Virus record (IMG/VR): IMGVR_UViG_3300048905_000034
Span: 1-63,250 of that record
DNA: 63,250 bases
Source: a virus
Reading direction: 5' to 3' (one strand)
Both the position numbers and the translations under genes were made by a program. Positions 1 through 63,250 of this stretch are shown here, piece by piece. The first letter of the stretch is position 1. Each line of letters begins with the position of its first letter. The notes under the pieces are model-generated. The model was not told the origin of the DNA. It ran no database searches and saw nothing but the letters and a program-made list of their open reading frames with translations.

Positions 1-127
1 GCCTTCAGCGGCAGGGGCAGGTCGCGGTGGGTCAGGCCGTTCTTGTCGAACGACCGCCCGTCGCCCGAGGGGACACCTTCGGGGGCAAGGACGCCGTACC
101 AAGGAACAGGTTCCAGCACCTCTTCCT
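1..127. repeat. Terminal duplication; identical to 63124-63250 (circular-assembly style overlap)
   Basis: Read directly: gccttcagcggcagggg...ccagcacctcttcct at both window ends; implies a 63,123-bp circular or permuted unit. Confidence 0.95.
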
Positions 128-917
128 CGGGGATCGTCTGCGGCTCGTCGTCGACTTCCTCCTCGGGATCGGGGAGGGCCGGATCGGGAGTGGTGGGGTC
201 TTCCTTGGCTGCTGCCGTGACGGACACGGATGGGTCCGTTGGCACCTGCGAGGGAGTGTCGGACCCATCCGATGCGGACGACTCTACCTGCTCCTCAGCC
301 GGGGCGGCAGTAAATTCTTCGGTCTTCACCTTGAACTCCTCAAGCATGGTCGGGCGTGCAACGCACCGGCAGTTGATCCAGATTTCGGGCGGGCCGACCG
401 GCTGCCCCGGATAGAGCAATTCGTAGCCGCCGACATCGAACGGCAGGCCGGATGGCACCGTCTCACCGTTGGTTTCCACATGCACCGGGCGGACGTTACT
501 GTCCTTCATGGTGACCCATTCGAGTCCGACAGCGCCGTCGGGGTCGGATGTGGTCGCGGCCTCGGTCCCGGCGTTGACCGAGTAAGTGGACAGCCACTTG
601 GTCATGCGCTCAGTCTGCGCGTCCCGCTGCTCGGCGGACATCTGCTTGGTCTTGCCAAGGGCTTCCCGCAGTTCCCGCTCGAACTCGGCGCGCATGTCGT
701 CGATGATCGGGTTCCACTGGTCGATTTCCTCGCGGGCCGTTTCGTCGAAGATGTCCAGCGCCATCGCAACGATCTGATCCTCCCACCGGGGGATGCCGAC
801 GCGGGCTAGGGAGGTGCGAACCACTTCCATGAACCGCTCGTCCGAGCGTTCGAGGATGCGGCGGCGTTCAGCGGCGAAGGTATCGACGTCGATGGTGAAG
901 CGGTCTGCGCGGATCAT
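1..917 (-). CDS. N-terminal MuF/SPP1-gp7-like head morphogenesis part of a MuF-protease fusion gene; continues in frame across the junction into 61698..63250
   Basis: ATG 917-915 overlaps the portal stop (ATGA). My translation MIRADRFTIDVDTF...VRPVHVETNG...PPEIWINCRCV has the MuF-type H...NCRC motif. 917-119=798 is divisible by 3, so it is in frame with the ORF starting at 63242. Absent from the track because there is no in-window stop. Confidence 0.8.
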   Translation of the reverse strand, partial: MIRADRFTIDVDTFAAERRRILERSDERFMEVVRTSLARVGIPRWEDQIVAMALDIFDETAREEIDQWNPIIDDMRAEFERELREALGKTKQMSAEQRDAQTERMTKWLSTYSVNAGTEAATTSDPDGAVGLEWVTMKDSNVRPVHVETNGETVPSGLPFDVGGYELLYPGQPVGPPEIWINCRCVARPTMLEEFKVKTEEFTAAPAEEQVESSASDGSDTPSQVPTDPSVSVTAAAKEDPTTPDPALPDPEEEVDDEPQTIPEEEVLEPVPWYGVLAPEGVPSGDGRSFDKNGLTHRDLPLPLK

Positions 918-2767
918 GCGGGAACCCTCTCTCCGGCCACGGTCATCTGGGAGGACATGAAGAGGGTGAAGGTGCCGAAGGTGTGCGGGGTCTGCTCCAC
1001 CAGCAACTGCGTGCAGTAGCTCTCCAGCACACCCTCCAGCCATATCGCCGGGATGCGGTGGCGTTCAGCGATAGCCGCGACGTGTGTCCACGCATCGTCC
1101 AGTAGGAACTCGGTGTCCTCGCTCCTGACGAACTTGTAGATGTCCACCGCCGCGCACGTCGGCTTCACCTGCATCTTGTTCTTCAGCTTGTTCCCGGCGC
1201 GCTCCAGCGCCCGCACCACGACCTGCTCGCAGGCGGCGATCAGGGCGGCGGCGCGGTTCTCGGGGAAGGCGGACGGGACATTGCCCCGGTCCCGGGCATC
1301 CCGGCGACGGTCGGAGACTTCCGGGTCGGGGATGCCGGTCTGAGGGTGTTCCTCCAGTGACGGCGTGGGCCTGCCCTCCGTGCCTGACGGTTGGTCGACC
1401 AACTGCGGGGTCACGTCGAGCTTGACCCCGAGGGCCTTCAGCGCCGCCTCGACCAGTTCCGGGGTGGTGGACCCGGAGGCAACCTTGCGCAGGTAGAACG
1501 CGATCCGGTCGTCGTCCTTCTGAGCGTCGTCGTCGCTGAAGCCGGTTTCGCGGCGCAGCGATTCGCCGTTGAGTTCGCCCCGGTCGTACAGTTCCAGCGC
1601 TTCCTTGGAACGGTTCGGGCGCAGGCGCATCTCGGAGGTGTCAGCCCCGATGGAGAAGGAGCGCAGCGTCGGGCCGGGGACATCATCGGCGAGCAGTGGG
1701 CGCAGGTAGCCCTGTGCGAGCGCGGTGGTGATGAGCTTCAGCAGCGGCTCAGCATGGGCCTTGATCGTGGATTCGTCGGCAGCCCACGCGCTCCAGTGGT
1801 TGGACTCGGACAGGCCCTGCAGGACTTCGGGCGGGATGTCCAGACCGAGGGCCAACCGGCGGATGGCTTCGTTGCGCAGCGCGATGGCCTGCTCGTCCAG
1901 TTGGGTCCAGAACGTCAGGTGCTTGATCGAGGCAATGGCTTCGGCGGGTGCCTTGATGACGATGGGCACCAGCGCGGAAGCGTCCTCGCGGTTCTGGATG
2001 GAGGTCTGCATGGCCTCGGCCAGCACCCGCATGAGGTCTTCGGCGTCGTTCGCCACCCTCTGCTCCTGCCCCTCGACGGGGGGAGGGGCAGGGAACGTCA
2101 TCTCGGACGGGACCAGCAGGATGCCAGCACCGGCAAGGCGGGAGTCGATCTGCGCCGCGACGTGCTGGGTGAGGCCGTAGATTTCGCCGAGGATCGGCAG
2201 GACCGCCTGCGCCGGGGAGGTGGCCTTCCAAGGCTTCTCGGGGTCCGGTCGCCAGATGCGGATGACGAGGACATCCTCGGGGTCCACGTCGAGGTCCTTG
2301 TTGTTGACCCGCCACTTGCCGCCATCGACCTTGGTGATCTGCGCGGGAGTGGCAATCTCCCAAATGTCGTCCTCGTCCCCGAACTCGTCAGGGTTCGGGT
2401 AGGAGACGACGTAGAGTTCCCCGGCGACGGTCATATGGATGCCGATTTGCCGAAGCATCTCTGCGCGACCATCGTCGTCGGAGAACAGCGACTCCATAAT
2501 CTCGACGGCGGGGCCGGTCTTCACCTGCTTCCGCTTGCCCGCCTTCTTTACCGAGGCGAACAGAACGGCCTTGGACAGCATCGCGCCGACGAAATCGCAC
2601 GAGTATCGGAACTCGCCGATGATGTGATACATCCGCCATGCTTCGTTCTGCCAAGCGATGGACTCGGCTATCCGGTGGTAGCTCTTTTGTCCGCTCTTGC
2701 CGATGCGCGCCGCCGAGGCGACCAGTGAGTTAGCCTGCGGAGTCTCGTCCCTGCGGGTGCGTGCCAT
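914..2767 (-). CDS. portal protein
   Basis: 617-aa ORF in the canonical TerL - portal - MuF order; size typical of portals. Confidence 0.85.
   Translation of the reverse strand: MARTRRDETPQANSLVASAARIGKSGQKSYHRIAESIAWQNEAWRMYHIIGEFRYSCDFVGAMLSKAVLFASVKKAGKRKQVKTGPAVEIMESLFSDDDGRAEMLRQIGIHMTVAGELYVVSYPNPDEFGDEDDIWEIATPAQITKVDGGKWRVNNKDLDVDPEDVLVIRIWRPDPEKPWKATSPAQAVLPILGEIYGLTQHVAAQIDSRLAGAGILLVPSEMTFPAPPPVEGQEQRVANDAEDLMRVLAEAMQTSIQNREDASALVPIVIKAPAEAIASIKHLTFWTQLDEQAIALRNEAIRRLALGLDIPPEVLQGLSESNHWSAWAADESTIKAHAEPLLKLITTALAQGYLRPLLADDVPGPTLRSFSIGADTSEMRLRPNRSKEALELYDRGELNGESLRRETGFSDDDAQKDDDRIAFYLRKVASGSTTPELVEAALKALGVKLDVTPQLVDQPSGTEGRPTPSLEEHPQTGIPDPEVSDRRRDARDRGNVPSAFPENRAAALIAACEQVVVRALERAGNKLKNKMQVKPTCAAVDIYKFVRSEDTEFLLDDAWTHVAAIAERHRIPAIWLEGVLESYCTQLLVEQTPHTFGTFTLFMSSQMTVAGERVPA
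1387..1406. repeat. PAL20 palindrome copy (degenerate left arm)
   Basis: acggttggtcgaccaactgc; inside the portal CDS, read as QLVDQP in a low-complexity C-terminal segment. Confidence 0.7.
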
Positions 2768-2772
2768 GGTGT

Positions 2773-3081
2773 CTATTCCCCATCATTCATAACTACGATT
2801 GCCGCTAGGTAGGAGACTGCCATCCAGCCGTTGAACAGCCACCACGAAATGTGCAGGTTGGAGAGCCACCCCCACAGAATCACCGGAGCGGCGATCCAGA
2901 TGGCCATACAGAAGGGGCAGTGGAACAGCGTCGACCATGGCCCATCGTCCGTTAGCGCATCCCACTTGGAGCGCACCCAAGCCGACGGCGGAAAGCTGTC
3001 CTGCGTCAGAAGGCGGGTCATCCGCGCCGTCGAGACAGTACCGACGATGACAGCACATATCACGACAACAATCTCCACCAT
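2773..3081 (-). CDS. small integral membrane protein (DUF1360-like)
   Basis: 102 aa, three hydrophobic helices, CPFC motif; sits between TerL and portal. Confidence 0.6.
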   Translation of the reverse strand: MVEIVVVICAVIVGTVSTARMTRLLTQDSFPPSAWVRSKWDALTDDGPWSTLFHCPFCMAIWIAAPVILWGWLSNLHISWWLFNGWMAVSYLAAIVVMNDGE

Positions 3082-3083
3082 GA

Positions 3084-4556
3084 CTACGAGAGTACCGGCT
3101 GTGTCGGCGATTGCTCTGCTGAGCCGCGTGGCTTGTAACCGAAAATGCTCCCAAGGGTGCCCATGGCAGTTGGTCGCCCAACTGCCTTGAGGGTCCGCCC
3201 GGAGGGAACGGCGATCTGCGCGGGGCCGGTGCGGGTGTTCAGCGCGGTAATTCCGTGGACCAGCGCATCCACCCGGTCAGGGGAATCGTTCATGTCCGGC
3301 ACCCATTCGGTCATCTGCGTCTCCAGATCGACGAAGGCCCGGACGTGATGAACCCGCTCCTGCTCGTACAGGCCGACGATGGGTTCAGCGCGGAGCACCT
3401 TGCCGCGCCGTGAATGCACAAGGTCCACCTTCCCGTCCTTGCGCTTGGTCCGCAGGGTGGAGAGAACCATCTCGCCGCCGTAGTTCTTCTCGGCCACGAT
3501 CAGGTCCGCCTCATACAGGTCGTACGCCCGCCAAGCCTCGGAGGCCCAGCCGTCCGGGGTGTAATGCCCGGAGTGGTCCGCGAGGACGTAGAAGTGATCG
3601 CCCATGATGCCGATGACGACGATGCCGGTTTCGTCACGCTTCTTCGAGGACGTGCCAGCGGGGTCGATAGCGACCACGATCCGGTCCATGTCCTTGTGGG
3701 TGATTTCGGCGATGGGCCGGTTGTCCTCGATCATGTTCCACTTCCACAGCGCACCCACGATGTCGTCGAGGACTTCGCCGTAGAGTTCCTGCAGGCCGAG
3801 CCGGGTGCCCTCGTACTTGGACAGGACCACGTTGCGGAACGTCGGCGCGAGGTTGTCCATATTGGCGTAGGTGGAGACAGTGACGGCCCGGGTGGTCGGG
3901 GTGTCGATCAGTTCCTTCAGCCACTTGGTCGGCAGCGGCGTGGTGGTGCATAGGACCAATGGCCTCTTGCCGAAGCGCAGGCCCATCATCATCATGTCCC
4001 AGACGGATTCGATCATCGGGTAGTGAGCAGGCTCATCGAGCCAGACCGCACCGTGGTTAGGCCCACGGAGGCGGTCAGGTTCCTCGCCGGTAAAGGCTTG
4101 GATTCGGTGCTCGTTGTAGCGGCCCTTGCCCGGGACGGTGATCCTGCGCTTGGACGGCTCCCACAGCGCGTTGACCTTCGCCTTCTCGAACGCCGCAAGC
4201 AGGCCGGACTCGCCTTCAACCATGATGTCGCGGACGTGGGGGAGGGTCGGGCCGATGATCGAGGTGTAGGCGATGGACTCGGACATCTTGCGAATCCACT
4301 CCGAGCCGCAGCGGGTCTTGCCCGAACCACGCCCGCCCTTCTGCAGCCACACCAGCCAGTCCGGGTCCTCCGGGGGCCACTGGTCACCACGGGCATGGCG
4401 GTAGTCGTACTCGTCGTGGGGCTGGCCGTCGCAGGAGCGACCCTTCTTGCAGTACCAGACCTGCCGGTCCTTCTCCATGGTCGCAACCATGGAGAGCAGC
4501 TTCTCCTTGGACTTCGGGTCCCAGTTCTTCCACTCGTCCAGATTCAGTTCCGGCAT
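3084..4556 (-). CDS. terL: terminase large subunit
   Basis: Walker A GGRGSGKT, Walker B VWLDE, RNaseH-like nuclease half (AIDPAGT...). Start moved to ATG 4556 (RBS GGAAAGG, no overlap); the track start 4592 is the alternative. Confidence 0.9.
   Translation of the reverse strand: MPELNLDEWKNWDPKSKEKLLSMVATMEKDRQVWYCKKGRSCDGQPHDEYDYRHARGDQWPPEDPDWLVWLQKGGRGSGKTRCGSEWIRKMSESIAYTSIIGPTLPHVRDIMVEGESGLLAAFEKAKVNALWEPSKRRITVPGKGRYNEHRIQAFTGEEPDRLRGPNHGAVWLDEPAHYPMIESVWDMMMMGLRFGKRPLVLCTTTPLPTKWLKELIDTPTTRAVTVSTYANMDNLAPTFRNVVLSKYEGTRLGLQELYGEVLDDIVGALWKWNMIEDNRPIAEITHKDMDRIVVAIDPAGTSSKKRDETGIVVIGIMGDHFYVLADHSGHYTPDGWASEAWRAYDLYEADLIVAEKNYGGEMVLSTLRTKRKDGKVDLVHSRRGKVLRAEPIVGLYEQERVHHVRAFVDLETQMTEWVPDMNDSPDRVDALVHGITALNTRTGPAQIAVPSGRTLKAVGRPTAMGTLGSIFGYKPRGSAEQSPTQPVLS
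3166..3185. repeat. PAL20 copy; G-variant on the transcribed (-) strand
   Basis: gcagttggtcgcccaactgc on +, which is the reverse complement of gcagttgggcgaccaactgc; inside the TerL 3' end, read as AVGRPTA. Confidence 0.9.
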
Positions 4557-4561
4557 CGCAC

Positions 4562-4948
4562 TTACCTTTCCGAGAGTTCTTGGATCAGCCAAGCGCCGTA
4601 GCCTTGGCCGTTGTCAGGAGCGGGGGATTGGGGCACGCGCTCGTCGACACCCTTTGGCTTTGCAGTGTGACGGATGACCTCAGTGAAAGCCATGCCGAGG
4701 TCCTTGGCGATGAACGCAGCAGTGGCGCGGCGGACGTAGCCGGTCATCCCGATGCCCCGGCGCTTGGCCGCTTCATCGAGGAGCACCCGGAACGGAACGT
4801 CGTAGTAAATCCACGTCCCGCTCTTTCGGGACTTCGCTGGCTTCTTCCCCGACTGCCGTGCCCGCACCCGGGCGATGGCGTTCTCCATCCAGAGCGGGTC
4901 CTCGTCCCGGTCGGACCACCCCTGCAGATCAGGGTTGTAGTTGACCAT
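4562..4948 (-). CDS. hypothetical protein, 128 aa (possible ribbon-helix-helix fold)
   Basis: ATG 4948 overlaps the TerS stop by 1 nt (TGATG); beta-strand then helices pattern IYYDVPFRVLLDEAAKRRGI. Confidence 0.55.
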   Translation of the reverse strand: MVNYNPDLQGWSDRDEDPLWMENAIARVRARQSGKKPAKSRKSGTWIYYDVPFRVLLDEAAKRRGIGMTGYVRRATAAFIAKDLGMAFTEVIRHTAKPKGVDERVPQSPAPDNGQGYGAWLIQELSER

Positions 4949-5484
4949 CAGTCCACAACATCCGCGTCGATGATGTCCGCTTCCTCGGCCTCGGGTTCCT
5001 TCCGGGCCAGCGCCATCATGTGCGCGACGTACTGCTGAAGGTGCTCGTCGGTCGGGGTGATCGCAACCTGTGTCGGTGCGTCCACGCCCCACAGGCGCAT
5101 GATGCGGTCGGTGATCGCCAGCGCCCTCGCGTTGTAGGCGAGGTGGTCCGGGTCCTTGGTATCCACGGCCTTGCCCATGGTGGACTGAAGCAGGCGGTTG
5201 AGCCGTTTGTCGGCGAGCACCCTTTGCTGGTCCCGGTCCTCGGGGGAGTCGGCGGACGCGGCCAGCACCCGCTCGACTGCCAGCCGTGCCCGGGTGGCAG
5301 ATGCGTAGCCGAGGGCCTTGGCGATGTTGGTGTACGAGGTGCCCGCGATACGCAGGGCCAGCGCGGACTCGGCCTTGGTCGCCGTCTCGGACATCACGAG
5401 GTCCGCGTTCGGGTCTTCCCCGGCTTCGATGGCCTTGGCGAACGCCTTGGCCCCGGTCATGATCCGGGCTTCCTTGTCACCCAT
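4948..5484 (-). CDS. terS: terminase small subunit
   Basis: 178 aa, HTH LRIAGTSYTNIAKALGYASATRA; lies upstream of TerL with one 128-aa ORF (4562..4948) between them. Confidence 0.7.
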   Translation of the reverse strand: MGDKEARIMTGAKAFAKAIEAGEDPNADLVMSETATKAESALALRIAGTSYTNIAKALGYASATRARLAVERVLAASADSPEDRDQQRVLADKRLNRLLQSTMGKAVDTKDPDHLAYNARALAITDRIMRLWGVDAPTQVAITPTDEHLQQYVAHMMALARKEPEAEEADIIDADVVD

Positions 5485-5632
5485 TGAGGTCGCTCCATAC
5501 GACGCAGCCGCAGAGACGGTAGTCGACGATCTTCTCCACCATCGACTGGGTCCGTACGTCCCAGACGACTGCTATTTCGGTGCGGCTGAGGGGGCCATGC
5601 CAGTTCTCTTCGGTTTCATGCCAGCCGTTCAC
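5477..5632 (-). CDS. hypothetical protein, 51 aa
   Basis: GTG 5632 overlaps the ParB-like stop (GTGA); the stop overlaps the TerS start; below the track's 60-aa cutoff. Confidence 0.45.
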   Translation of the reverse strand: MNGWHETEENWHGPLSRTEIAVVWDVRTQSMVEKIVDYRLCGCVVWSDLNG

Positions 5633-6210
5633 AGGTCAGCCGTCCTTGCCTGCTCCGGGTAGCGCTCGATCAGTTCGGCGAACAGGGTGTCCCGGTCGTC
5701 GCCGTTCTCGAAGTCCACCACCACCTGATAGATGCCGGACGGGGCGGCGTCCCCGAAGCCGCCGCCGTTGGGAATGTCGGGGTCCGCCATCATGTCCAGC
5801 AGCAGCCGCTGGTATGAGGCATCGTCGTAGCCGGTACCTGCCAGCCCAAGGTCCGAATCGGAGAGGTCCGTCAGGAGTGCTGCCAGTGCGGAGTCGTCGA
5901 GGATGGCGAGCTTGCCGGTGCGGTTGTCCGCGATCATGTAGCGGACAGCGCCGGAGTCGTCCATGTGGTCGACCCAGATGACCGGGATTTCCGTGGCCCC
6001 CAAGGCGTGGAGCGCCTGATAGCGGTGGTTGCCCGCGATGATGTTGCCGGTACGGGCATCGGCGGTGATGGCGGTGACGAAGCCGTTGACCTGAATGGAC
6101 TCGATCAGCGCATCGAGGTCGCCGTTGTTGGGGTTCTGCGCGTGCTGCTGGACCCTGTCGATTGGTACCAGAAGCGGGCGGACCCCCTCCGCGAATCGAA
6201 CTGCTTTCAT
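5629..6210 (-). CDS. ParB N-terminal domain (ParB/Srx-like) nuclease-family protein
   Basis: Motifs NPNNGD...SIQVNGF...IIAGNHRYQAL...IPV; no C-terminal HTH seen. Confidence 0.8.
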   Translation of the reverse strand: MKAVRFAEGVRPLLVPIDRVQQHAQNPNNGDLDALIESIQVNGFVTAITADARTGNIIAGNHRYQALHALGATEIPVIWVDHMDDSGAVRYMIADNRTGKLAILDDSALAALLTDLSDSDLGLAGTGYDDASYQRLLLDMMADPDIPNGGGFGDAAPSGIYQVVVDFENGDDRDTLFAELIERYPEQARTADL

Positions 6211-6341
6211 CGGTACTCTCCTACGAACAGGCAGCGCTTACAGTGCCAGTATTTTGCCGGGGCGGACGGGTGGGGCGACTTCTCGTGGAAGCCGAGGGCG
6301 CACAGGATGGGCCGCTCGTACCACTTGGTCAGTTGCTTCAC
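6207..6341 (-). CDS. hypothetical small Cys/His protein, 44 aa
   Basis: GTG 6341 overlaps the upstream stop; the stop overlaps the ParB-like ATG; ...CALGFH...HCKRC. Confidence 0.45.
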   Translation of the reverse strand: MKQLTKWYERPILCALGFHEKSPHPSAPAKYWHCKRCLFVGEYR

Positions 6342-6511
6342 TTCCGCTCCCGGGGGTACGCGGTCGGCCTGCCCTTGAACGATGCAAGGAGAGCGCGCAG
6401 TCCCTTACCGGCAGAGCCGTAGGTGCGGGCGAGGGACTCGACCTCCTGCTTGGTCAGGCGAACGCTGACGATTTCGGACCGTGCGGCCTGTCCAACGGCT
6501 GGTCTAGGCAT
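6338..6511 (-). CDS. hypothetical protein, 57 aa (possible RHH-type DNA binder)
   Basis: ATG 6511 preceded by GAAGGAGAA and by PAL20; SEIVSVRLTKQEVESLAR pattern. Confidence 0.6.
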   Translation of the reverse strand: MPRPAVGQAARSEIVSVRLTKQEVESLARTYGSAGKGLRALLASFKGRPTAYPRERK

Positions 6512-6731
6512 TGTTCTCCTTCGGCAGTTGGTCGCCCAACTGCTGCTTTTCGTGCCTGCCCGGGACGCGCAGGGATTGCGCGTAGGTGCTGATTCTGGAG
6601 GACAACGCCCATGCCGCATTGGCCCCGGCGTAGTCCCCACGGTTGCTGCGGTTGTTGCCGACACGCTCGACCTTCCGCACCAGCCCCATCAGGCGGCGGT
6701 AGCGCGGCAGGTTCTCATCCGGTACGTGCAT
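6504..6731 (-). CDS. hypothetical protein, 75 aa
   Basis: ATG 6731 with RBS GAGGAA; its 3' end reads through PAL20 as QLGDQL. Confidence 0.5.
   Translation of the reverse strand: MHVPDENLPRYRRLMGLVRKVERVGNNRSNRGDYAGANAAWALSSRISTYAQSLRVPGRHEKQQLGDQLPKENNA
6524..6543. repeat. PAL20 copy; G-variant on the transcribed (-) strand
   Basis: gcagttggtcgcccaactgc on +; 13 nt upstream (sense) of ATG 6511. Confidence 0.9.
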
Positions 6732-6876
6732 GGGTCGGTTCCTCGCAATCGTTGGTATATAGCCCCGAAGTGCCGCTGAGGATATTCCTTATCCCGCCCA
6801 CGTCGATCCGCCCGCACCCCCATTCGTTTTCCAGTACGAACAGCGCCTGCTTGATACGAGCTTCGGCATCACACAT
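6715..6876 (-). CDS. hypothetical protein, 53 aa
   Basis: Internal ATG 6876 of the track ORF 6715..6993, with strong RBS GAAGGGGAG 6 nt upstream. Confidence 0.5.
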   Translation of the reverse strand: MCDAEARIKQALFVLENEWGCGRIDVGGIRNILSGTSGLYTNDCEEPTHARTG

Positions 6877-7028
6877 CTGTGCTCCCCTTCGGCAAAGTGT
6901 ATTACGAAACCAATCATGCACCGGGGGAGGAGGCTTTGGTAGGGTTGTGACGCCCCGGTCGGGTTGGTGCGTCTGAGAACACGTGCCGAGCACGCCCCAT
7001 ACGTGTGATTCTGACCGGGCACCCCCTT

Positions 7029-7072
7029 AGAAACACGAAGGCCCCCGGCGCATCCTGCAGCGCGTCGGGGGC
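7029..7072 (-). terminator. intrinsic terminator-like hairpin after the nuclease gene
   Basis: Sense GCCCCCGACGCG-loop-GCGCCGGGGGC (11-bp stem, one wobble) followed by CTTCGTGTTTCT. Confidence 0.6.
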
Positions 7073-7081
7073 TTTCTTGGT

Positions 7082-7453
7082 TTAGCGCGTACCGCCGAAG
7101 TAGGGCTTGGCCAGCCCCTCCTCGATCAGGACCTCATCGAGCCAGCGCCCGTCGGGGAGCAGGATGCGCACCAGCCACCGCTTGTACTTGTCCTCGGGCC
7201 GGGGCTTGTACGTCTGGACCCTCACCGGCTTGCCGACCGGGCAAAGTTCCGCAGAGCGGGCCTTGGCTTCGCTGTAGTTCGTGTCCCCCCGCTCGGGGGT
7301 GTCGCAGCCCCAGATGCGGAACTCCAGCAGGTGCCGGGCGGTGGTGAAGACCCGGAAGCCGTTGTCCATTTCCTTCTCGACCCACATCCAGTCGGTGTCC
7401 CCGTCCACCCAGCGCTGCGGGATGCCGAGGTAGTCCCATCCGGCCTCAGTCAT
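7082..7453 (-). CDS. staphylococcal (micrococcal) nuclease-like thermonuclease
   Basis: DGDT...FRIWGCDTPERGD...RW motifs of the SNase fold; RBS GAGGGGGAG. Confidence 0.75.
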   Translation of the reverse strand: MTEAGWDYLGIPQRWVDGDTDWMWVEKEMDNGFRVFTTARHLLEFRIWGCDTPERGDTNYSEAKARSAELCPVGKPVRVQTYKPRPEDKYKRWLVRILLPDGRWLDEVLIEEGLAKPYFGGTR

Positions 7454-7608
7454 GACTCCCCCTCGATGACCTTGGCGACGATGTCGATGATGGCCTCAGC
7501 CTCAGCCAGATTGGGGTCGCTGCACAGCGGGGAGCAGTCGCAGGGGTAGTTGAGTCGCAGGAACCCGGCTACGCGGGAGATGGCCTGCTCGCGCTGGCGC
7601 TCATTCAC
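7450..7608 (-). CDS. hypothetical protein, 52 aa
   Basis: GTG 7608; coding-like frame ...RQREQAISRVAGFLRLNYPCDCSPLC...; the stop overlaps ATG 7453. Confidence 0.4.
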   Translation of the reverse strand: MNERQREQAISRVAGFLRLNYPCDCSPLCSDPNLAEAEAIIDIVAKVIEGES

Positions 7609-7750
7609 CGGAGCCGACCCAGATGCGGTCTGAGGTGATGCGGTCTGTGGTGATGGTGCCGTCCCAGTCGCTCAGGAACCCGTCCACGAAGGCTTGGGCG
7701 GCGGCCTCGTGGAATCCCGGCTGGCCCCGGCGCGGGCTGTCCTCAGTCAT
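7601..7750 (-). CDS. hypothetical protein, 49 aa
   Basis: Internal ATG 7750 of the track ORF 7601..7819; ATGA overlap with the upstream micro-ORF. Confidence 0.45.
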   Translation of the reverse strand: MTEDSPRRGQPGFHEAAAQAFVDGFLSDWDGTITTDRITSDRIWVGSGE

Positions 7751-7848
7751 GCCGCCACCGCGACAACCCAGAGGGTGCTGGCGATGATGGCCCCGAAGAT
7801 CACGGCCCAGACAAGCCACTCCAAAAACTCACGCATATGCTCGGTCAT
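7747..7848 (-). CDS. small membrane protein, 33 aa
   Basis: MTEHMREFLEWLVWAVIFGAIIASTLWVVAVAA; ATG 7848 overlaps the upstream stop. Confidence 0.5.
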   Translation of the reverse strand: MTEHMREFLEWLVWAVIFGAIIASTLWVVAVAA

Positions 7849-8279
7849 TCCGCACCTGCCCTGCACTCAGCGGCCTCTGCCTTCATTGGCATGGTCAATT
7901 CCTTCAGTTTAGGGTTCACGGCGTCCAGATCGGCGTTGGCTTTCTGGATTGCGGCCACGTCGAAGGTGCTGGCGGCGATCATTGCGTCGGACATGTAGCC
8001 CATGGCCTCGGCGGCGAGTCCGAAGCCCTGCTCGGAGAGGTCGAGGGCTTCCAGACAGGCGGCGGGGGTGCGGGGGACCTCCTTGGTGACCACCCGCTCG
8101 GGGCCGGGGACGTTCTTGATGACCTCGACGGGCTTGGGCTTGGCTGAGGCCGCACCAGCCGCCCCCAGAATCATCCCGCCGATGAGCAGGGCCACCGGGA
8201 ACACCAGTTTTTGCCGGTACCAAGGTTTGGGCCGTTCAAGCTTGGGCGGGAGTGGTGCTGGAGGTAGGTACGTGCTCAT
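7845..8279 (-). CDS. membrane-anchored protein, 144 aa
   Basis: One TM helix (LVFPVALLIGGMILGAAGAASA) after a Pro/Lys-rich N-terminus. Confidence 0.7.
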   Translation of the reverse strand: MSTYLPPAPLPPKLERPKPWYRQKLVFPVALLIGGMILGAAGAASAKPKPVEVIKNVPGPERVVTKEVPRTPAACLEALDLSEQGFGLAAEAMGYMSDAMIAASTFDVAAIQKANADLDAVNPKLKELTMPMKAEAAECRAGAE

Positions 8280-8423
8280 TTTGTCCCCGGTTTTCTGTGG
8301 AGTTTTGTGTAATACGTTTATTATGGCCGGGCACCGGGGGTTCCCACCCTCCTACGCCCCTTGGGGCAAAGAAATTTTTCAGAATGCCCCCCGTATTACG
8401 GAAACCTCCCGGGAAATTCCGGG

Positions 8424-8630
8424 TTATTGGAGAAACAGGCCCCGTTTTGTCCCGTCCTTTTCGACGATGGTGAAGGTGGCCCCCCGTTCTTGGGCCTCAT
8501 AGAGGTGGAGAAACAGTCGGACCCCCCGCCTGACCAGTTCGGTGAGGGTCGCCCCGGTGGATTCGGAGTGCCCGTCCATGGCCACTTTGAGGTCGGTCGG
8601 GATGTTGATGGTCAATCGGTGAAGTGTCAT
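8424..8630 (-). CDS. ribbon-helix-helix (CopG/Arc/MetJ-type) DNA-binding protein; first gene of the leftward arm
   Basis: LTINIPTDLKVAMDGHSESTGATLTELVRRGV is a beta-strand followed by two helices, typical of RHH. Confidence 0.75.
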   Translation of the reverse strand: MTLHRLTINIPTDLKVAMDGHSESTGATLTELVRRGVRLFLHLYEAQERGATFTIVEKDGTKRGLFLQ

Positions 8631-8636
8631 TCATAC

Positions 8637-8665
8637 ATTATATGACCGTTCATATGGGGTATGAA
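8637..8665 (-). promoter_or_regulatory. SigA-type promoter giving a leaderless RHH mRNA
   Basis: Sense TTCATA - 17 nt - TATAAT - 6 nt (gtatga) - ATG 8630. Confidence 0.5.
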
Positions 8666-8672
8666 CCACGTG

Positions 8673-8695
8673 GCAGTTGGTCGGGCAGTTGGTCG
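8673..8695. repeat. two tandem (direct) PAL20 half-sites
   Basis: gcagttggtcg g gcagttggtcg, 12-bp register, 8 bp upstream of the -35 of the leftward promoter. Confidence 0.85.
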
Positions 8696-8809
8696 AGGGT
8701 TTCCGTCATACGGATTCGATCCCAAAAGGAACTTGGATAGCGGGACGGGCAGCGTTACAGGAAGCGAAAAAATCGGGCGTTGCGGGGGGGTGCGGGGCCT
8801 CACCGGAAA

Positions 8810-8826
8810 TCAACCGATTTAGGTTG
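8810..8826. repeat. 17-bp repeat, copy 1 (TCAACCGATTTAGGTTG)
   Basis: Internal dyad CAACC-N6-GGTTG; an identical copy lies at 8889-8905. Confidence 0.85.
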
Positions 8827-8888
8827 CGATTAACCCGCATAACCTACACACCCGATACCGTCCGTATCGCATACCCAGTATGTACCTG

Positions 8889-8905
8889 TCAACCGATTTA
8901 GGTTG
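8889..8905. repeat. 17-bp repeat, copy 2 (TCAACCGATTTAGGTTG)
   Basis: Identical to 8810-8826; followed by a further GATTTAGG. Confidence 0.85.
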
Positions 8906-9017
8906 ATTTAGGGCCACTTTTATAACGATATGGTAACGAAACCCTTCCTAACTCTTGACATTCCTACCCGCACACTGTGTTCTGACTCTGCGGGCAATTC
9001 CTGCCCAGCAACCGGCG

Positions 9018-9037
9018 GCAGTTGGGCGACCAACTGC
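9018..9037. repeat. PAL20 copy, G-variant
   Basis: gcagttgggcgaccaactgc; 19 nt upstream of GTG 9057. Confidence 0.9.
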
Positions 9038-9056
9038 CAGAGCACAGGAGAACAAA

Positions 9057-9839
9057 GTGGCTACCAACACCAGCACCAGCAACACCAGCACAACCGCCGT
9101 AGTCGTACCCGCAAGCGCGGAAGCGGCACTGATCGAATCGAACGCGCTGGAAGCGCTCAAGCAGGCATACAAGCACCAGCAGGCGGAATTGACCCAGCAC
9201 GAGGACATCCGCAAGCAGGCGGAAGCGGCGAAGCAGACAGCCGCCGTGTGGATGGCGCGTATCGCCCACAGGGTAGCGACTCACCCGGCAGTTGCCACCA
9301 GTCGTTACCCGTACAACATCACGGGCGCGGCGAAGGCTTTGGATGTGCCTATCTCCACGTTCCGCCCGTATGCCCTTGCGGGTGAGGTGTTGGGGCGGAA
9401 GGATCGCGCCGGACTCCTGTCTGTTCCCGCGCTGGAAGACATCACCATTGTTGAAAAGTCTTTCGACGCAACGACTCGTGCGGAGCAGAAGGCTAAGCGC
9501 GTGAAGGCGGCCGCAAAGCAGGCACAGTTGGAAGCGAAGGCGAAGGAACTGGAAGCGCTGAAGGCGAAGCAGGGCGGCACTCCTGCCGCTCCTGCGGGTA
9601 CTCCTGCCGCTCCTGCTGGCGCTCCTGCCACTGCGGGTACTCCTGCCACTGCTGGCGCTCCTGCTGGCGCTCCTGCCGCTCCTGCCGGACCGTCCGTAAC
9701 GGATGACATCCTGCGGACCGCGCGGGAACTGGTGAAGATGTCGAAAGCACAGCGCGCTAACGACAAGCAGGCATGGGCGAAGACGCACGGCGAACTGGTG
9801 AAGGTGCTTGTCGAACTGTTCCCCGGGCTGAAGGTCTAG
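9057..9839 (+). CDS. first rightward gene: HTH-containing protein with coiled-coil and Pro/Ala tandem repeats, 260 aa
   Basis: GTG 9057 after AGGAGAACAAA; N-terminus VATN encoded by ggctaccaac; YNITGAAKALDVPISTFRPY is HTH-like. Confidence 0.65.
   Translation: MATNTSTSNTSTTAVVVPASAEAALIESNALEALKQAYKHQQAELTQHEDIRKQAEAAKQTAAVWMARIAHRVATHPAVATSRYPYNITGAAKALDVPISTFRPYALAGEVLGRKDRAGLLSVPALEDITIVEKSFDATTRAEQKAKRVKAAAKQAQLEAKAKELEALKAKQGGTPAAPAGTPAAPAGAPATAGTPATAGAPAGAPAAPAGPSVTDDILRTARELVKMSKAQRANDKQAWAKTHGELVKVLVELFPGLKV
9577..9688 (+). repeat. in-frame tandem repeats encoding (GTPAAPA / GAPATA)n
   Basis: Reiterated actcctgccgctcctgc / gctcctgccactgc units read directly. Confidence 0.8.
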
Positions 9840-9849
9840 CACCTAGCGA

Positions 9850-9881
9850 CTAGGCCCCAGCCCGGAAGGGTTGGGGCCTAG
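9850..9881 (+). terminator. hairpin after gene 9057..9839 (no T-tract)
   Basis: ctaggcccca - 12-nt loop - tggggcctag. Confidence 0.45.
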
Positions 9882-9903
9882 TCCCATGCCTGCCGTCCGG
9901 TCC

Positions 9904-9923
9904 GCCGTTGGTCGACCAACTCC
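9904..9923. repeat. PAL20 copy (2 mismatches)
   Basis: gccgttggtcgaccaactcc in the 9840-10215 non-coding gap. Confidence 0.7.
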
Positions 9924-9989
9924 CCCCCTCCCCCCTCCCCCCTGTCCCCCGTGTCCCCTGCACCCGTGTCCGTACCCGTTGGCGCTGGT

Positions 9990-10009
9990 GCAGTTGGTCG
10001 ACCGTTCGC
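9990..10009. repeat. PAL20 copy with a degenerate right arm
   Basis: gcagttggtcgaccgttcgc. Confidence 0.6.
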
Positions 10010-10022
10010 CGATTCGGCGTTC

Positions 10023-10096
10023 GTCGTCACGGAATTTCCGTCATAAAAAATGCCCGTTCCGTCATTGAATATCCGTCACTGAAAGGTCCCCGTCAT
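10023..10096 (+). repeat. iteron-like direct repeats of (T)CCGTCA(T/C)
   Basis: gtcgtcac 10023, ttccgtcat 10036, ttccgtcat 10057, atccgtcac 10071, ccccgtcat 10088; A-tract at 10045-10050. Confidence 0.65.
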
Positions 10097-10215
10097 GGCA
10101 CGTACTCCCAAGCCCCTACTGTCCGCCACCTTCACCGCATGGGTTGCTTCCCTTCCCGTAGGCACACGTCCTACGCGCTGAATGTCCGCCACTGAATCCG
10201 TCCCGAAAGGTCGCC

Positions 10216-10398
10216 ATGTCCGATACCCAGCCCACCACCGCCCCTACCTGCATGTATTGCGGGCGTGCCATTGAACAGGTCCCCGACATCTGGGTACCGG
10301 ACCGCTTCAACTGGGTCCATTCCGTCACCGGATACGGCGACTGCGGCGACAAGGGCGAACATGCGGATACGTCCGCATGGCCCACGAAAGGGGAGTAG
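10216..10398 (+). CDS. hypothetical Cys-containing protein, 60 aa
   Basis: Track ORF; RBS GAAAGG; CMYCGR...DCGD. Confidence 0.55.
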   Translation: MSDTQPTTAPTCMYCGRAIEQVPDIWVPDRFNWVHSVTGYGDCGDKGEHADTSAWPTKGE

Positions 10399-10415
10399 TC
10401 CGTCTTGTCATGGAC

Positions 10416-10445
10416 TTGACACGTCTTGTCAAATCATGATACGCT
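10416..10445 (+). promoter_or_regulatory. SigA-type promoter
   Basis: TTGACA - 18 nt - TACGCT (TANNNT); ATGCCCT box 19 nt further, then PAL20. Confidence 0.55.
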
Positions 10446-10482
10446 TGTGTCTTGCCGGTTCACCATGCCCTGAACCGGATCG

Positions 10483-10502
10483 GCGGTTGGTCGACCAACC
10501 GC
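10483..10502. repeat. PAL20 copy with a compensatory arm change
   Basis: gcggttggtcgaccaaccgc: A>G at position 3 and T>C at position 18 keep a perfect palindrome. Confidence 0.85.
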
Positions 10503-10513
10503 CAGCATCACCC

Positions 10514-10524
10514 GGCTACCAACC
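10514..10524 (+). repeat. GGCTACCAACC leader motif
   Basis: ggctaccaaccgaaagaag then ATG 10539. Confidence 0.8.
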
Positions 10525-10538
10525 GAAAGAAGTCCGTC

Positions 10539-10994
10539 ATGAAATCCTTCAGCACGCCCACCGTCCCCACCGTCGCAACACTCACAGCGGCCACCATCGG
10601 CCTCGCTATCGGATGGGCCATCATCGGCCCCACCCCGGACCCACGTACGGACCCACGTACCCCTGCCCCCACGGCCACCAGCGACTCCGCACCGCAGGAG
10701 GATGACCCCGGCTGGGACTGTGCCACCATGGGGAACCGCATCTGCGCTGATCCCGCCCATGTCCACGCCGCCGACGCATGGAAGGCATGGGACACGGCAG
10801 GGGGATGGCGCTACCTGAAGGCCGACCCCAACGTGGAGAACCGCGTGGACTACATCGGCACGGCCATACTCCCACCCAACGTGGACGAATCCCGTGGGTA
10901 CGGCGCTATCCCGTCACGTGATGGGTGGTACGTGTTCCGCGCTGTACCTGTCGACCTTGCCTACGTCACAACGTCCGCCATCGCAGGGAAGTAG
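10539..10994 (+). CDS. secreted/membrane protein, 151 aa
   Basis: Internal ATG of the track ORF 10452; N-terminal hydrophobic segment TVATLTAATIGLAIGWAIIG. Confidence 0.65.
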   Translation: MKSFSTPTVPTVATLTAATIGLAIGWAIIGPTPDPRTDPRTPAPTATSDSAPQEDDPGWDCATMGNRICADPAHVHAADAWKAWDTAGGWRYLKADPNVENRVDYIGTAILPPNVDESRGYGAIPSRDGWYVFRAVPVDLAYVTTSAIAGK

Positions 10995-11002
10995 GGAACG
11001 TC

Positions 11003-11206
11003 ATGCAGTGGATCGAAGCTACCCCGGCATATGGCCGCGACTACACCAACCAGAAGGCGGTACTCGCCGACTGGATGGCGGACAAGGACTTCGTGGAAAC
11101 CACCACGCGGTCCTATGTGAACCGCTCGCAGGCGCAACGGATGGGCCTGTCGGTCATCATCCGATACGACAAGAACCGCAAGGTCATGGACGTCTCCAAG
11201 AAGTAA
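11003..11206 (+). CDS. hypothetical protein, 67 aa
   Basis: ATG 11003 after GGGAAGTAGGGAAC; MQWIEATPAYGRDY... Confidence 0.6.
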   Translation: MQWIEATPAYGRDYTNQKAVLADWMADKDFVETTTRSYVNRSQAQRMGLSVIIRYDKNRKVMDVSKK

Positions 11207-11208
11207 CC

Positions 11209-11219
11209 GGCTACCAACC
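11209..11219 (+). repeat. GGCTACCAACC motif
   Basis: 3 nt after stop 11206, 8 nt before PAL20. Confidence 0.8.
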
Positions 11220-11227
11220 CACGGCCA

Positions 11228-11247
11228 GCAGTTGGGCGACCAACTGC
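11228..11247. repeat. PAL20 copy, G-variant, helix extended to 26 bp
   Basis: ccagcagttgggcgaccaactgctgg (11225-11250). Confidence 0.9.
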
Positions 11248-11268
11248 TGGCCACCGAAAGGAACCATC

Positions 11269-11604
11269 ATGAAAGACCTGCCCACCTCCACCACCGACCA
11301 GCCCCGTATCTCGCTGGAAGAGAAGGAGCGGATACTCGAAGCGCTGTCCATTGCGGTGGAACTCACGCCGCTGAACGCACCCGTCCTGATCGCCACCGCC
11401 TACATGGAAGGCGTGCCCATCGCCGCGCTGGCGAAGTGGTTCCGGGTTCCCCGCACCTTCATGCTGGACTTCGTGAACGTCCAGCTGATCGGCCATGCGG
11501 AGGTCACGCGCCTCACTAGGGCGACACGTGCCAAGGCATCGGCGATGAAGCGCGAAGAGGCCATGCGACAGCACCCGTCCAACGGCACCCGTCCCACCGA
11601 ATAA
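11269..11604 (+). CDS. hypothetical HTH-like protein, 111 aa
   Basis: ATG after GAAAGGAAC; MEGVPIAALAKWFRVPRTFMLDFV resembles a sigma-region-4-type HTH. Confidence 0.55.
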   Translation: MKDLPTSTTDQPRISLEEKERILEALSIAVELTPLNAPVLIATAYMEGVPIAALAKWFRVPRTFMLDFVNVQLIGHAEVTRLTRATRAKASAMKREEAMRQHPSNGTRPTE

Positions 11605-11617
11605 CCCACCCCGGCTG

Positions 11618-11637
11618 GCAGTTGGGCGACCAACTGC
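11618..11637. repeat. PAL20 copy, G-variant, helix extended to 28 bp
   Basis: gctggcagttgggcgaccaactgccagc (11614-11641). Confidence 0.9.
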
Positions 11638-11662
11638 CAGCCACCACCCCGAAGGAATCATC

Positions 11663-11857
11663 ATGGCTACCAACCGAACCCCCAAGCCCGCCACCCCCAA
11701 GCCCGCCGACCTGCCCCTGCCCGTCGTACCCGGCGACGCATGGGTCACGGCCCTGACCCAGCCCGCACCGCCTGAGCGCTTCCTCTGGTGCGACGAGTGC
11801 CACTACTGGCACGCCGAGGTCAACGAGTGCGCCTACACCAGCCGGGTAGGTCTGTGA
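11663..11857 (+). CDS. hypothetical protein, 64 aa (MATN N-terminus)
   Basis: RBS GAAGGAA; the start overlaps ggctaccaacc (11665-11675). Confidence 0.65.
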   Translation: MATNRTPKPATPKPADLPLPVVPGDAWVTALTQPAPPERFLWCDECHYWHAEVNECAYTSRVGL

Positions 11858-12072
11858 TGCCGCGCATGAAGGATTGCCCCGAGTGCAAGGCCAACTACAT
11901 CGCCCCGGAGGACTGGGACTACGCCAACGACGGCGCGTATCCCACCTCCACCAAGCGCGAGGAGAAGCGCGAGCACACGTACTGCGGCATGCGCCTCATG
12001 TCAGGAGGCGACTGGAAGAACCTCATTCTCACCCGGCGCGGTGGCGCGCTCATTCACAACGGAGGCAAGTGA
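11857..12072 (+). CDS. small Cys protein ending in LIHNGGK, 71 aa
   Basis: ATG overlaps the upstream stop (GTGATG); CPEC motif; 3' junction cassette at 12049-12074. Confidence 0.6.
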   Translation: MPRMKDCPECKANYIAPEDWDYANDGAYPTSTKREEKREHTYCGMRLMSGGDWKNLILTRRGGALIHNGGK

Positions 12073-12332
12073 TGGCAACGTATCCGGCGGGCACCAGCAT
12101 CGGCGAAATCACCCACTTCGACCGGGGCACCAAGGTCTGGTTCGGGTGCAAGGAGCACCCGCAGTACGAGTACATGTCCAAGCAACCGAGCGCATCGCAG
12201 TGGTTCCCCGCCAATGAGGCTGCGAAGGCGCTGCAGTGGGGTGCGGTGGACGAGTGCGCCCACAAGTACCCGAGCAGTGACGTGTGGGTCACCACCCGTG
12301 AGTACGACGACGGGCGGGAGACAGCCAAGTGA
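12072..12332 (+). CDS. hypothetical protein, 86 aa
   Basis: ATG overlaps the stop (TGATG), using the GGAGG inside the cassette. Confidence 0.6.
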   Translation: MATYPAGTSIGEITHFDRGTKVWFGCKEHPQYEYMSKQPSASQWFPANEAAKALQWGAVDECAHKYPSSDVWVTTREYDDGRETAK

Positions 12333-12445
12333 TTCTCTTCCACGAGGGCCGTCACTGGAAAGTCACCGGCAGCACATGGGTGCTGCTCACCAACCAAACC
12401 ACCACCGACCAGTTGGTCGACCAACTGCGGGAAGCAGGGGAATGA
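12329..12445 (+). CDS. hypothetical protein, 38 aa
   Basis: GTG overlaps the stop (GTGA); reads PAL20 as QLVDQL. Confidence 0.4.
   Translation: MILFHEGRHWKVTGSTWVLLTNQTTTDQLVDQLREAGE
12409..12428. repeat. PAL20 copy (1 mismatch)
   Basis: ccagttggtcgaccaactgc; 19 nt before ATG 12447. Confidence 0.85.
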
Positions 12446-12446
12446 T

Positions 12447-12731
12447 ATGTCCGTCTCACTCATCAAGGCCAAGGCCATAGCCCGTACCCCGGAGGCATAC
12501 AGCACCGAGGAACTGGACGACGCGCTGACCCGCATCGTCGAGGATGACCGCCTCTCGGAGGCGCAGGTCACCCGCATGCAGGCGAGGATCGACCCGGTCC
12601 TGCGTGCCCGTATCGCCCAGCGCCAGTCACGCATAGCATCAGCCGTAGTGTGGCCGGACATTCCCCGGTCACCCGCAGTTGGGCGACCAACTGCCGAGTC
12701 ATGCGAACAGAGGATACCCAGTGACCATTGA
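12447..12731 (+). CDS. hypothetical protein, 94 aa
   Basis: Track ORF; RBS GGGGAA; its 3' end reads PAL20 as AVGRPTA. Confidence 0.6.
   Translation: MSVSLIKAKAIARTPEAYSTEELDDALTRIVEDDRLSEAQVTRMQARIDPVLRARIAQRQSRIASAVVWPDIPRSPAVGRPTAESCEQRIPSDH
12675..12694. repeat. PAL20 copy, G-variant
   Basis: gcagttgggcgaccaactgc; 27 nt before GTG 12721. Confidence 0.9.
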
Positions 12732-12903
12732 ATACGGCGCACGCCTTCCCCGTTCCGGCGTCGTCTACATGAAAAGCGCAGACCTCCCCGTCGTGCAGGT
12801 GTGGCTGGAGGAGTTCTCCAGCGTCACCCCACTAGAGCTAGTGGTGCGGGAATGTTCGGAACTGAGTAAGGGTCACTGGGTCGCCGTCGCCACGGCCCCA
12901 TAA
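12721..12903 (+). CDS. hypothetical protein, 60 aa
   Basis: GTG after AGAGGA; in frame with the track ORF 12679. Confidence 0.5.
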   Translation: MTIEYGARLPRSGVVYMKSADLPVVQVWLEEFSSVTPLELVVRECSELSKGHWVAVATAP

Positions 12904-12907
12904 AGCC

Positions 12908-12953
12908 GGGTGCAGGTGAGGTCTTTCGGTTGGTAGCCCCCTCGCCTGCACCC
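12908..12953 (+). terminator. terminator-like hairpin with the conserved loop TTTCGGTTGGTAGCC
   Basis: 14-bp stem gggtgcaggtgagg / cctcgcctgcaccc (one G-U), 18-nt loop, then cttcacgttt. Confidence 0.65.
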
Positions 12954-12963
12954 CTTCACGTTT

Positions 12964-12989
12964 GGCTACCAACCACCCGGCTACCAACC
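12964..12989 (+). repeat. two tandem GGCTACCAACC motifs
   Basis: 12964-12974 and 12979-12989; exact complement of the hairpin loop at 12928-12938; followed by GAAGGAG and ATG 13004. Confidence 0.85.
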
Positions 12990-13003
12990 CGAAGGAGCAC
13001 ATC

Positions 13004-13330
13004 ATGGAATGGAACGAACAACTGGCCAAGGCCAAGGCCAACGGCAGGGAGTACGCGGACAACGGCATTGCCGGTGGCGAGAAGTCACCCGCCGAGTCGC
13101 CGCTGTCAGGGGAATGGGCGGGTGCGCTCACCCCACGGGACGTGGTCAACATGGCCGCTGGCGATGGCGCGTACGACAACGCGCAGGAGTTCGAGGTCAC
13201 GGACCTGTGCGACGCATGGGAGGACGGCTACCTGTCCGCGTCATGGCCCGAGCCTGCGGGTGAGGTGTGCGAGCACGGCATGTCCGCTTCGCTGTGCGGC
13301 GGACCGATGCACTGGTACGACCATGGCTGA
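13004..13330 (+). CDS. hypothetical acidic protein, 108 aa
   Basis: ATG 13004, RBS GAAGGAG 7 nt upstream. Confidence 0.65.
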   Translation: MEWNEQLAKAKANGREYADNGIAGGEKSPAESPLSGEWAGALTPRDVVNMAAGDGAYDNAQEFEVTDLCDAWEDGYLSASWPEPAGEVCEHGMSASLCGGPMHWYDHG

Positions 13331-13553
13331 GCAGGATACCCCGGTGCCCATGATGTCTACGGGCGTGCCCAGCACCCTCGGCAACTGGCATGCGATGTGC
13401 TTGGCCACGTTCGGCGATGGCTCAGCGGCCACGGCATTCATCAAGGCGAAGCTCGACGAGCAGGGCGCGGACATGGCCGTGCTCTCGGACGAGGGGCAGT
13501 TGCTCTACGCCCTCATGGTCATGCACTTCAACGGTGCGGAAGGTGGTTGCTGA
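13323..13553 (+). CDS. hypothetical protein, 76 aa
   Basis: ATG 13323 overlaps the end of the previous gene; in frame with the track ORF 12930. Confidence 0.55.
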   Translation: MAEQDTPVPMMSTGVPSTLGNWHAMCLATFGDGSAATAFIKAKLDEQGADMAVLSDEGQLLYALMVMHFNGAEGGC

Positions 13554-13565
13554 CTTCCCATCGAC

Positions 13566-13595
13566 TTGACAAGAGTGGTCAAGTCGTGATAGAAT
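13566..13595 (+). promoter_or_regulatory. SigA-type promoter
   Basis: TTGACA - 18 nt - TAGAAT; ATGCCCT box at 13614, PAL20 at 13631. Confidence 0.7.
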
Positions 13596-13630
13596 TAGAG
13601 TAGCGGGGGAAGTATGCCCTCGTACGGCCA

Positions 13631-13650
13631 GCAGTTGGGCGACCAACTGC
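13631..13650. repeat. PAL20 copy, G-variant, helix extended to 28 bp
   Basis: gccagcagttgggcgaccaactgctggc (13627-13654). Confidence 0.9.
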
Positions 13651-13657
13651 TGGCACC

Positions 13658-13668
13658 GGCTACCAACC
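13658..13668 (+). repeat. GGCTACCAACC motif
   Basis: ggctaccaaccgaataggaaac then ATG 13686. Confidence 0.8.
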
Positions 13669-13685
13669 GAATAGGAAACATCATC

Positions 13686-13928
13686 ATGGCTACCACCACC
13701 GGCCCCCTCACCGACCGTGAAATCCAGATGGCCCTGACCATCGACGACATCGAAACCCGGCGTGCCAGCATGCACCGTATGCTCACCAGTAACCGGTGGC
13801 TGCTTGCCACTGCGCTGGACGCCATCCGCAACGGCGACAGCCACGTGGCGGACGAATACGTCGACCGTTTCCTCACGCATCTTGATGCGGAAATCACCCA
13901 CCAGACCACCACCAAACCGACGGCTTGA
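13686..13928 (+). CDS. hypothetical protein, 80 aa (alternative start 13614)
   Basis: ATG 13686 after AGGAAAC; the in-frame upstream ATG 13614 would translate PAL20. Confidence 0.6.
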   Translation: MATTTGPLTDREIQMALTIDDIETRRASMHRMLTSNRWLLATALDAIRNGDSHVADEYVDRFLTHLDAEITHQTTTKPTA

Positions 13929-13931
13929 ACC

Positions 13932-14090
13932 ATGCGTACGCAACCCACCAGCGATGAATGCCCCTCACCCACCACCCGCATTGACCCTCACTGGCCGATG
14001 GGACCGGAGGTTATCGACCTCTTTGCCATCATCAGGGCGGAGGTCGCGGCCACTCTCGCGGCCATGGGAGGGCGTGATGAACGACGATGA
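13932..14090 (+). CDS. hypothetical protein, 52 aa
   Basis: ATG 13932; overlaps the next gene by 14 nt. Confidence 0.4.
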   Translation: MRTQPTSDECPSPTTRIDPHWPMGPEVIDLFAIIRAEVAATLAAMGGRDERR

Positions 14091-14307
14091 ACTGTTCTCC
14101 TCGGCTCACCACCGCGAGAAGGTGCAATGCACCATCTGCGGGAGGGCCGGGTACCCGGGTGGCTCATGGCAGGTTGCCTGCCGACGGGGCCACCCATGGG
14201 CATGCTCCTGCGGGCGCAGGTTCAACGGTCTTGCGAGCCTAGCCGGGCATCTTCGGCATGCCGGGCAGGATCACTTCACAGCTTCACGGCCCACCACGGG
14301 CCGATGA
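14077..14307 (+). CDS. zinc-finger protein (C2H2-like), 76 aa
   Basis: RBS GGGAGGG; CTICG...CSCGRRFNGLASLAGHLRH. Confidence 0.55.
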   Translation: MNDDELFSSAHHREKVQCTICGRAGYPGGSWQVACRRGHPWACSCGRRFNGLASLAGHLRHAGQDHFTASRPTTGR

Positions 14308-14310
14308 TCG

Positions 14311-14330
14311 GCAGTTGGGCGACCAACTGC
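14311..14330. repeat. PAL20 copy, G-variant
   Basis: Starts 3 nt after stop 14307. Confidence 0.9.
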
Positions 14331-14363
14331 AACCACCACCAAATTGAATAGGAGTTATCCGTA

Positions 14364-14756
14364 ATGATTGCTGCGACTTTCCACGGAACTAATCACTACA
14401 TACCGAATTACGATGAATCAAGCATCGAGGTATTCGAGAATATCGGGCATGCAATTTCCGCATTGTTCGCCCGCTATGAATCCCACGGTGAGGGAAACCT
14501 TGAAGCCCGCTACCTGAACGGTGGCAAGTGGCGCAGGCCCTTCCATGTGGAACTGGGCGACAGCTTCGAGTGCTACGTGATCCCCGACGACTTCGCCGCA
14601 CTGCCCGGGGACGACGCCATCACCCTCGAAGCGATGACCGCCGTGCATGCAGGGCTGTGGTCATACAAGCTCAGGCTCATGCGCCCATGGAATTTCCCCG
14701 GGGACACCCCCGATTCCAGTGTCGCCGTCGCTGTGGAGAAGCGGGTGGCACTGTGA
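14364..14756 (+). CDS. hypothetical protein, 130 aa
   Basis: Track ORF; RBS TAGGAG. Confidence 0.65.
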   Translation: MIAATFHGTNHYIPNYDESSIEVFENIGHAISALFARYESHGEGNLEARYLNGGKWRRPFHVELGDSFECYVIPDDFAALPGDDAITLEAMTAVHAGLWSYKLRLMRPWNFPGDTPDSSVAVAVEKRVAL

Positions 14757-15112
14757 ACCCGGCACTCAACGTCGCCTGCCCCACCTGCCATGTACGTGCA
14801 GGGGAGCCATGCACCCGGCCAACGGACACCACCCGCGTCGGCGTGGGGTACGTCCACCTCTCCCGGGAATCCCTCGGCAAGTACGGGATGCAGGACTTCA
14901 TGCTCACCTTCGGCCTCCAGTATGCGGAGGAAGAGCACCCGCGCTGGCCGGAGTGCAACCCGAAGGGCTGGGTGCGGATCACGGCCACGGACTATGAGGC
15001 TGCGCGGGCCATGGCCGTTGAGCGGTTCGGTCTGGACTGGTCTGTCCTCACCCCGTATTGGCGTTTCCAGTCACGGTACTTCCCTGCCGGGGAACTCATG
15101 GTGCTGCCATGA
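14753..15112 (+). CDS. hypothetical protein with an N-terminal CxxC...C motif, 119 aa
   Basis: GTG overlaps the stop (GTGA). Confidence 0.55.
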   Translation: MNPALNVACPTCHVRAGEPCTRPTDTTRVGVGYVHLSRESLGKYGMQDFMLTFGLQYAEEEHPRWPECNPKGWVRITATDYEAARAMAVERFGLDWSVLTPYWRFQSRYFPAGELMVLP

Positions 15113-15195
15113 AGCTGCGGTTGCTGTTCGCCGTCGCTATGGTGGGGTCCTTCCTCATGGGCTGGGCACTGGCCGACCTCACCCGCATGCCATGA
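15109..15195 (+). CDS. small membrane protein, 28 aa
   Basis: MKLRLLFAVAMVGSFLMGWALADLTRMP; ATGA overlaps at both ends. Confidence 0.45.
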   Translation: MKLRLLFAVAMVGSFLMGWALADLTRMP

Positions 15196-15611
15196 CCGAG
15201 TGGTGGGACAGTGCGGACGCCAGCAGGTACGGCCCGCGCTACTACGACCCCAAGGGCAGGCCCATGAGCATGCGCCGATGGGCGCAGTCGATGGGCAATG
15301 AACGGCACGTAGGCGAGAGCATCCTCCGCATACGTGGCCGGTGGTACCGGGTGTCCACCGTCTGGCTGGGGCTGGACCACAGCTTCTTCGGTGGCCCGCC
15401 GCTGATCTTCGAGACGATGATCTTCGGCGGCGACCGCGACACGGACCTCATGATGTGGCGCTACTCCACCGCAGACGAGGCCATGCGTGGGCACGTGCGT
15501 GCCGTGCGTTTTCTAAAAAGGAACGTGCGCGAGGCACGGCATCCACAACTTATCCACAACGGTCGGAAACCGACAGCAGTTGGTCGACCAACCGCCAACA
15601 GAAAGAAGTAA
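15192..15611 (+). CDS. hypothetical protein, 139 aa, with a LIHNGRKP tail followed by translated PAL20
   Basis: Internal ATG of the track ORF 14790; STVWLGLDHSFFGGPPLIFETMIFGG core. Confidence 0.6.
   Translation: MTEWWDSADASRYGPRYYDPKGRPMSMRRWAQSMGNERHVGESILRIRGRWYRVSTVWLGLDHSFFGGPPLIFETMIFGGDRDTDLMMWRYSTADEAMRGHVRAVRFLKRNVREARHPQLIHNGRKPTAVGRPTANRKK
15576..15595. repeat. PAL20 copy (1 mismatch)
   Basis: gcagttggtcgaccaaccgc; 19 nt before ATG 15615. Confidence 0.85.
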
Positions 15612-15614
15612 CCC

Positions 15615-16244
15615 ATGGCTACCAACCCAACCGCCGCCTCCAACACGTGGCTCAGTGACATCGTCACCGCAATGCGCCACCTCGGAGGGCAGGCAACCCT
15701 CAGCGAACTGTACGACGAGTTGATCCAGATGCGGCTGAACCTTCCCGACTCATGGAAGGAGGTCATCAGCCGGGTCATCCAGAACCATTCGTCGGACGCC
15801 AGCGATTTCAACCCGAGCTTCACCGACCTGTTCTACTCAGTGAGTGGCCTCGGCGCTGGGCGCTGGGGATTGCGGGGGGTCACCCCGGACAACCCTGCTA
15901 TCCCCTTCGTCGTCCACTATGCGCTGGACCTAGAGTCACCGCCCCTCATTGCATGCGAGGCACCGGACCCGATCAAGTGGTCGGCCAAGGCCAGCGAGGT
16001 CACATGCCGGGACTGCATGACACATGAGCAGTTCCCCCAGTCGGCACGGAAGGTGGAGGACATCACCGAACCGCCCACCATCACGGCAAACGACGTGCTC
16101 AGGGTGGCGGCGGACCTGATCGTCGATGCCAACTACGACTACACCAAGGCCATCGTCGCCATGACCAGCGAACTGCTTGGCGCTGGTCACGGCGACACCA
16201 TCCTCATGACCCGCATCCTGCGGTCACTGGCACAGGGAGATTGA
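15615..16244 (+). CDS. winged-helix (HARE-HTH / Mrr-N-like) domain protein, 209 aa
   Basis: N-terminus ...AMRHLGGQATLSELYDELIQ...W..VISRVIQNHSSD...GRWGLR; the start overlaps ggctaccaacc (15617-15627). Confidence 0.5.
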   Translation: MATNPTAASNTWLSDIVTAMRHLGGQATLSELYDELIQMRLNLPDSWKEVISRVIQNHSSDASDFNPSFTDLFYSVSGLGAGRWGLRGVTPDNPAIPFVVHYALDLESPPLIACEAPDPIKWSAKASEVTCRDCMTHEQFPQSARKVEDITEPPTITANDVLRVAADLIVDANYDYTKAIVAMTSELLGAGHGDTILMTRILRSLAQGD

Positions 16245-16246
16245 CC

Positions 16247-16753
16247 ATGATCTGCGGCAACGAAACCACCATGTTCGGCGGCGTAAGCACCTGCACCCGG
16301 GATGTCCGGCACCGGGGTGACCACCAGACCATGCCCATCGACGGGCGCATTACCCAGTGGAGTGTGAGTGGCGGCAGTCAGTGGTGGGTCACGGACCCAC
16401 GGCACCTTGGCTGGCAGGTCATCACGTGTCCCGAGTGTGGCGTGCGTCACATACCGGAGTCCAACAGGGTCACGAAAGGTGGGACCTCCTGCTTCCACTG
16501 TTGCTTCTGGGCGCACCGGTTGGCGCAGTACCTGAACGGCGAAGTCATGGTCATCGAAGGGACGTGCTACTCATGGGGCGCTGGGCATGGATTCGGTGGA
16601 CGGGAGTTCACCATCACCATGGAGGACGGAACCACCACTACCCGGCACGGCCTTTGGTGTGGCGGGGTCATCCCATGGGAATACCGGGAGGCGATGCCCG
16701 ACAACGCTACGTTCGGGAGTTGGTCGACCAACTGCGAGGAGGTCATGCCATGA
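16247..16753 (+). CDS. Cys-rich (zinc-ribbon) protein, 168 aa
   Basis: CPECG...CFHCC; its 3' end reads PAL20 as SWSTNC. Confidence 0.55.
   Translation: MICGNETTMFGGVSTCTRDVRHRGDHQTMPIDGRITQWSVSGGSQWWVTDPRHLGWQVITCPECGVRHIPESNRVTKGGTSCFHCCFWAHRLAQYLNGEVMVIEGTCYSWGAGHGFGGREFTITMEDGTTTTRHGLWCGGVIPWEYREAMPDNATFGSWSTNCEEVMP
16716..16735. repeat. PAL20 copy (1 mismatch)
   Basis: ggagttggtcgaccaactgc; 14 nt before ATG 16750. Confidence 0.85.
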
Positions 16754-17133
16754 GCCTCGACCCGGAGCCCATCGACTGGGCCGAGCGTCATGAGGAAAGA
16801 ATGCGGAGGATGCGTGCGGCGCTGGATGCGTTGACCGAAATGGTCGAAGCCACGTCGTGGAACGGGAACCAGTTGGTCGTTCAGCGTGGCGGCATCCGGT
16901 ACGGCGAGCACCAGTTCCAGTTCCCCCAGCGGGACACCCGGCAGGGTGAGGAGGTCTACGTCTACGACATCCTGCCGGGTGCCCGGGTCTATGTGCTGGA
17001 GGACGTGTTCACGGTGGACCGGGTGGATATGGACGGCCCCCTGCCCACGGTCTGGCTGAAGGAACTGCCGACCTCCCCGCTGTACTTCACCGAAGACGAA
17101 TCCATATATCTCGCCAACGAAACCGAGGACTAG
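16750..17133 (+). CDS. hypothetical protein, 127 aa
   Basis: ATGA overlap with the upstream stop. Confidence 0.6.
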   Translation: MSLDPEPIDWAERHEERMRRMRAALDALTEMVEATSWNGNQLVVQRGGIRYGEHQFQFPQRDTRQGEEVYVYDILPGARVYVLEDVFTVDRVDMDGPLPTVWLKELPTSPLYFTEDESIYLANETED

Positions 17134-17135
17134 CC

Positions 17136-18155
17136 ATGGAAATGCGAACACCCACCGACGTGCTCGCTCTCATCCCGACAGCGATGGAGCGCAAGCCCGA
17201 GGAACTTCTGGTCCTCATCTGCATCAAGGACAACGGCCTGCAAGCGATCCTCGGCATGCAACATTGCACTGACATAGGCGAAGCGGGTACCTACGCGGAA
17301 GCCGTCATCGAACAGATGGTGCAAATGAAACCGGACGCGCTGGTCATGGTGTTCTACACCGAGGAGGAATCCGACTGTAGCCATGAGCCATACGAGCACG
17401 TGGCCATCGTCCTGAAGGTGGCGGTCGAAACGCTCACCCCCATGGAGTGCCACCCCCCCATCCTCGTGAAGGGCGGGCGCTTTCACACCTACGGCACGGA
17501 CGAATGGCATGACCTTGACGAGGTGAAGCAGTCAGCAATGGCTGCGGACTTGGTGCTGCATGGGTTCCAGTTGGAACCAACCGGCCCGGTAATCCCCGAC
17601 CCGACGGCGGTGACCGATGACCTCACCGCACGTATCGACGATGCAGTGTCGTCCATCCCCGAGTTCCCGAAGTACATGACGGATACGTGGGCGACCCCGT
17701 ATGTGGTGGAGCTTCGGCAGTTGTACGACCACCTGCTGAACCGTGGGTTCGGTGCCACTGAAGATGAGGCGGTGCAAGTCATTGCCGCATTCCAATCCCC
17801 GACCCTTCGGGACCGGCTCATGGTGGACACGATCAGCCACACCGACAACGTCATGCAGTTCGGCGAAACGATCACCGGGCTGAGTGATGCGCCGCTGGAC
17901 CATAGCCGTCTGGTCACGGGGCTGGCCCTCATGGACAACCTCATGCAGTACACCGCTGACCGGCACCGGCTCCCCGTCCTCGTCACCTGCGCATGGTTCC
18001 ACTGGATGCTTGGCCGGACGCTGGATGCGGTCACGTACTGCGAGGAGGCGCTGAAGGTGGACCCGGAGTACGGGCTTGCCAAGGCGTTCGAGCGGTACAT
18101 CACTGACCTGATGCGGATACCCGTCCACGTTCTGCACTCGGACGGTCAGGAATGA
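17136..18155 (+). CDS. DUF4192-like protein, 339 aa
   Basis: N-terminus RTPTDVLALIPTAMERKPEELLVLICI and the length resemble the actinobacterial DUF4192 family (from memory, not searched). Confidence 0.5.
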   Translation: MEMRTPTDVLALIPTAMERKPEELLVLICIKDNGLQAILGMQHCTDIGEAGTYAEAVIEQMVQMKPDALVMVFYTEEESDCSHEPYEHVAIVLKVAVETLTPMECHPPILVKGGRFHTYGTDEWHDLDEVKQSAMAADLVLHGFQLEPTGPVIPDPTAVTDDLTARIDDAVSSIPEFPKYMTDTWATPYVVELRQLYDHLLNRGFGATEDEAVQVIAAFQSPTLRDRLMVDTISHTDNVMQFGETITGLSDAPLDHSRLVTGLALMDNLMQYTADRHRLPVLVTCAWFHWMLGRTLDAVTYCEEALKVDPEYGLAKAFERYITDLMRIPVHVLHSDGQE

Positions 18156-18355
18156 GGAAGCCGTGGAAGGCGCGGTGGGGGGAGGCGTCAGGGAAGGGTC
18201 ACTACACCAGCGTCATGCCGTTCCTCTACGGGGCGCGGTACGTGGTGTGCAAGGAACCGGGGTGCGGTCACGTCATCCGCAACACCCTCGTCTGGCCACC
18301 AATGGAGCCGCTGATCCACAAGGGAGGTAAGCCATGGCGAAGAGGAAGACGGTGA
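18152..18355 (+). CDS. small Cys protein carrying a LIHKGGKP motif, 67 aa
   Basis: Track ORF; cassette at 18311-18336. Confidence 0.5.
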   Translation: MRKPWKARWGEASGKGHYTSVMPFLYGARYVVCKEPGCGHVIRNTLVWPPMEPLIHKGGKPWRRGRR

Positions 18356-18486
18356 ACATCCACCTGAAGAACTATGGCCTGATCCTGCACATGCCACTGC
18401 GGGACTACCGCAGGCTCATGGCGCGGTACCAGCGTGAGGTACTGCGCCGAAAACCACTACTACACAACGGAGGTAAGCCACGGTGA
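18334..18486 (+). CDS. hypothetical basic protein, 50 aa, ending LLHNGGKPR
   Basis: ATG 18334 sits in the cassette RBS context; carries its own cassette at 18460-18485. Confidence 0.45.
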   Translation: MAKRKTVNIHLKNYGLILHMPLRDYRRLMARYQREVLRRKPLLHNGGKPR

Positions 18487-18704
18487 CAGAAGTTGGTCGA
18501 CCAACTGCAAAGCCCAAACCGCCGAGGGTGGCGCTATGGGTCACGGAAAAAGAACTGCGCATCATCGCCGAGAAGTTCGAGGGGTTCCGTGGATCGCTGG
18601 CTGATGCGATCAGCGAAGCCCACATCGAGGCGAGGAAGGCTCGGACCCAGCACAACAGGGCGCTGCGGCAGTACCGGCACGCAAGAAGGGATATGGCGTC
18701 ATGA
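18483..18704 (+). CDS. hypothetical protein, 73 aa (alternative GTG 18528)
   Basis: GTG overlaps the stop (GTGA); its 5' end reads PAL20 as EVGRPTA. Confidence 0.5.
   Translation: MTEVGRPTAKPKPPRVALWVTEKELRIIAEKFEGFRGSLADAISEAHIEARKARTQHNRALRQYRHARRDMAS
18489..18508. repeat. PAL20 copy (1 mismatch)
   Basis: gaagttggtcgaccaactgc. Confidence 0.85.
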
Positions 18705-18907
18705 CATTTGAGCACGACATCGTGGGCAGGATGACGGCGTTCGAGAACGGGGAACTGGACGACGATCAGGCATTGGAACTGTTCGGCGAACTCATCAAGA
18801 GCGGCATGGCATGGCAGTTGCAGGGTGCCTATGGGAGGACAGCCGGGGACCTCATTGCACGCGGCATCATCACACCCGAGGGTGAAGTGGTGGTGCGCGA
18901 TGAGTAA
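18701..18907 (+). CDS. hypothetical protein, 68 aa
   Basis: Track ORF; ATGA overlap. Confidence 0.6.
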   Translation: MTFEHDIVGRMTAFENGELDDDQALELFGELIKSGMAWQLQGAYGRTAGDLIARGIITPEGEVVVRDE

Positions 18908-19076
18908 GCACCGGCTGTCTGTCCTATGGGCAGACGATTCGCTGACGATCTTGGACTTACCATCCAAGGCTGCGGCCATCGACTGGCTGGCCACGCATGA
19001 CACCGACCGGCCCATACTCACAGCCAGCATCATCCCCGTCGAGGATGACGATGTCATCGAACAGGAGGAACCATGA
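18900..19076 (+). CDS. hypothetical protein, 58 aa
   Basis: Internal ATG of the track ORF 18825. Confidence 0.5.
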   Translation: MSKHRLSVLWADDSLTILDLPSKAAAIDWLATHDTDRPILTASIIPVEDDDVIEQEEP

Positions 19077-19546
19077 ATGCCGCCAAGCCCCGGCCACGGC
19101 CCTGCGCGTCCTGCCCCTACAGGCAGGGCGTGCCTTCCGGCGTCTGGGATGCCAGCGAGTACGTGAAGTTGCCGGAGTACGACGGCGAGACGTTCGACCA
19201 GCCGGTGGGGGCGTTCATGTGCCACCACAAGGACGGCGCAGTGTGTGCTGGCTGGCTCGGGTACGGTGATCCGACCCGTCTGCTGGCCGCACGCATTGGG
19301 GTCATGACCGGGCAACTGGACCCGTCCGTCATGGACTACAAGACCGACGTGCCACTGTTCTCATCCGGCGCTGAAGCTGCGGCCCATGGCATGCGGGACA
19401 TCCGACATCCCAGCGAGGATGCGGAGGAAGCCATGCGCAAGATCGTCGTCACGAGGAGTGTTGTCGGCGATGGGTTCCCGGTCTACTGCAACACCTGCGG
19501 TGGCAAGGACGGGCGTCATTCGTACCACTGTCACAACGACCGATAG
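19073..19546 (+). CDS. Cys-rich hypothetical protein, 157 aa
   Basis: CASCPYR...FMCHH...VCAGW plus a C-terminal CNTCGG...HCH. Confidence 0.6.
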   Translation: MNAAKPRPRPCASCPYRQGVPSGVWDASEYVKLPEYDGETFDQPVGAFMCHHKDGAVCAGWLGYGDPTRLLAARIGVMTGQLDPSVMDYKTDVPLFSSGAEAAAHGMRDIRHPSEDAEEAMRKIVVTRSVVGDGFPVYCNTCGGKDGRHSYHCHNDR

Positions 19547-19557
19547 GGGGTGAGGAA

Positions 19558-19794
19558 ATGTTGCGGGTCATCGTGCCGGTGCTGGTGATCCTCCTGCCCC
19601 CGCTGTTGGGGGGCATATGGCTCGTCCATGAAGTGAGGCTCTACCGCAGGGAGGAGGCATGGCGGCGGCGCAGACAACAGGTTGATGCGCTCCGCGTTGC
19701 GCTCTACAGGAGGGCTGCGGAACGGGATCGAGAGGCTGCCGAACGGGAAGCCTTCGACCGCAAATTGAAGGAGGAAGAAGATGGTGATGCGTAG
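19558..19794 (+). CDS. membrane protein with a charged coiled tail, 78 aa
   Basis: N-terminal TM helix VIVPVLVILLPPLLGGIWLV. Confidence 0.65.
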   Translation: MLRVIVPVLVILLPPLLGGIWLVHEVRLYRREEAWRRRRQQVDALRVALYRRAAERDREAAEREAFDRKLKEEEDGDA

Positions 19795-20218
19795 TGCAGT
19801 TGGGCGACCAACTGCTGTGGGCTTCGTTGTCGCGCTGATACTGAGTGCTTCGTTGGTGATGGGGTCAGGCACGGTAGCGTCCGCCCGTCCCCCCACCCCC
19901 GAGCAAGCCATCGAGGCGCTGGCCCCCGGTCAGCACGTGGTCCTCGGGAATGTGGTGGTGGCGCGTACGGTGCATGGCTTGGTGGTCGACGTGTTGGACC
20001 AGAGTCCGACCACTGCCTCGTTCTGCGGGGTGGCGCTGGCCTCGGCCATCTTCGGGATCGGGGCCGGGATTCTGGGTGTGATCGCTGCATCCACCGGCGG
20101 CTCGGGCACCGTCATGATCGCCGGGTATTTGCTGACCGGCGCGCAGGTCGGCGTCCTAGCTGGACTATCCGGTAGCTACGCCGCATTGCTGGCGTGGATC
20201 AGCCGCTTCATCTGTTGA
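19781..20218 (+). CDS. secreted/membrane protein, 145 aa
   Basis: RBS AAGGAGGAAG; signal-like N-terminus whose n-region is PAL20 read as AVGRPTA; C-terminal TM helices. Confidence 0.6.
   Translation: MVMRSAVGRPTAVGFVVALILSASLVMGSGTVASARPPTPEQAIEALAPGQHVVLGNVVVARTVHGLVVDVLDQSPTTASFCGVALASAIFGIGAGILGVIAASTGGSGTVMIAGYLLTGAQVGVLAGLSGSYAALLAWISRFIC
19796..19815. repeat. PAL20 copy, G-variant
   Basis: Starts 2 nt after stop 19794. Confidence 0.9.
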
Positions 20219-20231
20219 GAGAAGGAATGAA

Positions 20232-20360
20232 ATGGACCCCGTCACAGCATGGGCAATCATCATCATCGTCGGCCTGTTTCTGGTCGCGCTGACTATAGCT
20301 CTGGTCCGCAGGTGGGACCGGGAAAACCGGGCAAAGTACCCGGATCGAGAGAGGAAGTAG
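20232..20360 (+). CDS. small membrane protein, 42 aa
   Basis: MDPVTAWAIIIIVGLFLVALTIALVRRW...; RBS GAGAAGGAA. Confidence 0.5.
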   Translation: MDPVTAWAIIIIVGLFLVALTIALVRRWDRENRAKYPDRERK

Positions 20361-20366
20361 GGATAG

Positions 20367-20489
20367 ATGGGACGCCACTACGACTATCGGAAGCTGGGGA
20401 CCGGTCATCGGCACAAGCAAAGCGTCTGGGAGCAGGTGCGGGGGCTGGCCCGCGCCTACTACAGGCGCTGGAAAAGGGGGCAGAAGTGA
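20367..20489 (+). CDS. small basic protein, 40 aa
   Basis: ATG after GGAAGTAGGGA. Confidence 0.4.
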   Translation: MGRHYDYRKLGTGHRHKQSVWEQVRGLARAYYRRWKRGQK

Positions 20490-20495
20490 CATGAC

Positions 20496-20524
20496 TTGCC
20501 AAACCTCCCATCTTTATATAGACT
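20496..20524 (+). promoter_or_regulatory. SigA-type promoter
   Basis: TTGCCA - 17 nt - TAGACT; PAL20 35 nt downstream. Confidence 0.55.
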
Positions 20525-20559
20525 TGGGAAGTTGTCTCCAAACGTCTCCAAAGATAACC

Positions 20560-20579
20560 GCAGTTGGGCGACCAACTGC
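20560..20579. repeat. PAL20 copy, G-variant
   Basis: 31 nt before ATG 20611. Confidence 0.9.
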
Positions 20580-20610
20580 AATCACCAACCCATAAGGAAA
20601 CCCACATCTA

Positions 20611-20943
20611 ATGAATGCAGCTAAACGAGCAAAGTCCGGCAACGCGAGGGCTGGGGCACGTACCTCCCAGCAGACTCATATCGTGCAGGAAAGCCGCTAC
20701 GTTGATCCGCTTTCGGGTCGACCACGCAAGCTCGCTTCAGGCGCAATGACCGCAATCCAGCGCGAGTTCCAGAGCGGCATCCCCACTAGGGAACTGGCCG
20801 AACGCTACGGCGTATCGACCTCGCTGATATTGCAGGTCTGCTACTTCACGCCGAAGGGCGTTGCCCCTAAGCGTCCGCGCCCACTGGATCAGCGTCCGGT
20901 GGTCATGCCAGTAAGGAACGATGAAGGAGGGAACGCATCATGA
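20611..20943 (+). CDS. HTH DNA-binding protein, 110 aa
   Basis: GIPTRELAERYGVSTSLILQV helix-turn-helix; first gene after a promoter. Confidence 0.6.
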   Translation: MNAAKRAKSGNARAGARTSQQTHIVQESRYVDPLSGRPRKLASGAMTAIQREFQSGIPTRELAERYGVSTSLILQVCYFTPKGVAPKRPRPLDQRPVVMPVRNDEGGNAS

Positions 20944-21752
20944 AACAGCACATCAAACTGCAGGACGTAGTCGAGGCCAACAATCTGCTCATGTCTATGG
21001 GCGCGCAGGACCAACTGTCGGTCATTGCCTCAGCGGCCATCGAGAGAAGCCTTGAACTCCAGCACCGTATCGACCGCGCTGTCCGGTACGCGGAGGAGAG
21101 CCACACCAGTTCACTGCACGCCCGTCAGATTCTCCGCATACTCGATGGGTCCATCACCATCGACGATGAGAACAACGAGGTCATCCCCGAGCCGGTCATC
21201 AATCAGGGCACGCTTGACGCCGCTGTTTTCGACGCCGCCTACCCCCGGCTTGTCCAGCGACCACCACTGGAAGCACCACCAGCCAAGAGGTCACACCATG
21301 CCAAGAAAGAGGGCGGGCTGGGTGACCGGAACACCGCAGAGCGCAAAGCGTTCCGCGACTGGGTGGCTCAGCAGGGCATCGAACTTCCGCTGAATCAGAC
21401 GGTGCCTCAGCAACTGATAAACGAGTTCGATGAAGCGACGGACGGCCTCTATAGGCCCAAGCCGCGCAAGCCGTACACCTACAGCGGCAAGGGTCCACGC
21501 GGGAAGCTGAAGCCGGGTCACGGGCTGTCGGGGCGTACCGCTGAGGAGCGGTTGCACATTCGGAACTGGCTCACCGAGCAGGGCTACGACGTGAACCCAA
21601 CGGGACGCATCCCGCAGAGGTACCTCACCCACTACGACCAAGCCATGGAAGCGCTGAAGCAGTTGCAGGCGGAGAACCGGCGGAAGCAACAGGAGGCACG
21701 GTCAGGGCAGGAGCAGGAGCCGGAGCAGGACGACCATGCCCAAGGTGCGTAG
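20940..21752 (+). CDS. protein with two Lsr2-like C-terminal DNA-binding domains, 270 aa
   Basis: Two copies of R..AER..(I/F)R.W...QG.......G.(I/V)P..... : RNTAERKAFRDWVAQQGIEL... and RTAEERLHIRNWLTEQGYDVNPTGRIPQRYL. Confidence 0.6.
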   Translation: MKQHIKLQDVVEANNLLMSMGAQDQLSVIASAAIERSLELQHRIDRAVRYAEESHTSSLHARQILRILDGSITIDDENNEVIPEPVINQGTLDAAVFDAAYPRLVQRPPLEAPPAKRSHHAKKEGGLGDRNTAERKAFRDWVAQQGIELPLNQTVPQQLINEFDEATDGLYRPKPRKPYTYSGKGPRGKLKPGHGLSGRTAEERLHIRNWLTEQGYDVNPTGRIPQRYLTHYDQAMEALKQLQAENRRKQQEARSGQEQEPEQDDHAQGA

Positions 21753-21891
21753 ACGCGACGGGTGGTGGCGCAGTCTTGAACCATTCGACAGGCTGGTCAT
21801 GGTCTGCGCCATCCTCGCTGTCCCAGCCGTCATCGCGTACTGCTTGCTCGGCGCGGTCATCTGCGTCCTGTTCTTTGTCAGCAGGCTGTGA
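21736..21891 (+). CDS. small membrane protein, 51 aa
   Basis: MPKVRRRDGWW... followed by a TM helix. Confidence 0.5.
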   Translation: MPKVRRRDGWWRSLEPFDRLVMVCAILAVPAVIAYCLLGAVICVLFFVSRL

Positions 21892-22157
21892 TGGACGACG
21901 ACGGGAAGCGGGTAGTGCTCAGGATGAGAGCAGCTTTGCGGCTGCTCTCCCCTGACGACATCACGCCGATGGGCAGACGGATTCTGGAAAACATTCTGGA
22001 CGACGAAGAGGACTGGCCGACATCCGGCACGGAGGTGTGCAAGCACTGCTCCGAGTTGATCTACCAGACCGGGATGGGGCGCTGGCGTCACGCCAATGGC
22101 ATGTATACCTGCACCATCCAGATGCCACGGCCACTGCCCAAGGCCGAACCCAACTAA
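21891..22157 (+). CDS. hypothetical protein, 88 aa
   Basis: ATG overlaps the stop; CKHC...C motif. Confidence 0.55.
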   Translation: MDDDGKRVVLRMRAALRLLSPDDITPMGRRILENILDDEEDWPTSGTEVCKHCSELIYQTGMGRWRHANGMYTCTIQMPRPLPKAEPN

Positions 22158-22165
22158 GGAACACC

Positions 22166-22381
22166 ATGAAATTCAAGAAGGACACTAGGCAGGACCGCGC
22201 CGTGGTCACCATCACCCGGGAGGAGTACGTCTTCGAGGACGGTGAAATCTGGTGGCGGTACGGCAGTGAGTTCAAGGACCCGTACATCAGAGAGGTGAAG
22301 CGGGACAGCTGGGTGGTCAACAGCAAGACAGGTCAGTCTCGCCAGAGCGAACTAGACCGCAAGATCATGGGTGAGCGGTGA
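22166..22381 (+). CDS. hypothetical protein, 71 aa
   Basis: RBS TAAGGAAC. Confidence 0.55.
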   Translation: MKFKKDTRQDRAVVTITREEYVFEDGEIWWRYGSEFKDPYIREVKRDSWVVNSKTGQSRQSELDRKIMGER

Positions 22382-22530
22382 TGCGTGAGGTACTGGAACG
22401 GATTTTCATTGGCCTGAGTGAGGTCTTGGAGAGGGTCTACTACACCGGCTGGGGCTGTAAGCACGGCAAGCACCGCATGAAGTTCAGCGGGTGCATGTAC
22501 TGCGGGCAGACCACTGACCACCGGCTGTGA
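22381..22530 (+). CDS. small Cys protein, 49 aa
   Basis: TGATG overlap; GCKHGKH...CMYCG. Confidence 0.45.
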   Translation: MREVLERIFIGLSEVLERVYYTGWGCKHGKHRMKFSGCMYCGQTTDHRL

Positions 22531-22563
22531 CCGGATGACATGCCCGGTCACGCCTACCCAAAC

Positions 22564-22592
22564 TTGACAAACTACCTAATTCTTGATATAAT
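22564..22592 (+). promoter_or_regulatory. consensus SigA/sigma70 promoter
   Basis: TTGACA - 17 nt - TATAAT; ATGCCCT box at 22613, PAL20 at 22632. Confidence 0.8.
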
Positions 22593-22631
22593 GGTAGTAA
22601 GAGGGGAAAACTATGCCCTCAGTCTGGCCTA

Positions 22632-22651
22632 ACAGTTGGTCGACCAACTGC
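22632..22651. repeat. PAL20 copy (1 mismatch)
   Basis: acagttggtcgaccaactgc. Confidence 0.85.
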
Positions 22652-22660
22652 GGCACAAGA

Positions 22661-22954
22661 ATGGAGCACGGCATGACTCAGCACGTCGCCTACCGATGGA
22701 ACGGCAACGTCTACTGCGAAGACGACATCGTGGCAGAACTCACCCACCACTTCCCATGGCTTGCATGGGTGGAGGTCGGCAACCAGCCCGCGATGGATGA
22801 CGCCGAAGCGGAACTCAATGACATCGCTCATCTGTTCCACATCGACCGCACGGCACCACGTCAGGTGGCAGCCGTCGGCTTCCCCGAGTACGTGGGCGAA
22901 CACCCGGGCTTCTGCTCGTGGTGCAAGCGCTGGTTCAACAGCGACGACCACTAG
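22661..22954 (+). CDS. hypothetical protein, 97 aa (alternative start 22673)
   Basis: ATG 22673 has GGAG 7 nt upstream; C-terminal CSWC. Confidence 0.6.
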   Translation: MEHGMTQHVAYRWNGNVYCEDDIVAELTHHFPWLAWVEVGNQPAMDDAEAELNDIAHLFHIDRTAPRQVAAVGFPEYVGEHPGFCSWCKRWFNSDDH

Positions 22955-22976
22955 CTACCAACCGAAGGAAACAATC

Positions 22977-23174
22977 GTGACCGAAGATATACCCAACAAA
23001 CCCACCAACCCTGCCGTCACGCAGGCATACAAGGATGGTGGGTACACCGACAAGAATGGCCAAGTGTGGAGCCGTGGGATGGACGGGTGGTTCTGCGAAA
23101 TATCGAAGGACACCTCGATGCTCATTAGGCACCATGACTTCGTATCCATCATCGAGAAGGAGAACCCGGAATGA
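22977..23174 (+). CDS. hypothetical protein, 65 aa
   Basis: GTG after agctaccaaccGAAGGAAAC. Confidence 0.55.
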   Translation: MTEDIPNKPTNPAVTQAYKDGGYTDKNGQVWSRGMDGWFCEISKDTSMLIRHHDFVSIIEKENPE

Positions 23175-23503
23175 GCGACGGACCGGACGAGAAGGGCAAC
23201 TGGGCCATGCTGGCACCGCAGGTTCCCGACCGTGCCCCGAGTGTGGAGTCAGTAGAGGATGGGACCGAGGGCGGGTACACCGCCTCTCCTGCGGGCGATC
23301 ATCCGGTGTTCTCCCAGTGGACGCACTACAACCCGACGCTCGTGGAGGCGCTGGCCGCGCACGGTGCGGTACCTGAGCAGGAGGTGGTCGACCATCTGAG
23401 CGCACTGTTCAGTGAGGCGACGACCGACTCTCGTGTACCCCCGCTTGAGCGGCAGGCTGAGGCCGTGCGTCGGTACGTCGAAGAGTACGTGGCGGTGGGC
23501 TAA
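23171..23503 (+). CDS. hypothetical acidic protein, 110 aa
   Basis: Track ORF; ATGA overlap. Confidence 0.6.
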   Translation: MSDGPDEKGNWAMLAPQVPDRAPSVESVEDGTEGGYTASPAGDHPVFSQWTHYNPTLVEALAAHGAVPEQEVVDHLSALFSEATTDSRVPPLERQAEAVRRYVEEYVAVG

Positions 23504-23737
23504 ATGCCCTCGCTGCCACCGCTGCGCTGGAGGTTCGGGGCCAAGCGCTTCGGCACCTCCAGCGTGGCGCTCTCGGTGGACGGTCACGACATCGTCCACA
23601 TTTCAGAGATTGACGGTAACGGCAACGCCTTCGTCATCGTCTACAAGTCATCGCACCCTGATTCTCCGGTGCTGTTCAGCGGACGCATCAACATCAACGC
23701 CCACAAGGAGGGCCATGACGCGCTACAAAATCACTGA
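23504..23737 (+). CDS. hypothetical protein, 77 aa
   Basis: Track ORF, abuts the previous stop. Confidence 0.55.
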   Translation: MPSLPPLRWRFGAKRFGTSSVALSVDGHDIVHISEIDGNGNAFVIVYKSSHPDSPVLFSGRININAHKEGHDALQNH

Positions 23738-24023
23738 GTACAAGGACGGCGATCCCACGACTGAACGGGTCATCGAGGGCGCACCGAAGGACGTGCTGGA
23801 AGTCTTCTCTGCACTGATAACGGGCCTCGCCACGACTACCACCCGGGCGGCGACGTGCATCGCAGACGCGGAGAAGTCCCTGCCCCAACTCCCCATCGGT
23901 GCTGGCATCACTGCCATACCGAACGGCACACACTGCATCACCATCCACCGGCTGGTCGAGGGCATCAAGAACAGCCCGGTGCCTGCGCAGTGGCGTAACT
24001 CCGCAATGGGCACGCGCCCGTAG
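23715..24023 (+). CDS. hypothetical protein, 102 aa
   Basis: ATG after AGGAGGGCC. Confidence 0.6.
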   Translation: MTRYKITEYKDGDPTTERVIEGAPKDVLEVFSALITGLATTTTRAATCIADAEKSLPQLPIGAGITAIPNGTHCITIHRLVEGIKNSPVPAQWRNSAMGTRP

Positions 24024-24067
24024 CGCATCAAGCTCCGGCGAGACAGGTCTGTCTCGCTGGGATAGAG

Positions 24068-24118
24068 GTCCGTGCAGGGGAGATTTCGGTTGGTAGCCGT
24101 CCCTGCACGGACTTTTTT
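24068..24118 (+). terminator. canonical intrinsic terminator with the conserved loop TTTCGGTTGGTAGCC
   Basis: 12-bp stem gtccgtgcaggg / ccctgcacggac, then TTTTTT. Confidence 0.85.
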
Positions 24119-24139
24119 ATGTCATGTCATGAAGAATGG

Positions 24140-24168
24140 TCTACACATGGGAAGCCATAAGGTAGACT
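24140..24168 (+). promoter_or_regulatory. possible SigA-type promoter
   Basis: TCTACA - 17 nt - TAGACT. Confidence 0.4.
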
Positions 24169-24244
24169 TATACAGAGTGATCCGGTGGTGGTCATGCGCA
24201 AGGCATGGCAACCACCCCACACCATTAGAGGAGCAACACACACC

Positions 24245-24535
24245 ATGACTAGGAAGCTGGTCGGCAAACTTCCGCCGCGCGCATCCCGTGGCGAGGACTA
24301 TGACTGGGACGGCGCTGCGAGGCTTGCGGCCAACCACCCCACTGAGGCAGTCCTCGCCGCAGAACACGTACCCGAATCGCGTGTGAAATCCGTTCGCGGT
24401 TACACACGCTCCCCGTTCCACACCGCAACGGGACACATCGCCGTCGCCGTCAGAAACTCTACGGTCGAAGCAGACGGTATCCGCTACGGCGACGTATACT
24501 TTACATGGCAAACCAACGAGGAAGAGGGCATCTAA
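24245..24535 (+). CDS. hypothetical protein, 96 aa
   Basis: ATG after AGAGGAGCAAC. Confidence 0.6.
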   Translation: MTRKLVGKLPPRASRGEDYDWDGAARLAANHPTEAVLAAEHVPESRVKSVRGYTRSPFHTATGHIAVAVRNSTVEADGIRYGDVYFTWQTNEEEGI

Positions 24536-24538
24536 CCT

Positions 24539-25069
24539 ATGGCTTTACCTACCACCTTCGGAGAGTTCCGAGTAGTCGGTGATCCGAAGTTGAACTACAC
24601 AAAGGACGGCGGCATCCCCGTCGCCAACGTTCGGCTTGTGTGTAACGCACGCAGGAAGGACGCTCAGGGCGGATGGGAGGATGACCCCGACAAAGTTCTG
24701 TGGGCCAATGCCACCCTTTGGCGCAAGCCTGCGGAGAACTTGGTGAACTCCGTCCGCGATAAGGACCTCGTCCATGTCGTCGGCACCTTCTATGAGCGCC
24801 ACTTCGAGCACCAAGGCGTGAAGCGTACGTCCATTGAGATTGATGCGGTCAGCATCAGCCCCTCCCTGACGTTCCGCGCCACTCCCCACAGTGACCAACA
24901 GCAGGGCGCACAGCCCGCGCAGGGCGCACCGCAGGGACCGGCGGGGGGCTGGCCGAACAGCCAGCCGCAGGCTCCGTACGGACAGCCACAGAGCCAGCCA
25001 GCCTACGCCCAGCAGGGCGGACAGCAGGGTGGATGGCCTGAGCAGCCGTACCAGCAACCCCCGTTCTAA
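24539..25069 (+). CDS. ssb: single-stranded DNA-binding protein
   Basis: OB-fold N-terminal pattern, Gln/Gly/Pro-rich linker, C-terminal ...QQPPF tail. Confidence 0.85.
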   Translation: MALPTTFGEFRVVGDPKLNYTKDGGIPVANVRLVCNARRKDAQGGWEDDPDKVLWANATLWRKPAENLVNSVRDKDLVHVVGTFYERHFEHQGVKRTSIEIDAVSISPSLTFRATPHSDQQQGAQPAQGAPQGPAGGWPNSQPQAPYGQPQSQPAYAQQGGQQGGWPEQPYQQPPF

Positions 25070-25089
25070 CCAGTTGGTCGACCAACTCC
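25070..25089. repeat. PAL20 copy (2 mismatches)
   Basis: ccagttggtcgaccaactcc immediately after the ssb stop. Confidence 0.8.
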
Positions 25090-25129
25090 AAACCACATAA
25101 CCCACACACAAGTAGGAGACGCACTACCA

Positions 25130-25405
25130 ATGACGACTGAGACGCTTGAAGCAACCGCCGCTACGACCGGGGAAGGCGTAGAGGAAAACCTTCAGCAGAG
25201 GAAGAACCGCCTGCGCAATGAGGCCGAGCGCGAAGTCCTCAACAAGCACCGCGACGAACTGAACCAGATCACGGAGGCGAAGTTCGTGGAGCAGGGCCTG
25301 CCCTACACCCGCCGCCTGACGGAGCGTGAGAAGGCGCAGAAGAAGATCGAGGAAGTGCTCAACGAGCATCCCGAACTGCGCGAGGTGTACTCTGCCCAGC
25401 AGTAG
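25130..25405 (+). CDS. hypothetical coiled-coil protein, 91 aa
   Basis: RBS GTAGGAGAC. Confidence 0.65.
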   Translation: MTTETLEATAATTGEGVEENLQQRKNRLRNEAEREVLNKHRDELNQITEAKFVEQGLPYTRRLTEREKAQKKIEEVLNEHPELREVYSAQQ

Positions 25406-25414
25406 CCGGACATG

Positions 25415-25447
25415 ACGAAGGCCCCGTGTTTTAGACGGGGCCTTCGT
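25415..25447 (+). terminator. terminator-like hairpin
   Basis: acgaaggccccgt - gttttag - acggggccttcgt (13-bp stem); no 3' T-tract. Confidence 0.6.
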
Positions 25448-25461
25448 GCTCGGAACAACTT

Positions 25462-25472
25462 GGCTACCAACC
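25462..25472 (+). repeat. GGCTACCAACC motif
   Basis: 15 nt after the hairpin, in the 210-bp non-coding gap. Confidence 0.8.
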
Positions 25473-25660
25473 CTGAATGAACCGAATTTACCAGCAGTTC
25501 GTAGGAGCAAGGCTCACTAGAGGATCTTTCCGGTACTCCTAATTGTACCGGTTTTGCACAGCATTAGTACAACAGGAGGACACTTTGCAAGACACCACAG
25601 ATGCCCTATGGGGGGCACATCTGATGGCCAGCTACTACATGCACATGGGTGCGTGACTAG

Positions 25661-26413
25661 GTGTCATGGTTCAAGGTAGACGACCGGCTTCATTCGTCCC
25701 GCAAGCTCCTGAAAATCCCCCGCCGGTACCGGCTGGCATGCCTCGGCCTGTGGACAATGGCCGGGTCATGGAGTGCCGATCAGGAGACGGACGGGCACAT
25801 CCCCGACCACATGATCGAGGAGTGGGGAGCCTCCAAAACCCAAGTCGAATGGCTACTGAAGTCAGGTTTGTGGGAGTCCATCCCCGACGAAGATCAAAGT
25901 TACCCGGGGGTAACCGAGGCCGAAGTCCGATTTAGAAATTGGGCCGAGTACCAGCCCACGAAGGCAAAGAATGAACATACCCGAGAGAAAAACCGCGAGA
26001 AGCTGCGGCATTGGAGGGAACGTAACCGGGTTACAGATGAAGATGTAACCGGGTTACAGGATGGTTCGGACCCGGTTAGTAACCCCGCCCCCGTCCCGTC
26101 CCGTCCCGACCCGTCCCGTCCCGTCCATAAAGACTCGTCCAAAACGGACGAGGAGTTCGACCAGTGGTACTCCGGCTACCCCAAGAAGGAAGCCAAGGCT
26201 GCTGCGAAGAAAGCTTTCGCCACAGCGCGGAAGAATGTGGACTTTGATACACTTATGGCTGGGCTTGAGAGGTATGTGAAGTCAGTGAAGGGCAAAGACC
26301 GGCAGTACATCGCACTCCCTGCGTCATGGCTGAATGCCGGACGTTGGGAAGATGAGTTGGTCGCCCAACTGCCGGGGCCAAAGAATGACCCGTACTGGTG
26401 GGCTAACCAGTGA
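25661..26413 (+). CDS. replication initiator / replisome-organizer-like protein (DnaD-like C-terminus)
   Basis: GTG start; 250 aa; directly upstream of and overlapping the helicase gene; C-terminal KKAF..A...........PASWLNAGRWED pattern. Confidence 0.6.
   Translation: MSWFKVDDRLHSSRKLLKIPRRYRLACLGLWTMAGSWSADQETDGHIPDHMIEEWGASKTQVEWLLKSGLWESIPDEDQSYPGVTEAEVRFRNWAEYQPTKAKNEHTREKNREKLRHWRERNRVTDEDVTGLQDGSDPVSNPAPVPSRPDPSRPVHKDSSKTDEEFDQWYSGYPKKEAKAAAKKAFATARKNVDFDTLMAGLERYVKSVKGKDRQYIALPASWLNAGRWEDELVAQLPGPKNDPYWWANQ
25899..26084. repeat. cluster of GTAAC/GTTAC dyads inside the initiator gene (candidate origin)
   Basis: gttacccgggggtaac 25899-25914; gtaaccgggttac 26022-26034 and 26045-26057; ggttagtaacc 26074-26084; then (GTCCC)n 26092-26126. 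Confidence 0.55.
26353..26372. repeat. PAL20 copy, opposite-polarity (C) variant, degenerate
   Basis: tgagttggtcgcccaactgc; in the CDS, read as ELVAQL; 38 nt before GTG 26410. Confidence 0.75.
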
Positions 26414-27663
26414 GCACACTGACGCCTGACGAGTACGTGCTGGGCGCGTGCATGCTGGATCAGGGTGCGGTGCGTACGGCGGCGAACATCATTGGCCCCG
26501 AGGACTTCTGGTCACACGTCCACGGCGGGATGTTCCGGGCCATGATGAAGCTGGCATCCGATGGTGAGGTCATCGAACCCATCACGGTCCTGACACGGGC
26601 GCAGGAGGACGGCGTCCGGGGCGTGGAAATCACGAACCTGTTCAGGATGCTGGAGGGTACGGGGTCGGCGGCATCGGTGGAGTTCTACGCCGAGCAGGTC
26701 AAGGCAAACGCTGACCGGCACCGGTTGAAGTCCATCGCCACGAAGCTGATGCGCGAGGCCAGCGACCCGGCGTGGAAGCCAGCGATGGCGGCACAGTCAG
26801 CATCGGAGGGTCTGAAGAATCTTCAGGCCGGTGGCCCCCAGCGCATGCGGACCAAGACGCTGGAAGAGATTCTGGCTGACCCCGAGGACCACGACTGGCT
26901 GATCCCCGATCTGCTGGAACGGGGCGACCGGCTCATCATCACCGGCTACGAGGGCGGCGGCAAGACGACGTGGATCAGGCAGTTGGTCCTGTGCATGGCG
27001 GCTGGCATCCACCCCACCACGCTCAACCGGCTCGACAAGCCGCTGACCGTGCTGGTGGTGGACGCGGAGAACACCGAGTCCCAGTGGCGGGCGCAGACCC
27101 GGGGCATGGTGACCAACATGCGCCGGATGTCCGGGGTCAACCCGGCGGTATCCATTCATGTCCACGCGAGGGGAAGGATCGACATAACCAAGGACGCAAC
27201 ACTCGGAGAGATTCACCGGCTCGTGGACGAGCACGAGCCTCATGTGCTGGCCATCGGACCCATCTACAAGCTGGTGTCCACCGGCATCAACAACGACACG
27301 GAAGCTGCGCCGGTCATCACGGCGCTGGACTCCCTGCGTGACCGTGGGCTGGCCCTCATCATGGAGGGCCACTCGGTCAAGCCGAACGGACAGACGGGCC
27401 ACCGGGACCTTTCCCCGCGTGGTTCCGCAGCCCTGATGGGATGGCCCGAGTTCGGGTTCGGCATCACCCTCCCCGACCCGGAGGGTGACCCGAGCCTCCA
27501 CCGGATTGTGCGCTGGCGTGGCGACCGCGACACGGGGCGACAGTGGCCGCGTGACCTACGGCGGGGCGGACTGCTCCCTTGGACAGGGGACACCGTCAGC
27601 CGTGGGGCACAGAACCACATCAACAACGTGCAGGCGCAGGACCACTACGCCGCCTACAACTAA
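26410..27663 (+). CDS. dnaB: DnaB-like replicative helicase
   Basis: DnaB N-terminal domain pattern (EYVLGACMLDQGAV...PEDFWSHVHGGMFRAM), Walker A GYEGGGKTT. Confidence 0.8.
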   Translation: MSTLTPDEYVLGACMLDQGAVRTAANIIGPEDFWSHVHGGMFRAMMKLASDGEVIEPITVLTRAQEDGVRGVEITNLFRMLEGTGSAASVEFYAEQVKANADRHRLKSIATKLMREASDPAWKPAMAAQSASEGLKNLQAGGPQRMRTKTLEEILADPEDHDWLIPDLLERGDRLIITGYEGGGKTTWIRQLVLCMAAGIHPTTLNRLDKPLTVLVVDAENTESQWRAQTRGMVTNMRRMSGVNPAVSIHVHARGRIDITKDATLGEIHRLVDEHEPHVLAIGPIYKLVSTGINNDTEAAPVITALDSLRDRGLALIMEGHSVKPNGQTGHRDLSPRGSAALMGWPEFGFGITLPDPEGDPSLHRIVRWRGDRDTGRQWPRDLRRGGLLPWTGDTVSRGAQNHINNVQAQDHYAAYN

Positions 27664-27677
27664 GTGCTACCAGCCCA

Positions 27678-27697
27678 GCAGTTGGGCGACCAACTGC
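27678..27697. repeat. PAL20 copy, G-variant
   Basis: 14 nt after stop 27663, 17 nt before ATG 27715. Confidence 0.9.
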
Positions 27698-27714
27698 CGA
27701 ACGAAGGAACTGAA

Positions 27715-28173
27715 ATGACACGTGCAATCGTGATCCCAAACGACGGAAGCAAGCCCCTCCAGTGGGCCGACCACCCGGAGGGGGACTACAAGAACATGAC
27801 CGCCCTCGTCTTTGACGGCGACCGCGACGGCGGCACCTACTCCCTGTCCACCATCGGCCAAGGCGACCGGCAAGTCTCCATGTGGTACGACGACGAAGGA
27901 CTGTTCCGGCTGGATCAGGGGGAGAAGCTACCTGACATCATCAACCTGCGGGCGATGGAGCTATGGGCTTCCGTCTTCAACGAGGGCGAGGACAGGGACA
28001 TGGGCATCTTCGACTTCGTGGTCCCCCTCGTCGGCACCTACGTCATCACCGGGCCGGAGGATGGCGAGGGCAATTCCCTCGACGCCCCGGATTGGGTGAT
28101 GAACTTTCCATTCACTTGGCATGAGAAGTACGTCGTCGTCGACAAGGACGAAGAGGAACAGGAGAACCCATGA
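27715..28173 (+). CDS. hypothetical protein, 152 aa (DUF3846-like)
   Basis: RBS GAAGGAAC; pattern IVIPNDGSKPLQ...MWYDDEGLF. Confidence 0.5.
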   Translation: MTRAIVIPNDGSKPLQWADHPEGDYKNMTALVFDGDRDGGTYSLSTIGQGDRQVSMWYDDEGLFRLDQGEKLPDIINLRAMELWASVFNEGEDRDMGIFDFVVPLVGTYVITGPEDGEGNSLDAPDWVMNFPFTWHEKYVVVDKDEEEQENP

Positions 28174-28421
28174 ACGGCAACCCCCACGCAGCGAATGTCC
28201 TCGAAGGCATCCAGCGCATCGAGGGCATGATCGGCAGGCGCGAGCTTTACCAGCGCGACGGGCAGGGGATCATCCTCGAAGCACAGAGCAGGATGGCTAT
28301 GGCGCACGAACTCCGCACCCAGAACCTGCTGAGCTTCATCGCCACTGTGCCGATGACCGATGACAGCTACGCGCTCATCGTGGAGGACCTGAAGGGGCGG
28401 CTTGGTCATGGCGATCATTGA
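28170..28421 (+). CDS. hypothetical protein, 83 aa
   Basis: Track ORF; ATGA overlap. Confidence 0.6.
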   Translation: MNGNPHAANVLEGIQRIEGMIGRRELYQRDGQGIILEAQSRMAMAHELRTQNLLSFIATVPMTDDSYALIVEDLKGRLGHGDH

Positions 28422-28620
28422 GATAACCGGCGACATGATCGCCCGCTCCAAGCACATCGGGCTGGGCGATCCATGCGTCATCTGCGGCGGGAAGTTCGGG
28501 GTGGAGTTCGGCACCAAGGACGCCTGCCCCCACACACAGGACGAAGTTGCCGGTGTCCTAGCGAGGATCAAGGCCATGTCCCCGAAGCGGCGCGAAGCCT
28601 TACGGAAGGGGTTGGGGTGA
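28408..28620 (+). CDS. hypothetical Cys protein, 70 aa
   Basis: ATG 28408; CVICGG...C.H. Confidence 0.5.
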   Translation: MAIIEITGDMIARSKHIGLGDPCVICGGKFGVEFGTKDACPHTQDEVAGVLARIKAMSPKRREALRKGLG

Positions 28621-28991
28621 CGGAAGGTATCGTCGCCAGCAAGCGAGAGGCTGAGGTTTACGCTCTGCTTGCCACGCACACCACGAAGGGCCTCACCGTG
28701 CGTGAGGTGGAGGACTGGCTGGGCATCGGGCACGGCCCGGCGTCCTCCGCTCTCTCGATGCTCCACCGGTCTGGTCGTGTGGCCAGACTGATGGAGCGCC
28801 GCAGGGGTCAGCGGGTGTACGTGCTGAGGGGCTACGTCGCGGGCCGGGAGGAAACCTCCTCCCGGCCCCGGCGGTCCCAGCCCCACCCCAAGCACATGAC
28901 CAAGGATCAGGTGATGGCCGTGATGATGGACGTGGGCGTGCCGGAGGAGTCGTACCCGGACATCCGCAAAGTCCTGAACGCGCTGCCATGA
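28617..28991 (+). CDS. winged-helix (MarR-like) DNA-binding protein, 124 aa
   Basis: GTGA overlap; EAEVYALLATHTTKGLTVREVEDWLGIGHGPASSALSMLHRSGRV. Confidence 0.5.
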   Translation: MTEGIVASKREAEVYALLATHTTKGLTVREVEDWLGIGHGPASSALSMLHRSGRVARLMERRRGQRVYVLRGYVAGREETSSRPRRSQPHPKHMTKDQVMAVMMDVGVPEESYPDIRKVLNALP

Positions 28992-29194
28992 GCCACAACC
29001 CACGCGGCTGGTGCTCGAACAGGGAGTGCATTTGCTGGACGAAGCCGAACACCACGCCCTGCCATGAGTGGCAAGGGCACCGGGGAACGTATCGAAAGAA
29101 CGACATGGAAACGTGGCACGCAAAGTTCTGCGCGTACTGCGGGTTCGAGCGGAAGGATCACCGCCCGCTGATCCACAACGGGGGTAAGCCATGA
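28988..29194 (+). CDS. Cys/His-rich protein ending LIHNGGKP, 68 aa
   Basis: Track ORF; cassette at 29168-29194. Confidence 0.6.
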   Translation: MSHNPRGWCSNRECICWTKPNTTPCHEWQGHRGTYRKNDMETWHAKFCAYCGFERKDHRPLIHNGGKP

Positions 29195-29415
29195 TGGCGG
29201 GTTCTTACTCAGTCCGGTCAGCCAACGATGTGTTGGAACTGATCCGCGACGTGATGGTGGAGGACAACCGGTTCTTCATCCTGCTGGCCAAGCACCTACA
29301 GATCAGCCAGAAGCACCTGAGCCAGATCATGACGGGGAACGCGAAGCTGTCGGCGCAGCGCATGTTCGACATCCTCGAATACCTCGAACTGAATGTGTGG
29401 GTGGAGCGTCGGTGA
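29191..29415 (+). CDS. XRE-family HTH protein, 74 aa
   Basis: LAKHLQISQKHLSQIMTGNAKLS helix-turn-helix. Confidence 0.65.
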   Translation: MMAGSYSVRSANDVLELIRDVMVEDNRFFILLAKHLQISQKHLSQIMTGNAKLSAQRMFDILEYLELNVWVERR

Positions 29416-29852
29416 AGGTGCCGAGCCGGGGACCCAACAGCCCGTTCTCCAGTGGAGGCCGGACGCTGTTGGCCCGGACGTGCATCGCCTGCGGGAAGCT
29501 CGCGGACGGTGAGAGCTTCCCAACCCTGAACCGGGGCACCCCCAACGAGGCCCGCCGTAAGGTGTGCCACGACTGCTTCAACGCACGAAAGAAGCGGGAC
29601 CGGGAGGAGCGGGGAATTGGTCGCCCAACTGCCCGCCCGCCGGAGAACCTGCAGACCAGCGCGTACCGGCAGTGGTCGGTGGAGGATGACCAACGGATGC
29701 GCGACCTCATAGCTTCGGGCACTCCCTACGAGGACATCGCGGTGGCGCTGGGCCGGTCCCTGCGTGCCGTCTACAAGCGCCGCAGCATCCTTGGCATCAG
29801 CCGGGTCCGCCCGAGCCATAGGGTCCGCCAGCCGTGGAGGATCGAGCAATGA
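29412..29852 (+). CDS. zinc-ribbon plus Myb/SANT-like DNA-binding protein, 146 aa
   Basis: CIACG...CHDC N-terminal; WSVEDDQRMRDLIASGTPYEDIAVALGRSLRAVYKR C-terminal; PAL20 lies in the linker. Confidence 0.5.
   Translation: MKVPSRGPNSPFSSGGRTLLARTCIACGKLADGESFPTLNRGTPNEARRKVCHDCFNARKKRDREERGIGRPTARPPENLQTSAYRQWSVEDDQRMRDLIASGTPYEDIAVALGRSLRAVYKRRSILGISRVRPSHRVRQPWRIEQ
29613..29632. repeat. PAL20 copy, opposite-polarity (C) variant, degenerate
   Basis: ggaattggtcgcccaactgc read as IGRPTA. Confidence 0.7.
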
Positions 29853-30154
29853 GCGCGATCCCTACCGCTGCCCGGGACAAGGTGTGGGAGCGGCAGAACC
29901 GGCAATGCGCCCGGTGCGGGGGACGCGGCTACCAGATACACCACCGTCAGCGCAGGCGTGAGGGCGGGCATGCTGTGGGCAACCTCGTGGGGCTGTGCAG
30001 ATCGGATCACGAATGGGTCCACAAACACCCTGACAGGGCGAAGATGGACGGCTACATTGTCCCCATCAGTGTGGATGATCCGTCAGCAATTCCGATTCTC
30101 ACGTTCATGGGGTCGGTGCTATTCGACGACGACGGGGGCATCCACTTCGTGTGA
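29849..30154 (+). CDS. HNH endonuclease
   Basis: CARCGG...IHHR...GH..GNLVGLCRSDHEWVH. Confidence 0.8.
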   Translation: MSAIPTAARDKVWERQNRQCARCGGRGYQIHHRQRRREGGHAVGNLVGLCRSDHEWVHKHPDRAKMDGYIVPISVDDPSAIPILTFMGSVLFDDDGGIHFV

Positions 30155-30235
30155 AATGGGAGTGGTGCCCCCAATGTGAATTACATGGGCGCTGTGCCAG
30201 ACCGGCACCGTCCTTATCGAGAAGGGATCAACCGT

Positions 30236-30337
30236 ATGAATGAACTGCTGTTGCACAAGGACTGGTGCTGCTACATGACCGGCGGCTTCCACGGCAAGGA
30301 CTCGGGAGCTAACTGCTGCTGCGGGGCGGGCCACTGA
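30236..30337 (+). CDS. Cys-rich micro-protein, 33 aa
   Basis: MNELLLHKDWCCYMTGGFHGKDSGANCCCGAGH; RBS GAGAAGGGA; the stop overlaps the next ATG. Confidence 0.45.
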   Translation: MNELLLHKDWCCYMTGGFHGKDSGANCCCGAGH

Positions 30338-30561
30338 TGACAATGCCGCGCAGGTTCTTCACCAGCCTTGCCGCTAAGTACGACAAGCTGCGGCCACCGG
30401 CCAACACCCCGGAGTATGACCTCTGGATAGCCATGGTGGCAGGAACAGTGACCACCATTCAGGGTGAGTGGCAGTCCTTCAACCGTGACAGGTTCTTCGA
30501 CGAGGCGACGGGGAACAAGAAGAAAACGACCGGCGTACCGCTGGGTACTTCGGCACGGTAA
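30337..30561 (+). CDS. hypothetical protein, 74 aa
   Basis: Track ORF. Confidence 0.55.
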   Translation: MTMPRRFFTSLAAKYDKLRPPANTPEYDLWIAMVAGTVTTIQGEWQSFNRDRFFDEATGNKKKTTGVPLGTSAR

Positions 30562-30570
30562 GGAATGTCA

Positions 30571-30603
30571 GGGGTCGGGTAGATGATGTTTCTACCCGGC
30601 CCC
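30571..30603 (+). terminator. terminator-like hairpin
   Basis: ggggtcgggtag - loop - ctacccggcccc (one G-U); no T-tract. Confidence 0.45.
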
Positions 30604-30653
30604 GGGCGTTGTCCGCCATTTGGACGGATGTAACGAATTGGCAAGATATGGGA

Positions 30654-30659
30654 TATAAT
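30654..30659 (+). promoter_or_regulatory. -10 hexamer TATAAT placed 6 nt before ATG 30666 (leaderless geometry)
   Basis: tataat agatat ATG; same spacing as at the RHH gene; the -35 is poor. Confidence 0.4.
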
Positions 30660-30665
30660 AGATAT

Positions 30666-31319
30666 ATGACTACCACCCCCCAGAACCTCACATGGCACCA
30701 GCAACTAGCGCTGATGTCCCCCCTCAACCCCGCCCGCGTATCCAAGCGCGACAACATGTCCTACCTCGAAGCGTGGGACGTGAAGGCAAGCCTCATCAAG
30801 GTGTTCGGCTTCGGCGGGTTCTCCTCCGAACTGATCGAGTCAGAGATTCTCGATGTCCGCGAGGTCCCCAACCGGAGCAACCCCAACAAGATGAACCAGA
30901 AGGTCACGGCCAAGGCCGTCGTCCGCCTGACCATCCACCAGACCGGTGCCGTCTACACCGAAGCCGCAATCGCAGGCTCCATGCAACCGGACCTCACCGA
31001 GTCGATGGACATGGCCATCAAGTCCGCCGAGTCCGACGCCCTGAAGCGTGCGTCCATCTTCCTCGGTACGCAGTTCGGCCTGTCCCTCTACAACGCCGGG
31101 CGCACCACCGACATCGTCCAGCGCGTGTTCGCCCCGGATCAGCTGTGGCCCCGCCCCGACCCCAACGCCTTGCAGGACGAGGGCGAGAAGGCCGACCCGG
31201 CGGCAGAGGAAGCCGTCGTCGTCGACGAGAGCGAGTACAACACAACCCCCGAGCAGCGGGACGCGAACCAAGCCCTGCTGAACCGGGCGCTCCAAATGAA
31301 AGCCGCACAGACGGCCTAG
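30666..31319 (+). CDS. Rad52/22-family single-strand annealing protein
   Basis: ...KSAESDALKRASIFLGTQFGLSLYN... motif; paired with the exonuclease gene downstream. Confidence 0.6.
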   Translation: MTTTPQNLTWHQQLALMSPLNPARVSKRDNMSYLEAWDVKASLIKVFGFGGFSSELIESEILDVREVPNRSNPNKMNQKVTAKAVVRLTIHQTGAVYTEAAIAGSMQPDLTESMDMAIKSAESDALKRASIFLGTQFGLSLYNAGRTTDIVQRVFAPDQLWPRPDPNALQDEGEKADPAAEEAVVVDESEYNTTPEQRDANQALLNRALQMKAAQTA

Positions 31320-31338
31320 CAGTTGGTCGACCAACTGC
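31319..31338. repeat. PAL20 copy, perfect
   Basis: gcagttggtcgaccaactgc overlapping stop TAG 31317-31319. Confidence 0.95.
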
Positions 31339-31412
31339 TCCAATAGACCCCACAGGGGGCAGGTACCCCCCCAAGACGCCTGTCCCCTGTGGCCTTCCCC
31401 CGAGAGGACACC

Positions 31413-32465
31413 ATGTTTGATGACGAGGCAGAGGGTGACCTCCCAGCGGGACTCGTAGCGCTGATGGACACCGTGGACAGCGCGCCGGACATCGACCTTG
31501 TGAAGGTCGGCGAAGCCGCAGCCAACGCCTTCTACGAAGCTATCCAGAACGCCAGCAACAACACCGCCCGCTCGATGCAACAGCACGACTTCATGCTCGG
31601 CGTCAGCAACCTCGGGCACTGCAAGAACTACGCGGCGCTGATGATGAAGCAGATTCCGTTCTCCGATGTGCGGGACAAGACAGCCGCGTTCTTCGGGACA
31701 GTGGCCGGGGCAGCCATCGAAGCGCAGTTGAAGATCGACCACCCCGGCTGGGTGTTCCAAGAGAGTCTGTTCTTCCCGCTCCCCTCGGGCGGTGGTGTGG
31801 ATGCACACCCGGACCTCGTCATCCCGTTCGATGCACAGCAGCCAGAGCTTGGCTTCTACCAAGGCGTCTGGGACGGGAAGTCCAAGGCTGAACTGGAAAC
31901 CATCAAGAAGATTGGGCCATCCCAACAGCAGATTTACCAAGTCCACGCCTACGCCAAGGCAGCCATCGAGGCCGGACTTCTCAACCCCGCCTTCCCCATC
32001 GTGGTCGGGGATGTCTACTTCGACAGGTCCGGCAAGGACGTGATCCCCCATGCGGTGATGCACCTCTACACCGAGGATGTCATCACGTTCATCGACGAGT
32101 GGGTGAACGATGTGAAGTACGCCGTCATCCACCACGAGGATGCCAGCCGGGACATGCCGCGCGAGTGGTGCTGGTCCTACTGCGAGTACGCCACCGCCTG
32201 CCGGGGTAACGACACCGACGTGGAAGGGTTGCTGGAGGACCCCGACATCATCGCCGCCGTCGAGATGTGGGAGGAAGCCAAGGAACTGAAGGCGCAGGCC
32301 AAGAAGAAAGAGTTGGCCTTCAAGCGCACCCTCGACAACGTCACCGGATCAACAGGCACCTACAACATCCGGTGGACGGAGGTTGGCCCGGTGGAAACCA
32401 AGGCCAGCTTCCGCAGCGGATACAAGAAGCTCAGCATCACTAAGGTGCCGGGCGCGAAGAAGTAG
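31413..32465 (+). CDS. PD-(D/E)XK RecB-family / Cas4-like exonuclease
   Basis: GHC...D...DGKSK...QIYQVHAY (QxxxY) and C-terminal CWSYCEYATAC cysteine cluster. Confidence 0.7.
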   Translation: MFDDEAEGDLPAGLVALMDTVDSAPDIDLVKVGEAAANAFYEAIQNASNNTARSMQQHDFMLGVSNLGHCKNYAALMMKQIPFSDVRDKTAAFFGTVAGAAIEAQLKIDHPGWVFQESLFFPLPSGGGVDAHPDLVIPFDAQQPELGFYQGVWDGKSKAELETIKKIGPSQQQIYQVHAYAKAAIEAGLLNPAFPIVVGDVYFDRSGKDVIPHAVMHLYTEDVITFIDEWVNDVKYAVIHHEDASRDMPREWCWSYCEYATACRGNDTDVEGLLEDPDIIAAVEMWEEAKELKAQAKKKELAFKRTLDNVTGSTGTYNIRWTEVGPVETKASFRSGYKKLSITKVPGAKK

Positions 32466-32474
32466 GAGAGAACA

Positions 32475-32693
32475 ATGAACAACGGTCCACCGCTGAACCT
32501 GTTCGACTGGAACGTAATCGCGCAGATCGCAGTCATGATCGTCCTGTTCACCGTCGTCCTCATGATGCTCTTCCTGATGAAGGAAGCCTCAGCGCAGGCC
32601 GCGCACCGCCGCAATCTGGAGCGCATCGACAAGGAACGCTACGGGCGGCACCTCGGGGACGACGACGACGCGGCTCTCAAGGAGCATGGCTAA
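32475..32693 (+). CDS. small membrane protein, 72 aa
   Basis: TM helix IAQIAVMIVLFTVVLMMLFLM. Confidence 0.6.
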   Translation: MNNGPPLNLFDWNVIAQIAVMIVLFTVVLMMLFLMKEASAQAAHRRNLERIDKERYGRHLGDDDDAALKEHG

Positions 32694-33021
32694 GCAGAGG
32701 GGCGGCAACCCCGCCAAGGCCAATCAGGACCCGGCCATCACCAAGCTCGAAAAGACCGCCACCGCTTCCGTCGAACTCGTCAAGGACCTGCGGTTCCACC
32801 TGACGGAGGATGTCTACCTGCACCTGCGCGCAGGCTCCCTCGGCCTCCTGTGGGTGATGGCAGCCCTGACCGGCAAGCCCAGCCCAGCCGATGTCGTCGA
32901 CGCCGACGTACGGAGCATTGACCAGATCAAGGCTGACGTTTGGGAGGAAGCTGCGGTGGCATACCGCAAGCTCCACCCCGGGCCTTGGCCCACCAACCCA
33001 TACAAGCGGAGGAAGAGATGA
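32686..33021 (+). CDS. hypothetical protein, 111 aa
   Basis: Track ORF. Confidence 0.6.
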   Translation: MAKQRGGNPAKANQDPAITKLEKTATASVELVKDLRFHLTEDVYLHLRAGSLGLLWVMAALTGKPSPADVVDADVRSIDQIKADVWEEAAVAYRKLHPGPWPTNPYKRRKR

Positions 33022-33101
33022 CGATTGGCCGCTGTAACGGCTGTGGCGAGTACATCGACATGGTCAGCGACCACGGACCCGGATGCAAGAGGAGCCAATG
33101 A
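33018..33101 (+). CDS. zinc-ribbon micro-protein, 27 aa
   Basis: MTIGRCNGCGEYIDMVSDHGPGCKRSQ; ATGA overlaps at both ends. Confidence 0.4.
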   Translation: MTIGRCNGCGEYIDMVSDHGPGCKRSQ

Positions 33102-33382
33102 CCGAGTGGCAGGACACGCCCCTCCCCGGGATGGAGGACCTTCCGACCAAGCAGGTTAGGGAGCGGTCCAAGAAGGACGACGACGATGCCGAACACAAGA
33201 TCAAGTACCGCCGGTACGCGGGTGCCCGCACAATCGTCTGCCACGACTGCGGCTATGAGGGTGCCAAGGTTGTCCAGCCAGCGACCCACATCCGCATCTA
33301 CCAAGGCTTCGAGCGATACCTGTGCAGCGCCCACGCCACCCACCGACGGGACTTCACCGACAACAAGGAAAGGACACAATGA
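33098..33382 (+). CDS. hypothetical Cys/His protein, 94 aa
   Basis: CHDCG...CSAH. Confidence 0.55.
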   Translation: MTEWQDTPLPGMEDLPTKQVRERSKKDDDDAEHKIKYRRYAGARTIVCHDCGYEGAKVVQPATHIRIYQGFERYLCSAHATHRRDFTDNKERTQ

Positions 33383-33624
33383 CCGCGCACAACCACCCCC
33401 AGTTCGCGCTGATCCAAACCCCCAATGGGGATGCCGTGCTCAACGTAGACGACATCAGCCACGCCATCCCATTCTCGGCGGCGGACATGCACCCTGCGTT
33501 CGGTGAGAACACCAACACCGGAGGCGTGCGCGTCCACTTCAAGGCCAAGGGCAGCACGCATCTGGACCTGCCCGGGATCACCCCGATGGCGCTGGCCTCG
33601 GCCCTGAACGGAAGCCCGTTTTGA
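33379..33624 (+). CDS. hypothetical protein, 81 aa
   Basis: ATGA overlap. Confidence 0.55.
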   Translation: MTAHNHPQFALIQTPNGDAVLNVDDISHAIPFSAADMHPAFGENTNTGGVRVHFKAKGSTHLDLPGITPMALASALNGSPF

Positions 33625-33628
33625 CCCC

Positions 33629-33648
33629 GCAGACGGTCGACCAACTGC
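33629..33648. repeat. PAL20 copy (2 mismatches)
   Basis: gcagacggtcgaccaactgc, 5 nt after stop 33624. Confidence 0.75.
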
Positions 33649-33661
33649 CGGACGAAATCGA

Positions 33662-33814
33662 ATGAGGCGCGGGTCCTCGAAGACAGATGACCCGATAGTC
33701 CCGTGCGACCGGTGCGGGCAATCGGCCTACATTTCCGACAAGTGCTACTGGGGATGCGTGCATCCCACCTGCGCCAAGTGCATCCCGTTCTTCCGCCGCT
33801 GGCAGCACGCCTAA
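33662..33814 (+). CDS. Cys-rich micro-protein, 50 aa
   Basis: CDRCG...CYWGCVHPTCAKC. Confidence 0.45.
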   Translation: MRRGSSKTDDPIVPCDRCGQSAYISDKCYWGCVHPTCAKCIPFFRRWQHA

Positions 33815-33832
33815 CCGATAGGAACCAGAACC

Positions 33833-33958
33833 ATGGCTATGTCCATCACCATCGAAATCAAGCTTGACGAGTCCGGCACGTACACCACCGCTGAAGCCGC
33901 CGTCATTGGCGCGCTGTTCAACGACGTGTCCAGCCCCGCCGACGACCAGACCGCGTAA
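33833..33958 (+). CDS. hypothetical micro-protein, 41 aa
   Basis: RBS TAGGAACC. Confidence 0.4.
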   Translation: MAMSITIEIKLDESGTYTTAEAAVIGALFNDVSSPADDQTA

Positions 33959-33971
33959 CCGAAAGAGAAGT

Positions 33972-34211
33972 ATGCAGACCCGATTGAAGTTCACCCGCCT
34001 CGGTATCCCCGGGATGGGCAAGCCCAATGACGTAATCCTGAAGGGCAACGCCGACGACGACACAATCATCGCGGCGATCAAGGAGGTAGGCCGTCCCCGG
34101 CATGCCACGTCCAACATCCGCCTCGTCAAGAATGCAGGGCATATGACCCTTGCGTTCTACGTCGATGGCGGGAAGCTTGGCGAAGGAACAATACAGAGAG
34201 AATGGCCATGA
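33972..34211 (+). CDS. hypothetical protein, 79 aa
   Basis: RBS GAAAGAGAAG. Confidence 0.55.
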   Translation: MQTRLKFTRLGIPGMGKPNDVILKGNADDDTIIAAIKEVGRPRHATSNIRLVKNAGHMTLAFYVDGGKLGEGTIQREWP

Positions 34212-34477
34212 CAGAGCTACCAACCCCCGAGCACATCACATACGAATGGATCGAGCGCGAGTCGCAGCTGTTGTCCTGCCGCGCCACCATTGACCGGACA
34301 CGACTGCAGGCATGGATCGACAGGCAGCCTGCTTTCACCATCAAGCCCGAGGAACTCGACGCCGATGACATCGCGGATTACCTCGATACCCACCCCGAGG
34401 ACTCCCTCAGTATTCGGCGGTTGCCCGGGGACGAGGTCTTGATCGAACCCTTCAACGCCAAAGTAGTCCAGCCGTGA
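34202..34477 (+). CDS. hypothetical acidic protein, 91 aa
   Basis: Track ORF. Confidence 0.55.
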   Translation: MAMTELPTPEHITYEWIERESQLLSCRATIDRTRLQAWIDRQPAFTIKPEELDADDIADYLDTHPEDSLSIRRLPGDEVLIEPFNAKVVQP

Positions 34478-34605
34478 AGCTCCTCCTGCGGTGCATCCTC
34501 TTCGGGCACCGCTGGGAGGAGCGCCCGCCCCACAGAATGTTCGACCTCAATGATTTCGACTGCTCCAGATGTGGGGCATACAAGCGGCAAGGAATCTACC
34601 AATGA
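34474..34605 (+). CDS. hypothetical micro-protein, 43 aa
   Basis: GTGA overlap; H..C..C motif. Confidence 0.4.
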   Translation: MKLLLRCILFGHRWEERPPHRMFDLNDFDCSRCGAYKRQGIYQ

Positions 34606-35162
34606 ACTACCTCACCAGCCCGGTGGTCCCCATCTACATCGCTGTGGTCGCCACGGCGGGCACCGTCATCATCGTCGCCGTGATGGCGAGGCGCAGCAGG
34701 AAGCGCGAGGCTGAGGCGGAACGGAAGCGCATGGAGGAGCGCGTGCGCCTGCGCCTCGCCGCAGAGCGCGAGCGATACCCGTCAGGACGGCTCCGTGCCC
34801 CCAAGGACCCCATCCGACGGGTCGACGTGGTGCCCCGCAGTGCCCGGACGGGAATGTACCGGCCCCAAGGCAAGCGGCCCAGCACGCCAGCCCGCATTAG
34901 CGCCCCGGCTGCTCCCTCACAGCGCAGGACCGATGAGGGTATGGACCTGACGGGCATGCTGACCGCTGGCTGGCTGCTCAGCGGCTTGGTCAACAATGAC
35001 ACCAGCCGGAACGACAGCCCGAGCTACGATCCCAGTCCCAGCTACGACCCGTCCCCCAGCCCCAGCTATGACAGCGGCTCGTCGTCCAGCTACGACAGCG
35101 GGTCGAGTTCGTCCAGCGACAGCGGCGGCGGCTTCGGCGGCGGCGACAGCGGGAGCTTCTGA
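34602..35162 (+). CDS. membrane protein with a Ser/Pro/Tyr/Asp repeat tail, 186 aa
   Basis: N-terminal TM helix; repeats SPSYDPSPSYDPSPSPSYDSGSSSSYDSGSSSSSD. Confidence 0.6.
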   Translation: MNYLTSPVVPIYIAVVATAGTVIIVAVMARRSRKREAEAERKRMEERVRLRLAAERERYPSGRLRAPKDPIRRVDVVPRSARTGMYRPQGKRPSTPARISAPAAPSQRRTDEGMDLTGMLTAGWLLSGLVNNDTSRNDSPSYDPSPSYDPSPSPSYDSGSSSSYDSGSSSSSDSGGGFGGGDSGSF

Positions 35163-35329
35163 TGGAACGTGAGGACCTGTACGAGGCAGCGGTGCGCGCC
35201 GTCCTCGATCTGTGCGATGAGGCCGAGGACGACGCATCAGATGAGCGTCCAGTTCCTGCAGTGGTTACCACCATGGACCTGCGCAAGGTCATCAAGGACG
35301 CCCTGCTAATGGATCAGGAGGAGGCATGA
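35162..35329 (+). CDS. hypothetical acidic protein, 55 aa
   Basis: TGATG overlap. Confidence 0.45.
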   Translation: MEREDLYEAAVRAVLDLCDEAEDDASDERPVPAVVTTMDLRKVIKDALLMDQEEA

Positions 35330-35424
35330 AGCGCCTGATACTTACCTGCGCCTGCATCATCGGCGCAGGACTCCTGCTGGGCTTCCTCGCCTTCCTCCTG
35401 TCCCTGTGGATGATTAGGCCATGA
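35326..35424 (+). CDS. small membrane protein, 32 aa
   Basis: MKRLILTCACIIGAGLLLGFLAFLLSLWMIRP. Confidence 0.45.
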   Translation: MKRLILTCACIIGAGLLLGFLAFLLSLWMIRP

Positions 35425-35546
35425 CCAAGCCACCCCGCCACACGCACCTCACCCGGGACATCAAGCCCCGTGGTGAGTGCCCAGCCTGTGATGCCGCTTG
35501 GAAGGTCATGGACGAATCGGAGTGGATCAGGAAATCCGATGGATGA
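35421..35546 (+). CDS. hypothetical micro-protein, 41 aa
   Basis: ATGA overlap; CPAC. Confidence 0.4.
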   Translation: MTKPPRHTHLTRDIKPRGECPACDAAWKVMDESEWIRKSDG

Positions 35547-35646
35547 CGACTACTACGATGACTACTGGGATGACCGGGTCTGCTCATACCCGTGCCACGT
35601 CTGCGGTGAGACTGACCCAGATGAGGAAGATAGTAAGGATGCTTAG
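35539..35646 (+). CDS. acidic zinc-ribbon micro-protein, 35 aa
   Basis: MDDDYYDDYWDDRVCSYPCHVCGETDPDEEDSKDA. Confidence 0.4.
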   Translation: MDDDYYDDYWDDRVCSYPCHVCGETDPDEEDSKDA

Positions 35647-35652
35647 CACTTG

Positions 35653-36018
35653 ATGGAGTGGAAGCTCTACCTGCATGAGGCGAACCACCTCAATGCCAAC
35701 ATGCGTCTGCACTGGAGGCCGGAGAACGACCGCAAACAGGTCCTCCGTGCCCTCGGGCGGGCGCATGGCCGGAAGCTCGGCAAGCATGAGAAGGTTCGGA
35801 TCGAGGTGGCAGTTTCCTACCCCCGCAACAAGTCGCGCGACGTGAACAACCTGCAACCGACGATGAAGTATTACATCGACGGGCTGGTGGACGGAGGCAA
35901 GGGCATCCTGCCGGACGACTCCGACGAGTACGTGGTCGGCCCGTTCATGACCCACTCCGGCCAGCGCAGCGACCGCGTCGGGCACTACCTGTTCGACATC
36001 ACCATGACGGACATCTAG
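35653..36018 (+). CDS. rusA: RusA-like Holliday junction resolvase
   Basis: RDVNNLQPTMKYYIDGLVDGG..ILPDDSDEYV matches the D.DN..K...D.L...DD signature. Confidence 0.75.
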   Translation: MEWKLYLHEANHLNANMRLHWRPENDRKQVLRALGRAHGRKLGKHEKVRIEVAVSYPRNKSRDVNNLQPTMKYYIDGLVDGGKGILPDDSDEYVVGPFMTHSGQRSDRVGHYLFDITMTDI

Positions 36019-36037
36019 CAGTTGGTCGACCAACTGC
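36018..36037. repeat. PAL20 copy, perfect
   Basis: Overlaps the rusA stop. Confidence 0.95.
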
Positions 36038-36041
36038 CAGC

Positions 36042-36083
36042 GAACCCCCCACTTCCTAGAGGGCACTCGGAAGTGGGGGGTTC
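36042..36083. terminator. bidirectional terminator at the convergence of the two arms
   Basis: 15-bp stem gaaccccccacttcc / ggaagtggggggttc, 12-nt loop, tcttgt after. Confidence 0.75.
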
Positions 36084-36132
36084 TCTTGTACCCGGCACAG
36101 GAGACGCGCCCACGCCGGGAGCCTTCATCTTC

Positions 36133-36429
36133 TCAGGGTTTTACCGGGGAACCGGGACGGGTCGGCCTGTAACCCACCGCAAGACCCATGGACACGAGGT
36201 TGATCGCGGTGATGATGACGTTCATTGCCTGCGCCGACTTACCCGCGTCCAGCCATCCAAAGATCGGGAGCAACCCGAAGATCATCAGGCACAGGGCGTT
36301 GAAGGCAAGGCAGCCCACGTACACGACAGTCCGGGTTCTGGCCGAAACGTATGGCGGGGTGCCGGTGGCCTCGTCAGCTTCAACAGCCTCCCCGTTTGCC
36401 GCCACGTGTCGTCCTTCTGCATCAGCCAT
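36133..36429 (-). CDS. holin-like two-TM membrane protein, 98 aa
   Basis: ATG 36429 after GCAGAGGGAGAAAAAG; last gene of the late arm. Confidence 0.5.
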   Translation of the reverse strand: MADAEGRHVAANGEAVEADEATGTPPYVSARTRTVVYVGCLAFNALCLMIFGLLPIFGWLDAGKSAQAMNVIITAINLVSMGLAVGYRPTRPGSPVKP

Positions 36430-36728
36430 TACTTTTTCTCCCTCTGCTCTACCTTGTCGGGCCATGGAGGTATGCGGTGCATCGTGACCCCTGCCTGCAC
36501 CAGTCGCAGGCGCAGGACGCCCGCGTACTCTTCAAGCTTGCGGCGCAATTCCGCTTCAGTTTCCGAACGGCGCTCGGACTCAGCCAGCCGGTCAAGGATC
36601 GACTGGTTGTGTACCTTCTCAGTCTGCGCGCGCCCGGTACGCCATGCGATGAGGCCATCGACAAGCTTCGGGATGATGACTGAGAAGCCTCCCACCCCGA
36701 TGATGGCGGTCCACATCTCAGGCGTCAT
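36429..36728 (-). CDS. membrane-anchored coiled-coil protein, 99 aa (lysis-associated?)
   Basis: N-terminal TM helix WTAIIGVGGFSVIIPKLV followed by charged helices. Confidence 0.5.
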   Translation of the reverse strand: MTPEMWTAIIGVGGFSVIIPKLVDGLIAWRTGRAQTEKVHNQSILDRLAESERRSETEAELRRKLEEYAGVLRLRLVQAGVTMHRIPPWPDKVEQREKK

Positions 36729-36734
36729 GGCGGC

Positions 36735-37175
36735 TCACATCCGGGGGTCTAGGTAGGCCCATTGGATACGGAGGTACCTCTTGAAGATGTCCCCGAGGGC
36801 AGCAAACAGAAGGGCGACAATTAGCCAGATCGTATAGGAGGTGGCCTTGCCAGAGAATGCGAAGGATATGCAGGCGGGCAACAACAGCACCCACCCCAGA
36901 CCCACAACAAGTAGGGCTACCCGCTCAAGCCACCAGTTGCCGAACAGGACCGCAAAGCCCCCCATAATCCCGCCGACGACAAGGATGGTGCCGACAACCA
37001 CCGACAGCACTGGCCCGATTTGTCCCGTCAGGATATTCGGAATGCCCCCGAACGCAGCGAGGAAACCTGCGGCTGCAGCCATGAAGTTCGTGATGACCTG
37101 TGCGGCGTTGATTGCCTTCGGTTCTCGGAACATCATTAGCGTTTTTGGCTTGCCGCCACGCCCCAGCTTGCTCAC
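36735..37175 (-). CDS. four-TM membrane protein, holin-like, 146 aa
   Basis: GTG start after AGGGGG; multiple hydrophobic helices. Confidence 0.5.
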   Translation of the reverse strand: MSKLGRGGKPKTLMMFREPKAINAAQVITNFMAAAAGFLAAFGGIPNILTGQIGPVLSVVVGTILVVGGIMGGFAVLFGNWWLERVALLVVGLGWVLLLPACISFAFSGKATSYTIWLIVALLFAALGDIFKRYLRIQWAYLDPRM

Positions 37176-37255
37176 ATCTGCCCCCTATTCAGACACTGTA
37201 AAACACCACGGCCCAGCGCGGTGGTACATTGCGAGATTTTGACTGCCCTCATTTG

Positions 37256-37275
37256 GCAGTTGGTCGACCAACTGC
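37256..37275. repeat. PAL20 copy, perfect
   Basis: Intergenic between 37287 and 37175. Confidence 0.95.
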
Positions 37276-37286
37276 GGGTTGGAAGG

Positions 37287-37547
37287 CTACTCCGCATGGC
37301 CTTCGCCTTGGCCCGATGCCGCTAGGCGGCGCTCCAGTTCGGAGACGGTGGCTTCAAGCTTCATGATCCTGCGGCGCAGTTGGATGTTGGTGAACTGTTC
37401 GTCGGCAGCCCTCTGCTGGTACTCCTGTATGTACCCCACAAGATCGGCATTCTGCTCGGCGATGGCCCGGACCGTGTCCTCGTTGTTCTGCGGTTCCGAA
37501 GGTGTTTCAGACATTGGCGTCTCCTGTGCTGTGGGTGGGGCTGACAT
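37287..37547 (-). CDS. coiled-coil protein, 86 aa
   Basis: Track ORF after the fibre gene. Confidence 0.55.
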   Translation of the reverse strand: MSAPPTAQETPMSETPSEPQNNEDTVRAIAEQNADLVGYIQEYQQRAADEQFTNIQLRRRIMKLEATVSELERRLAASGQGEGHAE

Positions 37548-37571
37548 TGGCGATTTTACTGGCGATCCCGT

Positions 37572-40500
37572 TTACGACTCCAGCACATCGAGGCGTTCCA
37601 GCACCTCCGCCAGCGTTTCGGCCAGCACCTCGCCCCTCTGCTGCAGGAGCTTGATCTGCGCCAGCGCCAGCCGGTCGTACATCAGGCCCTCGACCTCGCC
37701 GTCCTCCCCGTAGACCACGAAGGCGTCGCCGCCTGCGGCCAGCACGTCCTCGGCGATGGCACCCGGGATGCGCTTGAGTGAGATCGCGTCGAAGCGCTGC
37801 TGGTCCGTCTCGCTGAGGGGGGCGGGCTTGTCGTAGAAGCTGCTGTACTCCTCCGCTGCAGCGAGGTCGATCCAGTTCTTCACATCGACGTCGAGCAGTG
37901 TCTCGGGCAGTTCCATGACCTCGGGCAGAATCTTGTACTTCGACGCCGAGGTCGAGCGGAACATGCCGCCGTCCGTGGTGATCCAGACGTTGGCGCTGTT
38001 ACCGGTGGTCTTGCTGTAGATGCCGGGAGCCTGCGTGTAGAAGCTGCCGGACTCAAACCTGACGTTGCCGCCCGCCGCCGTCAGGGTGATCTGGTCGCCC
38101 TTCAACTGCATCGAGTGGTAGCCATCCACCGGGGACCATGCGCCCATGATGAAGGGCTGCTCGATGCGCATGTTCTGGACGGAGTTCGCGCCGAGGGAGA
38201 GCACGAGGTCGCCTTCAACGCGGACGAAGCCGGGGTTGCTGGCCTGCCCCACGATGGAGCGGTCAGGTGCCCTGTGAACAAGCTCCGGGTCCCCCGCTAT
38301 CGAGTAGCGCATGAACGTCGACGCCTCGTTGACGCTGGTGCCGCCGCCGTAGGAGTACACGATGGCAGGCAGGCCCCAGATGGACGAGTTGACGAGTTGG
38401 ATGCCTCTGGTGCCGGGCCGGGAGGTCATCAGGTCGCCGACCATCATGTTCGCCCCGGCGGCACCGCCAATGTCCACGATGATGTTGCCGCTGCCGTCGT
38501 ACTGGCGGAAGCCGTTGGCGGTGTTGATCTTGATGCCACGGCTCGCAGTGGTGACGGTCTGGAACGTGGCACCCGTGATGGTGTGCTTGGACGTGATCGC
38601 ACTGGCCTTCAACTGGCCGGTGTCCACCGCGTCGTTGATGAGGATGCCGCCGCGCAGCGTGCCGATCCACGCGGTATCCGCCGTCAGGTCGTTGACATCA
38701 ATCTCGTCGCCGCCGAGCTTCTTGAAGTGGAGGATGTCCGTCCACATCTCGTCGGTGACGGTCAGGTGCTTGGCGAGGATGCCGCCATCCACGATGAGAT
38801 TGGCATCCACCTTCTTGCGGAAGTACATGCCGTCGTTGTAGAGCGACACCCAGCCCGTTGTGCCACGGTGCTCGATGCGCGCACCCATCTTGATGACGTT
38901 GGCCGGGATGGTGAACTCCCACACCGGGATGCGCTCAGTTGCCGGGGTGGTCAGGTTCGGGGTGATGGTCGCGGAGGACCAGCCAGACGTAGTGCCGTCG
39001 TCCTTCACGAAGGTGACGTACATCTTCGTGGTGATCCCCGCGTCGTTGGCGTAGAACCGACCGGAGAACTCGTACTTCTCGCCCGCGATCACCGGAAGCC
39101 AGTTCGTCTTGTCCGCCACGCCGGGGGTGGAGTCGTAGTCGAGCAGGTTCAGGTAGCCCACGCTCGGCCACGACGGGGTGGCGTTGCCGTAGCGGAGCGC
39201 CTGCATCCCGACGCCGGAGACGTAGGTGTCCCAGCCGGTCGCGTTGCCGAACTTCTTCGCCCGGGACTCCGGCGCTTGGAACAGCGGGTCGGGGACCATG
39301 TTCGTCCCGGCAGTGACCACCAGCATGTCCGTGGTGATCTTGCGGGAGTTGACCACGTCGGTCCACAGCTTGTCGATCACTGCGGAGTTGATGGATGCCG
39401 CGCTGGCGACCAGCTTCTCGACCCCGAGGTTCTGGATCAGCGAAGCCTCGGCCACCCGGCGGAACTGGATGTCGTCGATGTACGCGAAACCGGCGGTGTG
39501 GTCCGACTGAATTTGGATGTAGAACGACGTGTCCCCGGCGAGCGCCGTGACTGTCATCTCAACGGGCGTCCACACGCTGCGGGTGATCGCGTTGAACGGG
39601 GCGGACAAGATGTGCGTGGTGCCCTGATCGCCGAAGCGAATCTTTGAGCCGCCGGAGGTGCCGTTGAACGAGGCGTCGATGTACGCCCAGAACTTCACGT
39701 TCCACTGCTCCCCCTCCTTCACCCGGGTGTCGTTGGTGAACAGCGAGGACTGCGTGCCGGTGCCCGGACCCAGCCGCAGGGAGGACGTGCCGAACTTCTT
39801 CTGCGTGGTGGTGATCGTGTGCAGGGCGTTGAGAGTCCACGGGACCGCGCTCGCGTCCTCGAAGTCCGAGCCGATGGCGATGTTGGCAAAGTCGCCGACG
39901 AGAAGCTGCTTCGCCGTCACCGCATTCGTCGCCAGCGCCAGCGAAGTGATGGAGCCGTTGACGATCATCGACGCTTCGGTCATCCGGTACATGGCCATCG
40001 ACCCGGGTGTGATGGACGCGGTTCCGACATACCCGCCGAACCGGATTTCCGGGAGCACCCAGTACGCGGTGTCTGGGACAACCGTGTCGTAGCTGTAGGT
40101 TCCCGAAGTGGTGAACGGGGTGTTCGTCGGGGACGCGGCGGCGACTGTCGCGGAGCCGTCCTTGGTGCGGAACGTGAACCGGAGGTCGCCGTTGAAGCCG
40201 CTGCCCCCGGCCACGATCCCCGCGTCGATCCGCCACCGCTCGCCGGGCCGCACCGGAATCCAGCTAGCGAACGTCGTCGAGGTCTGGGTGACGCCAGTGG
40301 GGCGGAAGTAGTAGTTGCCGGTCGTCGGCATGGCGGCGTCGAAGTTGCCGGTTGTCGCGTTCACCGACCAGACGGATGACGTGCTGGTGGAGTTCGCTAT
40401 CCGCAACGCCGTCATGGCGGGCTGGACGAACACCGGGTCGGGGATAACGTTCAGCCCGAACCCGGCCATCAGCCGGTCCACGGACAGGGTGCCGATGGTG

Positions 40501-42434
40501 ACGTACTTGCCGTCGAGCGTACCCACGGTCGCCTTGCCAAGGTCCAGCGACGCGAGGACCTGATTGCCGAGGGTCTGGGACCCCCACGACCCGGTGGAGG
40601 GGCCGGTCTTGGTCCACCTGTACTGCGCGGTGATCGGCGCGGTCGGGGACGCCTGAATGAACACGGTGTCGCCGTCGGCCCAGCCGGTGCCCGAAGGCAG
40701 AGCCGCCATATACATCATGTTGTTCTTGCCGCTCGCGCTGGTCTGCGCGAGTCCGGCGGCAGTGTTCGCGTCCCCGGCGAGGTTGAACGCCGTGTCAGCC
40801 TTGGACTGCGCCAGCGCGGCATTGTCCAGCGCGGTCTTCGCGGTGGTGACATCGCGCATTGACACGTCACTCCACTGCACCAACGTCCCGGAGGTGGTCA
40901 GTGCGTCGAGCCGCATACGGTACGCAATCTTGGCGATCCCGGCGGGCACCGTGTAGTAGCCGACCATCCGCTGCCACGTCGTGGTCAGCGCGGTCGCCGC
41001 AAGGGTGACCTGCGCGGGGAACGTCGCAACACCGCTGGTGTCAGTGACGATGCACGCAAGCCGCACGTCCCCTGCGGTCGGCAGGGTGCCGGAAACCCGG
41101 ACCCACCCGGCGATTTCCCAGATTTGGCCCTGAGTGACGGGCTGCTGGTAGTCGGAGGCGACCTGCACCAGTGTCCCGTTGGCGGTCATCTGGAGCACGT
41201 TTGCGCCGCGATGCGCGTCGGCAACCGCAGGGAAGGTGGTGGACGCGGGGAACGACTGCGAGTCCCAGCGTTCCGAGCCGAGGGCGAACGTGGAGTCGGG
41301 CACCGTGTTCTGTGCCTGCGCGGTCGCGGCATCAGCCACAGCCTTCGCCTTGTCCGCCGCCGTCTGCGCGGTCCCAGCCTTCCCGTCGGCAGTCGCCGCG
41401 TTAGCCAGCGCCGTCGAGGCGTTCGAGTACGCCGTCGTCACGGTGGTGCTCAGCGAGGTGTCCAGCTTCGCCAACGAGACAGCTTGGTTCGCCAGCTTGT
41501 TCTGGTCCACGGCGTTGTTCTGAAGCTTCGCCGTATTGACGGCCTGATCCGCCAGCGCTGCCGTAGCGACCGTGCCGATGGTGAGCTTGGCACCGTCGAG
41601 GACGGACTGGATGATGTCCACGTCCACCAGCGGCACCGGGATCAGCGAAATCTGCGTGGACCACGGGCCGATATTGCCAGAGGTGTCCACGGCGCGGAGC
41701 CGGAAGTAGTGCGGGACGTTGTAGGCGCTCTTGGGCACCATCGTGAACGTCGGATCAGCCGAGTAGTAGGTGTCGATGATCGTCGTGGGGGAGGAGGACA
41801 GCCCGAACGCCAGTTCTACCCGCTCCAGATCGGCAGGCATCAGCCCGCCACCAGCGGCCAAGCCGTCCCACGCGACCTTCATCGTCGCCAGCACCACCGT
41901 CCCGACCGGGGTCGAGGTCTGCGGCGGCGGGGTGGTGTCCGAGACGATGGTGACCTGAAGTTCAGCCGACCACTGCCCGGGGCGGGTGAAGTTTCCGGCT
42001 GAGGCGCGGGCCTTGAACTTCCACTTCGAGCCGGGGGTGAAATCCATCGCCATCAGCGACGGGCCATCGGAGGTGGCGACGATGTTGAAGGTAGGTTCCG
42101 TCGGTACCCAACTTGCGTCGTGGGCCTGCGCGGCAAGCTGGTAGTTCGTGACGGTCAGCGGCTCGGCGGTGGTGGAGAGCGTGACCGCCGGGAATCCGAT
42201 GATGACCCGGCCCCGGTGGTAGCCCCTCACGTCGATGTAGGTCGAGGTCTGGGCGACTAGCTCAACCGGGGCAGTTGGCTGGAGGTTCTTGTAGCTGTCC
42301 ACCTCGTCGCGGACGACCTGCGCCTCATCGGTGGCGTGCGAGATGGCGACCTGCACGCCGCTCTTGTTGGCCTTGAGGGCGCGCTCGACGGCCTTCTGCC
42401 ATTCGGCCAAGTTACGTGGGTGCTGCATGGACAC
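37572..42434 (-). CDS. giant tail fibre / minor tail protein with a C-terminal S74-type intramolecular chaperone, 1620 aa
   Basis: The C-terminus ...STSASKYKILPEV...IPGAIAEDV...GLMYDRLALAQIKLLQQ resembles the peptidase S74 autoprocessing domain. Confidence 0.7.
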   Translation of the reverse strand: MSMQHPRNLAEWQKAVERALKANKSGVQVAISHATDEAQVVRDEVDSYKNLQPTAPVELVAQTSTYIDVRGYHRGRVIIGFPAVTLSTTAEPLTVTNYQLAAQAHDASWVPTEPTFNIVATSDGPSLMAMDFTPGSKWKFKARASAGNFTRPGQWSAELQVTIVSDTTPPPQTSTPVGTVVLATMKVAWDGLAAGGGLMPADLERVELAFGLSSSPTTIIDTYYSADPTFTMVPKSAYNVPHYFRLRAVDTSGNIGPWSTQISLIPVPLVDVDIIQSVLDGAKLTIGTVATAALADQAVNTAKLQNNAVDQNKLANQAVSLAKLDTSLSTTVTTAYSNASTALANAATADGKAGTAQTAADKAKAVADAATAQAQNTVPDSTFALGSERWDSQSFPASTTFPAVADAHRGANVLQMTANGTLVQVASDYQQPVTQGQIWEIAGWVRVSGTLPTAGDVRLACIVTDTSGVATFPAQVTLAATALTTTWQRMVGYYTVPAGIAKIAYRMRLDALTTSGTLVQWSDVSMRDVTTAKTALDNAALAQSKADTAFNLAGDANTAAGLAQTSASGKNNMMYMAALPSGTGWADGDTVFIQASPTAPITAQYRWTKTGPSTGSWGSQTLGNQVLASLDLGKATVGTLDGKYVTIGTLSVDRLMAGFGLNVIPDPVFVQPAMTALRIANSTSTSSVWSVNATTGNFDAAMPTTGNYYFRPTGVTQTSTTFASWIPVRPGERWRIDAGIVAGGSGFNGDLRFTFRTKDGSATVAAASPTNTPFTTSGTYSYDTVVPDTAYWVLPEIRFGGYVGTASITPGSMAMYRMTEASMIVNGSITSLALATNAVTAKQLLVGDFANIAIGSDFEDASAVPWTLNALHTITTTQKKFGTSSLRLGPGTGTQSSLFTNDTRVKEGEQWNVKFWAYIDASFNGTSGGSKIRFGDQGTTHILSAPFNAITRSVWTPVEMTVTALAGDTSFYIQIQSDHTAGFAYIDDIQFRRVAEASLIQNLGVEKLVASAASINSAVIDKLWTDVVNSRKITTDMLVVTAGTNMVPDPLFQAPESRAKKFGNATGWDTYVSGVGMQALRYGNATPSWPSVGYLNLLDYDSTPGVADKTNWLPVIAGEKYEFSGRFYANDAGITTKMYVTFVKDDGTTSGWSSATITPNLTTPATERIPVWEFTIPANVIKMGARIEHRGTTGWVSLYNDGMYFRKKVDANLIVDGGILAKHLTVTDEMWTDILHFKKLGGDEIDVNDLTADTAWIGTLRGGILINDAVDTGQLKASAITSKHTITGATFQTVTTASRGIKINTANGFRQYDGSGNIIVDIGGAAGANMMVGDLMTSRPGTRGIQLVNSSIWGLPAIVYSYGGGTSVNEASTFMRYSIAGDPELVHRAPDRSIVGQASNPGFVRVEGDLVLSLGANSVQNMRIEQPFIMGAWSPVDGYHSMQLKGDQITLTAAGGNVRFESGSFYTQAPGIYSKTTGNSANVWITTDGGMFRSTSASKYKILPEVMELPETLLDVDVKNWIDLAAAEEYSSFYDKPAPLSETDQQRFDAISLKRIPGAIAEDVLAAGGDAFVVYGEDGEVEGLMYDRLALAQIKLLQQRGEVLAETLAEVLERLDVLES

Positions 42435-42458
42435 TTAGAGTCCCCTTTCCATCGTGGT

Positions 42459-43580
42459 CTAACTGCCGATTGGAGCCGGGGACAGCGTCACCTGAATGAC
42501 TTCGTCAGATTCGGCGGTCTCTTCAACGGTCATGCTATCCAGCTTCTGCATCTGGGAAACCGAACGACCCGGCAGCATAGCGGCCAAGGGCACCCACACG
42601 CCCGGGACAAGGTCCTCAATACTCAGGACCCCCGCCGGGTTCAGGGAGGTGTTGTCGGGGATGCGGACGACAATCGGGGGCCGCTTCGACTGCGACCAGA
42701 TGCGCGAAGCCTGCGAGTTCATCTCCGTCACAGTCGGGCCGCTGTCGGGGTTGTTCGGATCGTTGACGGGGTCGTCGGGTCCACCAGTGGTTTCGTCGTA
42801 GGCGTCCTGCACCATCTCCCATTCCCCGTAGTACGGGTCCACCAGACCGTAACTGCCGTGATGGCCCTTACCGTCGGTGATGTAGACCTGCGTGGCCAAC
42901 TCCATCCCGTACTGGGTGATGATCGGGTCGCCGAGGAAGTCGTCAGCGGTCACTTGCGCGGTCCGCCCGATGGGCTGGTGGACATCCCAAAACAGGATGC
43001 GCCGCCCCACCACGGTGTAGTCCATGCCACCCCGGGCCGCGTAGGCGTCAAGGTGGTCGAACACCGACATTTCATAGGGAAGCGTCCGGGCGGTGGTGCG
43101 GGCGTCCGTGCGCGGGGTGATGTAGAGGTACTGGATGTGCTGCAGGACGTTGATCGGCGGGTCCAGCGCCTCCTTCCGTGCCAGTTCAGCATCCAGAATG
43201 CGCTTGACGCGGTCCAGCACGTAGGTGGTGTTCGGGTACCGGTTGTCGTACTCCGCACGCATCGCCGTGCGGTTGACGTAGTGCATCACATCGTGGGCCG
43301 TGATCTGCACGCTATCGCCCCGATACGCAACCCTTGTCACCGGCCCTTCCCAGACCCGCACCGTGCCCCGGAAGATCACCAGTTCCACGCGCCCGGCCTC
43401 GATCATGCCCAACTGCTCGGCGCACTTCCGTCCCGGGGTCGCCACAAAGACATCTGCGGTGGAGATGTCATCGCGGGTCCTGCCCCACCTGACTCTGGTC
43501 AGCGGGGTGATTGCAATTAGTTCCCGGAGTCCACCCCGGTCGTAGATGTAAGCGGTGTGCTGCTGGCAGCTAAGCGCCAT
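42459..43580 (-). CDS. minor tail protein (Tal-position)
   Basis: 373 aa, second gene after the tape measure. Confidence 0.6.
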   Translation of the reverse strand: MALSCQQHTAYIYDRGGLRELIAITPLTRVRWGRTRDDISTADVFVATPGRKCAEQLGMIEAGRVELVIFRGTVRVWEGPVTRVAYRGDSVQITAHDVMHYVNRTAMRAEYDNRYPNTTYVLDRVKRILDAELARKEALDPPINVLQHIQYLYITPRTDARTTARTLPYEMSVFDHLDAYAARGGMDYTVVGRRILFWDVHQPIGRTAQVTADDFLGDPIITQYGMELATQVYITDGKGHHGSYGLVDPYYGEWEMVQDAYDETTGGPDDPVNDPNNPDSGPTVTEMNSQASRIWSQSKRPPIVVRIPDNTSLNPAGVLSIEDLVPGVWVPLAAMLPGRSVSQMQKLDSMTVEETAESDEVIQVTLSPAPIGS

Positions 43581-44791
43581 TACTCCCTCACCGCCGTCTC
43601 CAGCATTACCGTGATCCCGGTTTGGCCCGGGAGCATGTCAGCGGTCATGGTGTAGGAGCCAGCGCAGCCCAGCGAGGGCCACGTCACCGGCATCCCGTCC
43701 GAGCCGTACACCAACTGACCGCCAACGACGGTCTTGCCGTTGGACTTCAGCACTTTGATTTCCCGACGGATGCTGTCGATGGTCATTGTCGCGTTCGGTG
43801 GAATGTACGAAATCAGGAACTCCCCCTCGTGGCCGCAGCCGCTGAGGGTGCCCCCGCCGTAGAAGCGCAGCCGCACCTGCGACGCCCCGCCTGCCCCGGT
43901 CGTAATGGTCAGGATCGGCGCAACCCTGCCCCACCGGGTCACATCCGCTGAGAGAACCGCCATGGTGGAGCGCCGCCAACTGGTCACCTTGATTACGTTC
44001 GGCGGGGTGATTCGCGGTGGCGACGGCGGCTGGGTGATAGCGGTGTAGAAGGGGTCAGCGATGAACTCGGTGTAGGGGTTGGTTGATACCCAGCAGTCTT
44101 CCCCCGCAGGGTCCGTGAAGGAAGAACCGCTCGCCAGCGTCAACGAGCCATTCGTTGTCTTTGGTGTCCATGCCCACGGCACCCCGGCAGAGAACAGGAA
44201 CTCAACCTCCCGCATCGCGCAGTAGTGGGACGGCATCGTCTTGACCACCTTGGCGTTATCCAGCACCTCCACCCGGACGAAAGTGCGCATCAGGTTGGCG
44301 TCCGAAGCCCCCAGCAGGGGAGCCGCCGCATACAGCCGCAGGTCGTTGTCGGTGCAGGCCCCCAACGCCTGCCCGCAGTCCCCGGAGGACAGGACATCCT
44401 TGAGCCACGCAAGCCCCTCGTTCATGGCCTTGTCGTCCTTGGCGAATGCGGTCAGCCGCACCTTGATTTCCCGGGAACTGTAGCGGGGCTTGGAGTGGAC
44501 CGCACCGTTCCCCCCAAGCTGCTGCGCGGACACAGTGCGGGACGAGTCGTCCGCACCAGCCAGCACCGTTGGCATGAACCCGTAGAAATCCCCGGAGACG
44601 GCCCGGGACGCCACATACCAAGGAGCCGCGTCCGCTGCCGGGGACACGTAGGTCCCATGCCCGCGTGCGGTGCGCAGGCCCGGGTACGTGAGCTTCACAT
44701 CCAACTGGGGCACGAATGCCTTCAGGTACGTCGCGGTGCGGGCGGCGTTGAGGATTTCCGTGCCTGCATATTCGAGCCATCCGTCGTACAT
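43580..44791 (-). CDS. minor tail protein (distal-tail position)
   Basis: 403 aa, immediately after the tape measure. Confidence 0.6.
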   Translation of the reverse strand: MYDGWLEYAGTEILNAARTATYLKAFVPQLDVKLTYPGLRTARGHGTYVSPAADAAPWYVASRAVSGDFYGFMPTVLAGADDSSRTVSAQQLGGNGAVHSKPRYSSREIKVRLTAFAKDDKAMNEGLAWLKDVLSSGDCGQALGACTDNDLRLYAAAPLLGASDANLMRTFVRVEVLDNAKVVKTMPSHYCAMREVEFLFSAGVPWAWTPKTTNGSLTLASGSSFTDPAGEDCWVSTNPYTEFIADPFYTAITQPPSPPRITPPNVIKVTSWRRSTMAVLSADVTRWGRVAPILTITTGAGGASQVRLRFYGGGTLSGCGHEGEFLISYIPPNATMTIDSIRREIKVLKSNGKTVVGGQLVYGSDGMPVTWPSLGCAGSYTMTADMLPGQTGITVMLETAVRE

Positions 44792-44800
44792 GGTGCCGTC

Positions 44801-47800
44801 CTACATCCGTGAGTTGGTCGAGAAAGCATCGGACAGCGCATCGGTAACGGTCCCGGCGATGATCCAAGGGTCGGTGGCCTGAGTGTGGACCTGCACTGCA
44901 CCTTCGGCGATGTTGAACGCGCGGGAGGTGGAATCGGCAGTTGGTCGACCAACTGCCGAGAATGCTCCGCCAACCGTAACCTCAGAAGTGGGCACGGTGA
45001 ACGCCCCGAGGGTGCCCAGCGCGTTGTGTACGCTGTCGCGGTTCGCCTTCAGCCCATCTGCCAGCCCCTGCGCCGCATCCGCGCCAGCCACGTACATGAC
45101 CGACTTGGACAGGTCGGCTGTGACGCTGTCCGTGACCAGCGCCGTGATGGTCTGCAGGGTGTTCAGCAGCGGGTCCATCTTGGATTCCAGTCCCCGCTGG
45201 AGGCCACCCATGATGGCTTCACCGGCAGGCACCAGCAGCTTCGCGTCGTAGTCCAGCGGACCCTTGTTCGCCCTGATCCAAGCCGCGATGCCGCCGACGA
45301 AGTCCGTCACCGCGCCCCACGAGGACCGCAGACCGCTCAGGAAGCCGCCCATGATGCTTGAACCCGCACCCCAGAGCAGGTACGACAGTCCGCCAAGCGC
45401 ACCAGCGATCCGGCCCGGGAGTCCAGAGATGTAGCCCATGATGTCGTTGGCCTTGTTCATCACCAAGCTGACGAAGTTCATGAACGCACCGGACAGGGAG
45501 TTCCACATCTGCGCCATGGCGCTCTGGACATTCCCGATCATGGACGTGCCCATGCCTTGAACGTCGCCCTTCATATTGCCGGACTTGTCCCGAACCGTAC
45601 CGGTGAACTGGTTCCACTTGTCGCTGAGGGTGCCACCAACGGTGCCCCAGAAGCCGCTCCAGTTCCGGGACACATCGCTTCCGAAGTTGCTGATGTTGTT
45701 GCGGATTTCCCCGGCCTTCGTGGAGGTGGTGTTCGTGAACTCCCCCCACTTCTGGCCCAGCGTGTTGCCCACGTCGCCCCAGAATCCGTTCCAGCCGTTC
45801 GTTACGTCCCCTGCCCAGCCCTCGATGCCGGACTTGATTTCCCCGGCCTTGCCGCTGACGGTTGTCTTGAACTCTTCCCACTTCGTGGACAGCGTCGTAC
45901 CGGTGTCGGTCCAGAACTGGGACCAGCCGGTCTGGAATCCCTCCCACGCCGAAGTCACGCCCGTCTTCAGTTCCTCGAACTTGGTGCTGACCGTGGTCTT
46001 GAACTCTTCCCACTTGGTCCCAAGGGTCGTGCCAACGTCCGTCCAGAAGGTAGACCAGCCGGTCTTGAACTCCTCCCACTTACCAGCAAGGCCGTCCACC
46101 ACTTCTTGGAACTTGGTGGTGACGGTGGTCTTGATTTCCTCCCACTTCGCCCCGACCGAGGCAGCGAAGTCGCCGAAGCCGTTGAGGAAGCCCGCGACAA
46201 TATCGCCAGCTATGCCGAACATCAGGGTGGACGGCGACTGGATGCCGAAGAACCTCTTCATGTCCTCGACCCAGCCGGTGAAGCCCTGCCCGATCTTCTC
46301 CCATGCGTTGACATCCTTGCCGGTCAGGCCCTGAATGAAGCCGTTCCACAGGTCAGCGCCGATCTGCGCCCAGTCAAGGTTTGCCACCCAGTCCTTGATG
46401 GGCTTCCAGACGTTGGTTTCCAGCCAGTTGTTGACCGTCGCGTTGATGCCTTCAGCCCACTGGTTGACATCGCCCATCATGCCGCCGAAGCCGCCCCAGA
46501 AGCTCTGCCAGAACGCCTGTCCGTTGGTGTCGCTGCGGTTGCTGCTCTCCCCGCCGCCGCCGCTGGTGAGCCAGTCGGACACAGCCTTCCACGCGGTATC
46601 CCACGCCTCGCGGATGGGCCTGAAGATGGTGTTCTCGAACCAGTCGTTGACGGTCTGGTTGATGTCGCCGATGTTGCCCTCAGACCAGAAGCTGTTCCAG
46701 AGGGCCGGGAAATTGACCTGACCATTGCCATCGCCACGGTTGCTGCTCTCATGGTCACCGCCGCTCTTGAACCAGTCGGTCACGGAGGTCATCGCCGTGT
46801 TCCACGCATCACGTACGGGCTTGAACACGTTGTTCTCAAACCAGTCATTGACGGTCTTGTTGATGGACTCAACGTTCGCGTCACCAAGGTGCAGGACATC
46901 GTTGGTGATCCAGTTCATGATGGCAGGGCCGAGGCCGTAGTCCTTCGTATCGCTCTTGAAGGACTCGGGGATGGTGGTCTGCCACCACTCGTTGATGCGG
47001 CGCATGTCGTTTTCCCAGCCGGTGCGGATGGGCTTGAAGATGCTGTCCTCGAACCACTTGTTCACGACGGCGTCGAGGTTGTCGATCTTCCTGCCCTGAT
47101 CGTCGAAGAACTCCTTGATGCCGTTGGACAGGTCGATGTTGGCCGACTGGAGGCTGGGCAGGATGTTGTCGAACAGGTTGCGGAAAGCCTCCACGACCCA
47201 GTGGTCAACCTTGTCGGAGAGGTCGTTCATCTCCGGGTTGCTGCCGGTGAACAGTTCGACGGTCTTCCGAATCTGGTCCTTGATGTTCTTGTCCAGCGCC
47301 TTGAACATCGCCTGCGATGTCGGATCGTCGTAGTTGATCGAACCCATGCCCTGCGTCAGGGCGGCTCCGAGGCCGGGCGCGAGCGTGTCGACGAGCTTCT
47401 TCGCTGCGATGCCCAAGCCGTAGCTGAGGTCGCCGACCAGAATCTCCTTCATCACCTCGCCCCACTTGATCTTGTTCGTCTTGCCGAAGGAGTCCAGCTT
47501 CCTCTGCTGCTCGTCGAGGTTCGCCTTCGCCTGCTCCATGCTGAAGGAACCAAAGAGGATTCCCCAGTCCTCCGGGCGGGCCTCCAACTTGGCGATCCGC
47601 ATGGCGGCGGCGAGGGAGTCGAAGCCCTTGCCGACCTTCTCCACGAGGGACTGAAGCGTCGGGGTGAACAGGGCGAACAGGCTCCCCAGCGGGGCCAGCA
47701 ATTCGGTGGCGAACTGCACCGCCTTCGGCAGGGTCTCCGTGGCGAGGGTCTTGATGGTCGGGCCGAGGTCCTCGACCATCTTGGCGATCACCGGCCCGGC

Positions 47801-50524
47801 CTTGTCGACGAAGCCGTTGAACGCCGGGATCAGGTTGCCCTTCATTCCGGCGACAATCGGGGCAACGATGAACTTGTCGAACGCCTCCAAGATCGGCTTG
47901 AACTTCTCGACGACGTTGGTGGCCGCGTCCGAAAGCGGGTCCAGCAGGGTCTGGACCTTGGTCGACATCGTGTCCAGCACCGGGGCCAAGTTCACCGTGA
48001 AGGCGGTGGCGATCTTGGCGACGGACACAACGATCTTGCCGAGCAGGGTCAGCATGTTGCCGATGGAATCCGCGAACGGCTTGATCGCCGGTTCCAACGT
48101 GGCGATTGCGTCCGCGATCCCGCCAGTGAAATCCGTGATGCCCTTCTGGACGGTGGGGTTTGTGAGAATCTGCCCGATGTAGCCGATGATGTCGGCGACG
48201 GCGTCGCCAAGATCGCTCAGCGCGATCTTCACCGACGGCATGACGGACTGAATGGCCGGGCCAAGGTCGTAGAGCGCGTCGCCGATCTTCTCCGCTTCAA
48301 TCCGCATACCGGAGAACAGCATGACCATGGTGTCTTGGAAGCCCTTCTCCTGCATCGTCTTTGCGATGTCTTGGAGGGCGGTGGCGAACGCATCCAGCCC
48401 GCCGGACCCGGCCCTGCGGGCGGCGTCGACGATGGCGTTGAAGATTCCCATGGTGCCGTCGATGGCGCGGCCCATGTCCTTGAAGCCCTTGATGCCGCGC
48501 TCGATCCACTTGTCGATATGCCCGTCCTTCTCAGCCTTCTTGATGAAGTCGTCGAAGTTGGTGCCGAGCTTGTTGATCCAGTCGGCGAAGCGGCCGAAAT
48601 ACTTGGAGCCGACGAGGCCGAGCCGCGCCCAAGCGTCGATGAATGCCTTGACGCCCACGTGGGACTTGTCCATCGCATCGTTCATGCGCTGGAACATCAG
48701 GTTCATCTTGTCCGGGCCGGTGCTGCTGGTGATCCCGTCGAGGATTGCACCGAACAGGCGGCCCTCAGCGGCGGCGACCTTCTTCAGGTTCTTCTGAAGC
48801 GTGGGGAGCATGACGTTGGAGAAGCGGTCCATGGCAGGCTTGAGACCCTTGTCCAACTCGTTGAACATGTCCTCCTTCCACTGCTTCAGTTCCTTCTTGT
48901 ACTTCAGCGCCATGCCCTGCAGCGCGGTCATTCCGACGTAGGCCATGATGCCGAAGCCGGTGGCGAAGGCGGGGATGAGTGCGCTCAGCCCACTGATGCT
49001 CTGGCCGAGGTCGTCGACGATGACGAACAGCGACTGCAGCGCGGAGCCACCGATGGAGGCGACGGCGGAAAGCTTCATCGTCAGGTTGGACGCGGACACG
49101 GCAATGCGGTCGAGGTTGTGGATGAAGTCGAAGCCCTGCCGGATCATGTCGCCGAAGACGTTCAGCCCGGCGAAGCCCTGAAGGTGCTCGCGCACGCCCT
49201 GCAACTTGGAACTGACGCCCGAAACGAAGCCGCCGAAGCGTGAGGCGGCGTTGCGCAGGCTGGCGAACGCGCGGGTGCCTTCGCCCCTCATCTGCTGGAA
49301 CCGGCCATTGACCAGACCGATCTTGCCCATGATGCGGCTCAGTTCACCATCGGTCATCCGACCGAGGTTGTGCATCTGGAAGGCAGTCTCGCTGATCCTG
49401 TCCCGCATCTCCCTGACGTTCCGGGCACCGCGCTCGAAGTGCGAAAAGTCGTTGGTGTCCATCGCTCGCGCGAGATTGCGGAAGTTGTTCTCCAGTTCCT
49501 GAAAGTGGAAGTTCCGGGCCATGCCGGAGAGCGAGGCGTTGTAGTCGTCCTGCGCCTTCCGCAGCCGGTTCGTCTCATCCAGCGCGTCCTTCATGGCCTT
49601 GGACTTGGCGTTCTGGTCGTCGATGAACTGGTTGATCTGGGCGTGCAGGACATCGGCCATGTCCTGCGACATCCGCTTCTGGTCCTGCATGGCGGCGGTG
49701 ACATCATAGATGCGGGCGCGGGCCTGATGCAGGTTGTCGAAGCTCTTGGCGAAGCCCTCCATGTCCACCGAGGTCATCACCTCGGCGAGCTTCTTGAAGT
49801 CCGCCTCCATATCCTTGATGGCGTTGTTCTTGCGCATGCCCTCGAACGTGCGCGCCCACGCCTTGTTCATGTCGATGGCTTCCTGCATCGTCTTGGCGCG
49901 ACGCTGCATCCACTCTTCGTTCATGCGGTGGGCGTCTTCTTGAAGCTTCGCCAGATTCTCCTCCGCCTTGGCGAAGGCTTCCTGTATCCGGCCTTCCTCC
50001 TGCTGCTTGAGGAACTCCTTATCCTGCATGCCGGAGAGTGTCTGCTGGAGTTCAATCAGCCTGCGCTGGTGATCCTCCTGCTTCTGCATCCCCGCCACAA
50101 CCTCATGGAGGCGACCGACCATGCGGTCGAACTCGTCGTTGGCGAGCTTCGTGCCATCAGCGATTTGTTCGCCGGTCTTCTTGCCGTCTTCACCGATCTC
50201 GTCAATGAGGTGGTCCGTGTCCCGCATCTCGCGCAGGAACTCGGTGATCTTCTGGCGGGCATCGTCGAGGCTCCGGGGATTGAACTCCCCGATCAGGCGG
50301 TCCCAGTCGACCTGCTTCTCGGAGTACATCGCGTTGACGATGTCGCCCCACTTGCCGTTCACGTCCTGCTGGACGCGCTTTCCCCATGCGTCCGCGAACT
50401 GGTCGGCTTGCTCACGCGCGGCCTTCTGGACATCCCCCCGGGCACCCTCAAGGTCCCGACGGAAATTTTTGAGGTCACCGTGGACATCAATGTATGCGTC
50501 CGCTACTTCGCGCCCGATGCCCAC
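44801..50524 (-). CDS. tape measure protein
   Basis: 1907 aa, helical/Gly-rich, Trp-rich internal repeats, follows the chaperone pair. Confidence 0.9.
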   Translation of the reverse strand: MGIGREVADAYIDVHGDLKNFRRDLEGARGDVQKAAREQADQFADAWGKRVQQDVNGKWGDIVNAMYSEKQVDWDRLIGEFNPRSLDDARQKITEFLREMRDTDHLIDEIGEDGKKTGEQIADGTKLANDEFDRMVGRLHEVVAGMQKQEDHQRRLIELQQTLSGMQDKEFLKQQEEGRIQEAFAKAEENLAKLQEDAHRMNEEWMQRRAKTMQEAIDMNKAWARTFEGMRKNNAIKDMEADFKKLAEVMTSVDMEGFAKSFDNLHQARARIYDVTAAMQDQKRMSQDMADVLHAQINQFIDDQNAKSKAMKDALDETNRLRKAQDDYNASLSGMARNFHFQELENNFRNLARAMDTNDFSHFERGARNVREMRDRISETAFQMHNLGRMTDGELSRIMGKIGLVNGRFQQMRGEGTRAFASLRNAASRFGGFVSGVSSKLQGVREHLQGFAGLNVFGDMIRQGFDFIHNLDRIAVSASNLTMKLSAVASIGGSALQSLFVIVDDLGQSISGLSALIPAFATGFGIMAYVGMTALQGMALKYKKELKQWKEDMFNELDKGLKPAMDRFSNVMLPTLQKNLKKVAAAEGRLFGAILDGITSSTGPDKMNLMFQRMNDAMDKSHVGVKAFIDAWARLGLVGSKYFGRFADWINKLGTNFDDFIKKAEKDGHIDKWIERGIKGFKDMGRAIDGTMGIFNAIVDAARRAGSGGLDAFATALQDIAKTMQEKGFQDTMVMLFSGMRIEAEKIGDALYDLGPAIQSVMPSVKIALSDLGDAVADIIGYIGQILTNPTVQKGITDFTGGIADAIATLEPAIKPFADSIGNMLTLLGKIVVSVAKIATAFTVNLAPVLDTMSTKVQTLLDPLSDAATNVVEKFKPILEAFDKFIVAPIVAGMKGNLIPAFNGFVDKAGPVIAKMVEDLGPTIKTLATETLPKAVQFATELLAPLGSLFALFTPTLQSLVEKVGKGFDSLAAAMRIAKLEARPEDWGILFGSFSMEQAKANLDEQQRKLDSFGKTNKIKWGEVMKEILVGDLSYGLGIAAKKLVDTLAPGLGAALTQGMGSINYDDPTSQAMFKALDKNIKDQIRKTVELFTGSNPEMNDLSDKVDHWVVEAFRNLFDNILPSLQSANIDLSNGIKEFFDDQGRKIDNLDAVVNKWFEDSIFKPIRTGWENDMRRINEWWQTTIPESFKSDTKDYGLGPAIMNWITNDVLHLGDANVESINKTVNDWFENNVFKPVRDAWNTAMTSVTDWFKSGGDHESSNRGDGNGQVNFPALWNSFWSEGNIGDINQTVNDWFENTIFRPIREAWDTAWKAVSDWLTSGGGGESSNRSDTNGQAFWQSFWGGFGGMMGDVNQWAEGINATVNNWLETNVWKPIKDWVANLDWAQIGADLWNGFIQGLTGKDVNAWEKIGQGFTGWVEDMKRFFGIQSPSTLMFGIAGDIVAGFLNGFGDFAASVGAKWEEIKTTVTTKFQEVVDGLAGKWEEFKTGWSTFWTDVGTTLGTKWEEFKTTVSTKFEELKTGVTSAWEGFQTGWSQFWTDTGTTLSTKWEEFKTTVSGKAGEIKSGIEGWAGDVTNGWNGFWGDVGNTLGQKWGEFTNTTSTKAGEIRNNISNFGSDVSRNWSGFWGTVGGTLSDKWNQFTGTVRDKSGNMKGDVQGMGTSMIGNVQSAMAQMWNSLSGAFMNFVSLVMNKANDIMGYISGLPGRIAGALGGLSYLLWGAGSSIMGGFLSGLRSSWGAVTDFVGGIAAWIRANKGPLDYDAKLLVPAGEAIMGGLQRGLESKMDPLLNTLQTITALVTDSVTADLSKSVMYVAGADAAQGLADGLKANRDSVHNALGTLGAFTVPTSEVTVGGAFSAVGRPTADSTSRAFNIAEGAVQVHTQATDPWIIAGTVTDALSDAFSTNSRM
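44937..44956. repeat. PAL20 copy, perfect (24-bp helix 44935-44958)
   Basis: Inside the tape measure 3' end, read as AVGRPTA. Confidence 0.95.
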
Positions 50525-50536
50525 GGTGACCTCTTT

Positions 50537-50812
50537 CTACAGGTACTTCAGTTGATCCATCTCATCTTCCCCGTCGTCCCAGCTATTGTCTGGGTGTCCG
50601 GGGAGTGGCCGGTCCAGTTCCTCCAGCCACCGTTCTGCATCCTCTTGGCTAAGGCGCTCCAGCGCCCAGTGCTCTACGACGCTGAGGAAGCGCGAGAACG
50701 GGAGGCTGAGGATGTCGATGCCTTGGCCCGAGAACTGGCCGTCGATGCGCGTCCAGTTGACCGTGGCCGTGCTGGTGAGTCGGACAGTTCTCGGGTAGGG
50801 CGGGCCGACCAC
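50537..50812 (-). CDS. -1 frame extension of the tail assembly chaperone (GT-like, programmed frameshift expected)
   Basis: The ORF in the -1 frame overlaps the last 138 nt of the G-like ORF; slippery site not located. Confidence 0.5.
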   Translation of the reverse strand: MVGPPYPRTVRLTSTATVNWTRIDGQFSGQGIDILSLPFSRFLSVVEHWALERLSQEDAERWLEELDRPLPGHPDNSWDDGEDEMDQLKYL

Positions 50813-51123
50813 TCCTCAGTGACGGCCTCGAACAGTTCCATGATGCCGCCCTCGCCGCCAACGTCGAACGAATCATTGCGGTCGAGCAGACGGCCCTGCA
50901 GGTACCTCGCAGTTTCGTCGTCGGCCATCTCGAAGAACAGCTGGATGAAGGTGCCCATGGTCCGTACGTCCATGTTGCGGCCACCCATGCTGAGCATGAT
51001 GGCCTGCTGGCCGGTGGACGGCTCGAAGAAGGTGATGTCCCTTCCGTCGTGCTTGAAGGTGATCTTGGATTCCTCGTCGACCTCGCCGAGGGAATCCTTG
51101 GCTGCTGTTACAAACTCTTTCAC
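50674..51123 (-). CDS. tail assembly chaperone (G-like)
   Basis: GTG 51123 after AGGAAGAGGG; sits directly upstream of the tape measure. Confidence 0.6.
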   Translation of the reverse strand: MKEFVTAAKDSLGEVDEESKITFKHDGRDITFFEPSTGQQAIMLSMGGRNMDVRTMGTFIQLFFEMADDETARYLQGRLLDRNDSFDVGGEGGIMELFEAVTEEWSARPTRELSDSPARPRSTGRASTASSRAKASTSSASRSRASSAS

Positions 51124-51152
51124 GTGCCCTCTTCCTACTTTGCGTCTGATTG

Positions 51153-51172
51153 GCAGTTGGTCGACCAACTGC
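51153..51172. repeat. PAL20 copy, perfect
   Basis: Intergenic; 16 nt before the RBS of the chaperone gene. Confidence 0.95.
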
Positions 51173-51189
51173 CGTCCAACAGCCTCAGA

Positions 51190-51732
51190 CTACCGGGGTG
51201 GGAATCCGTTCGCCCTCATCGCCGTGCGAAGGGCAGCCCTCATAAAGGGCTTCGGCTTCTGCCCGGCGACTGACTGGGCTTGGAAGAACCCCTTGACGCC
51301 CTTCTTTTCGCGCCCCTTCCACGCCGCGTACAGTTCCGAACCGGCACCCTTGGAGCGGCTGGAAAACTGCCCCCTTGGATGGCGTGGAACCAGCAGGTAA
51401 CCCCACGGCCCAGTGGCGGTGATGGGTCCGGTCGTGCCCTCCATGAAGTACCAGACGTGCTTGGTGTTGTTGTAGAACTCCGCTGTCGCGGTCAGCGGGC
51501 CGGTGTCCTTGGCGCGGTTCCACTTGTTGCCACGGGTTAGGCGACCGGAGCGGTTGTGGCTACCGTTCCGACTGCCGTATGTGCCACGGGCGAGGATCAG
51601 CGAAGCCTCTATGCTGGCATCCCGCGCAACGTCGTTGATGTGACCACGGACAGGGCCACCGATGCGGATGAATGACTGCACAGCCGGTTCGTGGATGAAA
51701 AGGCGGCTGCTGCCCCTAGCCATCGTCGTCAT
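51190..51732 (-). CDS. head-tail connector protein (HK97 gp10-like position)
   Basis: 180 aa; position only. Confidence 0.4.
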   Translation of the reverse strand: MTTMARGSSRLFIHEPAVQSFIRIGGPVRGHINDVARDASIEASLILARGTYGSRNGSHNRSGRLTRGNKWNRAKDTGPLTATAEFYNNTKHVWYFMEGTTGPITATGPWGYLLVPRHPRGQFSSRSKGAGSELYAAWKGREKKGVKGFFQAQSVAGQKPKPFMRAALRTAMRANGFPPR

Positions 51733-52216
51733 CTCCCACTGTCAGTGACCACGTACCGCCGACAGCCCCACCCTCCGGCCCGTTGGGGACGTAGCCTCCG
51801 AGGATGACGAAGTCGATGGACTTGGCGGCGCGCTGAATGGCGTCCTTCATCAGCATCATGTCGTCCGCGAGGTCCAGCGCGGAGTTCATGTGGGTCAGCG
51901 CATCCGGCAGTTCCACATTCATCCCGTCCGACTCGGGGATCGGCGCAGGACGAATGATGCCGACCTCAATGCTGTGCGCCAGCGTTGATGCGCAGTTGTC
52001 CACAGATACGTCCGCGCTGGGGAACGCCACGCTGGGGTTGGAACCAGTGTGCCGCACCCATGCCATCCCCATGCACCCATCGCCGCCGACGTAGTCCACC
52101 GGGACGGCAGTGCCCGGGTACACGGTGACGGCACACATCGAGTCAAGCTGGTCTGCATCACGCAGCACCGCGATCAGTTCCTGCAGCAGTACCGCGAGCA
52201 TTTCGCGCAGTTGCAT
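51716..52216 (-). CDS. head-tail connector / tail terminator-like protein, 166 aa
   Basis: ATG 52216 (TAATG overlap); position only. Confidence 0.4.
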   Translation of the reverse strand: MQLREMLAVLLQELIAVLRDADQLDSMCAVTVYPGTAVPVDYVGGDGCMGMAWVRHTGSNPSVAFPSADVSVDNCASTLAHSIEVGIIRPAPIPESDGMNVELPDALTHMNSALDLADDMMLMKDAIQRAAKSIDFVILGGYVPNGPEGGAVGGTWSLTVGDDDDG

Positions 52217-52959
52217 TACGGTGCCTTCCACGTGACGGCGTGCTGGCGGGGCAGGTCTGGCGAGTACACCTCGGGCCGCGTTCGCATGCCGTACGGGTTC
52301 CACTGCATCAGGTAGGCATCCACTTCCCTGATGCCGGTGGTGCCGTCGGGGAACATGCCGGTGGACAGTTCCATGCTGATGCCCTGCCGGGACACGGTGG
52401 TGACGTTCGCAGGCAGACGGCACTTCTTGTCCGCAGTGATCGCCTTCAGGAACTCGTCCGCCAGCAGGCCGCCGACGTACTGACCCATCGCGTCGACCTC
52501 GTGGCCGTTCAGGTAGGTGACGGTGAAGTTCCGGCCCGAGCAGGGGGGCCAGCCGTTCCCGTCGATACGGACAAGTCGGTTTCCGTCCTCCACTTGGTAG
52601 GTGCTGGGATCAAGAACCACGCCATTGATCTTGACCTCGTCGATGCGGCCAACCGGTGCTTTGAGGCGGACAGCCGGAGCACTGCTGCAGCCGCAGCCAA
52701 CAGCGCAGTAGCAGTTCGCGTACGCCCCGGAGTCCAGCAGGACCGGGTGGAACGGCAGCAGGGAGTGGCCCGCCATGTACGGGGCCGGGGAAGCGCAGGT
52801 GCTGGAGCACGGCATGACGGTGATGGGCAGCCCTCCCACCCGGTTCAGGGTAAGGAACCGGAGGGTGTTCGCGGCGTACGTCTCTGCGAGCGCAACAATG
52901 TCGGCATCGTAGGTGGTGATGTCGATGCTGGCGGGCCAGTCAATCGGCCAAGCGTCCAT
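52216..52959 (-). CDS. head-to-tail adaptor-like protein, 247 aa
   Basis: Cys-rich centre (CYCAVGCGC); position upstream of the connector genes. Confidence 0.4.
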   Translation of the reverse strand: MDAWPIDWPASIDITTYDADIVALAETYAANTLRFLTLNRVGGLPITVMPCSSTCASPAPYMAGHSLLPFHPVLLDSGAYANCYCAVGCGCSSAPAVRLKAPVGRIDEVKINGVVLDPSTYQVEDGNRLVRIDGNGWPPCSGRNFTVTYLNGHEVDAMGQYVGGLLADEFLKAITADKKCRLPANVTTVSRQGISMELSTGMFPDGTTGIREVDAYLMQWNPYGMRTRPEVYSPDLPRQHAVTWKAP

Positions 52960-52970
52960 GATGGACTCTC

Positions 52971-53612
52971 CTAGAGTGTGGGGACCGTTGTGGTCAGTAT
53001 GTCGTTGGCAAGAAAGGAAGCCCGGTAGGCAGTGCCGTCAGCGGCAAAGACGTTTTCGACATTAGTGGGATCAACGTCGGTGATGGTGACATCGGCATAG
53101 TAGGAGGCGCTGTTGAACGTGCCATCGGTGTTGTCTGAGGTGTACGGCGTGTACTTGAACGTGCCCTGCATGTTCCCCGGCAGGCTCGGGGAGACGGGAA
53201 CCACGACGGGGCCGTAGACGAAGTCACCATTGCCGTCACCGTTGTCGAAGTAGCGCGTGGTTGCCGGGTAGCCGCCGTTCGGGTACTGGATGGCGACCTT
53301 GTAGAACTGGCCCACCGTCGGGACGAACGGCTGGGCAAGGGTGACGGCAGTCCACTGGTCCGGGCCGGACGGGGCGGGGATGGTGACATCGGCCACCACC
53401 TTGCCAAGGTTGTTGCCCGCCGCGCTCAACCACCAGATGGACCCGATGCGCGGAGTGGTGTCGTAGTCAGCACCATGCCCGGAGAGGTAGCGCAACTGGG
53501 TGATCCACACCGGGGCTGTGACCTTGAACGTGGTGGCGACAATGACCGGTCCGCCCTTGTCGTATGCCTGCACCAGCGGCGTGGTGCCGGGAAACAGATG
53601 GTAGATCGTCAC
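52971..53612 (-). CDS. minor tail protein (DUF4082-like)
   Basis: N-terminal FKVTAPVWITQLRYL pattern. Confidence 0.45.
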   Translation of the reverse strand: MTIYHLFPGTTPLVQAYDKGGPVIVATTFKVTAPVWITQLRYLSGHGADYDTTPRIGSIWWLSAAGNNLGKVVADVTIPAPSGPDQWTAVTLAQPFVPTVGQFYKVAIQYPNGGYPATTRYFDNGDGNGDFVYGPVVVPVSPSLPGNMQGTFKYTPYTSDNTDGTFNSASYYADVTITDVDPTNVENVFAADGTAYRASFLANDILTTTVPTL

Positions 53613-54532
53613 GGGACTGCCTTGAACCAGACATCACCGTTGACCATGTTCGTCGGCTTCGTGGTGCCGCCGATCCATGACACCGATCCGGTGGTGGTGG
53701 GGCGGACCTCGGAGCCGGTGATGACCTTGATGGAGGCGGGGAGGGTGGCGACCTTGGCGGCGACTTCCGCTGTGACCGCAGCGGGCAGGGCGGCGCTGAC
53801 TGCCGCCGTGGCCGCGCCCGGGACCTGTGCCGTGACCGCCGTGGAGACAGCACCCGGTACTGCCGCGTTCACTGCCGTAGAGACGGCACCGGGAACTGCC
53901 GCGTTCACTGCGGAGGGGACGGCGGCGGCAACCTCAGTGGACACCGCGCTCGGGACGGCTGCCGACACCGCGCTGGAAACTGCGGACGGGAGCGCCGCGT
54001 TCACCGCAGTGGTGACAGCACCGGGGACCTGAGCGGAGACAGCGGCAGGGACAGCGGCATTCACAGCGGCGGTGACCTGCGGCCCCACATCAATGCCATT
54101 CGCAAACTCGGCGGCCACAGCGGCGGCCACAGCGGGCGCGATCTGACCGGCCAGCGCGGAGGAGACAGCCGCCGCCAGCGCCACCGACCAGTTCTCCGGC
54201 AGAGGACCGGCGGACTGGCCGGTCAACGGGGCCACCTGCGTGAGGGTGTTGATGTCCAGCGGGGTGCCGGAGTTCGGCACCGAGTAGTAACGCTTCTCGT
54301 GCGGCAGGCCGAACAGTTCGTAGGTGACCTCCCACGCCCAGTCCACCGTGGTCGGATCGACCGTGACGGAAGTGGCACCGGCAACGAGCTTCACCCGGAA
54401 CGGCATCGGCAAAACCAGCGCGGCACCGTTGGTGGACCAGCCCCTGACCGGCGTCCAGCGCAGATACCCACGGGCAGGCTTGAGCGTGCCGGTGGAATCC
54501 GGCCTCATGATCTGTGCTTGGACGACGGTCAC
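53609..54532 (-). CDS. minor tail protein with Ala/Val-rich tandem repeats, 307 aa
   Basis: GTG 54532 after TAAGG; repeats (AAVPGAVSTAVN)n. Confidence 0.55.
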   Translation of the reverse strand: MTVVQAQIMRPDSTGTLKPARGYLRWTPVRGWSTNGAALVLPMPFRVKLVAGATSVTVDPTTVDWAWEVTYELFGLPHEKRYYSVPNSGTPLDINTLTQVAPLTGQSAGPLPENWSVALAAAVSSALAGQIAPAVAAAVAAEFANGIDVGPQVTAAVNAAVPAAVSAQVPGAVTTAVNAALPSAVSSAVSAAVPSAVSTEVAAAVPSAVNAAVPGAVSTAVNAAVPGAVSTAVTAQVPGAATAAVSAALPAAVTAEVAAKVATLPASIKVITGSEVRPTTTGSVSWIGGTTKPTNMVNGDVWFKAVP

Positions 54533-54542
54533 GGCGATGGCC

Positions 54543-55280
54543 TTACTTGAAGCTGACGGTGGTGGGCAGGGCACCCTTGACGGCGCTGGCGATTGATTCG
54601 AGGAGCTTGGCCTGATCGAACGGCTGCCCCGTGGAGACGGCGGCGAGCGCACCGACCAGCTTCTCGATCTGGATGTTCTGCGCGGCGACAGTCTCACGCA
54701 GCGGCTTGATCTGCTGGCGAACGATGCGGTCGGTCATTGCACCCAGCAGGGTTCCAGCCCATTCACCGCGACCGAGTTCGATGTTCTGGATGAGAGGGAT
54801 GCCGGGACCGCCCCAGACTGCCTCGTTGATGTCCTTCTTGGTTTGTGCGTCGAGAGCCATTTCGTACCATTCCTTCTGGGTGATGATGACCGGGGTGATG
54901 ACCGGGGTGCCCTGAATGTCCTCGGTCCAGCCTCGGTACGTCAGGGTCATTCCGTATTTGGCGTAGTACCGCTCCAAGTCCGCGAGGTCCGGGTGGTGGT
55001 GCGGGACGGTGCCGAGGTCGGACGTGGAGTACACGCTCCCGTCGGGCAGGCGCAGGACAACGTGCCCGGCAGGCTCGTTGGCCAGCGCGTACCAGACCGG
55101 CACGGCGACACCAGCCGGGAAGTTGCGGTCCCGGTGCTGGGTCTTGGAGTTGTTCCACCCGGCGGTAGCGGTGCCGTAGCCGGGAACAGCGGGCTGGCCG
55201 AAGGTGCGGCGCACGTATTCGAGGCACCACCCCGGCTTGCAGGAGATGTTCGGATTGGGGGTGATCCTCTGGGTAAACAC
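54543..55280 (-). CDS. cysteine-peptidase type (CHAP / NlpC-P60-like) cell-wall hydrolase; putative endolysin or tail lysin
   Basis: GTG after GAGGAGGG; N-terminal Cys (CKPGWCLEYV) and GHVVL His motif. Confidence 0.55.
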   Translation of the reverse strand: MFTQRITPNPNISCKPGWCLEYVRRTFGQPAVPGYGTATAGWNNSKTQHRDRNFPAGVAVPVWYALANEPAGHVVLRLPDGSVYSTSDLGTVPHHHPDLADLERYYAKYGMTLTYRGWTEDIQGTPVITPVIITQKEWYEMALDAQTKKDINEAVWGGPGIPLIQNIELGRGEWAGTLLGAMTDRIVRQQIKPLRETVAAQNIQIEKLVGALAAVSTGQPFDQAKLLESIASAVKGALPTTVSFK

Positions 55281-55300
55281 TCAGTCCCTCCTCGGGGCCA

Positions 55301-55320
55301 GCAGTTGGTCGACCAACTGC
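55301..55320. repeat. PAL20 copy, perfect
   Basis: Intergenic; 8 nt before the lysin RBS. Confidence 0.95.
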
Positions 55321-55343
55321 CGAAATTTTATCCTGCGGTCCCG

Positions 55344-56861
55344 TTAGGTGAACTTGGGCAGGACGACACGGATGTTCGAGGTCATAAAGCCCCGTACGCC
55401 GAGCGCCGCGAGCCGGTCCCGGTCAGCGATGGTCGAAACAGCCCACGTGATGACGGGCTTGTTGTTCGCAACCCCGGCGGCAACGATGCGCTGTTGCCAT
55501 GCGGTCGGTGCGCCGACCTCAACGCCGAGCATGTCGATGTCCGTCCGTGCCGCCAGTCCTTCGACATCGTCGTACAGCGGATCGCCGTAGATGTAGTAGC
55601 CCCACGTGCTCATCCCAAGCGCCTTCGCGTTCGTGAAGCCGGTGGCGTTGATCGAAGCCTTCCAGACGATCCGGGCCGGGTTGTCGGTGTTCGCCATAAT
55701 CAGGTCGCGGAGGTTCTGCTGCCACACCCCGCCAATCTTTGGCTCGATGAACAGCACCTGATTCTTGGCGAACTTCGCCAGCACAGCGTCGAGCCTCGTG
55801 AACGGCTGGACCGGCTGGGACGGGTTGTCCGTGTCCGTGGTCCGGTGCGTCAGCGCTTGCAGTTGCGCCCACGTCGCGGAGCCGACGGTGAGGGCCGTGC
55901 CGGTCGTGCGGGTGGTGGTGGTGTCGTGGTTGCACACCAGCACCCCGTCCGAGGTGGGCACCACAGAAATCTCCAGCGCCTTCATTCCCCAGTTCGCCGC
56001 ACCCGTGTAGGAGCGCATCGTATGCTCGGGCCAGTTGCCGCCGGAGCCACGGTGCGCGATGTAGAACTGCGGGGTGGAGAGCAGGTCGGTGATCGTGTAC
56101 TTGCCGTACACCGGGTCCGCAGGCAGGGTGACAGGAACCTCGGCGGTGCCGTTCCAGAGCTTCGCGGTCAGCGGAGCCAGTACGGTGCCGTCCCAGCGCT
56201 GAAGCGGCGTCTCAGGCACCCCGGGGGGAGTGACCGGAGGCAGGCCAAGCTGGATCGAGTAGCCGTTTGCGGTCTGCGTGTTCGGGTAAGTGACCGTGAC
56301 GTTGCCGGAGTTGCCGGTGGTCGGCATGTCCTTGTAGCCGACCCACAGCGTTTCGAGGTAGGTCGATACCGGCTGTGCCTTGAAGACCCACTCGGTCGCC
56401 CCAGTGACGGAGGCAATACCCGTCTCCTGCACCGAGGTCCGCTCGGTGGAGATGACCAGCACCTCAGTGCCGGGCACGGTGGTGGTGATGGAGTAGGCGA
56501 TGTTCTGCGTGGTGTTGCCGGAACCGTCAGCGCGGGCGTGCGGTGCCCCGGTGATCCAGCCGGTGTCCGCCACACCACGGAGCCACACCAGCACGTACTG
56601 CACAGCGGAGGGGTGGGTGAAGGTGTAGCTGGTTTCCCCGACGAGACGCTTCTTGGCGAAGATGTGCGTCGTCATCGTGCCGGTGACGTAGCCGGGGCTG
56701 ACGATGTTGACCCAGCCGGAGGGCGGGGTGATCGTCTGGGAGGTCGCACCAGCGAACACCACCACCATCCAGTCATCGGTGGCGATGCTGACATCCGGGG
56801 TGAGGACGGTGTTGGAGGTAGTGGTAGTGCCGCTGTTGTAGCCGACCCGGCTGACGGCCAT
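55344..56861 (-). CDS. structural protein with a C-terminal glycerophosphodiester phosphodiesterase (GDPD) domain
   Basis: AHRGSGGNWPEHTMRSY...ALEISVVPTSDGVLVCNHD. Confidence 0.75.
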   Translation of the reverse strand: MAVSRVGYNSGTTTTSNTVLTPDVSIATDDWMVVVFAGATSQTITPPSGWVNIVSPGYVTGTMTTHIFAKKRLVGETSYTFTHPSAVQYVLVWLRGVADTGWITGAPHARADGSGNTTQNIAYSITTTVPGTEVLVISTERTSVQETGIASVTGATEWVFKAQPVSTYLETLWVGYKDMPTTGNSGNVTVTYPNTQTANGYSIQLGLPPVTPPGVPETPLQRWDGTVLAPLTAKLWNGTAEVPVTLPADPVYGKYTITDLLSTPQFYIAHRGSGGNWPEHTMRSYTGAANWGMKALEISVVPTSDGVLVCNHDTTTTRTTGTALTVGSATWAQLQALTHRTTDTDNPSQPVQPFTRLDAVLAKFAKNQVLFIEPKIGGVWQQNLRDLIMANTDNPARIVWKASINATGFTNAKALGMSTWGYYIYGDPLYDDVEGLAARTDIDMLGVEVGAPTAWQQRIVAAGVANNKPVITWAVSTIADRDRLAALGVRGFMTSNIRVVLPKFT

Positions 56862-56862
56862 G

Positions 56863-57114
56863 TTAGGCGGTCCTGAGAATGACCGTACCTGCCGGGGTGC
56901 CCGGCGGGACGGGATCGGACGGGCCGAGGATCAGCGTGTATGCGCCGACCTTGCCATCCACGTAGGTCTTGGCGCTGTTCAGCGCCGTGGTCGCCTTCGT
57001 CTGCGCGTCAGTCGCGGCGGTGGCGAGGGTGTCGACGTGCTTGGAAGTGATGTGGTCGAGCAGTGTCTGGCCCCATACATCACCGGGCTGGACTGCGGGT
57101 GCTGGTGTAGCCAT
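56863..57114 (-). CDS. hypothetical structural protein, 83 aa
   Basis: Track ORF, tightly packed. Confidence 0.5.
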   Translation of the reverse strand: MATPAPAVQPGDVWGQTLLDHITSKHVDTLATAATDAQTKATTALNSAKTYVDGKVGAYTLILGPSDPVPPGTPAGTVILRTA

Positions 57115-57149
57115 GACGCTCTCCTGCTGTTCAAGAATGGGGGGTAATA

Positions 57150-57189
57150 GGCTGGCGGGAAACGGTTGCTACCCCGTTCCCCGCCAGCC
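57150..57189 (-). terminator. terminator-like hairpin after the major tail gene
   Basis: 16-bp stem (one mismatch); sense-strand loop GGTAGCAA. Confidence 0.55.
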
Positions 57190-57261
57190 CCAGTGACTCA
57201 GGCGCTATTGGCCAAATGTTCCGGTCCCGAAGTCACCTTGGCCGAAGTCCGCGCCCGGAAT

Positions 57262-58155
57262 CTACGTGGTCGTGACGTTGACGGTCTTGGTCGAGGTGCC
57301 ACGCCGACCGGTGATCGTGTAGGTGCCCGGAGCCGCGTAGACCTTGGTGAACGAGCCGGTGGCGGCGTAGTCGTACGTGCCGTCGCCGAAGTCGTAGAAC
57401 ACCGGATCGGCACCCGTAGGTACCGGTGCGATGGCCACAGACATGCCCGTCGGGGTTGCGGTGAGGCTGGTGAGAGCAGCACCTGACGGGTTGAGGGCCG
57501 GGATGCTGCCTTCGTAGGCCGTCGGAGGAGCGACGGTCGTGGTGAGCCAGCGGCGGTGCTCGGTAGCCGCGACGGCGTCCTTCAGAACAGCAGGGGCACC
57601 GGCAACCGACTGGACGGCGTACGGACCCTTGCCCCATGCAGAACCGCCACGAGTGGTCAGTCCGGTCACGGTGAAGGTGATGGCCGCGTTCTCGATGGTC
57701 ACATCGCCAACAATGCCGCCACGCAGGAACGGGGTGAGGACGTAGCCGTACTCGCCCGGGTTCTTGGAACCCAGCCACAGTTCCAGCGCGAAGTTCACCG
57801 TTGCGAGGTCCACGCTGGTGGTTTCGGTGAAGCCAATGGCTACGCCGTTGTCATCCGTGAGCACGTGGTTGCCGGTGAGCATCTCGAACAGCCGGTAGTC
57901 CACCTCGCAGAAGGTGGCCTCAACGGTGAATCCGCTGATCGTGGGGACCGCAGACTCAGCCACGCATGCCTCGCCAGCGGCGTTGGTGACAGTGATTGCC
58001 TCGCCGTCCTGCGTGACCGTGGTGTAGGCGACGGTAATGAAGCCCTTGGTGACGATTGCGGAGTTCTGTCCGTATACGACGTTACCTGCGGCGTCGAGTA
58101 CGGTTGCCCGCATCCGCCGACCGCGAAGGTACGAAGTGTTCTTCGACTTTGCCAT
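57262..58155 (-). CDS. major tail protein with a C-terminal PKD/Ig-like domain
   Basis: N-terminal ...LRGRRMRATVLDAAGNVV pattern; C-terminal FYDFGDGTYDY...GTYTITG PKD motif. Confidence 0.55.
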   Translation of the reverse strand: MAKSKNTSYLRGRRMRATVLDAAGNVVYGQNSAIVTKGFITVAYTTVTQDGEAITVTNAAGEACVAESAVPTISGFTVEATFCEVDYRLFEMLTGNHVLTDDNGVAIGFTETTSVDLATVNFALELWLGSKNPGEYGYVLTPFLRGGIVGDVTIENAAITFTVTGLTTRGGSAWGKGPYAVQSVAGAPAVLKDAVAATEHRRWLTTTVAPPTAYEGSIPALNPSGAALTSLTATPTGMSVAIAPVPTGADPVFYDFGDGTYDYAATGSFTKVYAAPGTYTITGRRGTSTKTVNVTTT

Positions 58156-58533
58156 TTACTTGCCTTCCTCGGTGTCGGCCTTGCGGGCCTTGGTCTTCCG
58201 CTCGGGCTTAGCCTCTTCGGCGTCAGCCTGAGCAGCATCCTCAGCATTGGCCTTGGCCGCCGCCTCAGTCTCTTCATCCGCAGCCTTGGCTTCGGGGGAC
58301 TTCTCAGCCTCGTGCGGTGCAGCGTCGGGGAGGACGTTGGCCTGCTCCGTGGAGTCGGCCTCCCCTTCTTCGAGGATGGACGCGGGGACGATGTAGCCGA
58401 ACGAGGTGGTGATGACCTCGTTGGCTTCCAGCCCCGCTGCTTCGGCGCGCTCGATGAGGTTGCGGGCCTTTTCCTCAGACCGTCCTGAGACGTATGCCTG
58501 ATCTTCGTTTAGGTGCTCGCCTGCTTTAGTCAT
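58156..58533 (-). CDS. acidic hypothetical head-associated protein, 125 aa
   Basis: Track ORF between the capsid-like and tail genes. Confidence 0.45.
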   Translation of the reverse strand: MTKAGEHLNEDQAYVSGRSEEKARNLIERAEAAGLEANEVITTSFGYIVPASILEEGEADSTEQANVLPDAAPHEAEKSPEAKAADEETEAAAKANAEDAAQADAEEAKPERKTKARKADTEEGK

Positions 58534-58545
58534 TTCAAACTCCTG

Positions 58546-59643
58546 TTAGATTCCGACGAGGATCGCCGCTGCAAAACATTCCACGGTTGCCACGTAGGTG
58601 GCTTCCGCGAGGGCGTAGGTCCGGTTGGCTTTGATGTCCTTGGCGCTGTATTCCTCGATAGGTCCCCGCCAGATGTTGACCTGTCCGGTGATATACAGCC
58701 ACCCCGCAGTGGCACCAGCGGTCCTTGAGTTAGGACCGGCAGTGCCGTACCCGCCGCCATTGGCGACAGGCGTTCCGTGGATCGTCTGCAGGACCCCGCC
58801 GTCCCCGACCACAAGGTCAGGGAGGATCAGCGTGGTGGCCAGACGGTTCCCGTGGATCAGCGGAAGCCCCGAGTAGTTGTTCGCAGCGTGCTGCTCCAGC
58901 AGTCCGAGGGCGTAGCGCAGGTTGGTGACCGGCGTTCCCGGTGTGGGCGTGAGGTCGGTTGCAACGGGGTTCAGGAGAAGCTCCTGAATCTTGGCTTCCA
59001 CCCCGTAGCTCTCGTTGGCCTTGTACGCCCGGATCGCCTCCGCTGCCGAGTTGTCATTGACGAGCAGGTCGTCCTCAACACCCCGGTAGAGCGAAAACGG
59101 GCTGGCCGTAACCACGGTCTGCTTGTCAAAGACCTTGTCAGCCGCAGGCGTGTTGCCCGCTGTGCTGGTGGCAGGCACCGTCGCAGCGGTACCGGCACTG
59201 CCGGTATCCGTGTACGTCAGGACCTGTCCCAGTGTGGCGACGAGGACGTTCTGCGCATTCGAGGCGGTTCCCCGGTAGACCTTGTACCGCTCTGCTCCGG
59301 CGACCGCCGTCCAGTTCAGTACCTGCGTGCCATTGGCAGCAATGGCTACGTTGACTTGGTTGGAGCCGACCGTTTCGCCATAGCCGGTAACAGCCGTGAC
59401 CTTCCAGTAGTACGTCGCAGCAGCGAACGTACCCCCGGAGGTTGCGGTTGTGCCGGTAGAAAGAGTCGGCGGGGCAAGTGCTCCGCCGACAGCAGGAACA
59501 ACGCGGTTCTTTCCGCACAGGTACGTCTCATACGCCAGTCCGTTGTAGAGAACGCCGCCTGCGCCGTCAGTTTCCGTGAGGGACACGACCGACAGCAAAC
59601 CACCCTTTGCTGGTGCAAGCGGTGGTGCTTCGATAATTCTCAT
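58546..59643 (-). CDS. second capsid-like structural protein with an inserted FN3-like domain, 365 aa
   Basis: YYWKVTAVTGYGETV...LNWTAVAGAERYKVYRG is FN3-like; the flanks look HK97-fold-like to me (weak). Confidence 0.4.
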   Translation of the reverse strand: MRIIEAPPLAPAKGGLLSVVSLTETDGAGGVLYNGLAYETYLCGKNRVVPAVGGALAPPTLSTGTTATSGGTFAAATYYWKVTAVTGYGETVGSNQVNVAIAANGTQVLNWTAVAGAERYKVYRGTASNAQNVLVATLGQVLTYTDTGSAGTAATVPATSTAGNTPAADKVFDKQTVVTASPFSLYRGVEDDLLVNDNSAAEAIRAYKANESYGVEAKIQELLLNPVATDLTPTPGTPVTNLRYALGLLEQHAANNYSGLPLIHGNRLATTLILPDLVVGDGGVLQTIHGTPVANGGGYGTAGPNSRTAGATAGWLYITGQVNIWRGPIEEYSAKDIKANRTYALAEATYVATVECFAAAILVGI

Positions 59644-59674
59644 GGCCTACCCCCTTTCCGAAGGTTGCTTGGCG

Positions 59675-59709
59675 TTGAGGGGGTCGGTGGGCCGCACCGA
59701 CCCCCTCAA
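59675..59709 (-). terminator. hairpin after the major capsid gene
   Basis: Perfect 15-bp stem ttgagggggtcggtg / caccgaccccctcaa. Confidence 0.55.
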
Positions 59710-59723
59710 AATCAAGGTGGTCC

Positions 59724-61400
59724 TTACGGGAAGAGGTTGGTGGCGATGCTGGCAGCAGCGGTCTTACCGTTGGCAACCAGCGGGATGCGGATGGCGCGAC
59801 CGGTGTTGCAGGGGTTGGTCACGACGATGCCCTGCTCAGTGAACAGGTGGACGTAGTCGTTCTTCTTCAGGTTCACGGAGTCGTACACGGTGTCCAGCGT
59901 GAGGACATCGGTAACGCCACGCACGAAGGTGCCAGCCGGGTACATGTAGGCATCGACCGTGGTCGGGTACTTGGTGGCGATACCGGCAGTGGTGACATCC
60001 ACGTTCTGCCAGTAGGCGAGCCACTGCACGCGCAGGTTGCGGGCAGTGAACCATGCGGTGATCTGCTCGTCGGAGACGTTGAGCAGGTCGACGCCGGTAC
60101 GGTTGGCGAGGTCAGCCTTGATGACACCCTTGACCCAGCGGGGCAGGACGACTTCGAGGGTCTGCTTCTCACCGAGGGCGTTGCGCTGGCGCTCGCCGTA
60201 GGCCACAACGTCGAGGATGTGGAGCACGTCGAGGGCGTTGCCGAAGCCGCCCGGGACGCTGACGGGAGCGCCGGTGTAGGCGGCGATGCCAGCGAGGGTC
60301 TTGGCGTGCAGCTTGTACTGGTGTGCGACGAGGGCCAGTTCGGTGTAACGCTCGATGACCTCGGGCCAGCCAGCGCGGAGCAGAAGACCGGCTTCGATCA
60401 TCACACCGACAGCGTCAAGGCGCTTCTCAACGAAGGCGGGGACGGTGGGCCGCAGGGAGGTCTTCTGGACAACTCCGGCCTCAGCGACAGCTTCGGTCAT
60501 GTCCCAGAAGCCGGTGGACGAAGCCAGCACAGAGGCGAAGTCCGGTCCCTTGGTGTACTGGACGCCACCACGGGTGATGGTCACCTCGGGGAGGTTGATA
60601 AGACCATCCGTGGTTTCACCGCCACAGAAGTCCATGATCTGCTCGGACGGAGCGCCCCAGCCACCGGCAGCAACGAGGGAGCCACCTTCAAGGCGGGACT
60701 CCTTCGCGGCATCGAGCAGCATTTCAAGGTCGCGGCCCCGGTACTCGTTCTGGTTGAACGTGTTCTCCGGCAGGTTGATGACCACAGCGCCGTTGCGGGC
60801 GTGGGTTCCCTGCGGGGCACCCTTCGGGAGGTTGTTCAGGGACACACCGATGGCCTTGGCGGCTTCGGACAGGTTGGCGAACTTCTGGCCAGCCGGGAAG
60901 GACGGAACGTCCGCTGCGGCGGTGAGAGAAGCGCGAGGTGCTTCGGGCATCGGAGCCTTCTTCTGGGAGTCGGGGGTGTTGCGGGCTGCGCGGGAAGCGA
61001 AGGAACGCCGTGCGCTGGCGGTGTCCACTGCGGGGGAGGCGGGGGGAGCGGTTTCGACTTCCTCCGTGACTTCCTCCTCCTCTTCCTTCTTGGGTTCTTC
61101 CTCTACTACTTCTTCTTCCTTCTCGGCTTCCTCCTCGGCGGGGGCGGTCGTGAAGGCGGAACGGGAAGCTTCAAGAGCGTGGGCGCGGGCTTCGGCAGCC
61201 GTCTTGCGCTCGCTGAGTACGCGGGAAGCGTTGGAGTGGAACTCGTAGAGCGCGCCGAGGTCGGCGACCTGCTCATCGGTGATCTTGGAATCGTCGATGG
61301 CGGCGAGGGCCTGACCGGCGGCGAATGCGCCTTCTACGGCTTCGGTGAGGGCGGGGGTATCGAGCGAGTCGATGTCCGCAGGAATTACGAATGCACCCAT
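59724..61400 (-). CDS. major capsid protein with an N-terminal scaffold/delta-like acidic domain
   Basis: 558 aa; ~170-aa coiled, Glu-rich N-terminus, then a capsid-like body; follows the protease. Confidence 0.75.
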   Translation of the reverse strand: MGAFVIPADIDSLDTPALTEAVEGAFAAGQALAAIDDSKITDEQVADLGALYEFHSNASRVLSERKTAAEARAHALEASRSAFTTAPAEEEAEKEEEVVEEEPKKEEEEEVTEEVETAPPASPAVDTASARRSFASRAARNTPDSQKKAPMPEAPRASLTAAADVPSFPAGQKFANLSEAAKAIGVSLNNLPKGAPQGTHARNGAVVINLPENTFNQNEYRGRDLEMLLDAAKESRLEGGSLVAAGGWGAPSEQIMDFCGGETTDGLINLPEVTITRGGVQYTKGPDFASVLASSTGFWDMTEAVAEAGVVQKTSLRPTVPAFVEKRLDAVGVMIEAGLLLRAGWPEVIERYTELALVAHQYKLHAKTLAGIAAYTGAPVSVPGGFGNALDVLHILDVVAYGERQRNALGEKQTLEVVLPRWVKGVIKADLANRTGVDLLNVSDEQITAWFTARNLRVQWLAYWQNVDVTTAGIATKYPTTVDAYMYPAGTFVRGVTDVLTLDTVYDSVNLKKNDYVHLFTEQGIVVTNPCNTGRAIRIPLVANGKTAAASIATNLFP

Positions 61401-61504
61401 GGCAATTACTCCTTATGGGGGACGCAGGAACGTGTGGATAATTCAGATCTGATCGACACACGGCCTACGGCCAAGGAGAGTGCCCTGCTGGGACAAATCC
61501 TAGA

Positions 61505-61546
61505 GGTAAAACAGACACGCCGTCCATGTGGAGGACGGCGTGTCTG
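61505..61546 (-). terminator. canonical intrinsic terminator upstream of the capsid gene
   Basis: Sense CAGACACGCCGTCC-TCCACAT-GGACGGCGTGTCTG then TTTTA. Confidence 0.8.
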
Positions 61547-61551
61547 GGTTA

Positions 61552-61695
61552 CTACTGCTTCTGGTAGCTGCCGCCGCGTCGGGCGACCGCCGCTTTGGCT
61601 TCAATTTCGGAACTGAACACCTTCACGGTGCCGTCCCCAAGGGTCGCCTTGTAGGTGACCTTCGCGGCCTGCTTGGTTCCGCAGTTACATGGCAT
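61552..61695 (-). CDS. hypothetical protein, 47 aa
   Basis: MPCNCGTKQAAKVTYKATLGDGTVKVF...; RBS GAAGGGAAG. Confidence 0.5.
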   Translation of the reverse strand: MPCNCGTKQAAKVTYKATLGDGTVKVFSSEIEAKAAVARRGGSYQKQ

Positions 61696-61697
61696 GG

Positions 61698-63250
61698 TTA
61701 CTTCCCTTCGATGGTGGCGAATGCGCTCTTGGCCCGAGTGACCTGAAGCTGCCGGAACTTGGCCCTGACCTCGTTGAACCGATCCAGCGAACTCGTGGGA
61801 ATCTCCACGGTGTCCCCGGAATCCTGCCCATCGTGCAACGGAATCGCAGCGGCAACCAGCGAAAGCTGCTCCCCGCCGGAGGCCACCAGCATCGAGGGGC
61901 GGGGGATCGGGAATCCCGGGACGTTGACCGCGAGGGCGGCGATCAGTTCCATTTCATCCTGACCGGGGCGGACCTGCCTCCAGTCCCCGGAGATTGCAGC
62001 CGCCCGCAGTGCGTGGACCTGCTCATCGCTGATGTTGGGGCGCAGGACCCCGGCTACCCAAATGCCGTGCTCATCCTCACCTGCGGTCACGTCAGCGACG
62101 GCGGTGGAGGTCGAGTCGTAGTGGGAGACTGCGGCGCGGAGGCGTGCCCGACCGTCAGCGTGTCCGCCTCCGAGGGTGATCTGGCCGACCGCAACGGGTC
62201 CGAGGTCCGTCTGCACTTCGCCGGTCAGGAAGAAGGCGTAGTTCGTGGACGAGTGCGGCGCGGTGGTGCATTCGCCTTCCTCCTCCCCGATGGGCAGGCC
62301 GATGTGGCAGGTGTCCCATGTGGCTACGTGGCCGTACACCCGCCCGTCCTCCGCGACCGTGAACGGCGTCGGGCCGGTCAGTTCCGGGTTCTTGAAGTAG
62401 CCCCCGGGAAGCAATGCGGGTTCTACTGCTGCTGTCAGTGCCATTTCAACCGTTCCTCCTGAGTGGTGTCGTCCGCCGCCTTCACGCCCCGGCCATACGC
62501 CGAGCGCCCGGTAGTGCAGGTTGGCACACAGGCCCGCCAGCCACTGGGGATTCTGGACGTACTTGGCAAGCTGCAGGCGGCAGCGGTTGAAGTCGCCCGG
62601 GACGCCCCAAGCGATCTTCAACGCGCCCCGGCCATCCACCCAGTAGGACGTGATCCTGTGCGTGGGCTTGGGTTCGGTGATCCACCCGGGGCCGTCCATC
62701 GTCTTGATGGGCGGGATGTCGTAAACGTCCGTCTCAGAGGCGGCTGTTCCACGTGAAACATCGTCAGGTGAATTTGGTGAATCTTGTGAATCTCCCGGCA
62801 GTTGGTCGACCAACTGCTGATCCGCCCAGCGGCCCAGCCCGACGAAGGCTTCCGCGAAGGCGGGGATGGCGCAGATTGTGGCTGCGCAGATTCGCCCGGT
62901 GGCCGACATCGAGGAACCGTCCTCGGACATCGTCGCCTGCATGTCGTCGATGTCGACGGACACCCCGCTCCACATGCCTTCGGCCAGCATGCGGACAGTC
63001 TCGTAGGCTGCCTCCGACTGATCGAACACGCCCTCGCCCTTGACGAGGCCATCCTCGCGGAAGATGTTGTCGATGCGGCCAACGATGACCGAACCCTTGT
63101 GGCCCTCGTCATCCACGAACATCGCCTTCAGCGGCAGGGGCAGGTCGCGGTGGGTCAGGCCGTTCTTGTCGAACGACCGCCCGTCGCCCGAGGGGACACC
63201 TTCGGGGGCAAGGACGCCGTACCAAGGAACAGGTTCCAGCACCTCTTCCT
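61698..63250 (-). CDS. C-terminal part of the MuF-protease fusion: HK97-type (S78-like) prohead protease domain plus a further ~330-aa domain
   Basis: ...GHKGSVIVGRIDNI...GVSVDID...ICAIPAFAEA; open at the window end and in frame with 1..917; total 780 aa on the circular map. Confidence 0.75.
   Translation of the reverse strand, partial: EEVLEPVPWYGVLAPEGVPSGDGRSFDKNGLTHRDLPLPLKAMFVDDEGHKGSVIVGRIDNIFREDGLVKGEGVFDQSEAAYETVRMLAEGMWSGVSVDIDDMQATMSEDGSSMSATGRICAATICAIPAFAEAFVGLGRWADQQLVDQLPGDSQDSPNSPDDVSRGTAASETDVYDIPPIKTMDGPGWITEPKPTHRITSYWVDGRGALKIAWGVPGDFNRCRLQLAKYVQNPQWLAGLCANLHYRALGVWPGREGGGRHHSGGTVEMALTAAVEPALLPGGYFKNPELTGPTPFTVAEDGRVYGHVATWDTCHIGLPIGEEEGECTTAPHSSTNYAFFLTGEVQTDLGPVAVGQITLGGGHADGRARLRAAVSHYDSTSTAVADVTAGEDEHGIWVAGVLRPNISDEQVHALRAAAISGDWRQVRPGQDEMELIAALAVNVPGFPIPRPSMLVASGGEQLSLVAAAIPLHDGQDSGDTVEIPTSSLDRFNEVRAKFRQLQVTRAKSAFATIEGK
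62798..62817. repeat. PAL20 copy, perfect
   Basis: Inside the polyprotein, read as QLVDQL, in the linker after the S78-like domain. Confidence 0.95.
63124..63250. repeat. Terminal duplication (copy of 1-127)
   Basis: Identical by direct comparison. Confidence 0.95.

Follow-up and report, generated by a model that had tools for sequence, protein, structure and literature searches.

The window, i.e., the whole stretch of 63,250 nucleotides analyzed here, comes from an uncultured siphovirus akin to the Arthrobacter Cluster AP phages and forms a complete circular contig. The phage looks lytic, and the annotations of Ranunculus and Tank contain no integrase. It was compared with metagenomic relatives that are ~70% identical. 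In the relatives that carry the box described below, coding DNA is ~65–80% identical, and the regions upstream of the promoters cannot be aligned. The following features lie at the promoters P1–P4, all on the plus strand:

10416..10445, promoter P1: TTGACA (10416–10421), 18 nt, TGa-TACGCT (10440–10445), the weakest -10 in the set
10465–10471, box ATGCCCT of the P1 leader
10483..10502, palindrome of the P1 leader: GCGGTTGGTCGACCAACCGC
10539..10994, first gene after P1: 151 aa, start ATGAAATCC
13566..13595, promoter P2: TTGACA, 18 nt, TGa-TAGAAT (13590–13595)
13614–13620, box ATGCCCT of the P2 leader
13627..13654, palindrome of the P2 leader: core GCAGTTGGGCGACCAACTGC at 13631–13650, complementarity reaching 12 bp per arm
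13686..13928, first gene after P2: 80 aa, starting MAT..., with AGGAAAC and then ATGGCTACC
20496..20579, promoter P4 with palindrome: TTGCCA-17-TAGACT (20496–20524), palindrome at 20560–20579, without the ATGCC box
22564..22592, promoter P3: TTGACA, 17 nt, TGa-TATAAT (22587–22592), 12/12 consensus positions
22613–22619, box ATGCCCT of the P3 leader
22632..22651, palindrome of the P3 leader: ACAGTTGGTCGACCAACTGC
22673..22954, first gene after P3: 93 aa, GGAG ribosome-binding site and ATGACTCAG start

Conserved promoters and their genes

The sequence-only reading had assigned a strong SigA-type promoter, a box, and a palindrome to each of P1, P2, and P3. Every one of these coordinates was exact on re-check, and the promoter assignment is upheld by conservation in the relatives. 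The -10 hexamer is preceded by TGn (extended -10) in all three promoters, and only P2 and P3 fit TTGACA-N16-19-TATAAT within 2 mismatches when both strands of the whole genome are considered. The P1 orthologues in L190, L191, L192, and L193 read TTGACA-17/18-TAGAGT or TAATGT. P2 is kept in L015, L190, L191, and L192, and P3 in L030, L031, and L044. These seven P2 and P3 orthologues retain TTGACA-17/18-TA(G/T)AAT, 18–20 nt, (A)ACT/AGT-ATGCCCT, 10–12 nt, and the palindrome while the flanking sequence has diverged, so this layout is not due to chance. In the alignment of seven leaders, the invariant columns are almost all located in the -35, the extended -10, the box, and the palindrome. P1–P4 would be read by the host RNA polymerase (SigA-type) and drive the early arm.

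The fixed leader is not a universal promoter feature, as P4, which is conserved in L030, L031, L035, and L044 and also in L191 (at 11736), has the palindrome but lacks the box. Because P4 works without it, the box is not needed for promoter function. The distance from the P4 -10 to the palindrome is 35 nt in the window, compared to 25 nt in four relatives.

The conserved true gene starts are at 10539 (P1), 13686 (P2), and 22673 (P3). Homologues of the P1 gene share 46%–79% identity; its family is PHROG 30102, of unknown function, and its tblastn match falls inside Ranunculus gene 106 (66819–67292). The orthologous start of the P2 gene is conserved, and the ATGGCTACC(A) start is seen again at other early genes. 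The P3 gene is homologous to the Ranunculus gene 92 region. Its GGAG site and ATGACTCAG start are kept in L030, L031, and L044, where the stretch between the box and the start holds indels and stops.

The ATGCC box and its 5'-terminal hairpin

The ATGCCCT heptamer is present in all three leaders, but its conserved core is only ATGCC, since the P1 orthologues carry ATGCCAC in the hairpin loop. The heptamer occurs 18 times in the window (7.6 expected), with most of the other copies within coding sequence. A fourth copy ahead of the replication gene (25601), which had been listed with the leader boxes, is taken as chance because its stretch fails to align with that of L030. At P2 and P3, an open frame runs from the box ATG to the downstream ATG, which lies in the same frame, whereas P1 reads MP-stop, exactly as described before. 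The view that the box is a nucleotide-level signal and not a gene start also stands: in the P3 orthologues, translation from the box gives ATGCCCTGA or meets a stop after 4 codons, and the frame is disrupted by indels. All 7 aligned leaders share the invariant box, whereas the ORF opening at it is not conserved.

The earlier description of the leader missed a 5'-terminal hairpin that encloses the box. This hairpin begins 0–5 nt past the predicted start site and holds the ATGCC core in the loop or at the junction of the loop and the 3' arm. In the window, the hairpins are (plus strand):

10455..10478, P1 5' hairpin: CCGGTTCA / loop CCATGCCC / TGAACCGG; -12.6 kcal/mol, z = -4.1; box almost wholly in the loop
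13603..13623, P2 5' hairpin: GCGGGGG / loop AAGTATG / CCCTCGT; -11.5 kcal/mol, z = -2.7; box ATG in the loop, CCCT in the 3' arm
22601..22620, P3 5' hairpin: GAGGG / loop / CCCTC; -8.9 kcal/mol, z = -2.3; box at 22613–22619

All six distinct box leaders that were folded gave hairpins, with z from -1.1 to -4.9. These include the L015 orthologue of P2 (-15.8, z = -4.9) and the P3 orthologues of L031 (z = -3.0) and L030 (z = -1.1), where the register is shifted (AGGGC/GCCCT in L031). Comparison of the P2 folds of the window and L015 by eye revealed one compensatory change in the stem, from U-A to A-U. The P1 stem is wholly different in L190–L193 (GCCyATTyCGT...ACGrAATAGGC), with the same CATGCC loop, and five pairs are altered on both sides between the window and these relatives. 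In this comparison, 88.9% of the cells were paired, compared to 26%–46% with slid partners, and the observed value was reached by 1 of 500 shuffles. These compensatory changes support the predicted P1 hairpin. The same order of promoter, 5' hairpin, and family repeat is found at Tank promoter 65167 and Ranunculus promoter 66785.

The first module of the leader, particular to P1–P3, would be a short stem-loop that displays an invariant AUGCC (ATGCCCT in this genome). We infer that it acts in RNA, as a 5'-terminal structure that may protect or mark early transcripts, with AUGCC possibly read by some putative factor.

The dispersed palindrome and the 68-aa protein

In the predicted transcripts, the palindrome falls at roughly +30 to +53, in agreement with the earlier estimate of +30 to +50. 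It does not belong to a promoter-specific fixed leader, as had been proposed, but is a genome-wide repeat present in most early intergenic gaps and in the late arm. The features of this family and of the gene for its candidate binder are as follows:

1386..62822, no strand assigned, dispersed palindrome family: consensus GGCAGTTGG(T/G)CGACCAACTGCC
Core starts, first half: 1390, 3169, 6527, 9021, 9907, 10486, 11231, 11621, 12412, 12678, 13634, 14314, 15579, 16719, 18492
Core starts, second half: 19799, 20563, 22635, 25073, 26356, 27681, 29616, 31322, 33632 (variant), 36021, 37259, 44940, 51156, 55304, 62801
8424..8630, minus strand, 68-aa ORF: probably a ribbon-helix-helix (RHH) DNA-binding protein, candidate palindrome binder
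8637..8665, minus strand, promoter of the 68-aa gene: TTCATA-17-TATAAT, 6 nt, ATG (leaderless)
8673..8695, plus strand, two half-site units GCAGTTGGTCG: arranged head to tail with a 12-nt period, next to the -35 of the minus-strand promoter on its upstream side

Twenty-nine copies lie within 1 mismatch of the 14-nt core (28 exact), with the early arm holding 21 and the late arm 8, and 65 strand-hits were observed compared to 1.5 expected. Most copies sit 15–45 nt upstream of early-gene start codons. As a repeat, the palindrome is absent from the 185,579 bacterial and archaeal genomes searched. It spans 20–22 bp and consists of two inverted copies of a 12-nt unit (GGCAGTTGGTCG). Its stem shows almost no compensatory variation (1 compensated and 3 uncompensated changes, read from the copy table), and no complementarity past pair 10 was found across the copies. 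In the P1 orthologues, the palindrome is the variant GCAGACGGTCGACCAACTGC, or GCAGATGG in L192. The half-site variant GCAGACGG, which would break an RNA stem by two mismatches, recurs at 33632, in the P1 orthologues of L190, L191, and L193, in the tandem unit of L036, and in L196. Outside the core set, 6 lone AGTTGGTCG half-sites were counted (0.5 expected), 4 of them free-standing and 2 in degenerate palindromes.

In five phages (including L190, L193, L036, and L028), the leaderless RHH-like gene is preceded by one to three direct 12-nt units, and related units occupy the equivalent place in L197 and L198. The spacing of the -10, 6 nt, and ATG of this gene is the same in five relatives and also in L197 and L198, and gene calls for the ORF exist in L190 and L193. 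The protein is probably of the RHH type, although the underlying Pfam and PDB sequence matches are sub-threshold (RHH_3, E = 0.023; RHH_1 in 4 of 14 family members, best E = 6e-4). For the N-terminal half, the best natural PDB matches of the profile were CopG, NikR, and RHH-type antitoxins, which were not significant (E of at least 0.08). The AlphaFold2 model from a 12-sequence alignment, a confident one (pLDDT 93), predicts an extended N-terminus that leads into two helices and a beta-hairpin. Foldseek gave no significant match to this model (best E-value 0.48); its TM-scores against the RHH proteins CdbA and Arc were 0.59–0.71 when target-normalized and 0.48–0.52 when query-normalized. Other candidate binders are a second RHH-annotated homologue (4562–4948) and a winged-helix protein (28617–28991).

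Because the 12-nt unit of the palindrome recurs head-to-tail upstream of the -35 of the RHH-like gene, a stoperator-like DNA operator is the best reading of the palindrome. The second module, one palindrome per leader, is not promoter-specific, with ~29 copies punctuating the genome. The 68-aa protein, encoded at the head of the opposite arm, would most likely bind the 12-nt units as DNA and autoregulate at its own promoter via the tandem units. From sites at about +30 to +50 of P1–P4 and in the gaps between early genes, the bound protein would block the elongating polymerase, and this roadblock would shut down the early arm. The explanation as a whole (SigA-type promoters and a two-module leader with an RNA 5' hairpin and a DNA operator for the 68-aa protein) has, in our judgment, an even chance of being right. 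Among the points against it is that a lysogeny-type repressor is unexpected, because the phage looks lytic.

Alternative readings and known systems

A serious, though less likely, alternative is that each palindrome copy acts as an 8–13-bp RNA hairpin with a UCGA or GCGA (GNRA) tetraloop that punctuates polycistronic early transcripts as a processing site, a 3'/5' stability element, or a translational-repressor operator beside the ribosome-binding site. The P1–P3 leader would then be merely two RNA hairpins in a row. Such hairpins are predicted in every leader, the copies lie in transcribed intergenic gaps directly upstream of ribosome-binding sites, and the copy at 36021 precedes the terminator that closes the early operon. 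Of the 13 asymmetric copies, 11 carry the central GCGA in the sense orientation; they come from both arms and include the late-arm copies 3169 and 6527. However, the asymmetry is turned antisense at orthologous sites (P4 in L031 and L044, P2 in L191). The Tank repeat (GGGTCGG-GYAA-CCGACCC) has a sense-strand GNRA loop in 21 of 29 copies, two of them late-arm copies just past the major head and major tail genes, which an RNA role predicts but a dimeric DNA binder does not. In Tank, the repeat is reversed from one arm to the other, following the direction of transcription. The Ranunculus repeat is also consistently oriented, but the asymmetric position gives a sense-strand C.A mismatch (17 of 29 copies) and would become a G.U pair solely in the antisense strand. 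Further against an RNA role, the stem is invariant and not covarying, the conserved variant GCAGACGG introduces two stem mismatches, the direct tandem half-sites are unable to form hairpins yet are conserved beside the promoter, and Rfam has no match to the palindrome. The evidence points more to a protein operator on DNA than to pausing or termination at the predicted hairpin.

It is unlikely that the box serves as a translation start. In this reading, ribosomes would be loaded at the 5' end by a Shine-Dalgarno-like G-run followed by AUG CCC, and translation of a mini-ORF or N-terminal extension would protect the mRNA or unfold the palindrome hairpin to free the downstream gene. In all P2-/P3-type leaders, the invariant AUG does have a G-rich run (GAGGGG or GGGGG) 5–8 nt upstream of it, and the frames at P2 and P3 in the window fit a start. 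However, the G-run is predicted to pair with CCCUC, and P1-type leaders have no Shine-Dalgarno and place the AUG in the hairpin loop. Moreover, the box ORF has 2 codons in the window P1, L031, and L044, 4 in L030, and reads through in others, and the peptides from the box ATG cross the palindrome in different frames. Slightly less probable still is an effect on DNA or RNA polymerase at escape, with the box as a promoter-proximal pause or second-regulator site at ~+13 to +19, phased with the palindrome 10–12 bp downstream. The spacing is tight in 7/7 P2/P3-type leaders and the window P1 (18–20 nt from the -10, 10–12 nt to the palindrome), although shared descent may account for it, and the -10-to-palindrome distance of P4 shifts by exactly 10 bp among relatives. 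The elemental-pause consensus of E. coli is G(-10)...T(-1)G(+1). In the leader alignment, read by eye, all 7 leaders fit this E. coli consensus with the pause at the U of AUG. On the other hand, the arm complementary to the box drifts with pairing kept and the P1 stem covaries, which is an RNA-type signature, and the spacing between the inverted repeats that flank the box is not fixed (7, 8, and 10 nt), unlike that of a protein site. It is hardly credible that the three leaders are a paralogous promoter cassette and the heptamer is residual identity without a separate function. P1 and P2 do share further promoter identity (ACTTGACA.G....GTCAA.TC.TGATA) and a downstream CCGGCTACCAACCGA block, but the box is invariant across lineages with only ~65–80% identical coding DNA, and the ATGCC core outlasts full replacement of the P1 stem.

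Overall, the promoter-leader system is a variant on three known kinds: the dyad repeats of Cluster O, the stoperators of Cluster A, and 5'-terminal stem-loops. The proposed shutdown of the early arm by the palindromes would work much like that by stoperators.

The palindrome repeat and the genome that carries it

Bases 1-127 of the window recur exactly (100% identical) at 63124-63250, and these identical ends indicate a circular assembly with an overlap, hence a genome of 63,123 bp. The G+C content is ~62%. The capsid protein shares 52-60% identity with those of the Arthrobacter phages Ranunculus, MellowYellow, Tank, and Wilde, the nearest cultured relatives, with which the gene order also agrees. 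Tank and Wilde belong to Cluster AP (PMC5513430). At the DNA level no cultured phage was similar, as megablast of positions 10000-23000 against 50,697 phage records returned zero matches. Related phage fragments (L-numbers below), with ~65-94% identity to the window where the DNA can be aligned, were found by a 20-mer scan of metagenome contigs and by look-ups of homologues of the gene behind the first early promoter. No integrase is annotated in this phage group. The genome is laid out as follows:

~8630 down through the origin to 36133, minus strand: late arm
9057-36018, plus strand: early arm
36045-36080, between the converging arms and directly 3' of the palindrome at 36021: 12-bp GC-rich hairpin CCCCCCACTTCC...GGAAGTGGGGGG

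The hairpin between the arms is likely a bidirectional terminator; the layout is the same in Ranunculus, after its RusA gene. Tandem repeats were seen inside the first early gene (9057-9839; repeat at 9562-9699, Ala/Pro/Gly/Thr-rich) and in the 1907-aa tape-measure gene, which contains 132-nt and 201-nt repeats (45827-46090, 46516-46865).

The core of the 20-bp palindrome, GTTGG(T/G)CG(A/C)CCAAC, is present in 28 exact copies, in 29 when one mismatch is allowed, and in 39 with two. The early arm holds 21 of the 29 copies and the late arm the other 8. Four are located 25-39 nt 3' of a promoter -10 and most others 15-45 nt before start codons, while several are intragenic, including copies in the portal, terminase, and tape measure genes. 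The sequence-only reading had described the palindrome as part of a fixed promoter leader. It does occupy this place at the three early promoters P1-P3, at ~+30 to +53 of the predicted transcripts (+1 taken 7 nt after the -10), in agreement with the position proposed, but its dispersal over the whole genome means that it is not leader-specific. An origin as a host repeat was rejected, with 12 scattered single matches across 185,579 genomes.

Two cultured relatives carry repeats of their own in the same kinds of positions. Ranunculus has 29 copies of another palindrome, GCCGGACGTCCGGC (repeat form (A/T)AAC(C/T)GCCGGACGTCCGGCAGTAA), and Tank has 29 copies of GGGTCGG-NNNN-CCGACC(C), two of which lie directly 3' of the major head and major tail genes. 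Both repeats go unmentioned in the Arthrobacter phage paper (PMC5513430) and are apparently undescribed. Ranunculus and Tank also encode a ParB-N-like protein, with a window homologue at 5629-6210 (minus strand). Exact copies of GTTTCACGTGAAAC, which we take to be the core sequence of the canonical parS site of bacteria, number three in Ranunculus (L009/L010) and one in the Tank early arm (L188).

Early promoters, the ATGCC element, and a 5' hairpin

All coordinates that had been assigned to P1-P3, their ATGCCCT boxes, and their palindromes proved exact on re-check, and the classification of the promoters as SigA-type was upheld, with spacers within 16-19 nt:

P1, 10416: TTGACA/TACGCT; box at 10465; gene start at 10539
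P2, 13566: 11/12 consensus positions; box at 13614; gene start at 13686
P3, 22564: 12/12 consensus positions; box at 22613; conserved ribosome-binding site and gene start GGAGCA...ATGACTCAG at 22673
P4, 20496 (a fourth promoter, added here): TTGCCA-17-TAGACT; without box

A TGn extension is present at the -10 of P1, P2, and P3. On both strands, P2 and P3 are the only sites within two mismatches of TTGACA-N16-19-TATAAT, and by our own composition estimate ~0.1 sites within one mismatch are expected by chance. The orthologues of P2 (L015, L190, L191, L192) and P3 (L030, L031, L044) all follow the order TTGACA-17/18-TA(G/T)AAT, 18-20 nt, (A)ACT/AGT-ATGCCCT, 10-12 nt, palindrome. Orthologous promoters are unalignable 5' of the -35 and contain indels between the palindrome and the start codon, and in the alignment of seven leaders nearly all invariant columns belong to the -35, the extended -10, ATGCCCT, or the palindrome. 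Judged by these sequence comparisons, chance is excluded as the source of the arrangement, and simple residual paralogy appears unlikely. Sensitive blastn with the P2 leader gave chance matches only. A search of IMG/VR for the promoter-plus-box pattern returned at least 118 loci, mostly unrelated; the sole relevant one was L102, which shares its contig with L035 and whose leader is identical to that of L030. Relatives of the P3 protein were not found in IMG/VR. P4 is kept in five relatives; the window has 35 nt between the P4 -10 and the palindrome, and four of these relatives have 25 nt.

The ATGCCCT box is preserved in the P2 and P3 orthologues, but the P1 orthologues (L190-L193) carry CATGCCAC, so the element common to the three promoter classes is ATGCC rather than the full box. 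The frames assigned to the box ATG (in frame with the downstream gene at two promoters, a two-codon mini-ORF at the third) were correct. The box is not a gene start, in line with its description as a nucleotide-level signal: at P3 it reads ATGCCCTGA in L031 and L044, and in L030 the frame stops four codons on. These orthologues rule out the box ATG as a gene start. The ATGCCCT at 25601, taken for a fourth box, did not stand, as this stretch is unalignable with L030 and an equivalent box was not seen there. ATGCCCT occurs in 18 copies genome-wide, mostly in coding sequence. Similar strings adjoining late-arm palindromes are the reverse complement of ribosome-binding sites. The only match to a box-plus-palindrome pattern in IMG/VR, in L001, was rejected on the same ground, its 'ATGCCCTC' being a late-gene ribosome-binding site (GAGGGCAT) read on the opposite strand.

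In all box-bearing leaders, a small hairpin starts 0-5 nt 3' of the predicted +1 (fold scores of six distinct leaders, z -1.1 to -4.9). In the P2/P3-type hairpins, CCCUC is paired with a G-run and the loop contains the AUG; the 3' arm is constant, and the G-run differs between leaders (GCGGGGG, GAACGGGGG, GAGGG, AGGGC). In the P1 type, the entire CAUGCC is in the loop, above a stem of CCGGUUCA/UGAACCGG in the window and GCCyAUUyCGU/ACGrAAUAGGC in four relatives. Five pairs of the P1-class alignment are altered on both sides, and 88.9% of its cells are paired, compared with 26-46% when the partners are slid; the observed value was reached in 1 of 500 shuffles. This turnover of the stem sequence, with the structure kept around a fixed loop motif, is an RNA-type signature. 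RNAalifold on the mixed P1/P2/P3 leaders gave no more than a 3-bp consensus for this first hairpin, with zero covariation, because the register differs between promoter classes; the alignment of the P1 class by itself was informative. The Tank promoter at 65167 and the Ranunculus promoter at 66785 show the same order of promoter, unique 5' hairpin, and family repeat. Rfam over 8200-37400 returned a single match at E up to 1, an unrelated sucC (E = 0.81) at 18415.

Several further elements were observed around these promoters. A 43-nt stretch 5' of P1 (10037-10079) contains TCCGTCA(T/C) three times, the P1 -35 is flanked by the direct repeat CGTCTTGTCA (10401-10431), which creates an inverted repeat TTGACA...TGTCAA inside the promoter, and P2 carries TTGAC-N7-GTCAA; these repeats could be sites of another regulator. 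The conserved motif CTTCC(C/T)A, found 5-7 nt 5' of the -35 in most of P2 and the P1/P3 orthologues (window 13554-13560; L190 9860; L031 5451), may be a further promoter-associated element. The C-rich tract CCCCCCCTCCCCCCTCCCCCCTGTCCCCCGTGTCCCC (9922-9958) lies immediately 3' of the palindrome at 9907, within a ~700-nt stretch of low coding potential that runs from the first early gene to P1. Finally, GGCTACCAAC, which resembles the palindrome half-site CGACCAAC, has 11 sites in 9059-25471 against 0.06 expected (e.g., 10514, 11209, 12964, 12979, and 13658). The P1 and P2 leaders contain such sites, as do other intergenic gaps and the first codons of four early genes, where the start reads ATGGCTACCAAC, or GTGGCTACCAAC at 9057, and encodes M-A-T-N.

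A probable DNA operator, a possible RNA hairpin, and a candidate binder

The palindrome probably functions as a DNA operator. Its ten pairs are conserved as sequence rather than as pairing, complementarity past them does not rise above background, and sense-strand G.U pairs are not enriched. The palindrome is built of two inverted 12-nt units, and its half-site variants include GCAGTTGG, GCAGACGG, ACCGTCGG, and TGTCGG. The variant GCAGACGG is kept in the P1 orthologues L190, L191, and L193 (L192 has GCAGATGG) and is also present at 33632, in L036, and in L196. The half-site AGTTGGTCG was found six times outside the core set, where 0.5 is expected; of these, four stand alone and two are part of degenerate palindromes.

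That the palindrome instead acts in RNA, as a hairpin, seems to us less likely. What speaks for a hairpin is the centre of the repeat, its only asymmetric position: the sense strand of 11 of the 13 asymmetric window copies, in both arms, would display a GNRA loop (GCGA), and that of the Tank repeat GGGTCGG-GYAA-CCGACCC would do likewise in 21 of 29 copies, with an orientation that flips between the arms. However, orthologous palindromes sometimes flip this asymmetry, and the oriented asymmetry of the Ranunculus repeat amounts to a C.A mismatch on the sense strand. The conservation of sequence over pairing also counts against a stem, which the GCAGACGG variant, as two mismatches in the folded palindrome, would break at two pairs. 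The palindrome could serve as both a DNA operator and an RNA element. An annotation conflict bears on RNA processing as a rival: the 178-aa protein at 4948-5484 (minus strand) matches PHROG 645 'Rnase E' (E = 8e-20), the Ranunculus homologue (gene 13) is annotated as an HTH DNA-binding protein, and Tank gene 12, at the corresponding position, is annotated as Rnase E.

For the operator reading, a candidate binder is suggested by the 68-aa ORF at 8424-8630 (minus strand). Two 12-nt units are arranged head-to-tail at 8673-8695, just 5' of a minus-strand -35 (TTCATA-17-TATAAT). A spacing of 6 nt separates the -10 from the ATG of the 68-aa ORF, so the mRNA would be leaderless. One to three tandem units precede the -35 in five phages (the window, L190, L193, L036, and L028), and related units are at the same place in L197 and L198; covariation of protein and half-site in these two distant homologues, both on short contigs, was not clear. 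A small palindrome TCCGTATGACGGA (8702-8714) and its near-copy CCCGTATTACGGA (8390-8402) flank the gene cassette. CCGTAT(A/T)ACG-like motifs lie at the same place in relatives, and Ranunculus and Tank have such motifs close to their left ends.

A word-indexed protein search with the 68-aa ORF found one homologue only, and the full HMMER search found 14, a family with members of 66-73 aa. Tblastn for a homologue in Tank or Ranunculus gave nothing convincing. The family alignment shows the pattern of a ribbon-helix-helix (RHH) protein: beta-strand, helix, G-x-S/T/N turn, helix. Pfam matches were below threshold (RHH_1 in 4 of the 14 family members, RHH_3 for the window protein), and the best natural PDB matches of the N-terminal half were CopG, NikR, and RHH-type antitoxins, with non-significant E-values. 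The AlphaFold2 model (pLDDT 93) has an extended N-terminus, two helices, and a beta-hairpin; the lone sequence was modelled poorly (pLDDT 64). Foldseek against the PDB gave no significant match, and the RHH proteins CdbA and Arc scored target-normalised TM-scores of 0.59-0.71. Weak as they are, these sequence and model scores agree in favouring an RHH-like protein.

Proposed mechanism and comparison with known systems

In the mechanism that seems to us most likely, host RNA polymerase would start at P1-P4, and the P1-P3 transcripts would carry at their 5' ends a hairpin that displays AUGCC and is protective or recognised. The 68-aa RHH-like protein, made from its own leaderless transcript, would bind the 12-nt units, autoregulate, and block elongation both at ~+30 to +50 and at the copies between genes, in the manner of L5 operators and stoperators. 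We put forward only tentatively the wider view that apparently lytic Arthrobacter-type phages may run their early-to-late programme through a genome-wide roadblock, formed by a leaderless 68-aa RHH protein on ~30 dyads of a 12-nt unit. Such a roadblock would have arisen independently of the Cluster A stoperators and use lineage-specific repeats (in the window group, Ranunculus, and Tank), and the AUGCC loop of the 5' hairpin at the strongest early promoters would be the site of a second, RNA-acting factor. The arrangement noticed in the sequence-only reading is confirmed, and its interpretation is partly supported. The combination of promoter, 5' hairpin, and operator also constitutes a compact conserved expression module for high-GC Actinobacteria.

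RHH repressors with repeated operator subsites include Arc and Mnt of phage P22, CopG, MetJ, and omega of pSM19035. They are very small, bind direct and inverted subsites about one helical turn apart, and autoregulate beside their own promoter. The 68-aa size, the direct and inverted 12-nt units, and the sites beside its own promoter liken the candidate to them. To our knowledge, the known examples control one or a few promoters, whereas here ~30 sites extend across the genome, and family membership is proposed from weak scores and a predicted model.

The 5' hairpin resembles the ompA-type 5'-terminal stabilising stem-loops of bacterial and phage mRNAs, which must lie within a few nucleotides of the 5' end: at P1-P3 it is 0-5 nt from the predicted +1, with the structure kept and the stem sequence changing. 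Unlike generic stabilisers, it has an invariant AUGCC loop motif, and this invariance suggests specific recognition. The lambda nut sites (boxA, spacer, boxB hairpin) and the HK022 put RNAs are also located 3' of early promoters. The leaders share with them a linear box, a hairpin ~10 nt on, and a GNRA loop in some copies. In contrast, the 'boxB-like' hairpin here occurs ~29 times genome-wide, mostly far from promoters rather than confined to leaders, and an N-like protein was not identified.

In Cluster A (L5-type) phages, one repressor site recurs in more than 20 copies. Some are at promoters and the others in short gaps between genes in both arms, where they are proposed to prevent initiation and elongation, respectively, and site orientation is correlated with the direction of transcription (PMC9283540). 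The L5 site is 13 bp long and asymmetric, and the immunity repressor that binds it, from a temperate phage, is a monomeric HTH protein with two domains (PMC9283540). Here, too, many copies of one short site occupy promoters and intergenic spaces. Only the central base is asymmetric; it points with transcription in 11 of 13 asymmetric copies but flips in orthologues. However, the present site is a dyad of 20-22 bp assembled from 12-nt units, its candidate binder is an RHH-like protein of 68 aa, and the group has no annotated integrase. Because site symmetry and protein type differ, the window system is not a member of the L5 system.

The closest described pattern is the 17-bp dyad repeat TGTTCGGNNNCCGAACA of Cluster O mycobacteriophages, with 34 copies in Corndog and 8-9 SigA-like promoters, for which the authors proposed a dimeric DNA-binding protein as the binder (PMC4351075). 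In both cases ~30 near-invariant short palindromes are spread over a ~60-70-kb actinophage genome, with an enrichment in the short gaps between genes of the non-structural arm; a few adjoin strong SigA-type promoters, and host genomes are without the repeat. The arms are contiguous here (10+10 bp) and 7-N3-7 there, and sequence, lineage, and host are different. The central asymmetry points with transcription in most asymmetric copies here, although it flips in orthologues, and does not follow transcription in Corndog, and a conserved 5' hairpin and box are present here and not described for Cluster O (PMC4351075). Dispersed actinophage dyad repeats such as this 17-mer have so far been described without a known binder or function. 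The present repeat can be resolved into a 12-nt unit that also stands in tandem at the promoter of a small DNA-binding-type gene, and the candidate binder is named from these half-sites at its own promoter. The main value of the system lies in a directly testable binder and unit for dispersed phage repeats, along with the conserved 5' hairpin motif. Three Cluster AP-related lineages, each with a different repeat in the same positions, form a natural specificity-swap series, two of whose members, Tank and Ranunculus, are cultured.

Follow-up and report, generated by a model that had tools for sequence, protein, structure and literature searches.

The hairpin at positions 12908-12953 of this phage genome carries in its loop the exact complement of a short motif lying just downstream. 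The question that the locus raises is whether this complementarity serves a private structure in front of the next gene or something that the phage uses more widely. The DNA analysed, referred to here as the window, is a complete metagenomic phage contig of 63,250 bp, whose minus strand encodes the structural genes and whose plus strand carries a long arm made up of small genes. A preliminary description of the locus had proposed a terminator whose loop pairs with two leader motifs in an H-type pseudoknot, or acts as a riboregulator, so coupling termination or read-through to translation of the following gene.

Much of that description could be read directly from the letters. The hairpin (module 1, plus strand) starts 5 nt past the stop codon of gene 12721-12903 and has a GC-rich stem in which GGGTGCAGGTGAGG (12908-12921) pairs with CCTCGCCTGCACCC (12940-12953) over 14 bp, including one G.T pair (T12917-G12944, i.e. 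G.U in the transcript). Its 18-nt loop (12922-12939, TCTTTCGGTTGGTAGCCC) displays the antisense motif GGTTGGTAGCC at 12928-12938. The complementary sense motif GGCTACCAACC follows on the plus strand as a tandem, at 12964-12974 and 12979-12989 (15 nt from copy to copy), and the second copy lies 1 nt from the Shine-Dalgarno sequence (SD) GAAGGAG (12991-12997) of gene 13004-13330, as had been claimed. This gene begins with ATG at 13004 and encodes a product of 108 aa, which has 48 homologues in metagenomes and no family match. Two of the original terms proved too strong: 'terminator' is unproven, as CCCCTTCACGTTT rather than a U-tract comes after the stem, and 'leader motifs' is too narrow, as copies of GGCTACCAACC are not confined to gene 13004 but are dispersed at other gene starts.

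RNAfold predicted the module 1 hairpin at -28.5 kcal/mol, dominant in the ensemble, and in nested folds of the region the loop and the sense motifs stay unpaired. The 11-bp duplex between loop and motif comes to -20.0 kcal/mol, and nested folds that include it are at most ~4 kcal/mol above the minimum free energy; pairing is thermodynamically feasible. The antisense 11-mer is itself partly self-complementary (GGUU GGU AGCC) and may close to a triloop. Within it, in both of its copies in the window (12928-12938 and 24088-24098), GUUGGUAG matches what we take to be a common tRNA D-loop sequence; ARAGORN found no tRNA in the window. Together with its 5' flank the module 1 antisense copy, i.e. TCTTTCGGTTGGTAGCC, is complementary to 17 nt of the leader at 10514, and this extension of the complementarity beyond 11 nt (up to 17 nt in the window) is not conserved in relatives.

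The motif at early gene starts and a second hairpin

The sequence GGCTACCAACC has ten exact matches in the window, eight on the plus strand and two on the minus strand; allowing up to 2 mismatches raises the number to 51, where 18 would be expected. The complementarity is neither a chance event nor private to the module 1 site. Eleven sense copies with 0-1 mismatch were found in the early arm; all sense copies are in this plus-strand arm, and any match in the late arm differs from the motif at 2 or more positions. In most of the sense copies the motif either opens on the third base of a start codon or precedes a start by 12-18 nt. The first register is occupied by the copies at 9059-9069 (GGCTACCAACA, from the GTG start of the first early gene), 11665-11675 (ATG 11663) and 15617-15627 (ATG 15615). 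In the second register 12-18 nt separate the end of the motif from the start, and the SD follows the motif directly; this register is occupied by the copy at 12979 together with those at 10514-10524 (14 nt upstream of ATG 10539), 13658-13668 (17 nt upstream of ATG 13686) and 22953-22963 (AGCTACCAACC, 13 nt upstream of GTG 22977). Three further plus-strand copies lie at 11209-11219, 2 nt past the stop of gene 11003-11206 and upstream of a palindrome at 11232; at 34215-34225 (AGCTACCAACC), 13 nt inside gene 34202-34477; and at 25462-25472, 16 nt after a hairpin at 25415-25447 and upstream of the replication-initiator gene 25661-26413. The last of these copies is kept in six related contigs (L092-L095, L105 and L106), where its context, a 256-nt non-coding spacer (25405-25660) containing both the hairpin and the sense 11-mer, is also strongly conserved.

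Reversed copies follow a different rule. The window holds only two, and both are in hairpin loops: the module 1 copy and a second one at 24088-24098 (plus strand, GGTTGGTAGCC), in the loop of a canonical intrinsic terminator at 24068-24118. This second hairpin (module 2) has a stem formed by 24068-24079 and 24101-24112, a loop of 19-21 nt and a run of TTTTTT at 24113-24118, and 24068-24112 folds at about -30 kcal/mol. It ends the unit that contains the sense copy at 22953, and is preceded, in the 3' UTR of gene 23715-24023, by another plus-strand hairpin (hairpin A, 24035-24060), which is present in all relatives with differing sequences. As loops of hairpins with stems of at least 10 bp cover only 0.5% of the 11-nt positions in the window, the placement of two out of two reversed copies in such loops has p ~3e-5. 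Over 10 non-redundant loci the orientation rule is strict: alongside 64 sense copies there are 11 antisense copies, and 11/11 are in the two hairpin loops. Of the sense copies, 50/64 have their first base at the third position of a start-type triplet or lie 12-25 nt ahead of a start.

The sense motifs are predicted to be more accessible (0.61) than matched control positions (~0.45; p = 0.001), a difference that may merely mirror their CA-rich composition. Substitutions in sense copies that would be compatible with wobble pairing and substitutions that would not are roughly equal in number. Two other roles for the motif were considered. A promoter reading was rejected: the final T that is conserved in -10 hexamers is missing from TACCAA, and numerous copies are downstream of the start codon. 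Against 16S rRNA and tRNA D-loops, in the sequences that we assume for them, the best matches of the motif are 6-8 nt long and fall inside structured regions.

Conservation in relatives

Syntenic contigs were collected via homologues of gene 13004 and of the SSB gene 24539-25069. Megablast and blastn searches with the region found no close DNA relatives among GenBank phages, and the capsid is only about 60% identical to Arthrobacter phage capsids. The module 1 unit, i.e. the loop and its downstream complement, is kept in 7 relatives even where the flanking genes differ, and in all relatives of the main lineage the order is palindrome, CCCATAGACC, hairpin with loop (G/C)GTTGGTAGCC, 9-13 nt, GGCTACCAACC, SD, ATG. 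The copy corresponding to 12979 is the one kept in all relatives, at 2-11 nt from their SD; the same tandem as in the window is found in L067. Homologous module 1 hairpins (L059, L060, L062, L064, L067 and L088) show one compensatory and one one-sided change. Module 2 was found in L092-L095, upstream of the gene preceding SSB and with its loop motif invariant; in its stem one pair occurs in three standard types (GC, UA and CG) and two pairs vary with a G.U on the sense strand. The stems of both hairpins thus vary by compensation and by G.U, never A.C, while the loop 11-mer does not vary. Because the changes are compensatory and the wobbles are G.U only, both hairpins are under selection as sense-strand RNA.

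The helix between loop and motif behaves differently. Nine of its pairs are invariant, and the two varying pairs only break pairing: the uncompensated variants are the loop CGTTGG.. in L062 and L088 and the leader GGCTACCACCC in L059 and L060. This covariation test is of low power because the motif is constrained elsewhere.

A second locus, in L105 and L106 of another sub-lineage, repeats the cis order of antisense-loop hairpin, 9-13 nt, sense motif, SD and ATG. Here a hairpin of the module 2 type, with no T-run, is followed after 13 nt by a degenerate sense motif, the SD and ATG. The loop of L106 is AGTTGGTAGCC and that of L105 has drifted to AGGGGGTAGCC; in the target there is a C3-to-U change, with which pairing is retained as G.U. 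In the same sub-lineage L058 and L089 depart from the pattern in another way: their dispersed palindrome differs, their 11-mers are few, and at the module 1 position they have a hairpin with unrelated stem sequences and a 17-nt loop in which the motif stands in the sense orientation.

When all hairpins with the motif in their loop are sorted by what follows them, four have a U-tract and no downstream motif (window module 2 and L092-L094), ten have no U-tract and the motif 9-13 nt downstream (module 1 in 7 genomes, L105, L106 and L068), one has both (L070) and one has neither (L095). L070 and L068 have no protein homology to the window and count merely as possible independent instances. The unrelated contig L070 has a GC of 0.51, bacterial genes and a low-GC island; at 7440-7545 on its minus strand, ATGGCTACCAACC opens an 11-codon mini-ORF, followed by a terminator with loop GGTTGGTAGCC, TTTTTAT, and GGCTACCAACC abutting an ATG.

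Searches further afield returned hairpins of another kind. In six high-GC metagenome contigs (L071, L073, L075, L076, L079 and L080) GGTTGGTAGCC and GGCTACCAACC form the basal stem of repeated hairpins with a variable 25-26-nt insert that contains a small hairpin of its own; there are several per contig, in the manner of REP elements, and a scan of reference genomes found no counterpart of them. A gapped 22-base pattern, run against metagenome and reference-genome collections, matched besides the relatives unrelated long palindromes (in Planctomycetota, Chloroflexota and other MAGs) at about the chance rate. It gave no Arthrobacter or other host element, and a REP-like origin from the host was rejected. 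A 15-mer scan of viral contigs gave 48 matches, consistent with chance, which were left out of the results.

These comparisons bear on the reading of the locus as a pseudoknot acting only in cis, in which the loop at 12908-12953 pairs with one downstream copy, couples termination or read-through to translation of gene 13004 and has no other role. Its strengths are the favourable energetics of the loop-motif contact (-20.0 kcal/mol for the duplex), the retention of the arrangement in 7 relatives and of the tandem copy in L067, and its recurrence at the second locus (L105 and L106) and in L070. However, 5 genomes retain the loop in module 2 and have no sense copy for about 100 nt around it, so a private pseudoknot is not the general function of the loop; about nine further sense copies at other gene starts are left unexplained, and the loop-motif helix shows no covariation. 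Geometry also counts against it. In L062, L064 and L088 the hairpin loops measure 13-14 nt, the motif being flanked by 1 nt on its 5' side and 1-2 nt on its 3' side, and the first pseudoknot loop would be just 1 nt, so a full 11-bp helix with the stem closed would be sterically implausible, judging by pseudoknot geometry; a shorter contact of 6-8 bp between loop and motif is possible in these three. As for termination, the module 1 hairpin is without a U-tract in all 7 relatives, which makes the proposed coupling to termination or read-through doubtful, and the motif, being transcribed after the hairpin, cannot serve as an antiterminator. We consider this reading improbable as a complete account. 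What survives of the original pseudoknot or riboregulator proposal is the complementarity itself, which is real and conserved; the riboregulator part is still the leading reading, because the cis unit is kept in 7 relatives and recurs at the L105/L106 locus and in L070.

The conservation data also bear on the idea that the motif acts alone, as a translational enhancer, a standby site, a site for an RNA-binding protein or the ribosome, or a junction for cassette recombination, the copies in loops being incidental or e.g. a decoy. The motif is CA-rich, accessible and within the ribosome footprint, and module 1 does move as a cassette between differing flanking genes, all of which would suit such a role. 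The idea does not explain why two hairpin loops hold invariant exact reverse complements of the motif across relatives while the stems change, and Rfam offers no matching element (none at the gathering score over the whole window, nor at E up to 10 around both modules). We would be surprised if it were the main explanation.

Pairing between RNAs or a site on DNA

The best reading of the locus, in our view, is antisense pairing between RNAs, in cis and possibly also in trans, to which we would give slightly less than an even chance. It starts from the 11-nt motif GGCUACCAACC, which some ten early mRNAs carry in their initiation regions, where it occupies either +3 to +13 of the coding sequence or the stretch immediately 5' of the SD, and from the exact complement displayed in the loops of two stable stem-loops transcribed from the same strand (12908-12953 and 24068-24112). 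Loop and motif would pair, probably nucleating over 6-8 bp in the manner of kissing or loop-linear antisense complexes. On read-through transcripts the module 1 loop would pair in cis with the copy abutting the SD of gene 13004; in trans, the loops might reach other early mRNAs that bear the motif, once 3' ends or processing products containing the hairpins have built up. As the paired region would be within the ribosome footprint, initiation would be lowered, and the outcome could be a delayed shut-down, or a tuning, of the early genes. We infer here the pairing in vivo, the direction of its effect and any action in trans. In this scheme module 1 would be one of two conserved copies of a candidate RNA-level antisense device of this phage lineage, a proposition that we hold to be nearly as probable as its contrary.

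Antisense pairing fits most of the data: it accounts for the orientation rule, the display of the motif in loops, the RNA character of the hairpins, the two start registers and the recurring cis unit. Against it stand the lack of covariation between loop and motif and the drift of the loop in L105. Nor does simple antisense control predict the sense-oriented loop in L058 and L089, which would need loop-loop kissing with module 2.

The principal alternative is that GGCTACCAACC is an asymmetric operator for a DNA-binding protein of the phage, oriented with transcription as the stoperators of Cluster A mycobacteriophages are. The reversed copies would then be the same site flipped, which would render the complementarity trivial; if loop and motif are both copies of one DNA site, their complementarity is expected just as much as it is under antisense pairing. 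A corollary is that a protein bound 9-13 bp downstream of a hairpin with no U-tract could stall RNA polymerase and so give roadblock-assisted termination. We regard this alternative as possible, not probable.

Several observations are as the operator reading would have them. The motif is strongly biased towards the orientation of transcription and located at gene boundaries, as has been described for stoperators (PMC9283540), and it is found in a loop in either orientation. The hairpins divide between those with a U-tract and no motif (window module 2 and L092-L094) and those with the motif and no U-tract (module 1 in 7 genomes, L105, L106 and L068); if the motifs are DNA sites, this 'U-tract or downstream site' pattern points to roadblock-assisted termination. 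The motif is invariant while the 20-bp palindromes of the same genomes diverge, as a conserved protein partner would bring about. These palindromes mix half-site variants with no compensation, in the style of protein sites, and a gene for a ribbon-helix-helix-like protein adjoins direct repeats of the half-site; since the palindromes behave like DNA half-sites, DNA-binding regulators are in play here.

However, the operator reading offers no reason for 11/11 reversed copies being in loops of hairpins that have the marks of sense-strand RNA. The two tight start registers (exactly +3, or 12-18 nt upstream beside the SD) suggest translation over transcription. Inverted copies are spaced 33-39 bp apart (48 bp in L068) and hence show no helical phasing. 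Pfam and PHROGs gave no immunity repressor, stoperator-domain protein or integrase; the search for repressor and integrase families covered 73 window proteins, and many small early proteins match nothing, so that an unrecognised binder may be among them. Candidates for such a binder would be these small proteins, the ribbon-helix-helix-like product of 8424-8630, a zinc-finger protein and an Lsr2-like protein.

The motif at the starts of about ten early genes, with its only reversed copies in two conserved hairpin loops, suggests a built-in antisense control of early-gene translation. Whichever reading is preferred, the feature is real and conserved, and is part of a genome-wide system hitherto undescribed for this lineage. 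Antisense pairing and a DNA site could be told apart by a compensatory loop/motif design, for which an example of a loop variant is the change of GGTTGGTAGCC to GGTAGCTAGCC.

Known systems and neighbouring elements

Mechanistically, the closest analogues of the proposed device are the c4 RNA of P1/P7 and the CI RNA of P4, in each of which a stem-loop RNA comes from the transcript that it regulates. In c4, Citron and Schuster reportedly described in 1990, the loops are complementary to short repeated targets in the same transcript, one of them at a downstream ribosome-binding site, and pairing blocks translation. The loop studied here likewise has its complements in the same transcript, one of them at a downstream initiation region. 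The differences are that Rfam, at E values as high as 10, gives no similarity in sequence or structure, that the phage here is a lytic-looking actinobacteriophage with no immunity region, that about ten target genes would be involved as against one operon, and that one of the hairpins is also an intrinsic terminator. The general role of c4 and of P4 CI as phage antisense RNAs is documented (PMC8198154).

Descriptively, the closest analogue is the start-associated sequence (SAS, with ESAS) of Cluster K mycobacteriophages, a short asymmetric motif found nearly always in the sense orientation at the starts of 13-19 genes, often after an inverted repeat (PMC3203893; PMC11373665). Its function was still given as unknown in the 2024 Adephagia paper. 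The window motif is an analogue and not a member of this class: SAS is a 13-bp GGGATAGGAGCCC-type sequence that contains the SD and lies 3-9 nt upstream of starts, whereas the window motif stands beside the SD or in the first codons, the sequences differ and the SAS phages are unrelated to the window phage. In Adephagia we counted 16 sense SAS copies and a single reversed one, which is at the tip of a conserved hairpin. This reversed SAS lies at about 58631-58685 of JF704105 (about 8732-8786 of our excerpt L097), in a composite hairpin with loop CCUCCUAUCC within the unannotated spacer between gp92 and gp93. The region of this hairpin is conserved in 142 phages, and its arms covary; within Cluster K the anti-SAS loop has become degenerate in certain subclusters, as seen in Ekdilam (9 of 13), Shandong1 and ShedlockHolmes. 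Co-evolution of the anti-SAS loop with SAS was not seen in Ekdilam, whose SAS is unchanged, and the parallel, which is one of analogy, is suggestive only.

Two further classes share part of the pattern. Stoperators of Cluster A mycobacteriophages are asymmetric 13-mers of which at least 20 copies occupy short intergenic spaces, their orientation being tied to transcription (PMC9283540), and the motif described here is also an asymmetric site in many copies that is oriented with transcription. Stoperators, however, are sites on DNA to which a monomeric immunity repressor binds in temperate phages, and no protein of this kind (HTH plus stoperator domain) was found in the window; they have no reported rule of reversed copies in hairpin loops and no fixed register relative to the start codon. 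With intrinsic terminators both modules share a GC-rich stem-loop at a gene end. The U-tract immediately 3' of the stem is present in module 2, which has the full signature including the T-run, and in L092-L094, but is absent from module 1. Unlike those of ordinary terminators, the loops here reach an unusual length (13-21 nt) and contain a conserved sequence that terminators do not need.

Dispersed start-associated motifs are common in actinobacteriophage genomes. A tentative and rather doubtful generalization is that such sequences are target tags for phage-encoded antisense hairpin loops, which would act on the next gene in cis and on the others in trans. If this were true, a lytic phage would tag its early-gene regulon with one short motif within the ribosome footprint and steer it by one or two loops of terminator or 3'-UTR hairpins, the reversed SAS hairpin of Adephagia-like Cluster K phages would follow the same principle, and there would be a mechanism for a class of motif whose role has stood open since 2011. 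The present comparison gave a simple, checkable rule: the motif is always sense at initiation regions, and the only reversed copies are in the loops of conserved RNA hairpins. Were RNA pairing to underlie the rule, a lytic phage would have a compact means of timing a set of early genes with no dedicated repressor, and antisense control of the P1 c4 type would be widened from one operon to a regulon.

The window has other dispersed elements. A 20-bp palindrome, GCAGTTGG(T/G)CG(A/C)CCAACTGC, occurs 30 times against 0.87 expected (e.g. at 12675-12694, 13627-13654, 11224-11251, 22632-22651 and 51153-51172), and on both strands most copies precede start codons by 15-50 nt. Its arms mix AGTTGG, AGATGG, AGGTGG and AGACGG with no compensation, as half-sites for a protein would; at 95 sites in relatives its centre reads GCGA on the sense strand in 40 cases and TCGC in 10, and the stems change to TATCGG in L058 and to TGTTGG in L089. 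A 68-aa ORF on the minus strand at 8424-8630, beside a divergent control region, is ribbon-helix-helix-like on the basis of a weak RHH_1 Pfam match of its homologues in relatives. Immediately upstream of it, at 8672-8695, the palindrome half-site stands twice in direct repeat (CAGTTGGTCGGG CAGTTGGTCGAG), and there is a promoter-like site at 8665-8637; the product of the ORF is a candidate regulator of the palindrome family.

One window protein matched PHROG 645 'Rnase E' (E = 1e-19), a match that may reflect low complexity; the gene behind it was not located in two follow-up scans of 20 proteins. In the Arthrobacter phage AWGoat (L057, PP978859 25000-65496) a start-associated hairpin of its own, GGGGGTCGG-N4-CCGA(C/T)CCCC, is present in about 28 copies 10-20 nt upstream of the SD, with a freely variable 4-nt centre. 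The imperfect arm CCGATCCCC is found in 11 copies on the sense strand against 2 on the antisense strand, and as this arm gives G.U on the transcript and A.C on the other strand, the bias suggests a hairpin at the RNA level.

Two near-consensus promoters of the sigma-70 type, with extended -10 elements, were seen in the window at 13566-13595 (TTGACA-18-TAGAAT) and 22564-22592 (TTGACA-17-TATAAT). Each is about 35-40 nt upstream of a copy of the palindrome, which would therefore be in the 5' leader of the transcript. Finally, direct repeats of TCAACCGATTTAGGTTG at 8810-8826 and 8889-8905, in the 850-bp divergent region between the two arms and upstream of a TTGACA at 8953-8958, may represent an origin or a control element.
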